Assembly (NCBI GenBank): GCA_001643675.2
Contig: LSRY02000012.1
Span: 310,001 to 374,000 of the forward strand
DNA from: Monocercomonoides exilis PA203
Lineage: Eukaryota; Protista; Preaxostyla
Reading direction: 5' to 3'
Length of the DNA stretch: 64,000 nucleotides
In this document: positions 1 to 64,000 of the stretch, piece by piece
Position numbering within the stretch: position 1 is the stretch's first letter
Layout: the number at the start of each line of letters is the position of its first letter
Notes under the pieces: model-generated
Told to the model about the DNA's origin: nothing
The model's database searches: none
Seen by the model: only the letters and a program-made list of their open reading frames with translations
Position numbers and translations under genes: made by a program

Positions 1-1990
1 GTACCAGAGGCGTCTGGGGTGCATGCGTAGCACATGCCTCTGTCGCTGAAACTGCTGTGTGGATATGTTGTGGCGCGGCAGGCGGTGCTGTATAGGGGTG
101 TTGTGTATGCCTACGACGAAGCACTTTCGACAAAGCTCTTAATTCTACTGGTGATGCAGCTTCCATCGCTTGAATCAATTTAAGGAACGAAGTCGGGGAG
201 TTAACAGATCTTTGCTGCGGCGGATGTGAATGCGTTCCTGTCGATCTACGATCTGTTTGACCTATCGCTACTGCCATCTGCGATAGCACGGCTGGTGATT
301 AATTCGCAGCATTCGAGGCGTGTGGTGATGAAGTTGGATGACGAAGTAATGCAGCGAGGGGTTGCGGTGTGTGATGTTGGGGAGATTGTGGAGAAGGCGC
401 CTTTAACAAATGGGAAGAGGGAAATTTATTTATTTTTTCGCCAGCAGCGTTAGAGCATGCAAAGCTGGAGGAGCGAGAAGAGGAAGAGGAAGGAAATGCA
501 CCAGAGATGATGCAGTATATTGAGCCACAACAAAGATGATTGCGTTCTGAATGAGAATGATCAGTTAGTTTATCAGCTCCGATAAACGAGTCGCTTCTCC
601 AAAATGCCCTTAACAAATAAGACAAACAAACTGCAATTTCTCTTTCAAGCTAATGTCAAGCATTGACAGGCTATGCAACATACAAAATAGATGGCAGAAG
701 CCACGAATATCATCGTTGGATGCAATCCAAACAAGGATAATCTCAAAACTTATGGTTCTTTTGAAAAAGGAAAAAAAGGTTTCTCTCCATGACATTCCTG
801 TTCATGATCAATCTGTATTCATTCAAATATCACCTTTAAATAAAAATGAATGAAAATAAAAGTCAAAATATCTTTTTGGTCTAAAAATATTTTCCCATCT
901 CCAGTGCACTCGAAATCATGAAATCTGCAGGCTTTCTTGTTCTCCAAAATTGCCTCTCTCCTTCCTCAAAAGATTGACAACTGTACAACAAATGGCTGAT
1001 GCATAATGTCATCGAACGCAGAGAATCCATTGTGAAGCTGGCCGTGATATCAGATGAAAATACACATTCTCCAAATAAACAAGAAATGTACTCTTTTTCA
1101 AAGACTTATTCAACGATATGTCTTTGCTGATAGCTTTCCAACGGGCTTTGTGCAAAATGCAAATGAGATTGTTGTTAAGGCCTGCTGAGTGCTTCGTTCA
1201 ACTCGCTTCCTCCATTGTTCAATCCCCAAATTCCCTTTCCTTTTCCCAAAACCAACCTTCCCCAAAATAAATCACTGAAAACAAGTCCTGCGCAAAAGAT
1301 ATGCCAAGAACACTGCACTTCCCTGAAATGAACAAGCAGTTCAATTCTATCTTTCTGGCATTCAACTCGCTTTTTCTGCATCTTGCTTGGATAATTTTTC
1401 ACTCAAAATATCGCAGCCGGTGTTGCATAATGTATTTTGCAATTTTTAACCAAGTTCAAATTTCATGCAACTTCCTCCACCAATTCACTTTTCGCAAACA
1501 ATCAATGCATACAGCCACTCGCTCCTCCATCTGCAAGCAAAATCCCTGTTCTTCTATGGCGATATAACTTGCATGCGTGCATCTGTGGGTTTACCATCTA
1601 GCAGCTCAAATATACTCTGAATGCTGCAAATCATCAATAAAAAATCTCCATTTATAAAATTACAGGTTGTTAACCCTTATTAATTTGCTCGATAAGGAGA
1701 TTTTTATTTCAAAGATTTTCTTGTTTTGATGCAAAAATCACAAATGGCAAAACAGGTTTAGAATCCTGTGTTATTTTAATTTTTCAATTTTTTGTTTTTA
1801 ATTCTTTTGATTCGAATATTCGACGAATCAATCGAAAATGTATTTCTCATAATTTTAAATTTATTTTGCTGTGTGCAGTATTCTTCAAAGAAACAAATTT
1901 TTTGGGGTTTGCTGGAGTTTGTAAGAAACGAATGGTTTAAAAATAAATGCTTCTTTTATCTCTTTTGATTTAACCAAATTTTTAGAAAAT

Positions 1991-3300
1991 TTGTTGCAAT
2001 TGGAAAATTGCGATAAAGAAGTGCAAAAGCAGAAGATAGAAGAAATGAATAATATGATCAATGAAATGAATGAAGAAGAATTTGAATTCGTTTTCACAAT
2101 AAGAATGTTCAATAAAATAGACAAAATGATTGAAGAAAAGAAATTATCATTTGAAAATGCCATTAGGTTGTTAAAGCATGTTGGATTTTGTAAAGTTCTT
2201 TTGAACTTGTGGAGTTGTAGCTTTTATAATTCCTTGTTACGCGGAAGATTTGAGAAAATGATAGTTGATGAAGATGAGAAAATAGAAAAGAACGAAAAGC
2301 TTTTGGCTGATCTTTGCGAATGCAATCTTTGTTTCAGCTTCGTATTGTCATTGAAGTTGATATCAATTTGTGTGCCTTGTCTTTTGAAAGTTGCCTCGAA
2401 GAAAGAGGAAAACAAGGAGACTCAGAAAGAAGCGGAAATGGCGTTGTTGGCTTTAAATTTAATACATAAACATGAGGCATTTTTGTTCTTCTTCCTTTTT
2501 AATGTTTTTGCTTTTATTTCTGATTTTTTAAGTAGGGTTTTGATGAAAAACAGTATTATAATGAATTCAATGAAATCATCCGATATCATCAGGAACATCA
2601 CAATTTAACTCAACTTGCTTATCTCTCTGCTTGGAATTTTTTAATAGACAGAATTTACAACAATGGATCATTGGAAATAATTATTGCAAATGATCAGCAT
2701 TTAGCGAGAGAAGCAGCAAGAGAATTGGAAGAGCTGAAAAGAAATGTGGATTGGAACAGAAAAAAGGGAGAGGAAAGAGGAAAGGAAGCGAAAGAAGAAT
2801 TAGCATTGACGAGATGGCTCGAAACATTGAATTCTTATTTTTTCAATTGTCAATTGAGGAATGAAGAATATGTTGGTCTTTTCAGCAGCATTGTTCGGGT
2901 ACATCGAACAGCAAGAGAAAATTACAAAGAAATCAGCGATTTGTGCATTTGTTCATTTAGAAAAGCAGCAAAAAGCAATGGTGTGCAAGTTGAAGACTTA
3001 CTGAAAGGAAAGGCAATTGATGCTGTTTTGGAAGAGATTCATCGATCAACACTGGATGACGAAATAACAATTGAATGCTTGCAATTCTTTATGAATATTT
3101 CAAAAAGACTGAAAGACGAGGAGAAAGATGAAATGGAAAAAGATGAAAGAAAGGCAACGAAAAGGAAGGTTTTTGATAAGATGGAAGAAGAAGGATACGA
3201 AGAAGTTATCACAAGCTTTCGTGAAATTTTTAATTTTCTCAACAAAAAATATTATTGTCAATTATCGTTGAATATTTCTGGTTATTTGGAGCATCCGTAA
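1991..3300 (+). CDS. Lineage-specific helical multigene-family protein (2 visible exons, 5' end unresolved; may be a pseudogene)
   Basis: ORF 1991-2608 joins the 2671-3300 frame across an intron at ~2477-2535 (GC-like donor); exon 2 reads GFDEKQYYNEFNEIIRYHQEHHNLTQLAYLSAW. Clearly paralogous to 4571-5887 (shared motifs LADLCEC/FVDLCEC, EMALLAL, AREAARELEEL, KMEEEGYEE). Confidence 0.7.
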
Positions 3301-4394
3301 GGCAAATGTTCCCCACAATTCGGATGTTGAAAGCAACACAGAAAAGCTGATGAAGAATGGAATGAAAAAAGAGATTCAGAAGATTCAGATAAAGACACAT
3401 GAGCAAATGAAAAGGCAAATGAAAAAAGAAGAGAAGGGAAAAGAGAAGGGAAAAGATTTCGCATCGAATCAACATTTTCAGTTGAACACGAAGAATTTGA
3501 ATAAATAAATAAATAAATAAATAAATTAAAAAAAAAATTAAAAAAAAAAAAAAAAATACCTCTTTTATTTCTTTCAATCGTCTCATTTTCTTCTTCCATT
3601 TCGACTTCACTCACACACTCCCTCATTCACTCGTACATTCACACAGCATCTGTCTTCATTTCAACATTTGTGATCTTCCTTTTCTTCTTCTTCTTCTTCT
3701 TCTTCTTCTTCAACTTTCTGTTTCGACAAAGAAGACAACACACAACTCAGATGAATTGGGATTGAGTCACTTTCAGATGATGGATAGAATGGAAGTGAAG
3801 GGCAATGAAACAAAAATTGAATGAATTTCAATTGAAGATTTCTGAGCAAAAGAGAAAGGAAAACAGAGATAGAATTTAATTGAGGTTGACTTGTTTCAGC
3901 CAAGCAGTTTTTGAATAAGATTTTCATTCTTCTTCTTCGTCGTCAGATTTATTGCTGTTTTATTTTGAACAAAAGAAGTTGATAACAGGTTTCTTCAACA
4001 AACATTTCTTTCTTTTTTATTTCTTTTTTTTTTTTCTCGAGAAATAGCATTTCATTCTTCTCCTTCGTCTTCTCTTGTTCATTGAAAATATAATCAGAAA
4101 GAGAACAAGTTAAAGAGTTCAGAGGCTTCAAGAGGCAAAAACTAAACAATTGAACACATTTAAATAAAAATGAATCTTGTTGATGAAGATGGAGGGCATT
4201 AATCTATTCAACGAAGATTCTTGATGGAACAAATTGATAAGAAAAGAAATTCTATTTTTTCTTTTTCTTTCCTTTTTTTTTGAAAAAGGAAAGAAAAATA
4301 TTTTTCATAACATTTCAATTTTTGTTTTCCTCCCATTTTGTGAAATGAATTTAAAAAAGATTGTCAAATTCTGGAATTACAAATAATAAAAAAG

Positions 4395-4537
4395 GAAAAC
4401 AGAAAAACAGAAAAACAGAAAAACAGAAAAACAGAAAAGCAGAAAAACAGAAAAACAGAAAAACAGAAAAACAGAAAAACAGAAAAACAGAAAAACAGAA
4501 AAACAGAAAAACAGAAAAACAGAAAAACAGAAAAACA
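4395..4537. repeat. (GAAAAACA)n 8-bp tandem repeat, about 17 copies
   Basis: Directly visible; one variant unit (gaaaagca). Lies just 3' of the minus-strand gene ending at 4571. Confidence 0.95.
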
Positions 4538-4570
4538 TGATTTTTGAGATACTAAATGAGTTTCGTTGTC

Positions 4571-5887
4571 TCAAATATTTATAAAATAATAAGAAATATT
4601 CGATGATATTTGTGTGAAACGTTCTTCATTTAGAAAATCGAATATTTCATGAAAGCTTGTGATGGCTTCTTCGTATCCTTCTTCTTCCATCTTTTCAAAC
4701 AACTTCATTTTCATTGCCTTTCTTTTCCTTTCGTCCGTTTCGCCATCAGTCTTTTCTTTCAATCTTCTTGAAACTTTCATAAAAAATATTAAGCTGTCAT
4801 GTGCAATTTTGTCATCCAGTGTTGATCGATGAATCTCCTCCAAAACAGCATCAAACGCCTCACCTTTCAGTAAGTTTTCAACTTTCACATTTCTATTTTC
4901 AGCTGCTGTCCTTAGAGAATAAATGCACAGATAGCTAATTTCACTGTGATTGTCTCTTGATGCTCGATATACCTGGACAATGCTGCTAATAAGCCCAACA
5001 AATTCTTCATTCCACAATGTGCGTTGCCTTAAGAACTCATAAATTACGTCAAGCCATCTAATTATTATTTTTGCTCTTTTCTTTTCTCTTTTGCAAATTT
5101 CATCTCCTTTTCTCGTCCAATCCACACATCTAACTAACTCTTCCAGTTCTCTTGCCGCTTCTCTCGCAAAATGCAGCTCATTCACAATCATTTCTTCCAA
5201 GCTTTCATCGTTGTAAACTCTTTTTATCAAAAACTTCCAAGCCGACTGATAGGCAAGATGAGTGAGGTTTCGATGCTCTTGATGATGCTGCATGATTTCT
5301 AACATTTCCTTCAAATACTGATTTTTTCCTATTTTCTAATTAAAAATATAATGGGGAAAATCTATGAAAAGAAAATTAAATAGAAATATTCACACATAAT
5401 ACTCAGTATTGCTAAGAGCCAATAATGCCATTTCCACTTCTTTCTGAACTTCCACGTTTTCCTCTTTGTTTGATGAAGCTTTCAGAAGGCAAGACACACA
5501 AATCGAAAGAACTTCACCTGAGAAGTAGTAGCTCAGTGAAAAATAGCACTCACAAAGATCAACAAAAAGATTCTCATCTTTCTCTTCTTTCTTCTTCTCA
5601 TTTTCATCAATCAACATTTCTTCAATTCTTTTGATCAACAAAGATTCTAAAAACCCATCCGACCATCCACTTTTCAACTCTATACAATATCCAACATGCT
5701 TCAATAAAAGGCACACATTCCTCATTGACAGTTTCTCTTCCTCAATCATTTTGTTCATTCTATTGAACAGCCCTGTCGTAAACGCAGAATTGAATTCTTC
5801 TCTGCCCATCTCCTCTACAAGCCCACTCATTTTAAGGACTTTCTGTTTTTGATCTTCCTCGTTGCAATCTTCCAGTTCACAAAACAA
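4571..5887 (-). CDS. Paralog of the 1991-3300 family gene (2 visible exons, 5' end unresolved)
   Basis: ORFs 5390-5887 and 4571-5314 separated by a short AT-rich intron at the equivalent position; colinear similarity to 1991-3300; convergent orientation. Confidence 0.7.
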
Positions 5888-6638
5888 TTCTGAAAAGATT
5901 TGAAAATTTTATCAAAATACCAAATATCACAACATTCAAATCAAAAGTGAAGATGAACAAACTCAAAATCTTATGCGCAATCGGCGATTCTTGGATTCCA
6001 TCTTCTGTTTCATCATCAGAGCCCGCTTTCATTCTAATTGCCAAAACGTCATGTTCAGTTTGCATGGCAAAGTTCTTCAAAAAGAAGGAAAATAAATAAG
6101 CGCAAACGATGCGTTTTCTTCGGAAAACGAAGCGGGAGAAGAGCTAACCTCATGTGTTTTTAGGGAAGAACAGGAAAAAAACTTGCCCATTGATCAATTT
6201 ACCTTAATATTAAATGCAATCATCTTTTTCATTTTTTCAAAAAGATTTCATGTATCAAAAAGTTCAAAAAGTCATTCTGAAGTTAATTTTTTGTTGTCCC
6301 TCATGAAAAGATAATTTATATCTTGTTTTTGTTTGTGAAAGGAAAAAACAAATAGTTTTTTATTGAGAGCCGGTTGGAAAAAACGCTTCTCAAAAATGGA
6401 AACAGTAATGGAAATTGAAAGGACACTGAAAACAAATATATATATATATATTTCCTTGCAAATGGGTGATTGTTTTTGAAAATATCTTTTTTCTTACTAA
6501 AATTTCGGTTCGAAAATTTGACTTGAATATCAACAAAAGAACATTGGAAATGGAAAAAACATATTAAAGAAATCATCATCTTTATTTGAGAAAAAACACA
6601 AATTGTTAACACAGTCGTCATGAATTGTGCATTTAAAT

Positions 6639-6895
6639 GGGTGATTATTTTTGAAATCAAATTTTTTCAATCAAAATTTTTATTTTTTAAAAATGATCTT
6701 GAATATTATCAATAGAACATTGAAAAGTGAAAAGGCTTTTTGAATTCATTTAAATCTTTGATTCCGAAAGACCATTTGAATTTAAAAACAGTTATCATGC
6801 TTTTTCACTTTTGAATAAAAATTTTCTTTTAAAAAACTGACAATCTTTGAAAACCGACACCCCGAAAAAAGTTATGATTTCAAAAATAATCACCC
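6639..6895. mobile_element. MITE, 257 bp, GGGTGAT-ended TIR, 4-bp TSD AAAT (Sola-type signature)
   Basis: aaat|GGGTGATTATTTTTGAAATCA...TGATTTCAAAAATAATCACCC|aaat. Possibly nested in an older copy that starts at 6464. Confidence 0.85.
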
Positions 6896-7553
6896 AAATG
6901 AATCATAAATAATTCTGTAAAATGACTTTGAAATAATTAAAAAGATTTGCAACAAAAGTCTAAAATCGTTTCGAAATTTTCAAAATATGATTGTCGATGA
7001 AGATAAAAAGAAAGGAAGAAACCTTGAAAGTGCAGAACAAAATAAAAAAAGCTACTTTTTATAAGACTAAGATGTTGATAGCAAAATGAAACTATTAAAA
7101 TTTTTCTTCTTATATTTTCGTCTGCGATTCAATATTTTTTCTACAAATCGAAATGAATACCGTGAATTGGTAATAAGGTTGATACAGAAAGGCTCGGATC
7201 TTATCACATTAAACACAATCACAAAAAGTGGCACAAAATTCGATGTGATTGAAACTAATTTTGATTGTTTCACTTCTTTATCCTTCATCTTTGATATCAC
7301 AGTTATAGATATTGTTCATTAGCTATCGATCCATCTCGATGAAGTCAATCAATAACTCCTTCTTTATTGAACTTCACTGAAAATCTAGTTATGATAAATC
7401 CAGAAGAGTATCAGCAATAACTCTCGATCTCTATGTTATTATCATCACCTATTCCAACTTATTATCCAAGATGATAACAATCACCAGATATACATAAATC
7501 GATAATATTAATTGACTTAATCGAGATGGATCTATAGCTGAAATACCATATCT

Positions 7554-7809
7554 GGGTGATAATTTTTGAAATCATAACTTTTTTCGTGGTGTACACAATT
7601 ATAAGAGTTTTATGAATTCGAAAATAATACTTTTGTTGAAATGTTAAATTCATTTTATTGAATCAAAAAGAACACTTTGATGTGAAAGAAAGTCAGAAAT
7701 AATTTTCGTTGAAGCCATTTCTTATTTGTGTTCATCGTCATTAATTCAAAACAAAAAATTGAAACCGAAATTTTTCTTCAAGAAAATATGATTTCAAAAA
7801 TAATCACCC
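7554..7809. mobile_element. MITE, 256 bp, same family, opposite orientation, 4-bp TSD ATCT
   Basis: atct|GGGTGATAATTTTTGAAATCAT...ATGATTTCAAAAATAATCACCC|atct; its left 40 bp are nearly the reverse complement of 6857-6895. Confidence 0.85.
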
Positions 7810-8421
7810 ATCTCTTATATGAAAATTATTGCAAATTTTCATTTCTTTTTTCTTAAGCAATTATCATTAAAAAAATTTTTTTCCATTTTTTTGAAATGAT
7901 TCGAGAAATTATTTAATAAAAACTTCGGAACCAACAAGTTACACTTTACCGAGGATACTTTTATTTATACTTTAAATAATGCATTGCTTTAATAAATAAA
8001 TCAAAAAATCGGTAAGAGTGGACTCGACCGACACCATATAATTAATAAACATAATCATTTCCCCAACATATTAAATGATAACTATTTTATATGGGTTAAA
8101 ATATTTGACTTCATGCATTTTCATTGAAAAATTATGTACTTTTCATTGATTTTTTGAGATTAAAAAACACAACAGAAATTGGTTTATTTTTTGAAATGCA
8201 TGTGAGGTCACAAAACATTTTGTTATTTCATCAATAATGTTTGTTTACAGTTATGAAAATCTAATTTATTTTCAAATCTGAGAAAGCGAAATAAAGTTAT
8301 AAGTGAAACAATATTTTAATGCTTTGTGCAAAAAAAGCTTGAAAGCACGTATTTTCCCCCATATATTCTAATTTTATTAAGAAAAATAACAATATTCAAA
8401 TTTTAAAAATCATCTTCTTTC

Positions 8422-10818
8422 GGCATAGGTCTAAATTGTACCAGTAGTGAATATGATATTATTTGATGAATATTTGAAATATTATTGATTGTCATAATTA
8501 ATTAACACTGTACTATCAAAAAAATTTCATAAATTTTTAATTCAAAAAGCAAACAAAAATTTTTGATCAAACCCATAAAAATACTTTCATTTTTTCATTT
8601 TTTTATTTTATGAATGTATTTGAGCTATGTTTTGATTATTAACTGCATTTATTGTTTTGTTGTTTTTTTCATTTCATCTTCTTTTTAAAGAAAAGAACAA
8701 ATCAGAATATTGTTTTATATTTTCTTTGAATATTCAAATTGCAAGGTTTGAAAAGAATGCATTGAATAACATGTGAAATATCAAGACAATTTGAAAAAGT
8801 CTTCATTTATATTTAGAAATATTTTCTTACAAGAATTCAATATCACTCCGTCTTTCGAAAATGATATCCAATGCGAACTTGGCTTGTTGAAGAAGTCAAC
8901 TCAGCTTTTATTCCCACTCCATTCCCATTCGCACACTCACATCCTTCAATTGTTGTATTCCACACCATAAATGTCTCTCCTCTCTTTATCCTCTTTGCCA
9001 TCACCACTTCATCTCCTGTTGTCCGATTCACATTTCGTATTGTCAAATTTCCAGAAGACTTTCTCCTGATATTGATTCTGTTGATGATAGTTCAGTGAAC
9101 AGAGGTCGATTCGCTTTCATATTTTTTATCTCGACATCAACCATCTTTAGCCATGAGAAGAATGTCATAAACACAGATGAACATGTCACACATTCTCCAC
9201 AAACACTCTACGAGATCAAAACATCCTCCGGAGAAAGAGCCTCGCTCTCCACAGGCACCACAAATACGCTCGGTGAAGAATCTCTTGTCGCGTAGTGATC
9301 AATTCCCACATGCCCTACCGCTTGCTGCCCGCTTGCCACACTGAACAGCGTTTTTGAAGATGAAGAAAGTGAATTCGTCCCAATCACACTTACTTCCTTC
9401 CCTTTCCCCAAAACAGAAATCTTCATAAATCCAAAATTAATTGTTGCTGTCTCTTCATTGCAATGATTCCCTTCCAACAGAGAAACCACTTAACTTGTCT
9501 GTGTTCTACTCCAATTGACTGCAATGTCAATGGCATGGAATGCAGTAATCTCATCCGTTTCGCACAACTGGTCTGTGCTGCTATCCGCTCACTGCGACAA
9601 ATCGGTTGAGAATCCCTCTCTTCAGCTAATCCTTCTTTTCCGTGTGCTGAACAGACCAGTTGCTTCCCGTATAATTGTATGCACAGCACGCCCTCTGTTC
9701 ATCTGTGTTTGTGGTGGAGCATTATTTGAACGGATTTCCTGTGCTCAAAAAAACATTGTAATAATCTGCAAATTCTAAATCATGCCCATATGGAATATTA
9801 GCAGAGCATTTGCATTCATGAAAGAAAAGGAAATAACAATAGCACCTATCAACTAGCCCTGTTGCTTGATTTGGATCCAGTCTCATTCCCCCACCTTGTG
9901 ACGAAGCTGTACAGGAGATAAACTGAATGCTCCTCATTTTGAATTGATAAGGAACAGTAGCCCAATACAGGCCTCCTTCATTTGATCCAGAAAGTGAGCA
10001 TGAAGTGAAAATGCAGTCGAATACACATGCACTCTCTCCTCCTTCATTTTCTGCTTCAATGCATCCTATTCCTGAAACGTTAAAATTATTAAGATTAAGA
10101 ACACCTCCATAGCTATTTGCTTTTCAATTCTGGAATTCACATCCTCTGATCTGAGCACACGTAGAAATTCAATTCACATATAACCCTCCTCCATATTGAT
10201 TTTGTGCTGTACAGGCGTTGAACACATTATTTTCGATATCCACAAAATCAATTGATAGGCACATAATTCCACCTCCACAACTGAATGAAAAACAGTTATT
10301 AAACAGACAATGTGAAACAGATAGTTCTCCATTTCCCTTGCTGTACATGAAAATAGCCCCTCCACTCGATTTTCCATCAGTGCACGAGTCGCTTTCTCCT
10401 GTTGTCTTCGATCCACCCCATTCTCACCTAATTAATTATTTTTCTTCATTTATAATTTAGTTCTCTGTTAAAAACTTCTAATTATCAAGCATGCATCATT
10501 GTTCTAATATAATTTGATCACAACCAACGAAAAGCAAATTTATGAAATAAAATCATTGAAACACGAAGAAATTTATTTTATGTGAACATTAATTCGGTTA
10601 TTAACAATTTAACTGTCACAATACGTTTGTAAAAATAAAAAATGAAAAAATAAAAGTGTTTTTATGGGTTTGATCATATATTTTTGTTTTATTTTTTAAT
10701 AAAAGATTTTTGAAATTTTTTTGATAGTACAGTGTTAATTAATTATGACAATCAATAATATTTCAAATATTCATCAAATTATATCATATTCACTACTGGT
10801 ACAATTTAGACCTATGCC
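8422..10818. mobile_element. Pack-type TIR element (2.4 kb), ~200-bp GGCATAGG-ended TIRs, 8-bp TSD CTTCTTTC
   Basis: GGCATAGGTCTAAATTGTACCAGTAGTG... at 8422 with its reverse complement ending at 10818; outer ~100 bp nearly identical; cttctttc at 8414-8421 and 10819-10826. Confidence 0.95.
8843..10416 (-). pseudogene. Captured, frameshifted fragment of a Cys/Gly-rich beta-helix-like (pectin-lyase-fold-like) protein gene
   Basis: Series of short same-strand ORFs with motifs such as FISCTASSQGGGMRL and CIFTSCSLSGSNEGG, resembling the cargo at 23876-27463; many stops and frameshifts. Confidence 0.65.
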
Positions 10819-11112
10819 CTTCTTTCTTATCATTAATTATCAAAAATAATTGGATTTTCTCGGAAAACCCAACTTTTTCACCTTTTCTTAACCCCAACAT
10901 ATAAAATGCGAAAACAATTAGTCGTGTAACACAAAAAAATCTTCAATTCAGAGCTTGTTAAAGAAGAGAAATAACAGAAATATAAATACAATGGGTGCGA
11001 TCAAAATAGGTGTCGATTGATTCCACTTTTATCAAAAAATCAAGGTATATTCACAGAGAACGTGACAAAAAAATTTCTATGAAAAAATAAAAAAAAACAC
11101 AGAAAAAAAAGA

Positions 11113-11199
11113 GCTTTGGAAGGAGTCGAACCCCCGACCTTTGACCAACGGAATATCAATAGTCGAGGTAGCTACCGCTTGCGCTGCTCGAGCCAAAGC
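11113..11199 (-). ncRNA. tRNA-like / Pol III-type element (not a canonical tRNA)
   Basis: Minus strand has an A-box-like AGCGCAAGCGGTAGC, a B-box/T-loop GGTTCGACTCC, a closing stem GCTTTGG/CCAAAGC and a downstream T-run (A8 on + at 11103-11110). No clean anticodon arm. Confidence 0.55.
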
Positions 11200-11396
11200 C
11201 CAGCTTTGCTTTCTTATGACTCTACTTAAACCTGGCTAAACCCTAACCCTAAAAATCCAAAAAAGATCAAATTTTTTTGTGTGCTAACCCTAAATAGAAG
11301 AGCGGGAACATAACCCTAAACCCAAGATCTGTTACGCTAACTAAACCTCTGCGTCACCCTAAAAAGCAAAATCATTCGTCAGTCACTTCGTCACTC

Positions 11397-11398
<2 letters not shown>

Positions 11399-11449
<51 letters not shown>
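11399..11449 (-). repeat. Poly(T)51 on + / poly(A) on -
   Basis: Uninterrupted homopolymer, much longer than any other in the window. Confidence 0.95.
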
Positions 11450-13079
11450 CAAGAAATAATTGTTTGATCTTATTTTCTGCAATTGAGTATTGATTTTGAA
11501 AATGTTTCAAAAAAGAAAAAATTCATATCGAAACCCATATTTAAATAATCAAAATTCATTGTCAAACTTTTGAAAATAGAAAGCAATAAATCCTGTTGAA
11601 TTTTGAAAGAACTTGTTAGGAATGTTATTTGCCAATGAAATAAATTTGAAAAACATATTTAACATCCTGGGTTCTTGTGGGAACAGTCACAATTTAAAAA
11701 GATCAATTCTGTGGGAAAAACATGATGGCATTATTCATTATCTCAGATAACAGATGTTGAAATTAATAAAAATTTGATCAAGAATTTGCTATCTCTTTAT
11801 CTATCCATTTAATTGTATTTAATCGTTTTGCTTTTGTTATTAAATATCTTTCTTTTTTTGCTTTCATACATATCCTCATTGCATTGTTCTTGACTTTTTT
11901 CAGCTTTTTCTTCTTTCTATTACATCACAGCTTTTCATCAGAAGTGAACAAAACGCAATGATTGTGAAAAATGTGTTCCCTATTTAATGATTATCCATTA
12001 TCATCTTTTTTAAGTTCTTTACCTCTCAGTTCTTTGACTGCTATTATTTTTCAATTAACATTCTTCTATCTTTCAGAACGAAATTCATTCATGTTGCAGA
12101 AGCACATACTCAGTCTCCTCCCCATTGAATAATGCATCTTCCACAGCAAGCCACTCTTTTTTAGCCGGGGCGATAACATTGTTTTGAAAAGTTAGCGCTC
12201 AGCACCTTCGTGAAGAGCGCCTTTGATGCAACCATGGTCTCTTCATCTGTAACAACATTCACATCAGAGCATTAACATCGAGGCAACCACTGAAGATCAT
12301 TGCACTTCAATCTCCGCATCACACACATGCATAAATGAATGGCTTCGCTTGCTTCTTCCACGCAAATTCAGATTCTCATTCTTCTTTCTGTGCTCTTCAT
12401 CCTCTTCGATCTTCATCAGAAAAAGCAAAAGAATTTCATTTGATATTTCTTCATCTTCTTTTCCTTCCTCAACTCCCTCCTTTTCTTTTTCTTTGTTGTT
12501 TTCTGTTTTCTTTGTTTTTTTTTTCAAATCAAATGAAATATTATTTTTGTTGGAAAATCCTCGAAATTTGATTTCTTATTGAGACATTCATCTTTCATCG
12601 CTTGTTTCATTTTAAGATTAATTAATAATTGTGTTTTTTGTTAATAATCGAAATGTCATTTGCTTCCTTATGCTTTTATTTGTTAAATGAAATAAAGTTG
12701 AAACATATTTTCAATTAGATGAAATGATTTGAAAGAAATTAAAAACAGAAGGACAAAGGAAATATTGAACATTTTTGAACATTAACAGTTTTCAGGGAAT
12801 TGAATATAACATTATCTTTCAATTTTTTTCAACAAAACAAAATTTGTTGTTCCATGAATATGCGTTAACATTTCCATTTTTTCTAAAACATAAATTGAAT
12901 GAAATTTTCAATCATTTTGAAATCATCTTTTATAAATATATATAAAAAAGGCGATAGGGTTTCACGCATTCACTTTCTCAATGAACACTGAAGCCTCCGT
13001 TTCTTTTGCCTCTTATCATTAACATTATCCCTATGAGATTAGAAATAATGATCATGATCTTTTATTTTCATTTTTATAT

Positions 13080-14522
13080 ATGAGGAACTTGGCGCGTTCT
13101 ACACATTTGAACATAGCCTTTGTTCCAATATGCACATCATTTTATTCCTGGTTGGGTGTTATTCCTCCCTGTGATGCTGATCAATCCATGAAAGTTGACA
13201 GTTGCATTGATTTTCAACTTATCGCGAACAAGTCTTCCAAATTTCGATCGGCTTTGAAAAAGAACAAACAAGCATACTGCAAATTTAATGAGAATGAGAA
13301 GAAAAGAGGTGCGGATGCATTTTTCACTGCGATACAGACAGCTGGAGTGGAACCTTCATTCTATCGAGCAACCGAAGAGAAAGACTATTTGGGCAGCATG
13401 AAACACAACCGGCTCTTAAAATGTACCATCTCTGCGGCATCGGCAGCGACCGCATTGAATTCTGGTGAGCCACCGCGCTCTTTGCGAAAGAGGGAACAGA
13501 AGATGATTTTCCGAAGCAGGATATGATTGCTCTGGCGGAGCCGTGGAGAGAAGGCTTCGGAAAACTTGTGCCTAACGGAGCAGAAAGGTTATTTGCGAAG
13601 AAGAAAGACGGAAGCATCTTGGACGAGGTTCATCCGCTTGTTGTGAATCGGGTGTTTGCGATGCTGCAGACGAAGCGTCTTTTTCCGGTGAAGATAAACT
13701 TTGTACCTGACGTGTTGTTGTACTGCTATCCAGTCATTCTGAAGGAGAATAGCAGCCTTTTTGATTCGCTAGTGCATATGGGAAACAGTGAAGCCACGAT
13801 CGATTATGTTGCACAGTCTGCGGGGTATGGGCAGAGACAAGCAGATGAGCACATTTTGGAACAAGGGGAGAGAGACAAAGAGAAAGAAGAAAACAACGAA
13901 GAAAAAAAACCCCAGTGGTTAACGATGCAATGCTTTCAGATGTGGAGCTGCTTCATGCCGCGCTGCAGCTGGGATGTCAGTACATTAAAGAGAATGCATT
14001 CAACTATTTTGGCTTTATCTGCTCGAAATACTGACTGGTGAATGTGTTTGTGCAAAGCAACTGTTTGAGGAGCAGATGCGCCTGTCGCTCAGAGAGGAAG
14101 GAGCAGCGGTGAAGCAAAGGGGAAGCATGAGAGAAGGAGGAGAAGGAGGAGAAGAAGAAGAATGCAGAATCAATTAAGATGGAAGAAATAACTTATCTTC
14201 CTCTTCTTCTTCCTCCTTTTCAGTGCAGGAAGCGCTGAGGAGCCATCTTCACTGCACTCTATCTGAATTTCTTCTGTCGAGTGTGCTTTATTCACAGGCG
14301 ATGGCACAGCTTATGAGCCTGCAGAAGATATCGCCTGCGTACCACGCACTTCTGAGTGAATGTGTCAATGCTGCCTCATCTGTTGTGGCTGATAGGATGG
14401 TTGTTGACTTCATTCTCACACAGAAAAAATCCATTAAGGCTTTGGAAAGAAAGAGAAACAAGAAAGAAAAAGAGGAGGTTGATGCACCAGAAACTATTTG
14501 TGTCAAAATGTTCAATGATTGA
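13080..14522 (+). pseudogene. Disrupted gene copy of unknown product (cargo of the giant element)
   Basis: Three consecutive same-strand ORFs (13080-13526, 13523-14041, 14223-14522) with coding-like composition, broken by frameshifts or stops. Confidence 0.5.
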
Positions 14523-14636
14523 AGAATAAATGAATGTTTTAATTTTGGTAATAAAATATGAGAAGATAGATGTTTATTCTCATGTTAGTGATAAGCCTGA
14601 AATGAAAATGAAAAGAACAAGGAGTTAAATATATCA

Positions 14637-15620
14637 TTAAATATGCAGCAAGCAGTTCAAAGTGTCAATTGATAAACTCTGACGTCTTTCTCCCGCAATT
14701 CTTCGAGCCCTGGAAGATAATCTTTCACAAAAACATTCGCTACAAGGAGATTGGATTAGGCTGTGTGCAAATGATGAGTAAATTTTGTGAATGTCGCTTT
14801 TTCGAAACATATAAGAATAATAAATGAATGAATTATTTTCAATCACACATTTTTCGATTTCCATTTTTTCCAAAGATCTCTGAAACAACAGCAAACAACC
14901 TTCAATTATTTCTCCTTTTTCTTGACCAATAAAACTTTGAAAAGTCTCCCTAAAGCTGCAGACCATCCTCCCATACCAATCTCCAAACACTGCATCAAAA
15001 TTATCGAGCATTGTTTTCTCTTCCAGTTCGAAATTATGTGAATAAATTCTTTTCACTGATCCAAATGTCCCAAGGCACATTACATCATCATTTTCAACAT
15101 ATTCCTCCTCCAGTTCATGAAATTCATCATTTGTTGAGCAACAACATTCTTCCTCCTCATCCATAATATTGACGCTTTTCTGTTGTTCATCAAAATTTGT
15201 CTTTTTTTCTTCTTTGGAATGATATGCATTATCATTTGGATTTCTTTCATCAAAATCTTCCATATGGGTGATTCTTTTTGAAAAGTCTCAAATGTTCAAT
15301 TTTTTCAATAAATCGAAAATTTCATATTTTGCTAAATATTTTGTTAACAAAAAACAAACTTCACTTAAATGGAATCAATCACTTGATAATGTTATTTCAA
15401 ACATTCTTGAGGAGATTTGAGAGCTGAAACAGAAATTTGGGCAAAATAAGAAAATTTCGATTTTTTTGAAAATTAAACATTTGTGACTTTTCAAAAAGAA
15501 TAACCCATATATTCATCGTCAATTGCTTCGTTTACTGCACATAACAATCCGAATAGATCTTTGTCAAACTCTTCGTCTGATTCGTCCGCGCTGCTTTTCC
15601 ATCTCCATTTATAGTTAGCT
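14637..15620 (-). pseudogene. Acidic hypothetical-protein gene interrupted by a MITE
   Basis: Removing 15266-15506 plus one ATAT restores the frame ...LLCAVNEAIDDEY-MEDFDERNPND..., so the Met at 15263 is internal. Confidence 0.7.
15266..15506. mobile_element. MITE, 241 bp, GGGTGATT-ended, 4-bp TSD ATAT
   Basis: atat|GGGTGATTCTTTTTGAAAAGTCTCAAATGTT...AACATTTGTGACTTTTCAAAAAGAATAACCC|atat; long imperfect internal palindrome. Confidence 0.9.
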
Positions 15621-18049
15621 TGTTCAAAGAGTTTCAAAGAAATTCAATAAATCTATAAGAATATTATTTGAGCTTTTCTGGAAATTTTGTTGATCGAAAA
15701 CAAAAGGAATCAAACAAAATGTATCATTCATTGCTAAAACTGAAATTCTTTAACTCTTTTGAGTTTCAAAAATTCGTTCTTTGCTCATTTGTGATCTTTA
15801 ACGGTGTTTCTGAATAATAAATCCTTTTAAAAAACATCACTAAAGAAACAAAATGGGCAAGATCATCCAAAAAGTGTTTTATGAGGCAAACTGTGTCTGG
15901 ATCTTTGATTGACAGAATTTATTTGGCACATAATTTTTTTGATCATCCATTTTCAATGTTTTTTTTCGATTTCAAAAATCTACATAAACAAACAGATTTT
16001 GAAACCACATTTGAAATCGCAAACAATATAATGAAATTGAAATTTAATAACAAATGAGAAATTTATTATCAACGTTTAAACGTCCAGAAAAAAATTTTTT
16101 TTGAAATGAATTTCAATTTTTATAAAACATAAACCAAAAATGCCGGTTTCTTTTTAAATTATTAATTATTAATCAACAAATACAAAATATCAACAATCCC
16201 TGTGAAGTTCAGTAATTTCATGATCGATGATTTGATTAACAAATTCCATATTAAAAACAATTTGTTATTGTTCTTTCAGAAAACATCTACAAAAAAATAA
16301 ACGAACGCGATAAACGAAGGACGTTTTCGATAATTTGAAGATTTTAACAAAAGTGCATCTGTTCATTTTCTTCAATGATGAATAAATATGCAATGATAAA
16401 GTTTAGAAAAAAGTTTTAATTTTTTAGATATTCAAGTGTTTTTATAAAATCATGGTCTTGAAACAAAATGTTTCTTTTTCCTTTTCAATCAAGGTTTATT
16501 TGATTTGATTTGCTTATCAAATTGTTTCCTTTGATCATGGGCATTTAGAAAATATTAACCAATGAAAAGAAGCTTTTAAAACTGTTTAACTGGTATTTTA
16601 TGTATTCTTGGTTGATTTATTAAAAACATATATTCACCTTGATTCTATTCTTATCTTTTTCATTTATTGAAACAGTCAATATGACAGTTTTTCGGAAATG
16701 TTTTATTGTTTTTTGTTGTAACTTGAATTGGAAATTCAAAATTCAAACTTTCGATAGAACAATGGATTTTTTTTTTTATTTGAGAGCAAAATCGAAGGAG
16801 ATTTTTAGAGAAAAGATGATTGAAAAGAGAGAAGATCAATGAAATTCAGATTATTTCGAAGATTCCTTGAAATGGAACATAGCAATTGTTTATTTTTGAT
16901 GAAAGGAAAATTTATTTCGAAATAAAGAAAGGATAAATGGATGAGATAAAATGAAAAAAGGATTTTTCAATTATATCTTTATTTCCGTTTAAGAAAAGGT
17001 TATTATAGAGCTTTGTGTTCAATGGATTCAAAGGTTTCTCTCACCAGAGGAAAATGCAGAAGAGCATGTGAAAGAAGATAGGAAGCTATCCGCAAAAGGA
17101 ATATATGTTTCATCCGAAAACAATGCTTCAGAATGAATATGTGAAGTAGAAACGAACCGGATGAATAAGTTGGGAAACATGAGAGATGACAGCAAACTCA
17201 ACATAGCATATCAATCGGAAGAATACAGCAACTCCAACCTGACTTGGCAGGTATGCAAATGTTGCACAGAAGAAACCTTCAATTCATAAGAATTGAAAAG
17301 GATTAAAGAGTGAATATGATTAAAACAATTTGAACATAAATCTGATTGAAATTGCTGTTGATTTATCAAGATGCATTAAGTCCCATTTTGCTTGTTCATC
17401 CTAAGGAATCTTTTTTTCATTAGCTTGTTCATACACATTCATAGAATCAATCCGATTTTTATTTATTTATTCATTCCGTAGCAGTTCCCTCCTTCCCTGA
17501 TATCTTCAATCTTTTCACAAACAAATACAACTTTGAAGAAAGACAGAATTCATTCAAGAGACAATGCTGCAACATATTACCGAAGAATGTCATGCCTATA
17601 ATTCCAGTTGGGTGAAAAAATTTGAAAAATTACAATTTTCACCTGATTTGTTCCACAAAAAATCAACGAATGTTTTCAATCAACCGTAATTTTTTCTTGT
17701 TTGATTTATTCATTCTTTTATCTCAAACATAAGCATTTGACATATTTAAAATTACAGTTTTCTTCGTATATGTTATCAAACTGGTACAATTTTTAAAGTT
17801 TATTTGTATTTTTTTCTGTTTATAAACTGCAATTCATTCAACTTGAGTTTTCTTTTGCAACTTTTTTAACAAAATGAGTTTCACATATCTTTTATTTGAG
17901 ATATAACAATCATTATCTATGTAATCTCATAATGCAAATGAAACAAATTAACATTAGTTTATTATGGAGATTATTAATAATGATTGTGTGTTCCAACTTT
18001 TTTTTGTTCACTTTCTTGTTTGCTGTTTTCGCTCTGTTTTTGAGCTTTA

Positions 18050-21000
18050 TGTGTTTTGTGTGCTCTGGACTACGGAAAGAAGTTGACACCTACTTCACTG
18101 CCATCGCAGATAAAGCGCGCTGGGTCGCCGTTTGGGGGTGAAAGCACGCAATTGCTCTCGACGCCGTTCCAGCCTTCGAGCGCAACGAAGCGCGCTTCTG
18201 GGACTGCGGGCAAGCAGACGAAGTTGTTGGATCGATCTCTGACCCCCATTCGAAGAGAGAATGCGATTGCCACAAGTGTGTGATTTGGATATTTGTTGTT
18301 TTGTTTTTGATGAGTTGGCTGTCTTCTGTGGGTGTGGGGTTTTTGTGATGCGCCAGCTGTTGCGGGACTGGCCTTTGAGGAGCCTCGTGGGATGGAGGAA
18401 GACAAGACTGGCGATTTGTGTGGCAGTTCCTTTGAACGATGAAAAAAATGTGATTGAATTCTGTTTGGTGTATTTTTTTCAGGAACCCACCGTCGCAGAT
18501 TGACGACAGCGACTACTTCATGAGCCGGGCGAGGCTGCTGGCATCGAGGAAAATAACGTTTGGGGCGATGGAGCGACTGGGGAGCTATTTTATGCCGATG
18601 GAGGGGAATATGTAGAGAGAGTCGCGAGGGCCGCTGGTGACGTACACGAGGGAAGGGGTGAGGCGGCTGGGGGAGCGGTTTGAAGAGCTGATAGAGGCGA
18701 AGTGGATGGACCGGTTGGGGGCAGGGGAGCAGATTATGCACAACCAGATGTGCATTGATGTGACGCTTGGAGATGTGGGAGAGATGCTGGGGAATGCGGC
18801 ACAGCGAGGAAGGAGAGCTGCTGCACCAGATACGAGTGGAGTATGAGCGTGTGTATGGGGCGCTGTGGAAGGAGCAAGAGGCGGGGGCAGCGCGGGAAGG
18901 GCGGCTGCAGGAAGAGCTGAAGAACAAGGAGGAAGACCTGGAGAGGACGAAGGCGAATGCAGCGCAGATGCTGAGCGAGACGTGCGTGAAGTGCGAGGCG
19001 CAGGTAGCGGAGCTGGCGGGGGTGAAGGAGGGGCTGGGGCAGCAAATCCGGGAGCTGAAGGAGCAGCACGAGGAGGCGAAGCAGGAGATGGAGAAGCGGT
19101 ACTCGGAGTTCAACATGCTGCTGCAGAAGATCCGGGACGACGAGCGGATCTCGAAGCGGACGAGCGGGCTGGCGGAGCAGCTGCAGGAGAATGACAAGAT
19201 CATCCGGATGCGGGAGAGGAAGATCCTGGAGCTGAGCGAGAAGTACAATGCAGAGGTGAAGGAGCTGCAGGAGCAGCTGGCGGAAATGAAGGAGAAGGCG
19301 GAGTTTATTGATGTGGGGACTGAGAAGGAGAAGAAGCGGCGAACGCAGCAGGGCGGGGTGGTGAGTGAGGACAGCAAGGGAGCAGGAGCAGGAGCAGGGG
19401 TGCCGCTTGCTACGCCTTTTTCGTTGTCGTCTGCGGGAGGTGGAGTGGTTCCGTCTTTGGCGTCGTTGATCCTGCCCTTGGGGCTGTGTGAAAAGTTCCA
19501 GGAGAAGTTTGTTGTTAGCATCGGGGATGGCAGCGCTGTGATGGTTGGGCCAGACCCGAGCGGGAAGGGGGTTGTTGTGAAAGTGGGGAGCGGGGTGAGT
19601 GTTGTGGGCAAAGCAAACAGCTGTTGGGGAAAGTGTTCCAGTGGTGGAGAAGGAGGAGATATAACATGAGGCAGAAGAGAAACAAGTGGAGAAGGAAACG
19701 AAAATGATGATGGTGCTGTCAAAAGTGCAGGAGCAGAAGAAAATGAAGAAGTTAATGAAGAGACCTAGGAGTGACTGATTTTGCAGGTGAAGGAGCAAAA
19801 GAAACAGGTGGTACGGTGAAACTTTTACGTGAGCATGGAAGGTGAGGTTGATGAGAAAGGGGTAACTGCGCTGTTATTGCTGGAAGTTCCAATGGCGACG
19901 GAGCGGCTGATGAGAAAAGAATCATGGTCGTAGGGGCAGGTGGCGTCAGAAACGGTGCATGTGCTTCGGATGTAGCCCACGTGGAGGTCGTCTGTGCCGA
20001 TGGAGCGGCTGCTGACGTCGCTGAAGATGGGGCTGCTGCCGTAGCTGGTGCGTAAGCTGTCTACGTTCAGGGGGATATTCGGAGACAAGGTTGAGGCAGA
20101 AGTGGGCGGGGGTGGTGCCGGGTGGAGAGGGGCAGGGGCAGGGGCAGGGGTTTGGGGACTTTGTGTTCATGTGAATGTTGGAGAAACACATGGAGCAGAA
20201 GAAAAGTGAGCGGGTGCCGCAGGGGATAATCCACGAAGTGGAGTTTTTTTGGATGAAATTTGTGGATGTTAGGTTTTTGGTGAAGCTTGTGCCGGAGGAG
20301 TTTATGATTGACGAGCTATTGTTTTTCCAATTCTTCTAAACTGTGCTTGAAGGTGCGTCGAAGAAGAAGATCAAGATGTTATTTGGGGAGTTCGAAGGAA
20401 TGCAGTCGAAGAAGTGGGAGGCGGATAAATCTGTGTTTCTGGGGTTTCTGCAGAACTACTTCCGGGCAGAGGCAACGAAGCGGAAGGAGTCGATGAATGC
20501 GCTGTATGATGCGATATGCAGTGGCGATTCATCAACATCATCATCGGCTTCATCAACAACATCATCGTCATTGTCATCACCAGGGGCAGTGCGCAGAGGG
20601 ATCACGTACTCGGAGCTGGAGTCTCTTCTGTGTGTGTGCTATCCGCAGACGCCGCAGGCGCTGTCGCTGCGGATCTTCCGGGATGCGTACCGGCTGTCGG
20701 GCTGCTGTCTGCCATCGTTTACGTCTGTGCTGGAAGTGTGTCTGCAAAATGACTTCATGATGCGCTACTTGAAGCTGCCGGATGTGTGCGACACAACAGA
20801 CCGGTGGGCTCCTCTGAAAGCGTCTGAGAAAAATGCAGCTGTGAAGACGGTTTATTGCGGCTGGACAACCTAGTGTGGGTGCTTTCGGGGGTGTTGGCAG
20901 GTGTGTTGGCAGGGGTGTCAGCAGGGGGTAGGGCTGAAACAGCGAGAGGTGGTTGTACCGAAGGCGGTGACGAAGAAAGAAGTGAGGCGAGAGACGTTCC

Positions 21001-21250
21001 GGATGATGTAGCTGCTGGTGGAGCTGGTGGAGCTGCAGCTGGGGAGGAACGAGGCAGAAGGAGTGTTATGAATTTGGCTTCTGCAGAGAAACGGGAAGTG
21101 TTTGAAGCTGTTTCAATAGCCAATGGCATGCAGGCAGGAGGGAAGAGGAGCCATATTTTTCAATGTTTCACAATTGTCTGCTTCTTCAGCTCCATACTTA
21201 TAAGTTCTGAGTTCGAAAGAGATATCCATAAACAATATGTTCCTTTCTTT
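18050..21250 (+). pseudogene. Decayed GC-rich coiled-coil protein gene (weak resemblance to axonemal dynein light-chain domain proteins)
   Basis: Coiled-coil ORF 18767-19669 (EEGELLHQIRVEYE...) is linked by a frameshift to the upstream 18637 ORF; the 19850-20340 frame has several in-frame stops before ORF 20343-20873. Confidence 0.6.
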
Positions 21251-23117
21251 TGAGTCAACATTATGTTCGATCGATCCATCAGTTTACCCGATCACATTTT
21301 CATCAACAACTTCAATCTCAACGAAATCGTCTTAATTTCCATATTCTTCTTTTTTTTCTTAATTTTTCCCTCTTTTTCCCCCTTTCTCTTTGTTCATCTT
21401 CTAATTTTTTTTCATTCTTTTTCATCCACTTTTCTCTTTCAATCCATGTTTTTTAATAATTTTCTTTTTCTTCATAATCAAACAGAATTTGTTTTCTTTC
21501 ACTCAATTATTTGTTAGACATCTTTTTTCATCATTTCACCAATTCCTAACTCTCGCTTTTTGCTTTACAAGATTCTTCATAAATGCCTTTCAAAATCTTC
21601 AAAAAAAGTTTTTTTTCTTTTCCAATGATTTTTATTTTTTCGGCTGCTCATTCTTCAATGCGCCTCTCCATTTATTATCTTCCGATTTCATAAACGCACT
21701 CAGCTCTCTCTCTCTTTCCACATTCCATTAGCTTTCGTTGGTATCGAACATACTTGAAAAAAATAACCTAATTTTAATTTTAAACAATAATTGACGAAAT
21801 AATCATAATTCAGACAATTAGTAAACCAATAACTTTTGTTGTGATTATTCTTCACAAATTTTCTTCTTTTTTTCTGAGAACGAAATCTGTTAGTCTCGTC
21901 TTTGCTTCGTTATTAATTCCTAAAAAAAAATAGTCAAATCCCCACTTCTTTTTATTCTTTCACTCAAATGACTCCAATTGCTCGCCTCCTAAAAACAAAC
22001 AAAGAAAGTTAAAAGGCGTTGATGATGCTGATGTAGATGAAGGCAAAAACGGATAGGAAAATAAGGAAGGTTAAGAAGAATTTAAAAAAAAAGATAACTT
22101 GTTGAATGAAACATGGCGAAAATGATAAAAGCGAATAACGTTTATGAAAAATACATATATTTAACAAAGAAAAGTTGATCGGAAGGAGCGCAACAAAAAA
22201 AATAATCTGGATTATTCATTTGAAGGTTGAAAAAATTACAGAAAACAGAAATAACATTGAATAAATTCTTGTTTGGTTCTGGAAGATTATGAAGATGCAA
22301 TTTGATAAATTTCACTTGTCATAATCTTCCAGAAGTTGCGGAAAATGAAACAAGGAGAAAAAGAGGTTTTTTGGTAAAGGGTTATTCGAATGTCAGTTCA
22401 ATGAAGAATAAAAGATGAAGAATTTAATTCAGTTGCAAAATTTTTAAAAACTTGAATTGTCAATTGTGAACAATTTTACTATCAAACATAACGTTGAAGA
22501 ATTATTTTGAAAATAATAAATAATTGAAACTGGAAAGTTCACAAACTGATATCGCTTCACGTTCCGACACATTGTGAAAAATTACTGTCTTTCAGAGAAG
22601 TCTTGTGTTCCTTTTTTTGTCAATAGAATGATAATGAATTTTATTTTGTTGGATAATCAAAACAATTTCATATAACCTATTATTCATTTCGCTCATCTTT
22701 TTCAATTTATTTTGCGGTTAATAATTTTCATTCCTTTGTTCCTTTCATTCGTTGCTTTGTTATTTTCAATGCAACATTTTCGATTTAGCTGAACTTCTGT
22801 TTTTGAAAAACAATTACATAAAAATAAGCTCTATTAATTGATCAAATATTTCCTTCTGCAGTGTTTCATAATTGAAACATCTTCTCTTTTCGAATCAGCT
22901 GCAAACAACAAAAAGTTAAAAAAGTTTGATATAAAGAGAGGAACAACAGAAAAGATGAAAACAAACAGTTTTCACAAGAAGTTCACTTTAAATTAATGAA
23001 TTTTCCATTTCCGCATTTACAAAGTTAAAAAATATTCGACAAAGTTTCGATAATTAAGTTTTTTGTATAAAAGATGGGAAAAACCATTATTACTTCGTCA
23101 ATTTGTTTGGTTTCGCA

Positions 23118-25395
23118 GGCATAGGTTCAAACGCGTTCCTTTTGCAATTTGCGTTTTTTAACCCTCAAATTATAACGAATTAATAGATAATAATTATTAA
23201 AAAACTTTTTATGGACCGATTTTTCGAAAAAAATTTTTCTTGTTGAAAAAAATGATTGTTGAAAAATGACCCATAAAAACATGAATTTCAAAGAAAAATA
23301 TTCAAATTGAAAAGAAAATGTGATTTTTGGACATCCAATGTGTTTTTATTTTAATTTTATTTTATTTATTTAATTAATTTTATAAGAAAAAAACTTTAAT
23401 CACGTGTTAAAATATTAATAAAATGACTTTGATCTAACCCACAATAAATTTATTTATTATATGAAAAGTAAAATATGCTGTTTGAGCAGAAATCGAACTC
23501 AAAAGTTTGTGGTTTGTTCGCTTTTATGTGTTAAAATAAGTATATAATTATATGCCCACTTGTTTTATTTTAAAAACAGCTCCTTTTTTCAAACAGATTA
23601 TCATGTTTTTTTTCGCTTGAATGTTTTAAAGCTGCAAATTTTTAATTTCAAATAAGGTTGCAATGGAACGCAAAAGGTTTATATAGTTTTTTTCATCAAA
23701 TAAATATTAATTTAGCTAATTTCCTACGAATTTTTTCTAAATTTTTGGAATATTAATATTTTTTTGTATTAGGCTCGATCATAGCATGCTTAAAAAAATC
23801 AATGTTGCAAAATTAAACATTACCTACACAAAATAGCTCAATATTTAGAAATAAAAACATGTACTAAATAAAAGTTTGGTTTTTTTTACCATTAAAAAAG
23901 AATTGTTTGAAATTGATTTATTTTACTCTAACAGTGAATTTGATGTTGTAATATGTAGAAGCGAGGAAGAACCATGCCAGACGATGAAGAAATGGATGGA
24001 AAACATGGAAAAGGAAAGTGGAATGAAGACAATTCAGATTGAAGGATCAACTATTATTCGAGATTCATTCAATGCATCCAATTGCCAGATTAAAACAGCT
24101 GCATCGATGTGAGAAGAAAATGTGAAAGCCAAATTGAATTTTGAAAAGGCAATTGGAAGTCAGCTGGAATATTTCGTGGGAAATAATATTCATCTTGAAT
24201 TGATAAATATCCAATTACAACTAGCATCGGGATTTGACAACTCGGCCAAAACAATTATTTCTAACAGAGATGGTGAATTGGTGATAACTGGATGTTCATT
24301 CCATTCAGAAGCAGGAGTGAACAATGGATTTGATTGCATATTTGTGGATGTGATTGGAGGGAATGTGGAAGTGAATGATGAAGGATCATTCACACAAGAA
24401 TGACTTGTTGGCTGTTCGAGTTCACTGGCAATGAGGAGACTTTCATTAGTTGCGAAAGGTCAGATGAATCCAAGGAGAAGTGCATTCATTCATTCAACAT
24501 CAACACTCAGTCTGACGAACTGTTCAGTCTCATTTGAGAGTGGGGCATTGACTGATGGAAAGATCGGAAACAATGTGATAAACATTGAGGGAGGAGAACT
24601 GATTGTTGATGGATTTGTGATGGAAAGTTCATTGAAAATGAATGAGAATTCACCAATAACGATGACAAGTGGAGTGCAATTGGAGATTTTGAATAGCAGA
24701 GTGAGTGGAGTGGAAGTGAATGTGGCAGGTGGAAGTGGAGGTGGGGGATGCTTGAATGTTGGGATGGGCGTTAATGGGAATGTGAAAATTGAAGAAAGCA
24801 ATATATCCTCGACATGCTCAGGTGGAAGTGGAATGAAAGGAGGAGGGATTATGATATCAGTGGGGAATGGGGGGAACTTGGAAATGAATAATGTGAAATT
24901 ATCAGAATGCGAAGTGTCATCGAGTGAGGAAGAAATAAGAGGAAAAGGATTTGGAGGAGGGATATTTGTGAGTTTGGGTGAGACAATTGATATATTTTCA
25001 TTGGAGAGCATGACATTTGTTGGGTGCAATGCCTGGAAAGGGAAGAATGTGTTTGTTTCGGGATGGGATCTGAGTGAGATTGCGGACAAAGATAACTTCA
25101 AATGGGAGATGAGTCCACGGGAGTTGGGATCAATGGATGAGTTGTGTGGATGGGAGGGGAAGACGACAGGAGAGAAGGGATATGTGATTCCACTTGTTGT
25201 GTATTTGTGGAGCAATTGCAGCAGGAATGGGTTTGTATCGAAGGAGAAAGGAGGAGACTTCAGTGGTTGTGGGTTTTCTGAAGCACCGTTTATATCGATT
25301 GACCACCTGATATCACTTCGATATCCAACGCTTGGAGAAGGGGAAACACATATTTCCATTGTGGGATCAGGTTTGCTGAGCCATTTCATTTCATT

Positions 25396-25445
<50 letters not shown>

Positions 25446-28400
25446 TAGATTCACCAGTTGTGAAGATTGAAGGAGAAGAGAAAGGAAGGATTTTGAGGAT
25501 TGAAGAAGAAAAGGAAACAGACGGAGAAAATGGAGTGGCAATGATATCATCAGATGTTCATCTTTCATTCGTTAACTTATCATTCAATTTGCAGAGTGAA
25601 TTGGGGAAGCATTCATCACTCATCACGATATAATCATCATTATCATCCTTAGCAACACTATCAATAATGAGCTGTTCGTTTGCTTGTGAAGATAAAGAGA
25701 AAAAGACGAAATATTGTGTGTTGAAGGAGTGAAGAGGATGTATTGTGATTGATGAATTTGTTCTTACTCACTTCAATCTGGCAAAATGTTTTTTGGAGTT
25801 TGGAGCAGAAGTGGAAGTGATTGATGTGATGAATGTGTCTGCTTCGAACACAATGATTTCAGGAAGGAGTCTGATATCGCTGAGTCAGCCATTGCTATCA
25901 AGCATGTTGATCGACAAAGCAAGAGAAAACGCAAAACAAAGAGTGAGGGTGAACAGCTCCTCATTTGTGAACATCACATGTTTGGAGAACAGAGCGTGTG
26001 CGTTGAGCGTGGGATCGTTCTCAGTCGGGATGGAGTGTGCGGTGGAAGGGTGTGTGCTGACGAAGTGCATGAGCGAGAGAAGCTTGGAAGGAGGAGGGAT
26101 GAAGATGCTGATGAAGAGAGGAGAGTCGGAAGTGAAAGTGAGTGGGTGTTCATTTGGGATGTGCGTGTGCTCAACAGGGAATGGAAGGGGAGGAGGGATA
26201 ATGATTGATGCACTCGATCCAAATCGAGTGCCAGATCAAATGCCAGCATCGCCACTCGGGCTGAGAATGGAGAACATCCGATTCATGATGAATGATGCAT
26301 TAGTGGGAAAGGATGTGTTCATCCGATGTGACTTGATTGAGTTGCAGCTGAATGAAAGGCTGTTTGGACTGGACTTCAGCCAGGAGGCACTGAAGTTAAA
26401 CAACTCGATGTGTGAGAGCGATGGAGAAGTGAATATTGATGTTGATCTGATTCCGTTGATCACATTTTATTATTCTTCACAGGTGTTTGTGTGTGTGAAA
26501 GGGAGCGACAGTATGCAATGTGGAAGACAGGATGCACCATGTGAGAGCATTGGAAATGGAGTTCAACACATTCAAGGAGGCATTGCGATAATGATAATTA
26601 TTGATGGAGAAGGGATGATGGGAGAGGAATGTGTGATTGGGGATGTGAGGATGGTGTCGATGGGGAGGGAGAAGGCGACAGTGCATTTTGAGGGGAAGAT
26701 GGAGGAAAGAGGAGAAGAGAGGAGCGTAATGGTTTTTGTGAATGAGAGCGTTGTGGAGAGGTGTTTGTTTGTGTTTGGAAGTGAGTTTGAGGCAAATCAC
26801 AAGTTCGTTTTGAAAGTGAAAAACGGATCAATGGAGATGCGAAGTTGCGAGTATATTTCATCTGCTGTTGAGCTGAAGTTGGACAACACGATTGTGATTA
26901 TGGAAAGCGGAGAATTGAGAATGTGGGAAATGGAATTCAGCAGTTTGCATCTGAGAGCACCATTGATTGTGTTGTGTGAAGAGTCGAAAGTGTTTTTGGG
27001 AGAAACAAACATATGGAATGTGACGTGTGAAGGAGATGCAGCTGTTGTTGTTGTTGGAGGGAAAGCAGAGCTTGAGATGAAAGAAATGAGCTTTGAGAAT
27101 ATTTCACTGTTGACGAATGGATGTATGTTGGTGATTGATGGAGCAGAAGAAGAGATACGAGTGACTAATTGCTCGTTTGAGAAATGCGTGAATATGAATG
27201 GGAAAGGAAGCATGATGGAGATGAGAGAAAGCAGGGAAGTGCAGTTTGAGGCATGTTTGTTTGATGGAGAAAGAAGCGAAGAAGGAGAAAAGAAAATCAA
27301 TGGGAAAACGAATGAGGAAGAAGAGATGTGCAAATGGTCTGGATCTCTTGTGAATATTGCAAAGAGTTCTGTTTTCATGAAAGTTTCAACAATCACAAAT
27401 TCACCAGAAGGTGAAATAACAATGAGTGGAGAAAGAATTAGAATAAAAACAGAAAACATTTAACATTATTTATTGAGACTTCTTCATTTTGCAGAAACTG
27501 CAATAATCAAATTCTTTTGTTGCAAATTTTATGTTGTTATTGTTTGAAATTGTTTTGATAGAGCTTCATGTTTATAAATATCTTATTCATTTTTGCTTGA
27601 TGTTTCATTCACGATTTTGAGGATAAAATGATTTAAATATTATTGAAAAAGACTTAATAAGAATTATTTCAAAAGTAGTTTCACAATTTGAAAAATTTAT
27701 ACGCTTAACTCGCTTTTCATTGTTTTAATTAAAAACTTTTCTATTTAAATCTGTAACATGTAATTATCAACGAAAATATGAAATGAATAAAATAATGAAC
27801 TTTTTACAAACAAATTCTCAATTATTCTCAATTCAAAATGATTTGGATACCTTTTAAGATTTATAAAACCAAATAATTTCCCGTTTCAATGCATTTAAAA
27901 AGAGAAATTCCGAATTAATAGTTATAAACAAGTGAACATATGTAAGTTTTTCAAAGATTCAAACAAATTTATCACTATTTATTCGTTAGAAAGTTTTGCC
28001 AATGTTTTTCGAGCCATTGCAACCTTATTTGAAATTAAAAATTTGCAGCTTTAAAACATTCAAGCGAAAAAAAACATGATAATCTGTTTGAAAAAAGGAG
28101 CTGTTTTTAAAATAAAACAAGTGGGCATATAATTATATACTTATTTTAACACATAAAAGCGAACAAACCACAAACTTTTGAGTTCGATTTCTGCTCAAAC
28201 AGCATATTTTACTTTTCATATAATAAATAAATTTATTGTGGGTTAGATCAAAGTCATTTTATTAAATTTTTTATTTTCAATTTATGTTTTTGTGATGAAA
28301 ATAAACAAATAAAATAAATTTATATTATAATAAAAACACATTGGATGTCCAAAAATCACATTTTCTTTTCAATTTGAATATTTTTCTTTGAAATTCATGT

Positions 28401-28561
28401 TTTTATGGGTCATTTTTCAACAATCATTTTTTTCAACAAGAAAAATTTTTTTCGAAAAATCGGTCCATAAAAAGTTTTTTAATAATTATTATCTATTAAT
28501 TCGTTATAATTTGAGGGTTTAAAAACGCAAATTGCAAAAGGAACGCGTTTGAACCTATGCC
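23118..28561. mobile_element. Pack-type TIR element (5.4 kb), ~550-bp GGCATAGG-ended TIRs, 8-bp TSD GTTTCGCA
   Basis: 23118-23666 is the reverse complement of 28014-28561, near-identical except one ~65-bp patch; gtttcgca at 23110-23117 and 28562-28569. Confidence 0.97.
23876..27463 (+). pseudogene. Captured internal fragment of a large beta-helix-like (GGG/CxFxxC repeat) putative surface-protein gene
   Basis: ORFs 23876, 24122, 24431 and 25745 lie in one frame separated by stops; repeated GGGIM/GKNVF/DxxxCGxxxxPC modules; both ends abut AT-rich element sequence. Confidence 0.8.
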
Positions 28562-28569
28562 GTTTCGCA

Positions 28570-31500
28570 TCGAATTTCTATTCAGAAATAACTGAATAAA
28601 TGCTTTTTTCGGATCTATCTGCATCTCGTTAAAGTGAAAAGTGCGCAGATGTCTGGAATTTTATTGAGGAAAAATCCACTTATCACGCTGTGAAAATGTT
28701 GAAGTTCATGTTCCTTCACACAAATAAAGGAAAAAAGTTTTTCACAAAGATTCAGAAAATTTTTGATGGTTTGTTATTGGTTTTTTCATTTATTGAGGTT
28801 ATAACTTCCATTGTTCAAAATGGCAACTTCAGAAAAATGGAAATGTATTTTATAAAGAATAGCAAGTCTATATAATTCGGAGGACAACAAGCATGTAAAA
28901 GTGGCACTGTTGAAAACAGTTTGCCATGAATATAGCTTCGATCAATTGGAGAAGTATGGATTTAATTGCACAATAGGCAATTATAAATATGCAAAACAGA
29001 GCTCCTCGAATTTAAGTTTCGATGTTTCTCAAAATAAAAGGCAATCTTTTAATAACACAAAATCAAGTTTGTTGGTTCAAAATGCAATTTAAAGGATTAT
29101 TTCGATTCATCAACTTATTCTATTGTTTAACTCAGAATTAAGTTTTGAAGATGAAATCAAGTTTGAAAAATTCATTATGACCAACTCAACAGAATCTTCT
29201 GAATGTTCAAGATTTGAGAAAAAATACAATAAAAGTTTGTCATATTTGTTAATAAATTAAAAACTTCATATTTTTTTCGATCATAAATCTTTTTTGAAAA
29301 AATCAGAGAAAAAATCACTCGAAACTTATAACGACGATTTCATAATTTTGAATTGTGAAGATTTGCATGAAAAAGACGTTGATCCACTTCGTAGCTTTTT
29401 CGAATCAAATTGAACTGTTTCGAACAACATTTCGGATTCATTTGCAGATGATAATGTGCAAGGACAAATGGAAGATGATAGTGACAATGATTTATTCTTG
29501 GACGTTGATAAAACAGATGATATCGACTCGATTGATCATTCTTCCATCAGAACGAGCAAACAAATTGAGTGTTCTTGCAATGGAACACAAGAAGCGCAAT
29601 CATTTTCTCAAATATCAGACATAGCAATGGATATTGAATTACCTTCAGATGAATCATCCAGAATTATTCATGATGATTCAAATACTTGTGATGTGATTTC
29701 CATCTCTGAAGAAAATGAAATTATTGTTGATATGGTTGATACACAACCATTTATGGATTATTGTCCATTTACACCTTTGCCAAACATTGGAAATACCTGT
29801 TGTGTTGCATCCTTGGTTTAACTGTTTCGATCATTATTTCAACGATGTGGTCAATTGAAAAGGCGAGTGGGGAAGTTCGCTCAAATATCATTGAATCTTC
29901 ATTCTCTTTGCGCACCTGAAATAATAATGGACAAAGCTCGAAACTCGAAAGAAGAAGTGAAATGGACGAATGAATTCTTCACTCGTTGGTACAAGAAAAA
30001 CAATCTATCAATTGGTTGCCAACAAGAATTGTACTGTGTATTCGCAAAGATGTTTCAAGATTTAACATCTGTGACACCAGAACTGAATAATTTAATGAAC
30101 ACAACAATCTGTTATCCAAGAACATGCACGATTTGCAAAGAATCCTTCAATGGAGCATCAGAAACAACTCCAATAATCAGGGTTCAAGGATCCAGCATTC
30201 GTGATGCATTGAATAATTCCTTTGAACTTGATGAAAACAATTCGAATAATCGCAAAGCCTTTTGTTCCAACTGTGATGCTGACACTTATCATTTATCTAA
30301 ATTCAAAATTTCTCACTTCCCTCGATTCTTGACTTTTTCACTTGAACGAATAACTAACCAAAATTTAGAAAACTACAAGATTCATTTATCATTGTCATTC
30401 TTCAATGAAAAAGGACATCAGAAGGTGAGTGACATTACAACAAAAGATGGAGACAATTATTCACTTATATCACAACTGTTTTTCACAGGAAATGACAACA
30501 ATGGTCATTTCTTTTGTATTTGCAAAGAAAGAAACAAATGTTCTCAAGATTCCTCAATGATAAATGATTCATGGTTTTTATGCACCGATGGAACAGTGTC
30601 AAAAATATCCAATGAAATTTCAACAGAATTTACTTATCATTTGGCAAATGGAGCAAAACCATATATATCTGTTTACGAAAAGATAGAAAAGAGTGTGAAT
30701 GATAACATCAGCAATGTGTTATCTCCAAACTTGATATCAACAGTTGTTCATAACGAATTGAATTCGAGAGATAACAGAAGCATTAATCAATCATTTCTGA
30801 ACCTGAATGAGGACGAACAAATAACACCGTTTATTCAATCAAATAGTGATTCCTCTTTTGCCAACGATATCGGAGATTCATTTCAACTTCCACCCAACTC
30901 AACATTTCACTCATCTCAGCAATTAACCTCAACATTTCAACATATCAATTCCACATATTCTGCTTCAACTCAAACATTTCAGTCAGCACCTTTAACTACA
31001 AACACAAATAATAAACATAAATTATCTTCAACTGTTTTCCATCCTTCAATTTCTGACATTCCAGCTCATTCTTCCAATTATTAAAGAAAACCAAAAAAAT
31101 CTGTCAGATTAATCAACACATCGAAAGTCAAGCTGTTCGAAAAGATGAAAGATGAACTTGATATAGAGATGTCGCTAAGCACATTTTATAAGAGGACAAA
31201 AAATCTCAAAAAGGCAAAAAAAAGAAGTGATCTTTGCGACTTGTGTGTCACTTTTGAAAGTTTACATAAAAAGAAGAATTTCCTCAAGGCAAAAAACGAA
31301 ACTTTATGTGAGAAAGATCAATCAACATTGAAATTAATCGAAGATCATCGTAAACTAGCTAGACATCAACAGCTTTATTTCCGTCAATTGAAGGATAACT
31401 TAAACTCAGATGAAGCTTTGATTCTATTTGATTTTAAAGAAAATTGGTCCCTGCCAAAACGTAAAAATCAAATTTGCAAAGATTTCTATGAAAAAGTTGA

Positions 31501-32350
31501 AGTTTCTCAACTGTGTGTTATTGGATTCATCAAAGATGAGAAAGGCAACTTGGTCAAACACATATTCAACTTTTTTTCAAACACTCTATCGCACGATTAT
31601 CGCTTTTCAATTGGTTGCCTTCAAGAAGTGTTAAATCACCAGTTGTTCAGTCAGAAAGATTGTTTTCATTTCATATGCGATACAGGCCCCCACTTCAGAA
31701 ATTCCTTCCTTCTTCACTATTTGCTGTCAGACAATTCTTCATTTGCAAAAGGGAAAAAAACTACTCTATCATTTTTCTGCGAACACCACGGAAAATGCGA
31801 ATGTGATGGAGAATTTGGCCATTTATCAAAATGCATTCAAAATGAGCTTGACGATGAAACAGTTATGGAAAATGTTGATGATCTCATAGCGTTCTTTCAA
31901 AAAAATGCATCTCATTGTGCCTCATACAAAAGAAATTCTATTGATGGAAGAGAAAAGCTGCATCGTCACTTTTTAAGGTTTGAAATAACTTGTTTCGGTT
32001 TTAATTTCTTTAATAATATTTTTCATTGTTTATTCAATAAATTCTTTGTTTGAATCGACAACAGGTTTTATCCATCAAACAAAATACTTTGGAAAAAAAT
32101 GGAACTGAAAAATATGAAAACTTATTTATTTTATGAAAAGCGTGGAGGTGAAGTTTTCAGATCAGTCGCATCGCCATCCAACGGCAAAGGAAAATACAAA
32201 GTGCAGTTCGGAGAAAAAAGAGTTAGAGACGAGAGGCCTTTAAAAACATTTAAAACTCGAAACAAAACTTGCCAACCACACAGCGTGGGAAACAATACCT
32301 TAAGGTTGTTTGAGAACAGAAAAAAACTGGACAATCAGATTTTTAAATGA
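28570..32350 (+). pseudogene. Sola-like DDE transposase gene with an in-frame USP (peptidase C19) domain; intron-containing, disrupted by stops and by the 23118-28561 insertion
   Basis: Transposase motifs SDLCDLC...H, LFDFKENW, CDTGPHF and EHHGKCECDGEFG (31145-32053), last exon 32099-32350. USP motifs LPNIGNTC, QQE, CTIC/CSNC, GHFF, WFLCTD and PYISVY (29770-30680). ORFs 29456, 29855 and 31145 share one frame. Confidence 0.8.
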
Positions 32351-32475
32351 ATTTTTTTCATAATAATGTTGTTCTTTTTATTGATTCTTTTGAATTTGTT
32401 TTTATTCAAATTTTGTTTCTTGAGTTGTCTGTTGCTCAAGCTTTGAATTATTGTGAAAACAATAATTTCAAAGTA

Positions 32476-32604
32476 CCCTCTTTTGCGCCTGTGCAAAAAC
32501 ATGAGGGCTAGGCTGATTCCGTCCTGGGACTGTGCTGTGACCGGTCCAGCACAGTCCCTTGAAGGCTTTGGGTCCAGAATCAGCCTCCCAGGGCAGACGC
32601 TCTT
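32476..32604. other. GC-rich double-hairpin structured sequence 3' of the transposase
   Basis: Stems ccctc/gaggg with ttttgc/gcaaaa; aggctgattc (32510-32519)/gaatcagcct (32577-32586); gggactgtgctg (32526-32537)/cagcacagtccc (32547-32558); embedded in very AT-rich DNA. Confidence 0.7.
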
Positions 32605-33148
32605 GAAACAATTTTTGAAATAAAACAAATTTCATTTATTTTATTGAGTTCTTTAACAGTACTGTTAATATTACTAATTTTTGACCATTTTTTTCAATTT
32701 TTTTGTAGAAATTTATTGTTTGGCTCTTTTGAATAACAAGTTGTTATTAGATAAAATATTGTTTGAGTACAATTTTTTTGTTTTGAAAAAATTACTAAAA
32801 TACAAATGAATGAAGAAATAGAAAAGTGGATTTTTGATGTTTTCCATAAGAAAAAATAATCAGAAAAGTCAAACATTTAACAAAGAACAATATTTGAAAA
32901 AAATTATTTAACATTTGTAATTTTTAATGAAGGACCGAAAAAAAGGACGATTTTGATAAAAATGTGCCATTTTGTCAAGAATTCGTTTTCATCAACATGG
33001 ATTTGCAATATAATTCAAGAAAAATTTGTTTTAAAAAATGACAAGTCACTTAAAAATGACATCAGTGACGGGAAGTGCCAAAATAATCGAAAAATGACAA
33101 ATGATCAAAAAAAGTGACGATCAAAAAAGTGCGTATCTGAAAAATTCA

Positions 33149-35958
33149 TAGTTAGGGAAAAAACCCGCACAAAATTCGAAACTCGTGCACATGGGTTCAA
33201 AAAATAGTAATTTCTTTATGGATGACAAATATGTATTTCAAATCGCTCAATTATTTTCTCATTAAGTAAATTTTTACAGTTTTAAAAACATATTCTTTTT
33301 TTAAAGGGTTTCATCCCTTAAAAATTCAAATGGAACAGAAACAGTTTTTTTAAAGAATAATTTTTTGAGTGTTCAGTTATCGAAAGACTTCTTTTCCAAA
33401 AGTGTTTATTTTATTGCTCTTAGATTTCTTATTCACTCAATTGTTATTTATTAAACACTTTATTAATGTGTTTCTGAAACGTTTTAAATTTTTCATTAGA
33501 ACTTCATGTTTAACCGCAACATTTCGTGAATGAAAAAAAAATATTGAAACAAAAGCAAATACAAGCCATATTATTTCATATTTGGATTGTCTTTTTGAAA
33601 CATTTTTTCTTTTAAACATAAAGAATTTGAAATTTGAAACTTCGTTTTCTGCTTGTTAAAATATGGAAATCCTATTCTTTGGAAGTTTTCATTTGATATA
33701 TTTTTCTATTGTGTTCAGCTTATCCTTTCAAAAAATAATGAAATAATATATATTACAAATAAGGACAAAATTATAGAGATAAAAAAATGATTTCTTTAAA
33801 AAGGAAGTTTGTTTTCAATTATCTTTTTGCTGCAATTAAATAGTTTTGCTTATTCAATAAACAACTCTTTCCCACTCATTTGAAATTAATTGTCAATAAG
33901 TTGCATTGGTGGAATGCCTGATAATCGATACTGATCCTCTTGTTGAAATAAATGATTCCATCAAATATATAGAATTAAATATATCATCTTTTTTCGTTGG
34001 AAATGATATCTTGTTCCTTCATTTTTCGAAATATATTTTAAAATTCAGTTTTGTAGTTAAATTTTTAATGTTACAAGTTATCAATGCACATCCTCAAAGT
34101 TGTCTACAGAAAAATAAGAATATGTTCAACTGCAAATTTGATTTTGTAAATTGCTGTTTTTATCGTTTGCTATCACAAAATTGTTCAATGAAGATAATGT
34201 GGTTTTGATGAGCTTTCATTTGGAAAATTCATATTTTCACTGAGAAAACAACAAATGCCACATCATTTGACATTGCTTTTGCATTCTTCCGTATATCATT
34301 CAGAAAAGTTAAAATAATTTATGATCTATTTAACATGAGTCGTTTTACCGGTTTTGATTGATGAATAGTTTGTGAAGAATTCTGATGGAACAGATATCTA
34401 TTTTGCTTCCGTTATTCAAATTGATCCTAAATATTTAAATAATATTTTATCATTTTTCGGTTCAATTGATGAAATGTTTGTTTTTCAAGTTCCTCCTTTT
34501 CGCTATCAGCACTCACTTCAACAGCACAATGCAGTTTCTCTGATTCAAAATATGTATCTGTTCAGTCATCTCGTGCAACTTGCATTTGTGTGAATTATTG
34601 TAAGGAAATTGTTGATAAAATTTTCCATCCAGCATTCTGTCCTTGCAATACAGAAATTTGTTGTTGTTGGCTACATATGACTTGCTCCAAGAACAGTTCC
34701 GCCCATTCTTTTCACTCTTTTCTTGCTCATTGATGATCCTTGGATGATACAATAACGCATTCGAATTGCATCTCCTCCACTTTTACCAACAGAGAAATTG
34801 CTTCATACCAGTCCATAAACGTTCATTGATGAATATTCTACAAATGGAGCAAATGAATTCATCAAAAAAGTTAAAAAAATTCACAAAAACCTTCAAAATC
34901 GCAAAAATGTCCAATGCACTCGTTTTTCACAAGCTGACATATGAGCACACTGCAAACAGAATAGGCGCAATTTTCGTATTGCTCTTTCATTCGTATCTAT
35001 TAGCATTTTATTGGTTCGTTCTTTTCTCCAATCAAAAAAATCCTATTTATTACTTGAGGAAATTTGACATTCTGCATCACATGATAGAATTATTCATTTG
35101 CATTCTGCTTCGGAGTATAAATTTAAACAGTTTATTTCAAGAATTGATAATTATCAAAATTTGAAAAAATGAATTTATTATATAATTAACAAAATCAAAC
35201 TTAACAAATAATTATCCCTTGATTAAACAAACTCATTTAAAGGATATGGATGTTCACAAATACCCAACATTATGGCATAAATAAGAAAAGTTTATTTCCA
35301 GATTTCTTATCAATTTTTATTTAATTTGTGGTAAATGAAACCATAAAATATATTTAACACTTTTTTGTTTTTTGGATTTATTATCTCATTCGAAAACAGA
35401 GAAATCTGCATTCAATTGAAAAGATATCGGTTTGTTCTAATTATGTTTTGCATACAGTATCATTTATTTCAAAATTTAAATTGTATTTAAACAGGATCAA
35501 CATTGTTTTTGTTCAACTGGTTTTTTATCAAGATTATCTGTAATGTTTTTGAACTTTTTCCATATTTTCGAATCCTTATTGAATAACGATTTTGATTCAG
35601 TTGTGATCATTGTTTTATATCAACTCAAATTGCTATATTTTCACATCAAACATGATTTTTAAATAGTAATAATAAAACAAAGAAATGAGATAAATATATA
35701 ATATTTAGAGCTTTGTATAAATATATTTAATATCAAATCCAACTCAAACAGTTTTCATGAAATTTCAATTTGAATATTAAAAATCGTTCGATCGATATTT
35801 CCATTTTAGAACAATTTTTTATTAAAATGGTGAAAATCACCTTAATACACAAAGTTGATTCACGAATTGACGCAGTTTCATATTTCCATAATTGACAAAG
35901 AATTTTTTGAACTGTTGTGCAGAAGTTTTTTCCCCAAAGTGGGTTTTTTCCCTAACTA
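33149..35958. mobile_element. 2.8-kb TIR element with a perfect 18-bp TIR and a short TSD (TCA, or AT if the ends are 1 bp further in); degenerate interior
   Basis: tca|TAGTTAGGGAAAAAACCC (33149-33166)...GGGTTTTTTCCCTAACTA (35941-35958)|tca; decayed minus-strand coding-like sequence inside. Confidence 0.7.
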
Positions 35959-36449
35959 TCATCAACTTTTCCATAACGAAAATTTTTCAAAAGTTAATTA
36001 TTGAAAATTAATTTATCAGCAAATAGCAGAAATATTGTTATGAAACTGATAATATTTCAATATATAAAAAATGCCTTTGTTATCAAAATGAATAAATTTT
36101 CTCGTTTTTAAAAAATGACATTTGAATTTTTGATTTGTCAGTCACTTTTAAAAATAGGCTCGTCACTGGCGGGGTGACGAGGAGGTTTAACGCTAACCCT
36201 AAAACCAAAACCAATCTATTAATACAGTGATTATTTTTGAATTTTGACCCTAAAAATAAAAAAATACTGGGTCAGATCAAAGCTGCCCCGTTCTCTGTGA
36301 ATATGCCAAAATCAAAATTTATTTGTAAAAAAAATATTTTTTAAATACACATAACTATTACAAAATGAAGTTATTATGAATGAAAGGAAGTCATTCAACG
36401 GGAAACGTAAAACAACACTATTAACAAAAACCAGAAAAAAAATTTTTTT

Positions 36450-37598
36450 TCAGGATTTTTTATTTTCCGAAGCTTGACTGCTTGATGTTGGATCATCACA
36501 TGGACACTGTTCGGTTGATGCAGAAGGAGCAGAAGAAGATGATGTACACTCGCTGCCCTTTTGCGGAAGATCACTCACATATTGTGTGAGATATTTTCGT
36601 TCTGCGCCTATTGTTGTGAATGGACCATGACCTGTTTGGGATGTATTAAAATTAAAAAAAAACTATAAAACTCTAACCTGGAAGAACAATTAGTCCATCA
36701 TTTAGAATTAATAACTTATTTTTTATTGACTCTTTAAGCATGATTCTACTTGCTCCCTAAAATAATTTGTGAATATTCATTGAAAGAAAAATCGTTCATA
36801 ATACAAAGTCTAATAAAATTTAAAAATGTCGAACTGGACCGCGTGTGTGACCTTTTAAAAATAATTTCAAACATGCAAATTGAGATAATCAAACAATAAA
36901 GAATATAAAACAAAAAATAATCATCATACCGACTCTAAAAAAAAAAGAAAAGAAAATCAAATAGAAACAATACAATTAATATTTTTAATGCGTCAAACCC
37001 CTGGGCAAAGATTGTATCTCCAGTCATAATTAGTATATCTGGTATGTAAAACGAACACGAGCCAGGGGAATGTCCTGGTGTGTGGATAATTGTACCCTTG
37101 AAACGGCCAAAATGAAATTCTTCTCCTTCATGGTGATCTAATATGTCTGGTACAGACGTGTCATTGCATACTTTACATATACGCTTTTTAAAGGCAAGTT
37201 GTTTGTGGTAAACTGATTGATCACGAGAATGAACAGTTATTGGACATTTCAAATACTCTGCAAGCTGTCCTGTAAAATCTACGTGATCAAAATGACCGTG
37301 GGTATCTTAAAAAAAACCGTTATTATGAAATTGCATGAATTGGCAAAAACAAACATTACACACAATACACATGATTTATTTTTAGAGAAAGTTCTTTTAC
37401 ACGTTGAACAACTTTGTCTTAATACGAATAACAACATATTTATCATGTAAATTACTTTTTAATAACTTTACCTTGACTGCCTCCACAATCAACTATAATT
37501 CCTTCTTTTTCATCCTTATCATAAAGAAGAATAGAATTGCTTTCAAGCTCAGTTACTACAAAAATCTCTAATTCAAATGGAAAATGAAAACGAGACAT
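36450..37598 (-). CDS. MBL-fold metallo-hydrolase (glyoxalase II-like), multi-exon
   Basis: Spliced reading gives MSRFHFPFELEIF...IVDCGG, THGHFDH (HxHxDH), HTPGHSPGS, TGDTIF, LPGHGPFTTIGAER. Confidence 0.9.
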
Positions 37599-37691
37599 TT
37601 TGTAAAATTTGATCTATTCATCTAATTTATTATTATGAACAAAAAACAACTTTTAGTGTGGTGTGAACTTATCAGAATTTATGAAGTGATT

Positions 37692-40600
37692 CTAAATTTT
37701 ATGTTCTAAAAATTGCAGGAGAATTGCTTTTTCTTCTTGGTTGAATCTGTTCAATGCAGCTACAATTCTGGGTCTATAAGTTTGAATGATTGAGCGAAGT
37801 GAATTATGAAGAACTAACAAGTATAATTATAATTGAATAAATAAAGCAAGCAAAATAAAATGACAGAACAAACCTTCTTTGAGGTGAGTCAGTTGGGTAT
37901 ACCCAGAATATCGTTTACGCTCTACGAAATCCAAATCTGTCCTGCTTCCACTTATTTTCTTTGAAGCTTCTGGGAATGCCATCATTTCCAGCACAACCTC
38001 CAGCTCTTCCACTCTCCTCCACAAAACAAGGAATATCGAGACGACTCCTTCCAGCGACAGGTTCTGCGACAGAGTGGAGAGGAGATCGTGGGACGCAGAG
38101 GAAAGAACGATGTCTGTCACCACAGCCACCGCAGAAGCGACAGATGAGGCATCCTGAAGAGCAAACAGCGCAAAGAGACTCTGAGGCGGGGCAGCAGCAA
38201 AAGGCGAAGGAGCAGGATGGCGGAGGGCAACTGAGATGAATCGAGAGATCTGAGAAAAGGGGAAGAAACAGGCAAAGAAGTGAATAAGCCTTCTGATGAA
38301 GAAAAAGACGGATGCGCCAATACGCAGGAAGAAGAGAAGGAAAGACCTCAGCAAAGACTTGAGAGGGTGCACAAAGATCGAATAGAGCCCCTTTCCAATG
38401 TATTTTGCAACCCTCTTCTTGTTTGTGACCTGAGGATTGCGTATCTTGTCCTGGTTCAGCTGAGAGCGCCAGCTCTTTCTCTTCTTCTTCGACATGAACA
38501 CACCGAGAATGTAGATGACCGTGTCATCGTCCTCTTCTGAGTCTTCCCGCGCAAAAAGCGTCGATGCTGGCTCGGACTCCTCCTCAGACAGCATTCTCGC
38601 ACCTGAATTGATGATTGCCTGCTGTCTTGCTGCAGATTCAAGCAGATCGCTGCTCTCGCTGCTGCTTTGGCTGCTCAGAGATTTCAGTGCTTTCGCTGCG
38701 GATTTGCTTTGTTGCCCATTCGATCTGTCTTTGCTCTTTTCTCTCTTCTTCATTCCTGTTGCTGCCTTCCGATCTCTTTCTGTAATAAACGAAGCATCAA
38801 ATATTCCGTTCCACTCTTCGTTCTCAGAGTTTTCAATGTATTCTCTTTCCATGTATCCTCTAAACTGTGGCAGTGCTGTTGAAGTGTACTGGCTGCCTCT
38901 TTGTCTGCTAAATGTGTTGTATTTGCTGCTGTCTCTGGTGCCAAAGATGCTCTTTTGCCAATCTGGCTGATCCCCATTTCTTTGCTCTGGACTCAGGCTC
39001 CCATTAACACACAAATCAAAGAGAGTTATGCCGGCAGAATGAAGTGGTGGCGGAGGGGGAATAAGCGAGCCAATAAACGAAGCATCGTCTGCTTCCACTT
39101 GCCTCTCAATCTGATTGTCTCCATACAGCGGCGACTTGCTCACTTCCCTCTGAAACTTCTGCACAAAGAACGAAAGCGGAACGAAGTGCATCTGTTTGAA
39201 AGATGGAGCAAAGAGTGGTGTCTTTCCAGTGACTGCCATGCTCTTCCGTTTGAGTGAACGAGAGCTGCTGCCACACGAAAGCATGTCTTCAGTTGTCCTC
39301 CACATCGAATTCTCCACCACTCGCCGTAAAAGTCGGATGGAGCGCAGATCGTCGACAGAAAGCAGTGTGAAGAATGGAAGCGGATTCAGCGGTTGGCGCA
39401 GGCTGAAGCTGCGTCTTATCTTTTGGCTGTCTTCGTGCTCTCTGATGGCTCTGTCGATGCTCCCTTCATCGTCTGCATGCTTTCCCATCAGCAGACTCAG
39501 CATCCGGATCTCATCACCTTCGTCAGCTGGCTGCTCAGATGAGTCTTTGAAGGCGATAGATTTGCCAATGCCGGATCCGTCTCTGCTCTGCTTCTGCTTC
39601 TTCTCTCTCTTTCTCTGCGCTTTTTTCCATCTTCCTCTAACAATCGCCTCTTCCGTCGCTGAAAGCAAGTAACTGTTCAGATTGATGGGAATTGCGCTGC
39701 TTCTCTCCAAAAAGCGCAGAATTAGCTGAAGAGCAGGAAAGACAGTCTCTTGAAGAAGGTGCCCACTGTTATCTGAAAGGATGATTGAACAAGCAAGAGA
39801 AGGGTCATTTATTGCTTCTGAAGGAAGCTGTTGATCAACTCCCATTTGAGATAAAGCAGCAAAAGAAGAAGAAGAGGAGGAGGAGGATGATGCTGAAGCA
39901 GAAGCAGAACGAGGTGAATTCCAATTCTGATTGAAAGAAGAAGAAGAAGAAGAAGAAGAAGGCACAGCTTCAGATGGTTGAGACTCCAAAGATTGGGACT
40001 TGCGCTTTGGACGCGGAGGTTTCATTCTCTTTTCGAGTTCAGAAATGATCAGCCTGCGTGTCAGAGGGCTGCAGAGAACGGGGTAGTTGCTCTTCTGTCT
40101 GCTGACCGGCAGAGGCGCATTGAAGTCCATTGAAGAAGGAGACGAAGACTTGCAGTTGGACAGCGAAAGACACAGCGACTGTGCCAGAAAGCGGATGATG
40201 ATTGTTTCGTTTTCTGCCTGCTGCAGCTTCATCACCGACGGGTTCAGCAGCGCAGAAATGTCTGTGTCGTCCACACGCTTTGCAATCTCCACTTTGAGAG
40301 AAAGAGAAGTCTGGATGTTTGCCAAGTTGTCGCTCACGTAATCGTCATTGAACACAAACCAATCGTCTACCCACTCTGCAAACTTCTTCGGAATCCACGT
40401 GATGAACGACGTTGCATGGGGAACAGAAGACTTAATCTCGACCTCTTCTTTCGAGTTCCAAAGGTCCAGTCGCTTGATGCGATAGAGGAAACGCCTCAGA
40501 GGATGCCCGAAATGGCCTCTGTTGTTCAGCTCTGATGTCAGAGGCGACGAGAAATACCACGAAAACAGCGAAGAGGCAAGAGACACACCGAAGATGAGCA

Positions 40601-42091
40601 CAGTTGAGAAGAGACAGAAGTGCTTCTCAAAATCAGCTAATGATATCCACATATCATCACCGCTGCCAAACACCATGTTGCCAAACATCGACCATCCTTC
40701 GTCTTTGCCAAACAGAAACGAGTCAACGCTGACCAACAGACTTCGCAATCCATAAAGCAACCCCTTGATCAAGCGAATGACGATGAAGGAGCTTTCTTGC
40801 GGATCTGATGAAGAGTAATAAGACTCGTACAAAGAATGAACAAACAGAGAATTTGGAGTGAGAGGGGAAATGTGGTTGCGGAAGGGGTAGGCACGGAAGA
40901 GCGGTCTGATGACAAAGGGAACAAGGAAGGAAGCAGTGATCAAGAATGAAAGAGATTGTTGCATGCCCATGCAGATAGCTCGAGACAATGAGCATATTAA
41001 TGGAGCATGTGTTACGATGGGATAAGATGTTGTGTGAATTGATGAGGAGGATGATGTTGAGGAGTAACTGAAAGCATCAAACGAAGGCGAGAATGCAGAA
41101 GGTGAAGGAGTTACAGCAGGAGAACTTGAGTTTGGAGGCGAGGGAGAGGCATAAAATATAAATACGATAAGCATTGTAATAATCACAATGAGAAGAATCG
41201 ATTCTTCTGGAATAATTAGGTCTCCTCCTTCATATAAGAATGGTAATCTTAAAATCCTCAAAGAAGATATTCCATAAACTGCTGACATCGATATCGAAAA
41301 GGCAAATAATGCTGCCGTAATTGTAATAATCAAAGATAACACAGATTTGATAAAGGATGTGCCAAAACGAGATGATGGATGAGATAAATTTGTAAATGTA
41401 GTCCATGGAGATGTCACAGCTATATTAAACGGAAAAAGTTGGATATGGATGAGTGAAAGCAAGGTGATGGTGAATGGTTGAGAAAAATGAACGATCCCTT
41501 TCAAAAAAGAAACGAAGTTGAAGTACAATGTTTCGAAAAATCGAAATATCGGATTTGGATAAAAAGTCCTTGGAGTAGTAAATATAGATTCCCAAATCTT
41601 ATGAGCTTTTCGATGAAAAATGCTGTTTTGGTGCAAGCTTGACACCGATTCTCCATCTTTAAACAATAAAAAAATATTGAAACATAAAATCCAAATAAAC
41701 AACATTATAAACAAAGTTCATACATTGCATTGGAACATGGGAAAATATAATCCAGTGAATAATTGTTAAAGGAATCCAATAAAGCAACAATCTTTTCAAA
41801 TAGTAAAATGATTCAAATTCATGGGCTGAAATGAAATAAAAATGGAAATAAAATGTTCATTCAATGAAACAATTATTGTTAATAAAAGTTATTACGTTGT
41901 ATATTGGTGTTAAATTTGTTATAAAGAAAAATACAAATTTCAACATAAATGTCAAATGATCAGTGCACACATTGCTGATGGCTTGAATATGCAATGATTA
42001 CCACAAGCGAAAAAAGCTTAAAAAATAATTTAAATGATTTATTTCTCCGCTTTCTGAACAGATTCCGAAAAAATGAGCCAGAAGCTTCCAT
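37692..42091 (-). CDS. Large multi-pass membrane protein, possibly nucleoporin Ndc1-like
   Basis: 1295-aa core ORF plus terminal exons (ATG at 42091, last exon ending LLQFLEHKI*). Hydrophobic N-terminal helices and a C-terminal helical block reminiscent of Ndc1; the gene is solid, the identity is tentative. Confidence 0.5.
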
Positions 42092-42196
42092 GAATAAATT
42101 TCAGAATTCATAAAAGGGAAAGATCAATAAAATAGAAATGTTTGAATAAACTAAAACAAATGCAAAATGTGATGAGTAATATGTAATATATCGTAA

Positions 42197-45100
42197 TTAA
42201 AATTCTTCGTAATCTGTGTTATTGATTTCATCTGCATCTGATCCTTCTTGAACATTCTCTGGTTCACTTGTTTGATCATGAGTTTGTTCAAAATCATCTC
42301 CATAGTCTTCGTAATTCTCTTCGTTATCTTTCTTTTCAGCATCTTCTTGCTCACCAGAAGGTTCAACATTTTCATCTACCTGCTGTTCCTCCTTTTCAGA
42401 TGCGGCTGTGTCTTCAAAAGGATCATCTTGATATGTATTCTCTCCTTCTTCTCCTGTTTCATCAAAATTATTCCCGCTGTCTTCTGGTTGTGGCTCTGGT
42501 TCCTGTTCTTCTTTTGTTTCTTCCCCTTCCCCTTCCCCTTCTTCCGCAGCTGTTTTATCTTCTTGCTTTTCTTCATCAGCATCGTCGTCGTTGCTCGAGT
42601 GCAACTCATCAAGATAGTCATTGTCACGTTGTTCATCATCTTTTGTGTGCTCCTCATCCCAATTGTCTTCTTCATCGTGTGCTTCATTCAGCTTATCATC
42701 AGCTGCTGGCTCCTCTGTTGCATCGACCGCATCGAGCGATGCTGGTTCCTCTTCGCTGGTCGCAAACTCATCAGCCTGCAGCGTGTCCATAAACCCCTTC
42801 GGAGATGGAGATGAGTCTCCTTCATCATAAATGTTGCCGCCATCTGCTGATGAGTGCAGATAGTCGTCTGTGTTCGAGCGCGATGCTCCTTTCAGCGACG
42901 CAACAGACTGCCGCTCTGACTGCAGCACAGACGCTGCGGCCGATCCGCTTCGGGACGCCACTTTTGAGTGTTGCGATGCGGTTGAGCGAACAGATGCTGC
43001 TGAAGGTGCTCGTGACAGCTTCTGTGTGGATGAGCGGGCAGATGCGATGGACGAGGCACGAGACGGAGGAAATCCTTCTGTGGGTGCTGTGGCTGTGAAT
43101 GATGAGTGGGCAGGAGAAGAAGGAGAGAAGGGACCCTGAGAAGGAGAGGATGGCTCGTCGAATGGGCTGTAAGAAGAAGCAGAAGCAGAGGCAGAGGCAG
43201 ACGTGACTCGTCGAGATGAAGAAGAAGAAGTATTTTTGTGTGAAGGTGGTTTGGATGAAGTGGAGTTGCTTGAAAATGGGTTGGATGATGAGATGCGAGA
43301 TGAAGGTGTTGCTGGAGAAGATGGCACAGGAGTGGGTGAAGAGGATGGAGACAGCGAGGGTGAAGAAGAAGGCAATGATGATGCAGCAGATGCAGAAGAC
43401 ATTTGAGTGCGGTGTTTTGCGCGAGACTGCGACGCATGCTTCTTCAGCGACTGCAAAATTCCCTCTGGAAGATTCTGCGCTGCTTTGCATATGTCACAGT
43501 CCGTAGACTCCACTTTGCTCACAACCTGTTCCAGATTCGGCATTGCTGTCTGGAGCGGCAGCAGAACTTGTGCTCTGATGTTGACTGTTCCAACAGCCTC
43601 TGTTGTCATCTCAACGCTGTCGGTGTCCAAAGTGGAAGAGACACCACTTCGCTTTTTCTTCGGCTGCACACGATAAAGTGTCACGGTTTGCTCGATGTCT
43701 TCATACGACTCCACAAACGCTGCCAGCGAGAACACACTGAATGTTGTTGAGAAGAGAAAAGAAGATAGACATTCATTTCATATAATGATATAATCAAACA
43801 TAAATAAATAATTAATAATTTTCATTTTATTTTTGGATGCACACCCTTTGGCCACCATTCGCGTTGGAGCAAAAGAAAGGCCTAACGCTGCTCCATTAGC
43901 AGTTGGAGGCAGACCCGAAGTGCGTCCCATTGTCTGAGGCGGGGCGATGGCATACAACTCAATCGAAGCTGTGTGGCGAAGGATGTCGTGAATGAAGTAT
44001 GGTTTCACAGCCACGCGATAACGCGCACACAAATCAAAACGGGGCTTCAGACCGACAATGTCGTTGGATTTGACAGAGTCGAATTCGAAGAAGTCGACAA
44101 TGACAAATGTCTGGAGATAAGACAGCGGAGATTGTGTTGGTGCTCCTCCGCTGCCGATTGAGAGGGAAGAGAAGAACGACTCCATCAGCGATGCTTCTGT
44201 CACGTATATCAGCATAATCGTCTCGCCTGGCTCAATCTTGTTTTCAATCGGCGCAACCTGGTCAAACATCCCGTGGTCCATCACACGCTCAGTCAAAAAC
44301 GAGATCTCTTCTGCTTTCAGGTCGAGCTGCCTCATCAGCTCCGACTCCCTCTTCCGTCTTCGCTCTTCCTCCAGCTCCTTCTTCAGCCGGTCTGCCCTTT
44401 CCTTCTCTCTCTTCACGTTTGCCCGCTCTCTGTCTCTGTCTGCACGCAGCCGCCTGTTCTCTTCTCTCAAACTGTCTCTCTCTTCGTATCCTTCTATTAA
44501 CTTCTCAATCTCAGACGGCTTCTTTCCCATCTCCTTCCACTTCCCAATGATATACACAGCCTTCTCAATGACTTCTCTCCCTTCGCCCATCACCCCGCGG
44601 AAGGGCTTGAGCTTTTCCTCCAACTCCTTTCTCAGCTTCTCTTCTCTGCTGAGGCGCTCTTTCAACTGCATTATTTCTCTGTCTCTTTCGCGGATCGTCT
44701 CATTCGCTGCATTCAGCTGCCTCCGCAAATCTTGTTCGTTCTCCAAAAACTTCTTGAAGCGCAGTTCGTTGTTCTTGTCAATGTCTGATTGAGTCAATTT
44801 ACTCTGAAAAAAAGTTGTTTTCGCATTTATTTATTTAAAAATAAGTAAATAAAAATGTTTATAAGTGATGACATGAAATTTTCAAGAAAAAAAAAATTAG
44901 AAAAAGAAAAAGAAAGAAGTTAAAAAAAAAGCACACATCTGCCTTCCACTGCTCAATCAGTTTTTGTTGATGTTCTAACTGTTTGTTGAGCGAATCAGTC
45001 AGAATTTCAAGTTCGTCTATCTTCTTTTGAAGTTGCTCATTCAATTCTCTCAACTTCTTCAGCTCAGCGTCTTTTTCATTCACTGCAAATGTCAGTTCGT

Positions 45101-46376
45101 TCACTCTGTTTCTCAGCTAAAATGCCAAAAAGCACCATTGAATTAACATTACAATTGCCAATAAGAGAAAGTCAAAATGGATTAAAATAATATTTCACTG
45201 TTTTGTTTTTATGAAGATATTTGAGACAAACCTCTTCTCCAAATTCGATTGCCTCGTCGCGCTCCTTCATCAATGTCTCGTTTGTAAATTGTTCTTTTTT
45301 CAGTTGCTGTTGGTTGGTCAATAAATCGCCTTGTAATTGTCGCATTTCTTCAACGCGTGCTAACATCTGCTCATGCATCTGCTGTATTGCAGCAGACATA
45401 GCTTCATTATCCTAATAAAACAAACATTATATTCGACAAATTGTTTTTAAAGAAAAAAGAACGAAAAAAAGTGTTAATGATTCGTTGCAGAGGCGTAATC
45501 ATACAAATTGGCCGTCATCTTTTTGTCTGTCAATTTCCATTTCATCCAACCGTTCACGAAGTTTTTGGTTAATTTCACTAAGTTCATCAATTTGACTTCT
45601 CATGTCTGCCACTTGACTTAATATTTCAGGGCTGGTAACAATTGATGTTTGCGTACTGGATATTGAATCGCTAAAATCAGAATGAGGAATTGACCCTGCA
45701 CCAAAAGAACGCTTCGATGAGCTTCTTCAAAAATAAAACGTGAATGACAAATACGAAATTGAGTCAAATAAGCAAACGATCCAAGTGCAGCTCTTGATTT
45801 CTGAAAATCAAAATAATTAATTCATTAATCCTATTTAAAAAAGTTATAAATAAAAGCACACTGCAGAAGGGGGACGTCTATTGTCTTTAAGATAAGGATG
45901 GGATCGCTTTGTTATTATTTGTCCGCCTAAACGTTTCTTTTGAATCTTTAAGAAAGGATTGAAATCAATAATGAAATACAATTTCAAAATAGAAAAAAAG
46001 AAACTTCTCTTTCAAGTCTTTCATTAGCAGCTTTTTGTTGCTCAACTTCAGCATCAAGTATTCCCATCATTTCTTGCGCTATGGCAGCAGCAGCAGGATC
46101 TTCTCCTATTTACAAAATAATAAACATAAACAAATCATCATTCATAAAACTGATTGTCACATAAACAACAATATAACTTGCACGATCTGCCTTGTATCTT
46201 TGTTTAAATTGCTCTCTAATTCGCATGATAAGCGTTGATTGTTGCATAATATCTTTCTCAAGAGCATTCTTTTCCCTCTTCAATTTATCAACTTCACTTT
46301 CTAAAGAATAAATTTTTTCTTCCGACTCACCTTCAGAGGAAGGTCGATGCCTCTTTTCTCCTGGGCGAGTTGCCAT
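42197..46376 (-). CDS. RPGRIP1L: RPGRIP1L/fantom-like ciliary transition-zone protein (coiled coil + C2 + acidic tail), multi-exon
   Basis: Coiled-coil exons followed by TFVIVDFFEFDSVKSNDIVGLKPRFDLCARYRV...ASIELY, matching the first C2 domain pattern of RPGRIP1/RPGRIP1L. Confidence 0.75.
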
Positions 46377-46556
46377 TTGAATGTTTATTTGAAATTAATA
46401 AAAAATAAATAATGGCAGTTAGTGATCAAATAACAAAAATTCTTTGTAATATTAAAAATTAATTAATGTTGAAAATACGAAAAAAAAAGGGGGAAAAATC
46501 ATCTCTTTATTCATGAAAATCAAATAAATAAAATATGAGTGAATATTTTCTTTGAT

Positions 46557-49500
46557 TTAAAAGTAATCAAAGAAATCAACATCGTTCTGAAACTGTTGCT
46601 GCTGTTGAGGATTCGATGTGACGGGCTGAGATTGAGCAGAAACATAAGAAGCAGGCTGAGAAGAGAAAGAGTCCGAGTCGAAGAAATCATTAGCGTCTCC
46701 AGAAGATGATGTGAATGGAGGATTTTGAGATGTGGTTGGTTGATTTGTCTGAATATTTGTAGTGGAGAAAGGCTGAGTCAAAGAAGAAGGCATGTTGCCG
46801 GCAGTGTTATAAGAAGGCTCAGCTTGGTGAGCAGAAACAGGTTGATGTGACAAAGATAAAGATGAAGGTGAAGAATTAGAATTAGAATTCGAATTCGAAT
46901 AAGAAGCAGTCGGAGGAGGAGGAGGAGCAGGAGCAGCAGCAGCGAATGGAGAAGGACCAGAGGGGAAGTCATCCATTGGAGGTCCACCGAGTGCATCGAA
47001 GAAGTCGATGTCATCTGCAACTGACGGCACAACTGGCTTAGAAGACGCCTCTGTCTGTGCAGATGGTGCAGTCAGTGCAGTTTGTGCTGTCATATGTGCA
47101 TTTTGTGTGTTTTGTGTGTTGTGTGCATAGAATGCGTCCATGTTGTCATACGAAGGCTCCTGCTGCACAAGAGCTGGCTGATATGTCTGCTTCGGTGGCT
47201 GTGCAGACGCTGTTGGCTTTGTCTTCGGCAGCGGCACAACATTTCCCACTGAAAATGGCTGGTCAAATGAAAACTGGTCTTCCTCCACAACACTTCTGCC
47301 TGCCTCCCTCTGCATCGCTTCTGCACCAATCGAAGTCTTGTTTGTTTGTGTGCTGAATGGAGAATTCAATGGAGAGCTATTCTTCGTGTCATTTTTCACT
47401 GCATTACCAGCAGAAGCCGCTGGTTTCGTTTCCTGTTTGTGAGTCTGCTGCTGATTGTAGTCAAAAGCCATCGAAAATGAAGGAGATTCAAAAAAGCTCT
47501 GGTCGTCTTCCATTGCTGCTGGCACGAATGATGCTGCTGATGCTGTCTTTGAATGTGGCTGAGGAAGTGGTGATGGCTGTGATTGTGATGGCGTTTGTGT
47601 TTGTGGTTGGGTTTGGGCTTGTTCCTGTTTGTGAGGCACAGAGAAAGGAGAAGGAAGATCGCCTGACTGGCTGTGAGAGGGCACATCTGAAGCAAATGGA
47701 AGAGAAGAAGAAGAAGATTGGTGCTTTGTGTGTTTGTTTTGTTTATTCTGTTGTGTCTGTTGGATCTGCTGCTGTGCGGGAGGAAGGGCTGATGTGGATG
47801 AGGATGGTGAGGCTGATGCTGATGCTGATGCTGATGGAGTAGGCACGCTGAATGGCGAGGCGAGTGACTGGTCGTCAAAGAATGAGCTGTCGTCTGTCAT
47901 AAATGAATGTGCTGCTGGTTGTGTCTGTGTCTGAAGTGGACTCACCTTCTCAACTGACTGAGATGTTGGCTGTCGTATCGATTGCTCTTCATTTGTCTGT
48001 TGCTCTGTTTGTTGCAGGGAAATTGGCTTTTCTTGTGTTTTGCTTGTCAAATCAGTGGCAGGCTCAGCTGGTTGCACTGATGATGATAATGATGATGGCG
48101 ATGATGATGGCGATGACAATGATGATGGCTGTATCTCTGCTGTTGCTGTAGATGTTTGTGTTGGTGTTGGTGTTGCAGTGAGCTCATTCGAAATGCCAAA
48201 AACGCTGTCACCGAATGCAGACAGAGAGACACGCACATTTGAGCGGGATCCTCTTGTGCGTGTGGATCTGGACTTGCTGGATGGGGCAGCTGTGGAGAAG
48301 GGCTGGTCAAAGGAGAAGTCAGAGGAAGGAGGAGGAGGAGCAATCGGAGAGGAAGAGGAAGAGGAAGATGGTGGAGGAGGTGCAATATCTGAAGAAGAAG
48401 AAGATGGTAATGATGTCATTGATGAAGATGGAGGTGGTTTCAGAGGTGTGGATGAGGCATTATCAGACATACCTGAAGAAGCTCTGTTCGTTTTATTTGA
48501 AATATCTCCAAAGAAATCGCTGTCTGACGTGTCAAATGGAGAAATGCCATTCATTCCATCTTTTGTCTGCTGCTGCTGTTGTTGCTGTGTTTGTTGTTGT
48601 TGTGAAGGAGGTGAGCTAAGCGGGTTGTTTCCTGCCATCTGCTTCTGTGTCTGCATCTGCCCATCAGCAGAAAGTTGGGAGTTGTCTGCTTTTGCTGCAT
48701 TGCTTAGCTCATCTGGAGACGCAGCCATTTCAAAGTCGCTTGCTGTGAATGAATTCTGCAGGCGATGGCTGAATCTGCCTGTTGCTGACTGCGGTGTCGA
48801 CAGAGAAGAAGCTGGATTAGACGCATAAGACCGCCCTGCCTGCGTTCGTGGCTGCCAATCCAACGGCGATGCTTCTGGCGACTGCTGCAGATTGTTTGCA
48901 GTTGGTCCTTGTTGTTCCTGTGCTTTTCTTGTGTTGCCGCTCGAAAGAGGTGACAATGCTGATGAGTGCATCTGATTCTGTGTTTGTTGCTGTGCCTGTG
49001 ATTGTGATTGTGCTTGTGCCTGTGGCTGAGCTTGTGTCTCTGTCTGTGGAGTGACAGCCACTTTCCTCAGCTCCTTCATGCGTGGATCCATCCCATCGCT
49101 CTTCACTGTCAGCATATCTCCAATCAGCGATGTCACATTTGCACTCGCGGTGCGCCTGCCTCTTCGCGCCCCGCGGCTGCCTCCATACGGTGCAGCTGAT
49201 GCAGATGCAGACGCTGGGCTGCTTTGGAAGGAAGCACCCATCGAAAATAGCGGTGTGTCTGTCGGAGGGGAAGAAGAGGCAGCAGGAGTTGCTGTCTCCT
49301 GCATGTCTGTGGTGTCTGCCAGTGACAGGTCCATAAACCTCCGACTCCGCGAAGACGACGCTACAGCAACAGGAGTGCCTGCACTGGGTGAGGGATATCC
49401 ATCAGACAAGGAGGAGGAAGGCGATTGCTGTCCAGGAGTAGGTGGAGGGAGCGGCGTGGAGATGGAAGACGGGGTCATCGATGGAGACATCTCTGAAGTT

Positions 49501-52277
49501 GGAGAGAATGCTGGGTAGACAGGAGGAGTGGGGCACATGCCAACTGGTGGAGGAGGCGGTGGCACTTCAATCGGTTGTGATGCTGCTTTGATCTGTGGAT
49601 CAACAGTGATGTCATCAGGGTCTTCGTCAGGAAACACCCACCGCTTCAGATTCTCGTCGTAGTATTCCTTTGTACGTGAGCCAGAAGGAGACGGCGTCTG
49701 CCTCTTGAACATGCTGAAGAACGAGGAAAGCCCACTGCCCGACTTCTTCTGCTTGCCGCTGGTGTTTTGCGAAGGCGAGTCTCGTCCCTTTTCTGAATTG
49801 GCAGGCGTAGAAGGGGAAGGCGACTGTGTCTGCGAAGGAGGCAGAAGCGACGTGACTGAAGAGAACAACCCCGATGAGGGAGACAGAGACTGCGATATTT
49901 CGTGTGGCTGAGGAAACTGCGGCTGCGGGCGGTGGGTGAGATCAGGCGCCACCAGTCCTGCTCCTCTGCCTGCGGCTGCTGCTGCGCCAGGCTCAGCTGC
50001 CTCCTGCCCTGGCCACTTGCCATATGGATATTCAGGTGTCGGCGATGGCGATGGCGACTGATAAGCAGGTGTCGACCCACTTCGAGGCACATCATCGCTC
50101 TCTCCCCCCAGCGGCGCAAAGCCAGTTTCGCTTTTACTTCCTTTTTTCCCTTTTCGCGAAAACACTGAAAGCAGACCAGAGCCAACATTGGTGATGATCC
50201 CCAGCCCTTTCTGGAGGGTGCTGCCACCTGTGCCCATGCTCCGTGACTCTCCTTTGCCCAGCTCATTCAATCTCATCTCTGTCGCATCCAAAAGAGACAC
50301 AAAATAAGGCGAGAAGATAGACGGCCTCTGGGCATTCTTGTCATTCCGGTTAGCAGCATTTGCTGGCGCCTTGGCAGCAGACGAGGAAGCAGCAGACACA
50401 GCTGCCCGCACTGATGCTATCAATCTCCTTGCATCGTCATACAAACCATACTCGATCATAATCAGTGCTCTGATGAGGCGATATGGCTGGAGCGCGGGAT
50501 AAGAGCCGACGGGGTTGGCGTGCAGCATGGCTGCCTCGTATGCCTCCGACAGCAGAATCGACGGCACATCGCGGAAGAACGTCAGAGGAAGAGTCGCGTG
50601 GTCTTCGCCCACCAGCACCAGCCGGGCGCTTCCGCTGACTGCCACGTCGAAGCCGTGTGCAATCAGAATCAAGCAGAAGTGTGCAGCTGATACCCGCCCT
50701 TCACCCAGAAGAGAGTCGCTCATCGAAAACAGGATGGCGTCCTGGTCCTTCGACCCTTTCGCCAGCACCGTCGCCACATTCACCCGCCAATGCGCTGTGA
50801 TGGCGCTCTCCTTGTGCCGCTCCCCTTCTGCATTGACAACCTTCGTCGACGGAGAGTGGATGCGGAAGAGCTGGTCAGGCTGCTTCGCCAGCAGCAGAAA
50901 ATGCGTCCGTAGCGGATGGCCTTCGGGATAGCATCGCGTAGCAAGTGTGGTGGCTGCCTTGACGAAGCTTCCGGAGTCCATTTCAGTCGCCAGCAGAAGC
51001 GCCTCTGCAATCAGCCCTTCACTCAGAGCAACATCAAATGCACCAGAAATGTCAGAGTGTAAAAGAGACTTCACGACTGACCCCACAGCTCGAATGCGCG
51101 CATTCATCGGCATCTGATCTGGTACAGGCGGTGGGATGGTCGGCATCTGCGGCAGCAGCGTGGAAGAGGCGCTGGAGAAGAAGAAGCCGGGCGAAGAAGG
51201 CGGAGACTGCACAACAGCAGTGGGAGAGGAAGAAGGTGAAGTGCCTGTAGTTGCGCCTGGGAGCGGTACAGTGAAAAGAGGAGGAGACATCGGTGGCAGC
51301 GGAGGGGACATTTGCGTAGAAGAAGGAGAAAGATTCCCTTCGCCTGCGGATGATGAGTTGTATAAAGCAGATGTGGGGGAGAGAGTACGAGCAGTGGGAG
51401 CAGCATTTGCAAGTGATGGTGAAATAGAAGAGCAACGCTGTAATTCATCGCTTGATGTTGTAAGAAGGCCCATTGAATGCATAAAATTCGCTTGTTCAGG
51501 AACTCCCATCAGAGCTTGATCATTATTTCCCCCAAGAAGAAGTTCGATAATCTCTTTCTTTGCTTTTGAATCTTTATCTTTTAAGTTAAAAGTACCTCCA
51601 TGAAGACAAAGAATTGCAAGCAAATGTCTGGTCAAATACGTTCCTTCTCCTTGTCCATGCAATGCTGGTTGCTCTGACATTTGCAATGGTTCAGTTAGAG
51701 GATTTATTGCTTCTCCAGCCAAATCAAATAAACCATCGTTTCTTAAAAGATTTGCTATTTCCTTTAAGGATGAAGATGATGTGCCAAATGCTCCGTTCAT
51801 TCGTTTCAAAAGCGTTGTGCTCGGTTTTGAAGCAAGATATGATTTCAACTGATGTATTTCCATGTGATATCGAAAAACACTTTTTTGCGTTGGGGCCAAT
51901 GTCGAAGGACCCGTTGGTTCCAAGGAAATAGATCCAAAACTGGATGTTAATGAATCCATCTGAGATTGTGAAGTATGCTTTTGCCTTTGTGAAGCGCGGA
52001 AAGATATAGCAGGCTCCTCAAATGTTGAATCCATAACCGAGGGAATGACGTCGTCTTCAAAGTAAGATGTATCTTCTCCAAACCCTCTTTCTTTCTGTGA
52101 AGGTTGCGCAGCATTGTCAAACTGCCCAAAAGAAGGAATTGGCGGAGGAGCTGGCAATGGAATTGGAGGGACCGAATGACCAACATTCTTTGGCGAAACA
52201 ATCAATAATTTCCCTCCGAATCCAAAGCACACAAGTGCATGAGGTGGACGAAATTGCTCGTCAAAACTTTGAAACAT
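46557..52277 (-). CDS. SEC16: COPII scaffold Sec16 (exact start uncertain)
   Basis: 1906-aa ORF with RPPHALVCFGFGGKL, AAHFCL, LVLVGEDH, LQPYRLIRA...EYG (central conserved domain), YYDENLKRWV and long S/P/Q-rich regions. Confidence 0.9.
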   Translation of the reverse strand: MFQSFDEQFRPPHALVCFGFGGKLLIVSPKNVGHSVPPIPLPAPPPIPSFGQFDNAAQPSQKERGFGEDTSYFEDDVIPSVMDSTFEEPAISFRASQRQKHTSQSQMDSLTSSFGSISLEPTGPSTLAPTQKSVFRYHMEIHQLKSYLASKPSTTLLKRMNGAFGTSSSSLKEIANLLRNDGLFDLAGEAINPLTEPLQMSEQPALHGQGEGTYLTRHLLAILCLHGGTFNLKDKDSKAKKEIIELLLGGNNDQALMGVPEQANFMHSMGLLTTSSDELQRCSSISPSLANAAPTARTLSPTSALYNSSSAGEGNLSPSSTQMSPPLPPMSPPLFTVPLPGATTGTSPSSSPTAVVQSPPSSPGFFFSSASSTLLPQMPTIPPPVPDQMPMNARIRAVGSVVKSLLHSDISGAFDVALSEGLIAEALLLATEMDSGSFVKAATTLATRCYPEGHPLRTHFLLLAKQPDQLFRIHSPSTKVVNAEGERHKESAITAHWRVNVATVLAKGSKDQDAILFSMSDSLLGEGRVSAAHFCLILIAHGFDVAVSGSARLVLVGEDHATLPLTFFRDVPSILLSEAYEAAMLHANPVGSYPALQPYRLIRALIMIEYGLYDDARRLIASVRAAVSAASSSAAKAPANAANRNDKNAQRPSIFSPYFVSLLDATEMRLNELGKGESRSMGTGGSTLQKGLGIITNVGSGLLSVFSRKGKKGSKSETGFAPLGGESDDVPRSGSTPAYQSPSPSPTPEYPYGKWPGQEAAEPGAAAAAGRGAGLVAPDLTHRPQPQFPQPHEISQSLSPSSGLFSSVTSLLPPSQTQSPSPSTPANSEKGRDSPSQNTSGKQKKSGSGLSSFFSMFKRQTPSPSGSRTKEYYDENLKRWVFPDEDPDDITVDPQIKAASQPIEVPPPPPPVGMCPTPPVYPAFSPTSEMSPSMTPSSISTPLPPPTPGQQSPSSSLSDGYPSPSAGTPVAVASSSRSRRFMDLSLADTTDMQETATPAASSSPPTDTPLFSMGASFQSSPASASASAAPYGGSRGARRGRRTASANVTSLIGDMLTVKSDGMDPRMKELRKVAVTPQTETQAQPQAQAQSQSQAQQQTQNQMHSSALSPLSSGNTRKAQEQQGPTANNLQQSPEASPLDWQPRTQAGRSYASNPASSLSTPQSATGRFSHRLQNSFTASDFEMAASPDELSNAAKADNSQLSADGQMQTQKQMAGNNPLSSPPSQQQQTQQQQQQQTKDGMNGISPFDTSDSDFFGDISNKTNRASSGMSDNASSTPLKPPPSSSMTSLPSSSSSDIAPPPPSSSSSSSPIAPPPPSSDFSFDQPFSTAAPSSKSRSTRTRGSRSNVRVSLSAFGDSVFGISNELTATPTPTQTSTATAEIQPSSLSSPSSSPSSLSSSVQPAEPATDLTSKTQEKPISLQQTEQQTNEEQSIRQPTSQSVEKVSPLQTQTQPAAHSFMTDDSSFFDDQSLASPFSVPTPSASASASASPSSSTSALPPAQQQIQQTQQNKQNKHTKHQSSSSSLPFASDVPSHSQSGDLPSPFSVPHKQEQAQTQPQTQTPSQSQPSPLPQPHSKTASAASFVPAAMEDDQSFFESPSFSMAFDYNQQQTHKQETKPAASAGNAVKNDTKNSSPLNSPFSTQTNKTSIGAEAMQREAGRSVVEEDQFSFDQPFSVGNVVPLPKTKPTASAQPPKQTYQPALVQQEPSYDNMDAFYAHNTQNTQNAHMTAQTALTAPSAQTEASSKPVVPSVADDIDFFDALGGPPMDDFPSGPSPFAAAAPAPPPPPTASYSNSNSNSNSSPSSLSLSHQPVSAHQAEPSYNTAGNMPSSLTQPFSTTNIQTNQPTTSQNPPFTSSSGDANDFFDSDSFSSQPASYVSAQSQPVTSNPQQQQQFQNDVDFFDYF

Positions 52278-52640
52278 TTTTATTCTTTCAAATTTTGTAA
52301 AAATAAAAGGTTAACCCATAAACGAATTGAATGACATTGAAAGAAAAGATTTAATCAACAATGACACTTTTGAATGAAATGTGATATCATTTCGTTATTA
52401 CTATTTTTCAACAATATTTTCGCAAGAAGCTTTAAAAAAATCTGTATTTGACATCCATCTCATCTTCAAAATATCTTCTTTGAATTTAACCGCTTATTTA
52501 TTTTTGTTTTTTTATATCACAATTGTTCAAAAAGTGCTTGAATAGCTCCAAAAAATGTTTTTTTCACAATTTTTTAAAATTGATCTTATTGATCCACACC
52601 ATAAAAGGTTATCACTTTATTCATTTTTTGGAAAGTGAAA

Positions 52641-53299
52641 ATGCCGTTATCACTTTTGCCTCATAGCGTTTCCAAGCCAGTAGAAAAAGCGTATACAAAA
52701 GTCTTTCGTCCACCTAACTTGCGTCTTCGCTTCGGATCATTGTCTACACCAAATTTCTATGTTGTGGTTGCACTCCTAACATTTTCTGCATATATAATAT
52801 TTTCGGGTATTTTCTATGATATAATCAACAGCCCACCATCTATGGGGCAAGAAAGAGTATGATTATTGTTTTTTCTAAAATTAATTAAAGATATTTTTCC
52901 TATTATTAGGATCCAATGACTGGCCTTGTTTATCCTGTTGTTGTTCATCGTGGGGGAATCAGCTCACAATTTGTTCTTGAAGGATTTTCGGCGGGGTTCT
53001 TTTACGTTTTGGCTGGTTTGAGTATATTTGTTATGCAATCTGAAAAATGAAATTTTTATAACATAAAATTTTAGGAGCATCTTTTATTATGATAGCATCT
53101 ACAAATTCCATTGTACAAATTGTTGGATTGGTTTCGTTTGTGCTTTCTTATGCAATTCTTTCAGTGTTTATGAGAACGAAGATGGGTGGTATGAAAATTA
53201 AACTGTTAAAAAATTTTTTTTGAATTTTCTTTATTTTGTTTATAATTTCTGTTTTTATATCAATGTAAACAATATTTTTTCTTAGATTATCCGTTCTAA
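52641..53299 (+). CDS. OSTC: Oligosaccharyltransferase subunit OSTC/DC2, 4 exons
   Basis: PPNLRLR, SGIFYDIINSPPSMGQER|DPMTG, SQFVLEGFSAG, FMRTKMG|DYPF*. Confidence 0.9.
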
Positions 53300-53540
53300 G
53301 GGATCTTTCAAACCTGAAAGTTATTGTGTTTCTTGATCTATGCATTTCTTTTTATCTCGCTCCACACTTATCTTTCGCTATTTGTTGCGTACATTCACTT
53401 CGTTTAATTTTCTGAAAATACGAACAGAAGAATATTTGATTAAAAATTAATATTTCAATATTTATCAATTTGATCAAAATTAGCATAAGATATTAAAAAC
53501 AAAAATCCTGAATTGAGAGGATAGATCAGAGAAATTAAAG

Positions 53541-54279
53541 ATGGTATTATTTCTTTTTGAATGTTCATAGAATGACATTAGCATTGTGTTTTTTATTTAA
53601 AATATATTTATTATGTATTGATTGATAATTAATTTTTGTGTAGACTCTTGTTGCTCCAGAAAACTTCCAGCACATTCTTCGTGTGTTTAACACCAACATC
53701 AACGGAACAGAGAATGTTGTTTATGCCCTTACTGCAATTAAAGGTATTGGCCGTCGTTTCTCCACCCTCGTGTGCAAACGCGCCAACGTTGACACCACAA
53801 AAAGGTTTGATTTTTGTTCGAAATTTTAATTTTTGTTATTAAATCCTGTTTTTGATGAACTGACTTTTTGAATTCCGAAATATTCGTGCAAAATATTTTT
53901 CTCAGAGCTGGTCAACTGACACAGAGCGAGATTGACCGTCTGATCAAGGTTATTGAGAACCCACTTGACCACAAGATTCCAGAATACTTCCTGAACCATC
54001 GCCGTGATATCAAGGACGGAACATCATCCCACGCCACTTCACAGCAAGTTGATATCCACATCCGTGATGCTATTGAACGTCTCAAGAAAATCAGGTTTGT
54101 TTTGTATTTTTCTGGCAAATCATTTTTGTTTTGTTGAACGCAATTTGACTGGCGTTTATTTCAACAGAGCCCATCGTGGTCTGCGTCATATGAGAGGAAT
54201 CCGTGTGCGTGGACAGCACACAAAGACCACTGGTCGTCACGGACACACAATCGGTGTCTCAAAGAAGAAGACTGCATAA
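53541..54279 (+). CDS. RPS18: 40S ribosomal protein S18 (uS13), 4 exons; first coding exon is the ATG alone
   Basis: ATG|gtatt...tag|[21 protein letters not shown]...RAGQLT...[15 protein letters not shown]...[24 protein letters not shown], stop TAA. Confidence 0.98.
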
Positions 54280-54509
54280 TCTGTTCATCGCATCAAACTA
54301 TCCGCGTTGTAGAGATGGTTCATGTTATAATGGAATTCTCATATCACGTGGATTTTGAATTTTGTCATTATTTTTATAAGAGGAGCAACAATCGGAAAAA
54401 TAAAAACTCTTTTTTTGTTTCTTTATTCATGTGAAGTGAAATGAGGTGAGTTAGAGTGTGAAGTGTTGCAAAAAGAAGCGTATTGGCAAAAAATCTTGAT
54501 ATTTTAGAT

Positions 54510-55982
54510 TCAATTTTCTTTTGTTTGCGGGAAAACTGCCTCTGCGGCTTTCAATCGTTCAGCAGCAATTTTCATGGTTGCTGTGATTGACTCTAGAGGC
54601 GCAATATATTCTGAATCTTTTTTGGCAACTGCAACAAGAAGAAGACGGCATTCGTTTCCTTTTTTAATAATTGGGCGACAGGACGAAAATTTTGTTGGTC
54701 TAGTAGGAACGTCGCTCGAAGATTGCGATAATTCAAATAATGAAGAAAAAGTTTTTGGAATAAGTTCATCAGAAGCCGAGGATGACGGAACTGATGAAGA
54801 AGAAGGCATTGTCGAAGAAGAAGGCATTGTCGAAGAAGAAGGCATTGTCGAAGAAGAAGGAGTTGCAGAAGAAGGCGCTGTTGAAGAAGACAACGAAGTG
54901 GTTGTTGATGTTTCCAAAGAAGTTGAATAAATATGATCATCGAGTTTTTCGATTTTCTCGGATTCCTCCATAAGCAATTTGTAGCTATTAACCTCTGCTC
55001 CTTCATCTTTTTCTTTCTCCTCTGAGTTTTCTTTCAAATGAGCATCGGAAATTTGAGCAAGTGCAGAGAAGAAAGCTGCATCGGCCACAACAGCACTTAA
55101 AAGATAATAAGCCTCACTCATTTGAGGATGATCAGTTGGTATGTTTGTTATAAACATTTTAAGAAGATTCATAACTCTGCATAATGTTGGTAATAGCGAA
55201 ATGAGTTTTGGAATTAGTGCATCCGAGGAGGGAGATAATTTATTTATTACTTCATAAAGTTGATGCTGATAAATAAATTTCGCAAGAAGAAAATGATATC
55301 TATAAGGATTCGTATCAAATGAATTCATTCCAACGTTTTCATCAGATATTGCAGTTGTTGAACTTAACGGACTCGAAATATTCGAAGAAAGCGCCAAACT
55401 AACTGTTTGTTCAAAATCTTGAAGAGCTTTGTCGATATTTCCCATGGAAGAATGGACACCTCCTCTAATAAAATAATAAAAAGGTTCCTTTGAATTCAAC
55501 GATATTGCTGTATCCAACTCTTCAACTGCTTCTGCTCTTTGCTGACCGACTAAATATAAATACGCGGCAAAAAGGGATAATTCTTGGTTATCTTCGAAGC
55601 CTTCATCTTCCAAATCTCCAATAAATTGAAATAACGCGGTTGAATTTGTCACATTGACATAGAGAGCGTACATATCCAGCTTAATTGCTTGTGCAAGATA
55701 ATGAAGAATGACTTCATCCGAAGGAGGAGTGACTTCCTCGTCAGATGAGCTTTCAGATTCTTTTTCTTCTTCTGTGGAAGCAATTTTTTTCTTTTTATCC
55801 TTATGAGGTGGTTCTTCACCTGCTTTAATTTTTGATCTCTCCAAAATCATCTGGATACCTTCATTCCATAAAACACGCGCAGTTACATATTGTTTATACC
55901 ATTTTGAAGCTGAAGGGGGTACATATAAAGATGGATCCCCTGATCCAGATGGCTCAGGTTCCTTTTTTGTTTGGGTTTCCAT
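54510..55982 (-). CDS. TPR-repeat protein (probable start METQTKK at 55982)
   Basis: AVEELDTAISLNSKEPFYYFIRGGVHSSMGNIDKALQDFEQ is TPR-like; single exon; the longer ORF start overlaps the NEK gene. Confidence 0.8.
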   Translation of the reverse strand: METQTKKEPEPSGSGDPSLYVPPSASKWYKQYVTARVLWNEGIQMILERSKIKAGEEPPHKDKKKKIASTEEEKESESSSDEEVTPPSDEVILHYLAQAIKLDMYALYVNVTNSTALFQFIGDLEDEGFEDNQELSLFAAYLYLVGQQRAEAVEELDTAISLNSKEPFYYFIRGGVHSSMGNIDKALQDFEQTVSLALSSNISSPLSSTTAISDENVGMNSFDTNPYRYHFLLAKFIYQHQLYEVINKLSPSSDALIPKLISLLPTLCRVMNLLKMFITNIPTDHPQMSEAYYLLSAVVADAAFFSALAQISDAHLKENSEEKEKDEGAEVNSYKLLMEESEKIEKLDDHIYSTSLETSTTTSLSSSTAPSSATPSSSTMPSSSTMPSSSTMPSSSSVPSSSASDELIPKTFSSLFELSQSSSDVPTRPTKFSSCRPIIKKGNECRLLLVAVAKKDSEYIAPLESITATMKIAAERLKAAEAVFPQTKEN

Positions 55983-56069
55983 AATATACAAATTAAAGGA
56001 ATTTTTACCCTTTATTATTGTATTATTCCGTTGATTGTTCTTTAGATTACAGTACTTGAAGCGTTCCTC

Positions 56070-59000
56070 ATGAGCACGTCCACCTTGCAAGATTTTGAAC
56101 GAATTAAAAGACTTGGACGTGGTTCTCATGGAGAAGTATTCTTAGTTCGCCGAAAAAAAGATGAGAAATTATATTGCCTGAAACAAATTGACCTAACGGA
56201 CCTTACAGAGTTTGATAATTTTTTTGATTTTTTTGGCTTTGATATTTTTAACTTTTTTCATATTTTTTGAATCGTATAGAGCGGAACAAGAAAGTGCTCT
56301 TAATGAGGTTCATCTTCTTGCATCAATTGACTCTCCTTTTGTAATCCAATACTATGACTCATTTCTTACTGATGAAATATTAAACATTGTGATGGAGTAT
56401 GCTCCGAATGGGACTCTTCACGATAAAATTCAAGTTTGCATTTTTTAACTTCAAAATAGAATTTATAACAATTCGAATTTATTAATAAAAGAAACAAATT
56501 AAAGAAAATGTGCCTTTTGAAAATTGTGAAATTTGGACTATGTTTTTACAAATATGTTGCGGCTTGCAAGGTTTGGCAGCTTGTTTCAACAATTCTTTAA
56601 TTTTTTGTATGATTTTTTAGACATACATAATAAGGCAATTATTCACCGTGATATAAAGACACAAAATATATTCATTGGAAATAATTTCGAGTTTGCCATT
56701 TTAGTGCATTATTTTTTTGTAAATGTTATTGTTTTTGTATCTTATAGATTAAAGATTGGTGATCTTGGAGTGGCAAAGAAACTTCTTTCAACATCTTCTC
56801 TTTCATCTACAGTTGTTGGCACTCCATATTATCTTTCTCCGGAATTGCTTTTGTCCCAACCTTATAATAAGGAAGTGGATATGTGGGCGCTTGGATGTAT
56901 ATTATATGAACTCTGTTCATTAAAAAGACCGTTTGAAGCGACAAATCAAGTTTGGATAAGTCTAATATTTTTGTGCATTTTACTGTAATTTATTTTTATT
57001 TATTTATTTTATTTGTTGTCTATCAATCATCAATGTATAATGTTCATTTTGGATTCTGCTGAACAAAATCATAATAATTCCATTACATTAACAGGGAGCG
57101 TTGGTAGTGAAGATTCTTGAAGGAACCCCACTTCCGCTGTCTGAAAGCGTCTCCTCGTCGCTCCGTGAAATTGCTTCGTTGCTTCTCGAACGAGATGTCA
57201 AGAAGCGGCTGACCATCAAAGCCCTGTTCCAAAGAGCAGATGTGTCGCAGATGATGACACTGTATGGCGTGACTCGGGAAGGTCTCCAAAGAAAAGAGCC
57301 TCTTCTGGTGTCTTTGGCAGACAGCGGAGACAGAATAGACAAAGCAGACAGAGCAGATGCAGGTGGCTCGCTCAAACGGGGCGACGGGGCTGAACGGAAA
57401 GAGAACGAAAAGACAGAAAAAAGTGAAAAAAGTGAAAAAGGAGAGAAAGTTAAGCGAAGGTCGCAGCGTCTGTCACCACACAGACAACAGCAGCCAGCTG
57501 CACAGCGAAGGCAGAAGCTGAGCATTTCTCCTTCTCCCACTCTGCTGAACACTTCAGACCTCTCTCCTTCTCTTCGCCCGGAGCCTCTTCTTATTTCTTG
57601 CAGCTCCCAAGTTTCGTTTCCCTCGGCGTTTTCTCCGTCTTCTGCAAACATTTCACATCTTTCACCAACATCCTCTTCTGCTTCTGCTTCCTCTTCCTCT
57701 TCCTCCTTATCATCATCTTCTTCCTCTTCTTCCTCTTCTCCCTCTTCTTCTTCTTCTTCTTCAATCATCACCACTTCACCTTCAAAGAAGCAGCACCAGC
57801 AATTGATGGTCTGCCCTCCTTACACTTCATCCACTGCAACATTTCAGACTCTTCCCCTTCCTGTTCCTCTCCCTCCCTCTCCTTCTCCCTCTCCTGGTCC
57901 CATCACCAGCTCCTCCTCCTGCGTCACCCTCCCCACCTTCACCTCTGACCTCTCCCCTTCTTCCTCCTCTTCCTCCTCCTCTGCATCCACCACCCCATCC
58001 TCCGTCTCCCCACCTCACTCACCCCACCCATACACCCCTCAGTATGCCCCTTCCTCGTCTGTCTCCTCTCCCAAGCGCTCTGCCCCCACCGCCTTCTTCG
58101 TGCCATTCACCCGCGAGCCCATCTGCCAGCCAGAGAGGGATGCTGTGCATGTGGTCGACATCTCCTTCGACGAGGCAGAGAACGAAGCCTCGCAGCAGAA
58201 CAAGAACAAGACACTACCAAAGAAGAGGAGCGTCCCCTGGCTGTTCCTGCAGACACAGAAGGACAAAGAGAGACACGCTGCTTCTACGCAGCAGCAGTCG
58301 CAGCAACAATCACAGACACAACTGCAACAACTACAGCAGCAGGCAAATCAGATCAATCAGATGCACAGCAACCAGCCAGGCAGCAAAGCGTCTCTTGAGC
58401 TTCTGTCTCCGCAGAGGGTGAGCAACAGACCGACATCATCGCCACAAATGCCTCGAATGAAGAAAGACAGCAGCAGCAGCAACAATAACAGCCCAACCAA
58501 ACAGCATCTGGCACAACAACAACAACAGCTACAGCTACAGCAGCAGCAACATTGCAATGAATCGTCTGGATTGGGGTATCCGAATGTGGTGCTGATGAAA
58601 GGGAGGAAAGAGAGAGAGAAGAAAGAGCCAGCCGGAGACGGCGAGAGGCTGCTGGGGGAGCAGTCGCCGAGTCTGCCGCTGTCGTTTGTCCTGCCTAAGA
58701 CAGAGATGGCACGCACAATTGCGTTCTCGTGGAAGGACTGTGTGCACGAGAAGGAAAGAGATAGAGAAAGAGAGAGAGAAAGAGAAAGAGATAGAGGGGG
58801 TGAGGCAGATGGCAACTGTAATGATGAATGGAGGGTGGACAGCAGAGAAGGCAGCGACCTCTTCCAGACAGGGATTGAGCAGATGATGGAGATGGGGAGG
58901 CGGGCACAGGAGAGAGAAAGAGAAAGAGAAAGAGAAAGAGAGACGCTGAGGACAAAGCGGCTGACGCGAACGAGCTCGTTGAGAGAGCACGACGTGTGGG

Positions 59001-60520
59001 AAGACATCTGCGAAGAGACTGACGATTCCAGGAGCGAGCACCACTCAACGAAGAAAGAGGAGAAAGAGAATGAGATGGGGCGGAGGCCGTCGCGGACGGT
59101 GTCTCCGCCGCTGCGGCGCTTCCACTCGCTGTCTCCTTCGTCGAGCGTGCTGGCTGCCTCGACAGACGCCCTGCCGCTTGTGGAGCACCCGCCGAACATC
59201 ATCACCCCTCTCCCGTCGGGCAGCTACGTCCCGTCCACAAACGATGTGTCCCCTTCGCACAGAAGATCACCTCTCTCTCCGCTTCTCCCTTCCCCCAGCA
59301 CTGCCAACCTCTCCAACATGTCAAACATGTCAAACATGTCAAATATATCTGCTCTGTCTGCCACATCTGCCACTTTTGTCGCATCTGGCCAGTCATCCCC
59401 GCTCATCCTGCTTCCTCCACAGCCAGCAGATGGCGAGTGCAGCGGGCAGCCCCCTTCCTCCATCGTTGCACTCGCCCACTCCTCTGCTCCACTTCACAGC
59501 CTGTCAAAAACATCCTCTTCTCGCAATGTGGGCGATATCTCTCTGTATATCCCTTCATCTTCCCCTTCTCCAACCACTTCAGTTCTACCTGCGCCTTCTC
59601 CTCCCCCGGCTTCTTTCTCTGTGCTCTCCAACACTTCTGTTATTTCTTCCTCGTCTGCCTCGTCTGTCTCTTCTTCTTCTTCTTCTTCTTCTTCTTCTTC
59701 TTCTTCTTCCTCCTCCTCCTCCTCCTCCTCCTCCTCCTCCTCCTCCTCCTCTGTCACATCTGGTGCTTCAGACACACCACCAAAGATGTACATACCTCCT
59801 CTCCAAAAGAGACACTCGGCATCTCATTCGTCCCTCAGCCACCCATCCACAACACGATTGATGGCATCTACACAGCCCATTCTGTGCGACACAACCACAC
59901 AACCTCCATCCTCATTTATATTGTCTTCTTCTTCCTCTTCTTCTTCCTCTTCTTCCTCTGCTTCTTCTGACATGTCCTGTTCTGACAGCTGCTGTGCCTC
60001 CTTCTCCACTCTCCTTGCCTCATCACCGCCAGCCTCGTCGCAGCCCCACCACACACGATGCCATTCAACAGACGACTTTGCTGAGGACTCGTCGGCTGAA
60101 GACTCTGCTTTTGAGCACACAGCCACCTCTATCTCAATCTCTGCCTCGTCTACTGCCTCCTTCGCTGGCTCTCCTGCTGCTTCGCCTCCGAATGAGCCGG
60201 CTGCCTCGCCACAGCTGGTTGTGGCTAGTTCTTCTGCTGCTATTGGAGGAGGAGGAGGAGGAACAGGAGGGAAGAGGAAGAGCAGTGCTGTGTCGTCTGC
60301 CCTTCCGCTGTATTCGCCCACGAAGATGCAGAAGCCTGCGCGGCGGAAGATGCTTTCCGCACAACACAGCAGCTCTTCTCTGATGTCGCCGCTGTCGCTC
60401 AATCTGCCTTCCCTCACGTCGACCCTCCAGCGCTCTGCCTCGGGCAGCCTGGAGCCTGTGCTGGAGGCAGCACACGGGCAAATGAGCGATCGGCAGTGCG
60501 ACAAGACGGTGAAGTCGTAG
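56070..60520 (+). CDS. NIMA-related (NEK) Ser/Thr kinase with a long low-complexity C-terminus, multi-exon
   Basis: LGRGSHG, CLKQI, LNIVMEYA, IIHRDIKTQNIF, KIGDLGVAK, VGTPYYLSPE, DMWALGCILYELCSLKRPFEA. Confidence 0.95.
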
Positions 60521-61253
60521 AAGAAGGAGTGAGCATTTTGGAGGGAATGCTGAATGGCTTGTTTGTTATGTTTTTTTATTTTGTTTTTATTTTTATTTTT
60601 TTGTGTTTGTATTTGTGAAAAAATTTTTGATGGGAATATTGAAAAAAAATAGAATTTAAGTCCATAAATTCAACAACGTCTTTCTTATTTTCTTTTTCTC
60701 TTTTTCTTTTTTTAATTTTTTATTTTGTTTATATTTTATTCCCATCTCATTTAAATAAGTTATTTTCGAATGTGCTAATTCCATGTGCCTTATTTTATAC
60801 TCTTTGAACATTTGTTGTAAATCTGTTTCTTATTAGCTTCAATTTTTTTTTTTTTTCATTTCTGTTGCAGTGTTTGTATTGTTATGATAAATATTTTATT
60901 CTGTTATGACAATCGAAAATTATCGCTTTGCGTTGTTTTGAAAGGTTTTTGAAACCTCTATTGAACGTTTATTTTGTTATTCTATTCTGTTTCCGGCATT
61001 CAATGTTTTCATATTTTTTTTTTTTTCATCTGCTTTTTTGTGAACTTGCTGCAAGCTTTGCAGAAGAAATGCCTTCTTTCAGTGGCATTGGCAGACTTGC
61101 ACGTATTTATTTGCTTTAAAGGAAAGAGAGAAATTACAAAAGAAAAATTGGAAAGGTTGAAAGAAAATACACAAATTTTTTATTGAAATATGGTGAAAGT
61201 GGAAAATTATCTTTTGTTTATTTTTTTTTTTTTTTACTTGCTCCTTTGATTTT

Positions 61254-62372
61254 TTAAACAATCTGTTCATATTCTGCAGCTCTTTGGAGTGCAGTTCTGA
61301 TTAATTGCCTTGATGGAAGTGTGGAAGGCATAGCAACGCTTTTGGTAAGACGAGAAGACGAAGAAGCTTCCGAAGAAGAAGCACTGCTGCTTGATGATGC
61401 AGAAGCTGAGCTTGTGGCAGAGAAGTACACTTTGCCTTCTGCTTCATTCAGAATCCATCCATGTTTTTGTGCCAAAGGACGAATCGTTTCAACAGAAGGA
61501 GATGGTAAGATAAGGAATTTGGCTGCATCTGCATAAGATAACGAAATGTATCCCTTCCCAACATAAGTTGCTATTTCATCTCTAATTAAAAATTTAATTT
61601 CCAAGAAATTTTCCTCCGAAAAAAACAGAAAATCAAACCTATGATTCTCACATAAGATGTCGTAGAATTTTTCAAATAAATCAGATGGAAGTTGTTCTCT
61701 AATCATCCAAAGCTTTCATGGGGAAAAAAATATGAATTGGTAAAATATAAGACTTCATACTGTTTCATAGACACTCCCATGAAGTTGATCAGATATTCCG
61801 CATGCAAATTTAATGTATGGAGTATTTTTTTCTGCTGATGTTAAAGCCTCTGCGAGGAGATTAAATAATGAATAACTTTTATAATTGTAAGAGCGATTTA
61901 TAAAAGAGAGAAAACAAAAATTCAATACTTTTTTTGTGATAATATCGCAAATAAATAAACTGCTTTCAAGTGAATTGAAAGATCTGAAGGTGGAAGAGGA
62001 CTGAATAACAAAATACAACATTTTGAAATTAAACGGAGAAATTGAAATTTTGTCACACGGTTTATTTTTGTTCAATGAATCCAATTGCATTGAATATCTA
62101 ACAAATGATTCCATATTAGGTTGGTATGCTGCAATTCTAGCTCCTGTTTCAGCAACATCTCCTGTAAAAAAGTAGAAAAATTAGAAAAAAAACAACGATT
62201 CAAATAAAATCATACTGACAAAAACCAAATCTTCTACGCTTGTTGGAAGATCTCCTTCAAATATTTCAGTCATTATATCATCGATACTATCTGCAAGAGC
62301 TTCAAGATTCTTTTTTGAAGATATTTGTGATTTCACTTCATCCAAGCGCTGTTTCAAATTCCCTGAAGACAT
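61254..62372 (-). CDS. RPN12: 26S proteasome lid subunit Rpn12/PSMD8, multi-exon
   Basis: ESFVRYSMQL, IRDEIA...YISLSYADAAKFL and C-terminal PSRQLIRTALQRAAEYEQIV match the Rpn12 pattern. Confidence 0.85.
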
Positions 62373-62679
62373 TCTAAATTTATGAATAATTTTTTATCAA
62401 TAATAAAATATTTTAACAATTAGTTTTATTTATAAACCCGAAATTAAAGAAAGTGATCAATAATCCCTTTGTTCAGTTGAAATTGATATGAAGTTCCACA
62501 TAATTACATATTTGTAATTCTATTAAATGGTCTATCATTAATTGTAATTTCGTTAAAAAATAAATAAATATTATTTGCTTGTAAAATGATGTTTCATTCT
62601 ACCTTTTATCAACAGCAGTTGAGCTTTAATTGAGTAAAACAAATTTTTTTCTTGAACAATAACACTTTCTAATGCATGC

Positions 62680-64000
62680 TCATGTTGTTGCATTTTGTAA
62701 TGTTGAAGAACGTAATGGCAAAGATGGAGGTGTGACCATCATTTCTTCTTTAAACATTTGATTTGCTGAATTTTTTCCAATATCATCATCATCATCATCA
62801 TCATTGTTGCTCTCTTCCTCCAACTCTGAATCAAGTTCGGGAATATGTTCAATATATCTGTTATATCTTGTAATAGGCCCGTATGCAGAAAAAGCTTTTC
62901 GAAATTCTTGAATTCTATCACCAAAATACAGCAATGCCACTTCATGAGGCATTGTCGCAGGAGCCTGTGTAACATGTTCGGATCTTTTTCCAGCAAGCCC
63001 TTTCCAAAACTTCATTCGCTTGTTAAATAACAGTGCTGTGCATTTAGGATGCTTCCATGCAACGTGCAGCCACGCAGACGATGGAGCAAATCGGACAAAC
63101 ATGAAGATTTCCTTTGCGTGCCCTGCATCGAATTGCCGCACTCCGTAAGTGACAAAAGTTCCCACATACGTAAAGGGTGCATTCAAAAAGACGACATTGC
63201 CTGTCCAGTTGCGATGAAGTGCTTGAGTTGTCCAAAATCTGCGCGCAGCAACGATTCTCTGTGCTGCAGGCTCGCTTGCTGGGTCGAGATCGATCAGCTG
63301 CTTTGTCATTGAAATGACTCCGTGGATGATAAAAGGTGGAGTGAACCACGAAGGACACTTTGCACTTCGACTTGAGAGCAATCCATCGCTTTCGGGAACG
63401 TGAGCCTGTTGAGGGACATCAGGGCTCAAAGGAATCCTTATTGGCGATTTAGACAAATTCAGAATCTTTAAAGAAGGACGAGTCGTTTTTATGGGCAATG
63501 TAACTGAAGTTAGAAAATTGCTTGAAATTTTTGCGCAATCCAACTCATGCAAATCTAATTTAGGATCTTGCAGTTCTGGCGTTAGATCAGGGTCAAGTAA
63601 TTGTATGGGGTACGGGAATGGGATTGTATTATCATTATCAGGTTCTTCTTGATTAAAATGAGCAGGATTCCAAGTCCAATAAAGATCTGGTCTTGGAGCT
63701 TGCTTAACATCCCACGGGAATGACATTGATGAAGATTTTCTGGCTCGAACTTCTTTTGGTTTTGGAAGTTGAATGTAGTAACTTTTTCCTTTGTAAATAA
63801 TATATGTTCTGTCGTTCAATATTCTTGGTGTTCCATAGTGGGGGGGTGCCTGTTTCGTTTCGTTAGTTTGAATCTTGCTCTCTTTTGGCTCTATAGATAA
63901 GAATTGATTGAATTCTTGTTTTCCTCTTTTTTTTCTTTTTTGAGGTGATGGGGGTGGAGTTGACGAAGGAGAAGATAACGAAGGTGAAGCTACTTCGGAT
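62680..64000 (-). CDS. Protein with a phage-type DNA N6-adenine methyltransferase (Dam-like) domain; 5' part lies outside the window
   Basis: IDLDPASEPAAQRIVAARRFWT...ALHRNWTGNVVFLNAPF...SSAW; frame is open to the window edge and includes a basic KRKKRGK patch; no introns seen. Confidence 0.7.
   Translation of the reverse strand, partial: SEVASPSLSSPSSTPPPSPQKRKKRGKQEFNQFLSIEPKESKIQTNETKQAPPHYGTPRILNDRTYIIYKGKSYYIQLPKPKEVRARKSSSMSFPWDVKQAPRPDLYWTWNPAHFNQEEPDNDNTIPFPYPIQLLDPDLTPELQDPKLDLHELDCAKISSNFLTSVTLPIKTTRPSLKILNLSKSPIRIPLSPDVPQQAHVPESDGLLSSRSAKCPSWFTPPFIIHGVISMTKQLIDLDPASEPAAQRIVAARRFWTTQALHRNWTGNVVFLNAPFTYVGTFVTYGVRQFDAGHAKEIFMFVRFAPSSAWLHVAWKHPKCTALLFNKRMKFWKGLAGKRSEHVTQAPATMPHEVALLYFGDRIQEFRKAFSAYGPITRYNRYIEHIPELDSELEEESNNDDDDDDDIGKNSANQMFKEEMMVTPPSLPLRSSTLQNATT

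Follow-up and report, generated by a model that had tools for sequence, protein, structure and literature searches.

Nested ("Russian-doll") insertions have been described for many TE-rich eukaryotic genomes, and Pack-type DNA transposons (Pack-MULEs and similar) are gene-capturing elements. Merlin elements of Monocercomonoides sp. PA203 have been surveyed, with more than 100 copies in at least seven families, TIRs of 23-29 bp and TSDs of 8 bp (PMC8101967). Besides this survey, we found no published description of mobile elements in M. exilis, which is a gut protist. The Sola superfamily is characterized by a DDD transposase and a 4-bp TSD, and its members are mostly 2-9 kb, although some exceed 15 kb (PMC10741241). 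There is no Pfam model for Sola (PMC5751038). As for deubiquitinases borne by transposons, those that we found in the literature are Helitron domains of the VTD and OTU types (PMC9741609).

The window, by which we mean the whole 64,000-nucleotide stretch of M. exilis PA203 DNA that was analyzed, contains GGTATATTCACAGAGAACG at 11044-11062 on the plus strand and GGCATATTCACAGAGAACG at 36289-36307 on the minus strand, which form an inverted match at 18 of 19 positions. Direct reading shows the same octamer, AAAATCAA, on both outer flanks (11036-11043 on the left and 36308-36315 on the right). When up to three mismatches are tolerated, exactly two sites for the 19-mer occur in the window, versus 0.06 expected from shuffles. 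The pair of ends with its shared flanking octamer is far beyond chance. The initial annotation, which had reported these inverted ends and their perfect 8-bp flanking repeat, located both correctly, and its description of the interior as nested elements and broken gene copies also holds. It interpreted the interval, however, as a single 25-kb mobile unit.

We conclude with high confidence that 11044-36307 is instead a 408-bp Merlin MITE whose parts were separated by a four-level nest of cut-and-paste transposons, acquired in successive insertions. Five other transposons push the MITE halves 25 kb apart, and no giant cargo element is delimited by the outer ends. The MITE lies at AAAATCAA and is interrupted at ACGCTAAC by a probable hAT element, which in turn contains a TA-TSD MITE, a 2.8-kb element and a 17-kb element; a 5.4-kb element lies inside the 17-kb one. 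All layers are bounded by inverted ends and a target duplication of their own, and for every one of the larger layers a paralogous copy shows the empty site.

The intact members of the outer family carry much of the argument. The 82-Mb genome has 19 forward and 19 reverse sites for the Merlin TIR. The initial annotation proposed pairing the 19-bp ends across the genome; their usual spacing turns out to be 407-410 bp with their own 8-bp TSDs, rather than a giant one. Nine pairs in the whole genome are intact at this spacing, with TSDs that are perfect or match at 7/8 positions. Apart from the pair in the window, there are about 15 pairs in all, which span 0.4-5.7 kb, and 12 of the other pairs have an 8-bp TSD that is perfect or 7/8. 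The family TIR is 24 bp long. In the window and in most family copies the ends begin with 5′-GG (GGTATATTC... and GGCATATTC...), although a few diverged ends do not.

BLAST with eight intact copies (407-410 bp) aligns MITE positions 1-298, which include the TIR GGTATATTCACAGAGAACG, to 11044-11341 on the plus strand with 86-95% identity. Positions 291-408 align to 36190-36307 with 93-97% identity and in the same orientation; this right part runs from a second ACGCTAAC to the other TIR (the reverse complement of GGCATATTCACAGAGAACG). A whole-genome search concurs with the boundaries of both parts. On this reading, the 19-bp pair with its perfect TSD represents the ends of one small element. The unit of this family is the 407-410-bp MITE, cut in the window at position 298 by one hAT insertion, and not a 25-kb mobile unit. 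Without its inserts the outer element measures 0.4 kb, in place of the roughly 17 kb that had been estimated.

The genome does contain some truncated or unpaired ends of the family (C39:199765-199872 and C80:229870-230137), so one might consider that two independently truncated MITE copies happen to face each other. However, parts 1-298 and 291-408 fit together without a gap, their overlap coincides precisely with the octamer next to the hAT TIRs, the GGT/GGC polarity of the ends is that of intact copies, and the outer 8-bp flanks are identical. A chance arrangement of this kind is vanishingly improbable, and the two ends do not come from separate small elements, but from one MITE.

An autonomous copy with the same ends (C10:32740-34247) is 1,508 bp long, has the TSD TAACATAA and contains an open frame of 359 amino acids. 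This frame matches the Pfam families DDE_Tnp_IS1595 (E 1.7e-23; 83.8 bits, versus a cut-off of 27) and Zn_ribbon_IS1595 (E 0.0031). Because the DDE_Tnp_IS1595 match occurs in a copy with common ends, the outer layer belongs to Merlin. The family thus combines 5′-GG TIRs, an 8-bp TSD and an IS1595-type transposase, and the earlier assignment of GG-ended TIRs with 8-bp TSDs to Merlin/IS1595 was correct. The suggestion of an undescribed family is not borne out, since Merlin elements with 8-bp TSDs and 23-29-bp TIRs have been published for Monocercomonoides sp. PA203 (PMC8101967). The 1,508-bp copy and the MITE have positions 1-194 and 371-408 in common, and the middle of the MITE (positions 195-389) derives from another repeat. 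A tRNA-like stretch at MITE positions ~75-160 was considered and dismissed, as it gave no ARAGORN or Rfam match. The outer MITE would have been mobilized in trans by the 1.5-kb autonomous copy or its relatives.

Five more copies of the same MITE are likewise interrupted, by inserts of 1-5 kb. A composite Merlin subfamily that moves as a unit was considered for the longer copies (C13, C19, C41 and C91) and rejected, as their inserts are mutually non-homologous. We read these longer Merlin-ended copies as independent nested insertions.

The element that cut the MITE is a non-autonomous, probable hAT transposon of 24,848 bp on the plus strand (11342-36189). The octamer ACGCTAAC, which intact MITEs contain only once (positions 291-298), flanks it on both sides; the left copy lies at 11334-11341, and the duplication is the 8-bp overlap of the MITE parts. 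The hAT TIRs are TAAACCTCTGCGTCACCC and TAAACCTCCTCGTCACCC (TIR TAAACCTC..CGTCACCC). About 18 other paired copies of the family exist, each 3.2-9.3 kb, and 8-bp TSDs are perfect or 7/8 in 16 of the 18 copies retrieved. Mapping three of these copies (L062, L064 and L065) colinearly onto the window assigns to the hAT element a backbone of only ~4.7 kb (11342-15264, 15508-15924, 32969-33148 and 35959-36189) and leaves three extra blocks, each with its own inverted ends and TSD.

Most of the hAT transposase gene is deleted in the window. A C-terminal remnant (14637-15263, minus strand) matches the 3′ part of an 861-amino-acid open reading frame in L062. The sole Pfam match of that frame is Dimer_Tnp_hAT (PF05699), located C-terminally and below threshold (E 0.011-0.065; 13.5-15.9 bits versus a cut-off of 21.4, with the full frame and the C-terminal piece). 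Its nearest named atlas clusters, as language-model neighbors, are mostly hAT/zf-BED with scores of 0.92-0.94, and neither a PDB sequence match nor a word-index homolog was found. The assignment to hAT rests on the 8-bp TSD, the sub-threshold Pfam match and the language-model neighbors.

Two of the extra blocks are small. The first is a palindromic MITE of 243 bp (15265-15507; TIR TGGGTGATTCTTTTTGAAAAGTC) that is absent from the corresponding site in L064. It has a TA TSD (15263-15264 and 15508-15509) and a 23-bp TIR, is 71% self-complementary and has three more copies among the loci retrieved (L052, L028 and L008). The TA TSD, short TIRs and small palindrome are features of Tc1/mariner-type (Stowaway-like) elements. 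The second block is an element of 2,810 bp (33149-35958; TIR TAGTTAGGGAAAAAACCC) whose ends and 3-bp TSD, TCA (33146-33148 and 35959-35961), were read directly. Its site is empty in all three mapped hAT copies, and its ORFs have no Pfam match.

The third block, a Sola-like transposon of 17,044 bp on the plus strand (15925-32968), has a backbone of 11.6 kb, the short TIR GGCACAT and the TSD ATTT (15921-15924 and 32969-32972). Queries spanning its boundaries break exactly at 15925 and 32968: the matches on one side come from four large-element copies, and those on the other from no fewer than eight empty hAT copies. The empty hAT copies hold a single 4-bp target, in that the matches of the two flanks overlap by 4 bp, and this target is ATTT-like in L064. 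Full copies of the large element occur at C91:1627153-1647169 (20.0 kb; 97-99% identical to the window copy), C9:1236539-1249773 (13.2 kb) and C1:807117-825750 (18.6 kb). The truly unusual part of the interval is this inner element. It is also the sole large cargo-bearing transposon within 11044-36307, and it differs from the proposed Merlin-type unit in its ends, its TSD, which is 4 bp, and its transposase.

The protein-coding region of the 17-kb element (29456-32053, plus strand) consists of three pieces in the same frame (29456-29821, 29855-31084 and 31145-32053), and corresponds to a USP (C19) protease followed by a DDD transposase. In the window copy this frame is broken by two in-frame stops, both TAA (29819 and 31082). 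The first piece ends with a Cys box, NIGNTCCVASLV, and the second matches Pfam UCH (E 4.8e-13). The third has 763 relatives; a diverse set of 35, of which only three touch DUF7869, shows no variation at D96, D179 or D221. Nothing above the Pfam threshold was found for the DDD domain, and sequence searches of the PDB gave no match either. In an AF2 model of the third piece (pLDDT 88), D96 ends strand 1, D179 is just past strand 4 and D221 is on the next helix. The best Foldseek matches are the RNase H-like cores of IstA, Mos1, Hermes and retroviral integrases. The third piece is accordingly predicted from the model to be a DDD-type transposase with an RNase H-like fold. By comparison with published descriptions, the TSD, the DDD triad and the size of the 17-kb element fit Sola, to which it may belong.

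The cargo is a GC-rich gene copy encoding a coiled-coil protein (17980-21300, plus strand), identified by genome matches and translation. It belongs to a multi-copy family specific to M. exilis, with more than 30 genomic matches (65-93% identity) and 12 annotated MONOS_ paralogs; a homolog search retrieved no relatives outside M. exilis. All three other full copies (C91, C9 and C1) carry the gene at the same position; the copy in the window is broken across several frames. A 550-amino-acid minus-strand ORF (18070-19722) was dismissed as a low-complexity, off-frame translation of this plus-strand gene. The evidence is evenly balanced on whether M. exilis has a Sola-like family of 13-20 kb in which a DDD transposase and a ubiquitin-specific protease form one protein and the lineage-specific coiled-coil cargo is fixed. 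We found no published precedent for a USP/C19 and a DDD domain in one frame. Should transposition require an active protease of this kind, the element would be an example of a cut-and-paste transposon interfering with ubiquitination in its host; no published case of a DDE/DDD element acting on host ubiquitination was found.

The innermost layer is an element of 5,444 bp (23118-28561) with TIRs of ~560 bp that start with GGCATAGG and whose arms are 95-96% complementary. Direct reading shows a perfect 8-bp TSD, GTTTCGCA, at 23110-23117 and 28562-28569. This insert is missing from the large-element copies in C91 and C9, where the flanks overlap by 8 bp. A relative with 77% identity is found inside another hAT copy (L068). 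The element may be Merlin-like or Mutator-like, and none of its ORFs has a match above the Pfam threshold.

The order of events would follow from the nesting, with the outer insertion first and the inner ones later. Such insertions may accumulate because landing in an existing transposon brings no cost to the host. Against growth in place stands that a composite assembled elsewhere and then moved once by the Merlin transposase would give an identical structure, given that cut-and-paste keeps no donor copy.

With the layers delimited, we return to a giant 25-kb Merlin-type unit, whether an original family or a composite built elsewhere, that transposed whole into AAAATCAA. The TIRs and perfect 8-bp TSD are real, the transposase acts on the ends so that anything between them could in principle move, and cut-and-paste leaves no second copy. 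Nevertheless, the genome contains no second copy of the composite or of the MITE/hAT junction, and the two TIR families abut only on this contig. Moreover, the interior, apart from a single hAT insertion, is a contiguous 408-bp MITE body, and the autonomous copy of the family is 1.5 kb. Also relevant is the age of the layers: given the 97-99% identity of the large inner layer to its C91 copy, versus a MITE divergence of ~6%, the Sola-like layer is younger than the MITE. Nor does the outer pair resemble a Pack-type element, in that its interior is separately delimited by the hAT TIRs and TSD and no second copy has the same interior with a different TSD. We therefore consider transposition of the whole unit very unlikely. 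A false nest created by wrongly joined repeats is extremely unlikely: the region is dense in repeats, but exact host duplications (8, 2, 4, 8 and 3 bp) are present at the junctions of the five nested units, and mis-joins of repeats would not create matching TSDs on both sides.

The locus is an ordinary transposon nest, and a false giant-transposon candidate is removed. The general trap is that widely separated TIRs, even when both they and their TSD match perfectly, may belong to a small element that nested insertions have stretched; this can be tested by aligning an intact member of the family with the two ends. In addition, this 25-kb stretch defines precisely the ends, the TSD lengths and the empty sites of six M. 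exilis transposon families: the Merlin MITE with its autonomous partner, the hAT, TA-MITE, 3-bp-TSD and long-TIR 8-bp-TSD families, and the large Sola-like family. The nest also yields a relative order of activity, in which the Sola-like element is among the youngest (97-99% identity between copies).

Merlin TIRs have a conserved terminal 5′-GG, and TSDs in this superfamily measure 8 or 9 bp. Compared with known systems, the outer family resembles the Merlin superfamily (IS1595/IS1016-related) in its 5′-GG ends, 24-bp TIR, 8-bp TSD and 1.5-kb autonomous element with a single transposase. The text of the published Merlin survey does not refer to MITEs or other non-autonomous derivatives (PMC8101967). 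The probable hAT family resembles the hAT superfamily in its 8-bp TSDs and short TIRs starting with TA, and its transposase ends in a candidate dimerization motif of the hAT type; it differs in that its Pfam match is below threshold and it has no PDB or word-index homolog. The 17-kb element is similar to Sola in its 4-bp TSD, three invariant Asp residues, RNase H-like fold, lack of a Pfam model and large size. Unlike Sola, it has a USP/C19 protease domain upstream of the DDD domain in one reading frame. Like Pack-type elements, it has taken up a copy of a multi-copy gene of host type, whose position is the same in all four copies of the element; by contrast, the outer Merlin pair has no cargo of its own and encloses only other transposons. 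As in other Russian-doll insertions, the layers interrupt earlier ones and have their own TSDs, and the outer ends lie farther apart by as much as all the inserts add up to. What distinguishes this nest from those in other genomes is that it brings together five element families, with TSDs of 8, 2, 4 and 3 bp, in 25 kb of a little-studied protist.

The inverted pair at 11044-36307 and its flanking duplication, described in the initial annotation, are real. Direct reading of the window (C6:310001-374000) gives GGTATATTCACAGAGAACG at 11044-11062 (plus strand) and GGCATATTCACAGAGAACG at 36289-36307 (minus strand), and AAAATCAA adjoins both externally. A search tolerating up to three mismatches finds these two sites and no others in the window, against an expectation of 0.06 from shuffles. 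In the whole genome (82.3 Mb, 101 contigs), we found 19 sites per orientation; the reversed control gave 0 and 1. Their pairs are spaced 407-410 bp (n = 9) or 1.4-5.7 kb (n = 6) apart, and 8-bp TSDs are perfect or 7/8 in almost all of them. Pairs elsewhere in the genome span 0.4-5.7 kb. Given this spacing and the TSDs, a 408-bp MITE, bearing GGT at one end and GGC at the other, forms the family unit.

A longer copy with the same ends (C10:32740-34247, 1,508 bp, TSD TAACATAA) has MITE positions 1-194 and 371-408 in common with the MITE. Its 359-aa open frame matches Pfam DDE_Tnp_IS1595 (E 1.7e-23) and also the IS1595 zinc ribbon. Since this frame lies between MITE ends, the outer family is classified on sequence grounds as Merlin, as had been guessed. 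The family was also proposed to be possibly undescribed in this lineage; however, Merlin elements are already published for M. exilis, with more than 100 copies, at least seven families, 8-bp TSDs and 23-29-bp TIRs (PMC8101967).

The giant cargo-carrying transposon envisaged between the outer TIRs is an artefact of nesting. The decisive alignment compares eight intact MITEs with the window, and all eight agree, mapping contiguously onto both ends. Specifically, 11044-11341 corresponds to MITE positions 1-298 and 36190-36307 to positions 291-408, with 86-97% identity. The two matches share exactly eight family positions, ACGCTAAC. Between the two occurrences of this octamer lies an insert whose left end reads TAAACCTCTGCGTCACCC and whose right end is the reverse complement of TAAACCTCCTCGTCACCC. 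Because contiguous MITE halves and their 8-bp overlap flank inner TIRs, a single MITE was cut once by an element bearing TIRs and an 8-bp TSD of its own. With that insert removed, the outer element measures 408 bp, not the approximately 17 kb estimated without nested inserts.

The locus is an extreme case of a common fate of this MITE, as five further copies are interrupted by inserts of 1-5 kb. These copies are on C13, C19, C43, C91 and C41 (loci L011, L012, L023, L024, L027 and L028), and all the interruptions fall within family positions 152-165, a clustering that could reflect an insertion hot spot or another family's target preference. Three inserts share the ending ...AAGTTC and are otherwise unrelated.

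The middle of the MITE, positions 195-389 (e.g., L005:1695-1889; 11238-11341 and 36190-36288 in the window), has more than 15 other genomic matches, at 82-86% identity and without Merlin ends; the MITE is therefore chimeric, joining Merlin termini to a different repeat. Two pairs of transposon copies, L015/L016 (C30:603818-604224 and 610247-610653; palindrome spacer about 6 kb) and L072/L078 (C19:1095102-1098876 and 1101676-1105442; about 2.8 kb), have flanks that are mutually reverse complements, and therefore lie in large inverted duplications rather than being independent insertions. By eye, 11110-11190 (MITE positions ~75-160) is tRNA-like, with a minus-strand T-arm GGTTCGACTCC; neither ARAGORN nor Rfam gives any hit there.

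The inner TIR occurs in about 18 paired genomic copies of 3.2-9.3 kb, and the 8-bp TSD is perfect or 7/8 in 16 of the 18 whose sequence was examined. One copy, L062, has an 861-aa ORF (C-terminus …SECFCERLFSRARRIV…). Its sole Pfam match, with the full ORF and with a C-terminal piece, is Dimer_Tnp_hAT, which is sub-threshold (E 0.011-0.065) and located at the expected place, the C-terminus. Most of the nearest named protein-atlas clusters are hAT/zf-BED, and PDB and word-index searches gave no homologues. We assign the family to hAT with moderate confidence. Mapping of copies L062, L064 and L065 places the hAT backbone in the window at 11342-15264, 15508-15924, 32969-33148 and 35959-36189 (~4.7 kb), and its transposase gene is mostly deleted. 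The L064 copy, on C28, has its own nested 3.5-kb insert (L064:1685-5193, TIR TAGATACAATGCAGATT, overlap ~3 bp), with a TAG terminus similar to the one on the 2.8-kb element (33149-35958).

Three elements interrupt the hAT copy. The palindromic MITE at 15265-15507 (243 bp) has TA TSDs and further copies in other examined loci, and the element at 33149-35958 (2,810 bp) has the TIR TAGTTAGGGAAAAAACCC and the TSD TCA. The third, at 15925-32968 (17,044 bp), starts with GGCACAT, ends with ATGTGCC and has ATTT on each side. With its different ends, 4-bp TSD and USP-DDD transposase, it is the interval's only large transposon with cargo. When queries span the boundaries of this block, copies on C91, C9, C1 and C52 match the element side only and at least eight hAT copies match the hAT side only, the halves overlapping by the 4-bp target; in L064 the site is uninterrupted. 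Full copies occur at C91:1627153-1647169 (20.0 kb, 97-99% identical), C9:1236539-1249773 (13.2 kb) and C1:807117-825750 (18.6 kb), and partial relatives on C30, C42, C45 and C27.

Inside the large element is a fourth layer, a 5,444-bp element at 23118-28561 with TIRs of ~560 bp. Its arms are 95-96% complementary and begin GGCATAGG, and its 8-bp TSD, GTTTCGCA, is perfect. The large-element copies on C91 and C9 lack it, their flanking matches overlapping by 8 bp, and hAT copy L068 contains a relative. The element is a candidate Merlin- or Mutator-like transposon; neither of its two ORFs matches Pfam. Slightly to the left of the Merlin end, at 8422-10818, lies another GGCATAGG-ended element (2.4 kb), with TIR arms of ~200 bp (92% complementary) and a perfect 8-bp TSD, CTTCTTTC. 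The terminal octamer is common to both elements.

These layers fully account for the 25,264 bp: 416 bp of Merlin MITE, ~4.74 kb of hAT backbone, 243 bp of TA-MITE, 11.6 kb of large-element backbone, 5.44 kb of long-TIR element and 2.81 kb of 3-bp-TSD element, with short TSD duplications as the remainder. The order of insertion would follow from the nesting. Layer identities mostly agree with that order: ~94% for the MITE against its family, 82-91% for the hAT backbone against the nearest copy, and 97-99% for the large element against C91. A single transposition of the completed composite to this site is very improbable; the genome has no second copy of it and no shared junction.

A GC-rich copy of a coiled-coil gene occupies the same position in all four copies of the large element (~17980-21300 in the window). 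This multi-copy gene family, represented by 12 annotated paralogues and by over 30 genomic matches, is known from M. exilis only, with none found outside it. A single reading frame at 29456-32053 combines a USP Cys box (NIGNTCCVASLV), a UCH domain (Pfam, E 4.8e-13) and a 302-aa domain with 763 relatives in 1.8 billion representative proteins. Residues D96, D179 and D221 of this last domain are invariant in 35 diverse relatives. The AlphaFold model of the domain (pLDDT 88) shows an RNase H-like fold, for which the best structural matches are the IstA, Mos1, Hermes and retroviral integrase cores. Two in-frame TAA codons interrupt the frame. The first (29819-29821) is inside the Cys box, where Gln is expected, and similarity to the M. 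exilis paralogue MONOS_18616 runs past the second (31082-31084) and reaches the end of the USP domain. The frame is either a freshly pseudogenised copy or subject to read-through.

By its features, the large element fits the published summaries of the Sola superfamily (PMC10741241, PMC5751038): the transposase is of DDD type and lacks a Pfam model, the TSD is 4 bp long, and sizes above 15 kb occur.

Follow-up and report, generated by a model that had tools for sequence, protein, structure and literature searches.

Pack-MULEs, the plant elements reportedly described by Jiang et al. in 2004, capture fragments of host genes, and further plant Pack-type or transduplicating elements are known from the Pack-CACTA and Pack-TYPE surveys. 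Long-TIR or foldback-like DNA transposons are represented by Galileo, which belongs to the P superfamily, and by the FB elements. The Merlin superfamily of DNA transposons is said to have been described by Feschotte in 2004. In Monocercomonoides sp. PA203, Merlin elements have 5'-GG termini and a target-site duplication (TSD) of 8 or 9 bp and are present in 'over 100 copies, at least 7 families' (PMC8101967); their terminal inverted repeats (TIRs) measure 23–29 bp in the published Monocercomonoides families and 24–462 bp in Merlin generally (PMC8101967). The text of that paper mentions neither non-autonomous copies nor MITEs nor host genes, and no paper was found on gene-carrying Merlin elements in the M. 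exilis genome.

The element described here is non-autonomous and spans 5,444 bp (23118–28561) of a window, the whole 64,000-nucleotide stretch of Monocercomonoides exilis PA203 DNA that was analysed. It resembles the Merlin superfamily in its GG termini, its 8-bp TSD and its autonomous relative with a DDE_Tnp_IS1595 transposase, and departs from published Merlin elements in the length of its TIRs, 558 bp in the window element and 4,415 bp in the autonomous relative (C13). Like Pack-type elements, it is non-autonomous, is bounded by TIRs and a TSD, carries a truncated host fragment in a chimeric open reading frame (ORF), has a cargo of a kind annotated as a gene and, judging from sequence, would be mobilised in trans. 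Unlike them, it is probably of Merlin rather than Mutator, CACTA or hAT type, resides in an oxymonad protist, and belongs to a TIR family with one common capture instead of many cargos, with the cargo found in the autonomous element too, within each of its TIRs. Very long, near-identical arms (4.4 kb in C13 and ~0.8–0.9 kb in 1.74-kb derivatives) and palindromic composites without TSD recall Galileo and FB; however, the transposase of this family is of IS1595/Merlin type, and the arms hold host coding sequence, not tandem subrepeats.

Ends and insertion site

The left TIR (23118–23675, plus strand, 558 bp) begins 5'-GGCATAGGTTCAAACGCGTTCC and is paired with a right TIR of 557 bp (28005–28561, minus strand). 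Within the arms, a small indel separates two collinear blocks; these are 264 and 287 nt long and 96% and 95% complementary, respectively. The window contains exactly two copies of the 18-mer terminus GGCATAGGTTCAAACGCG, one at each element end (0.01 expected), and this 18-mer gives both termini their 5'-GG start. Immediately outside, the 8-bp TSD GTTTCGCA was read directly at 23110–23117 and again at 28562–28569.

The target consists of two parts. The left part (22518–23117, plus strand) is a separate repeat with six copies, of which the uninterrupted one on C91 is 100% identical. The right part (28562–32981, plus strand) is a copy of a transposon coding for a USP-protease/DDE-like protein and is 99% identical to C91:1642764–1647182, which runs directly on from the C91 copy of the left flank. 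The paralogous site at C91:1642622–1642971 is empty, being composed of the left flank, a single GTTTCGCA and the right flank, and agrees with the predicted empty site at 340 of 342 bases. This single-copy empty site identifies the feature in the window as a transposon insertion. The element entered a young copy of another transposon through cut-and-paste and duplicated 8 bp of the target; the sister of that copy on C91 is still empty. The USP/DDE-like gene at 29300–32350 was considered as a partner transposase and rejected, as it is part of the target repeat and its C91 copy lacks a Merlin insert.

The insertion at this site looks young. Despite this, the element's own TIRs differ by 4–5%, which calls for explanation as older divergence, passed down through a cut-and-paste lineage of long standing.

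Interior layout and origin of the cargo

Next to the left TIR lies an element-specific 5' subterminal region (23676–24367, plus strand), which is common to the sibling elements and cannot be aligned with host genes at the DNA level; its translation has a weak, repeat-level likeness to the host family (21–23% identity). This region also contains the conserved start of the chimeric ORF (MENMEKESG, ATG at 23993). The cargo itself is a 3.07-kb part of a receptor-kinase ectodomain (24368–27431, plus strand) and includes a (TCA)n microsatellite (25391–25450, plus strand) that translates to a poly-Ser run. A single chimeric frame extends over 23876–27463 on the plus strand and ends with TAA at 27461–27463. 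It has no frameshift and four in-frame stops: TGA at 24110–24112, 24401–24403 and 25730–25732, and TAA at 25631–25633. The cargo is thus joined in frame to the element-specific 5' segment, and the window copy is a pseudogene. An alternative genetic code was rejected as the origin of the stops, since TGA and TAA are mixed and the standard code gives open frames in the host paralogues.

Downstream of the frame follows an AT-rich 3' subterminal region (27464–28004, plus strand) whose sequence recurs at only 16 genomic sites; those that were checked all lie at or next to a mapped terminus of the family. This 0.5 kb turned up in elements of this TIR family and nowhere else, and the autonomous C13 copy lacks it, so that a simple deletion from a C13-like parent fails to explain the architecture.

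At the DNA level, the cargo matches interior stretches of intact host ORFs on C25, C45, C20 and C34 with 77–84% identity. These ORFs encode 2,500–3,100 aa and are open through both ends of the 6-kb loci around the match, and neither they nor host ORFs elsewhere have termini of the TIR family nearby. The host genes possess a transmembrane segment and a C-terminal protein kinase domain, both downstream of the cargo match. The cargo ends ~200 codons before the host transmembrane segment and has no kinase; it therefore falls short of the full receptor-kinase architecture and is a fragment, not a member gene, of the M. exilis receptor-kinase ('PTK') family. An AlphaFold model of the 25745–27460 translation has a mean pLDDT of 67, rising to 85–95 over residues 300–490, and matches solely right-handed parallel beta-helix proteins in the PDB. 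On this model, the cargo derives from the predicted beta-helix ectodomain of giant receptor kinases. The tyrosine-kinase family has been published as among the largest in the M. exilis genome (PMC8767320), and a first look returned 4,680 host matches, mostly intact clustered ORFs.

The earlier note on this locus had described near-identical TIRs of ~550 bp, a TSD and no transposase, and each of these agrees with the present data. Its captured gene piece, thought to code for a beta-helix surface protein, was likewise recognised correctly, with the fold again resting on the predicted model, and the parent genes sought outside the elements exist. Its description of a 3.6-kb end-truncated host-gene fragment holds in part: the piece is of host type and truncated at both ends, but 3.6 kb is the length of the whole open frame, and the host match covers 3.07 kb.

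Superfamily and autonomous relative

No transposase was recognised inside the window element: its two long interior ORFs have no Pfam match, and the remaining ORFs are short or antisense to the cargo. A relative at C13:173742–184510 (10,769 bp) has 22-bp termini identical to those of the window element, its own 8-bp TSD (CGAATATT) and TIRs of 4,415 bp that are 99.9% identical to each other. In its centre, an open frame of 487 codons encodes an intact transposase of 485 aa with a match to Pfam DDE_Tnp_IS1595 (PF12762) at 1.7e-21, the sole stop-free copy of its subfamily. GG termini, an 8-bp TSD and a same-terminus relative with this transposase place the window element, quite probably, among the non-autonomous members of the Merlin superfamily, a judgement made jointly with the whole of the explanation given below. 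A MULE or hAT identity was considered in view of the long TIRs and 8-bp TSD and was dropped, since the cognate transposase is of IS1595/Merlin type; a Mutator-like affiliation falls with it. A C13-type transposase would move the window copy in trans through the shared GGCATAGG termini, as these termini themselves suggest.

Merlin families are many and diverged in this genome (575–740 first-look transposase matches). The C13 and C16 transposases are 96.9% identical (dS 0.088), yet the arms of the two elements are just 82–88% identical. The centre of the 20-kb structure on C16, in which a third Merlin transposase (49% identical) is nested, was also considered as an autonomous unit and rejected, as the structure has no TSD and its transposase copies are broken. 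A transposase of 82% identity was noted at C16:1373959.

The TIR family in the genome

A genome-wide search, as the earlier note had proposed, found the 22-mer terminus 56 times (26 on the plus and 30 on the minus strand) and the reversed-pattern control not once. The termini pair into ~25 elements of 1.74–20 kb, and 10 of 15 testable members, including the cargo-bearing C44, C48 and C13 elements, have a TSD matching at eight of eight positions. Forms of 5.4 kb resembling the window copy are present on C44, on C48 and twice on C1. The 1.74-kb copies are near-palindromic, with arms of roughly 0.8–0.9 kb and no cargo, and palindromic composites without TSD occur on C16 (20.4 kb) and C59 (15.7 kb). 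In the C49 sibling, the cargo is annotated as gene MONOS_8707, and all protein matches carry an M. exilis annotation. The nearest relative of the window copy is 12–23% diverged; the window copy would thus have moved without leaving a close sibling, which fits conservative cut-and-paste transposition. Besides the elements compared in sequence, others lie on C15 (8.1 kb), C32 (8.5 kb) and C60 and at C34:538117.

Capture history and alternative explanations

All six aligned elements share one and the same 5' junction between element and host sequence; at the 3' junction five of them agree, and C59 departs. Alignments between sibling elements cross both junctions; host matches cease at element positions ~1248 and ~4314. 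The common junctions argue for one old capture and hence against an ongoing gene-capture system. Further, each of the two 4.4-kb TIRs of the autonomous C13 copy contains this same cargo, a position that marks the cargo as element-borne baggage inherited by deletion derivatives.

In the tree of the junction-proximal segment, monophyly of the elements is not rejected (AU p = 0.27). In that of the middle segment it is rejected (AU p = 1.9e-7), with C48, C44 and the window copy grouping with the C20 host cluster, and the tree of the 3' cargo block is essentially a star. Similarity along the window cargo is mosaic: element positions 2701–3000 are 90–93% like genes on C20, and 3901–4200 are 90–94% like genes on C25 and C45. 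A 0.5-kb stretch (element 3674–4192) is 86–94% like the C25/C45 host genes and unalignable (~60% identity) in the C48, C44, C13, C16 and C59 elements. The mosaic similarity and the rejected monophyly suggest later exchange with host paralogues, in keeping with the arms of C13 and C16, which are far less alike than the transposases of these two elements.

The explanation that we favour, and hold to be likely as a whole, is that of a non-autonomous Merlin element with a single old capture, mobilisation in trans and later exchange. An ancestor of the TIR family would have acquired the receptor-kinase fragment once, and the fragment would then have been carried into long-TIR autonomous forms, 5.4-kb forms and shorter deletion derivatives. 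After the capture, homologous recombination or gene conversion may have exchanged parts of the cargo between one element and another and between elements and host paralogues, producing the mosaic.

An active Pack-type system, in which the TIR family repeatedly and independently captures receptor-kinase pieces and the window cargo is its own recent acquisition, would account for the cargo blocks in which host genes (up to 94%) are a closer match than sibling elements, for the element cargos interspersed among host genes in the middle-segment tree, and for another GGCATAGG-ended family that bears a fragment of a different family. However, independent captures would not yield both breakpoints again, the element-specific flanks are contiguous with the cargo, and no host gene is near to the whole cargo, the closest being 82% identical overall. 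No independently captured cargos were found among the aligned elements of this TIR family, a different cargo being seen only in the different family at 8422–10818, and we regard this system as improbable. The analogy with Pack-type elements drawn in the earlier note therefore survives for a mobile, transposase-less TIR element with a host fragment, but not for a cargo captured afresh within the TIR family. That note had counted against its own reading the case of no parent gene and one interior in all copies; the parent exists, although the common junctions come close to the same interior in all copies. Least probable, to the point of being negligible, is that the structure is no transposon insertion, its inverted repeats and 8-mers stemming from a local inverted or segmental duplication or an assembly artefact. 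The palindromic composites of the family, which have no TSD, lend some colour to it, but the empty site in the 99–100% identical paralogue is precise, family members inserted at unrelated loci are flanked by 8-bp TSDs of their own, and the reversed-pattern terminus is absent.

A different possibility is that the chimeric ORF, in which ~1,020 aa of beta-helix follow an element-specific start, serves or served until not long ago as a functional second gene of this Merlin family, under selection, and that the window copy has recently decayed. The ATG context is conserved, and the ORF stays open over 1,074 aa in each C16 arm and over 1,022 aa in C48, in an AT-rich genome. By crude, Nei–Gojobori-style tallies, dN/dS is 0.31–0.60 between element-borne copies, similar to the 0.18–0.44 of host–host pairs, and the window cargo has acquired its four stops and no frameshift on a long branch of ~0.15 changes per site (crude branch omega 0.41–0.59). 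Fewer disabling mutations than full neutrality predicts, together with the open ORFs in C16 and C48, mean that a view of the cargo as dead baggage may be incomplete. However, the sole autonomous copy (C13) has two stops in both arms and an additional break in one, the C44 and C59 ORFs are badly broken, and the product would have no signal peptide, transmembrane segment or kinase. The low dN/dS is equally explained by divergence that built up within functional host genes and came in through gene conversion, and the omega estimates are crude counts. A selected accessory gene is therefore unlikely, if less so than repeated capture.

Implications

Merlin in this genus was previously known only as short-TIR, transposase-bearing copies. 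The present family indicates that Merlin can carry host coding sequence, build kilobase-long TIRs from such sequence and, as far as sequence can tell, spawn non-autonomous derivatives that would still be mobile. Transduplication, best known from plant Pack-MULEs, is thereby recorded in one more superfamily and in an anaerobic, deep-branching protist. Element-borne fragments annotated as genes inflate the count of the receptor-kinase family, and such fragments explain part of the 35% of 'unclassified repeats' that overlap this family in the published assembly.

The elements had been suspected of expanding the host family. With ~25 elements against thousands of host matches, they are not the engine of its expansion, and small-scale shuffling of the family by recombination is possible. 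The mosaic similarity of cargo and host genes offers a concrete test of whether transposons shuffle a rapidly expanding surface-receptor family. More speculatively, and with low confidence, cargo-bearing Merlin elements may act as mobile recombination partners of the receptor-kinase genes, with host paralogues on different chromosomes writing over their ectodomain pieces again and again and perhaps receiving sequence from them in return; in a variant, the chimeric ORF is a selected transposon accessory gene. If so, transposition would move beta-helix modules between separate clusters and add to the diversification of the receptor-kinase family, the largest in this protist.

The second GGCATAGG-ended family in the window (8422–10818) is flanked by the TSD CTTCTTTC and holds a fragment drawn from another large family.

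A Merlin element inserted into another transposon

The non-autonomous element at window 23118-28561 has TIR arms of 558 and 557 bp formed by two collinear inverted blocks, an outer one (23118-23381 with 28298-28561; 264 nt, 96%) and an inner one (23389-23675 with 28005-28291; 287 nt, 95%). Both ends read GGCATAGGTTCAAACGCG, for which 0.01 occurrences are expected in the window, and the target-site duplication GTTTCGCA lies directly outside each end. The element was compared with the 82.3-Mb assembly (101 contigs), in which the window is C6:310001-374000. The adjoining 600 bp on the left has six genome copies, of which that on contig C91 is 100% identical, and the adjoining 4.4 kb on the right is 99% identical to C91:1642764-1647182, which begins exactly where the left-flank copy ends. 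A predicted empty site, built by joining the two flanks through one GTTTCGCA, was aligned to C91:1642622-1642971: 340 of 342 positions matched, and C91 has GTTTCGCA once and lacks the element. Four further, more diverged copies of the site are likewise uninterrupted. As the C91 paralogue is empty, the window element is an insertion that duplicated 8 bp of its target, a young copy of a different transposon, which encodes a USP-protease/DDE-like protein (window 29300-32350). The long TIRs and flanking duplication claimed in an earlier note are thereby confirmed.

The target (22518-23117 plus 28562-32981) resembles a transposon: it is a repeat at least 5 kb long, present in six copies, and in its protein a USP (UCH) protease domain precedes the DDE-like region. 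Its copy on C1 is broken at a different position by a sibling 5.4-kb Merlin element (C1:817245-822642).

Divergence is about 0.6-1% between the flanks and the empty C91 copy, 4-5% between the two TIRs and 12-23% to the nearest sibling element. The simplest reading is an old lineage recently relocated by conservative cut-and-paste, with no twin left behind.

Published hallmarks of Merlin are GG termini, an 8-bp target-site duplication and an IS1595-type DDE transposase; from Monocercomonoides over 100 copies, assigned to at least seven families and with TIRs of 23-29 bp, have been reported (PMC8101967). The genome contains 56 copies of the 22-bp terminus of the window element (26 plus, 30 minus) and none of the reversed control. 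Pairing of the termini yields about 25 elements. Six are near-palindromic and 1.74 kb long, others measure 2.0-4.3 kb, five of about 5.4 kb share the layout of the window element (itself, C44, C48 and two on C1), and larger ones span 8-20 kb. The 1.74-kb derivatives, found on C34, C10, C11, C1 and C22, are the most frequent form, with arms of about 0.8-0.9 kb and hardly any unique centre. Perfect 8-bp duplications flank 10 of the 15 pairs whose flanks were compared, including the cargo-bearing C44, C48 and C13 elements, and one more matches at 7 of 8 positions. The structures on C16 (997450-1017897; 20.4 kb) and C59 (411965-427696; 15.7 kb) lack the duplication, are bounded by family termini and are palindromic composites. 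That on C16 contains mirrored broken transposase copies and, near its centre, a third Merlin transposase (49% identical).

The autonomous relative on C13 (173742-184510; 10,769 bp; duplication CGAATATT) has TIRs of 4,415 bp that are 99.9% identical and flank a 1.9-kb core, wherein a 485-aa ORF matches DDE_Tnp_IS1595 at 1.7e-21. With GG ends, an 8-bp duplication and this IS1595-type DDE, the superfamily is Merlin. Among 740 first-look matches, the C13 transposase is the only stop-free copy of its subfamily; those next in line carry two stops (at 94% identity) or one (at 82%). The interior of the window element holds no Pfam-recognisable transposase, as the earlier reading had it, and from the shared termini we infer that a C13-type enzyme moved it in trans.

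Origin of the cargo

The 3.07-kb cargo (element 1251-4314; window 24368-27431) shows 77-84% DNA identity to ORFs on C25, C45, C20 and C34. These host ORFs span 2,500-3,100 codons and are open across both ends of the 6-kb loci examined; downstream of the match they code for a transmembrane segment as well as a Tyr/Ser-Thr kinase domain. The family to which they belong, 'protein tyrosine kinase' in the genome paper, is among the largest in M. exilis and overlaps its 'unclassified repeats' (PMC8767320). Since the host ORFs stay open beyond the match on both sides, the cargo is internal and truncated at both ends. The end-truncated piece of a host-type gene proposed earlier is a fragment from a family with intact genes on these four contigs and elsewhere. 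A beta-helix had also been proposed, and modelling favours it: the AlphaFold model of a 572-aa piece from 25745-27460 (mean pLDDT 67; 85-95 over residues 300-490) resembles only right-handed parallel beta-helices in the PDB (PL6 lyases, polygalacturonases, pertactin and phage tailspikes). All database matches of the interior protein are annotated Monocercomonoides exilis. The 0.7 kb between TIR and cargo is element-specific DNA in frame with the cargo; it supplies the conserved start MENMEKESG, and its translation bears a weak, repeat-level likeness to the receptor family (E about 4e-8, 21-23% identity).

The similarity of all host genes ends at two shared points, about element 1248 and about 4314. 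The C48, C44, C13, C16 and C59 elements align with the window element uninterrupted across the 5' junction, and the first four do so across the 3' junction, where C59 diverges. For the 1-kb segment by the 5' junction, a single-clade tree of element cargos is not rejected (AU p = 0.27). Further, the cargo makes up most of both TIRs in the C13 copy; it is absent from the six 1.74-kb copies. Common junctions, the unrejected clade and the cargo within the C13 TIRs argue that it was acquired once, in an ancestor, and then inherited by the TIR family. The C13 TIRs consist largely of receptor-gene sequence.

Exchange and the state of the reading frame

For the middle segment of the cargo, element monophyly is rejected (log-likelihood 157 lower, AU p = 1.9e-7), and the window element, C44 and C48 join the C20 host cluster in a grouping that has starred support. 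Sliding identity is mosaic. Within element 2701-3000 the C20 genes, C44 and C48 match at 90-93%. Within element 3601-4200 the C25/C45 genes match at 86-94%, and C48, C44, C13, C16, C59 and the C20 genes cannot be aligned; the element-specific stretch 601-900 matches C48 and C16 at 95-96% but C44 and C59 at 68-71%. Modules within the family also differ in history: the C13 and C16 transposase genes are 96.9% identical (dS 0.088, omega 0.2), whereas their TIR/cargo arms are 82-88% identical. Together these observations point to frequent homologous exchange, both among elements and between the cargo and host paralogues.

The interior of the window element reads in a single frame (23876-27463) that is interrupted by three TGA codons and one TAA but by no frameshift; with these four stops the ORF is dead in this copy. 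Elsewhere it runs uninterrupted for 1,074 aa in each C16 arm and 1,022 aa in C48; the C13 copy contains two stops, and those of C44 and C59 are heavily disrupted. In one arm of C13 the cargo frame is open for 872 aa; one additional break splits it in the other. Pairwise dN/dS, a rough statistic here, is 0.31-0.60 for element copies against 0.18-0.44 for host genes, and omega on the window copy's own branch is 0.41-0.59 by a crude count. Given a branch length of about 0.15 changes per site, disabling changes are scarce (four stops, no frameshift). Import of divergence that mostly arose in functional host genes would fit these values, and so would selection on the ORF while on the element. We favour import, because the sole autonomous copy, C13, itself carries a broken ORF.

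Element-borne cargo ORFs, namely MONOS_8707 (C49) and the window's 519-aa model, are annotated as 'uncharacterized protein' genes, so that transposon cargo enters the receptor-kinase family counts.

Comparison with Pack-type elements

The window element works in the manner of Pack-type elements, and to this extent the Pack-type label of the earlier note holds. It differs from them in its superfamily, Merlin, in a cargo common to its whole TIR family and in the presence of that cargo in both TIRs of its autonomous relative; one ancestral capture, with a 5' junction common to all aligned siblings and a 3' junction common to all but C59, does not fit the label. The suggestion that such elements drive expansion of the protein family is not supported: the family has 4,680 first-look matches, the elements number about 25, and the best-scoring of the matches are mostly intact clustered ORFs without family termini nearby. 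The Merlin survey of Monocercomonoides mentions no non-autonomous copies, MITEs or host genes (PMC8101967), and a literature search with coverage short of all journals returned nothing relevant that pairs Merlin with transduplication or Pack-type elements.

Further repeats in the window

A second non-autonomous element (8422-10818; 199-bp TIRs, 92%; 8-bp duplication CTTCTTTC) ends in GGCATAGGT and belongs to another GGCATAGG-ended family. Its interior, at about positions 500-1830 of the element, matches at 70-83% another gene family, one clustered on C80, C71 and C53, and two more copies of the element are 99-100% identical (C25:23419-25417 and C16:107658-109656). Mobilisation and cargo-carrying are thus recurrent across Merlin families of the M. 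exilis genome. The window also contains an inverted repeat pair (2853-3287 and 4584-5018; 435 nt, 78% complementary, 1.3 kb apart) that overlaps ORFs of 205-247 aa.
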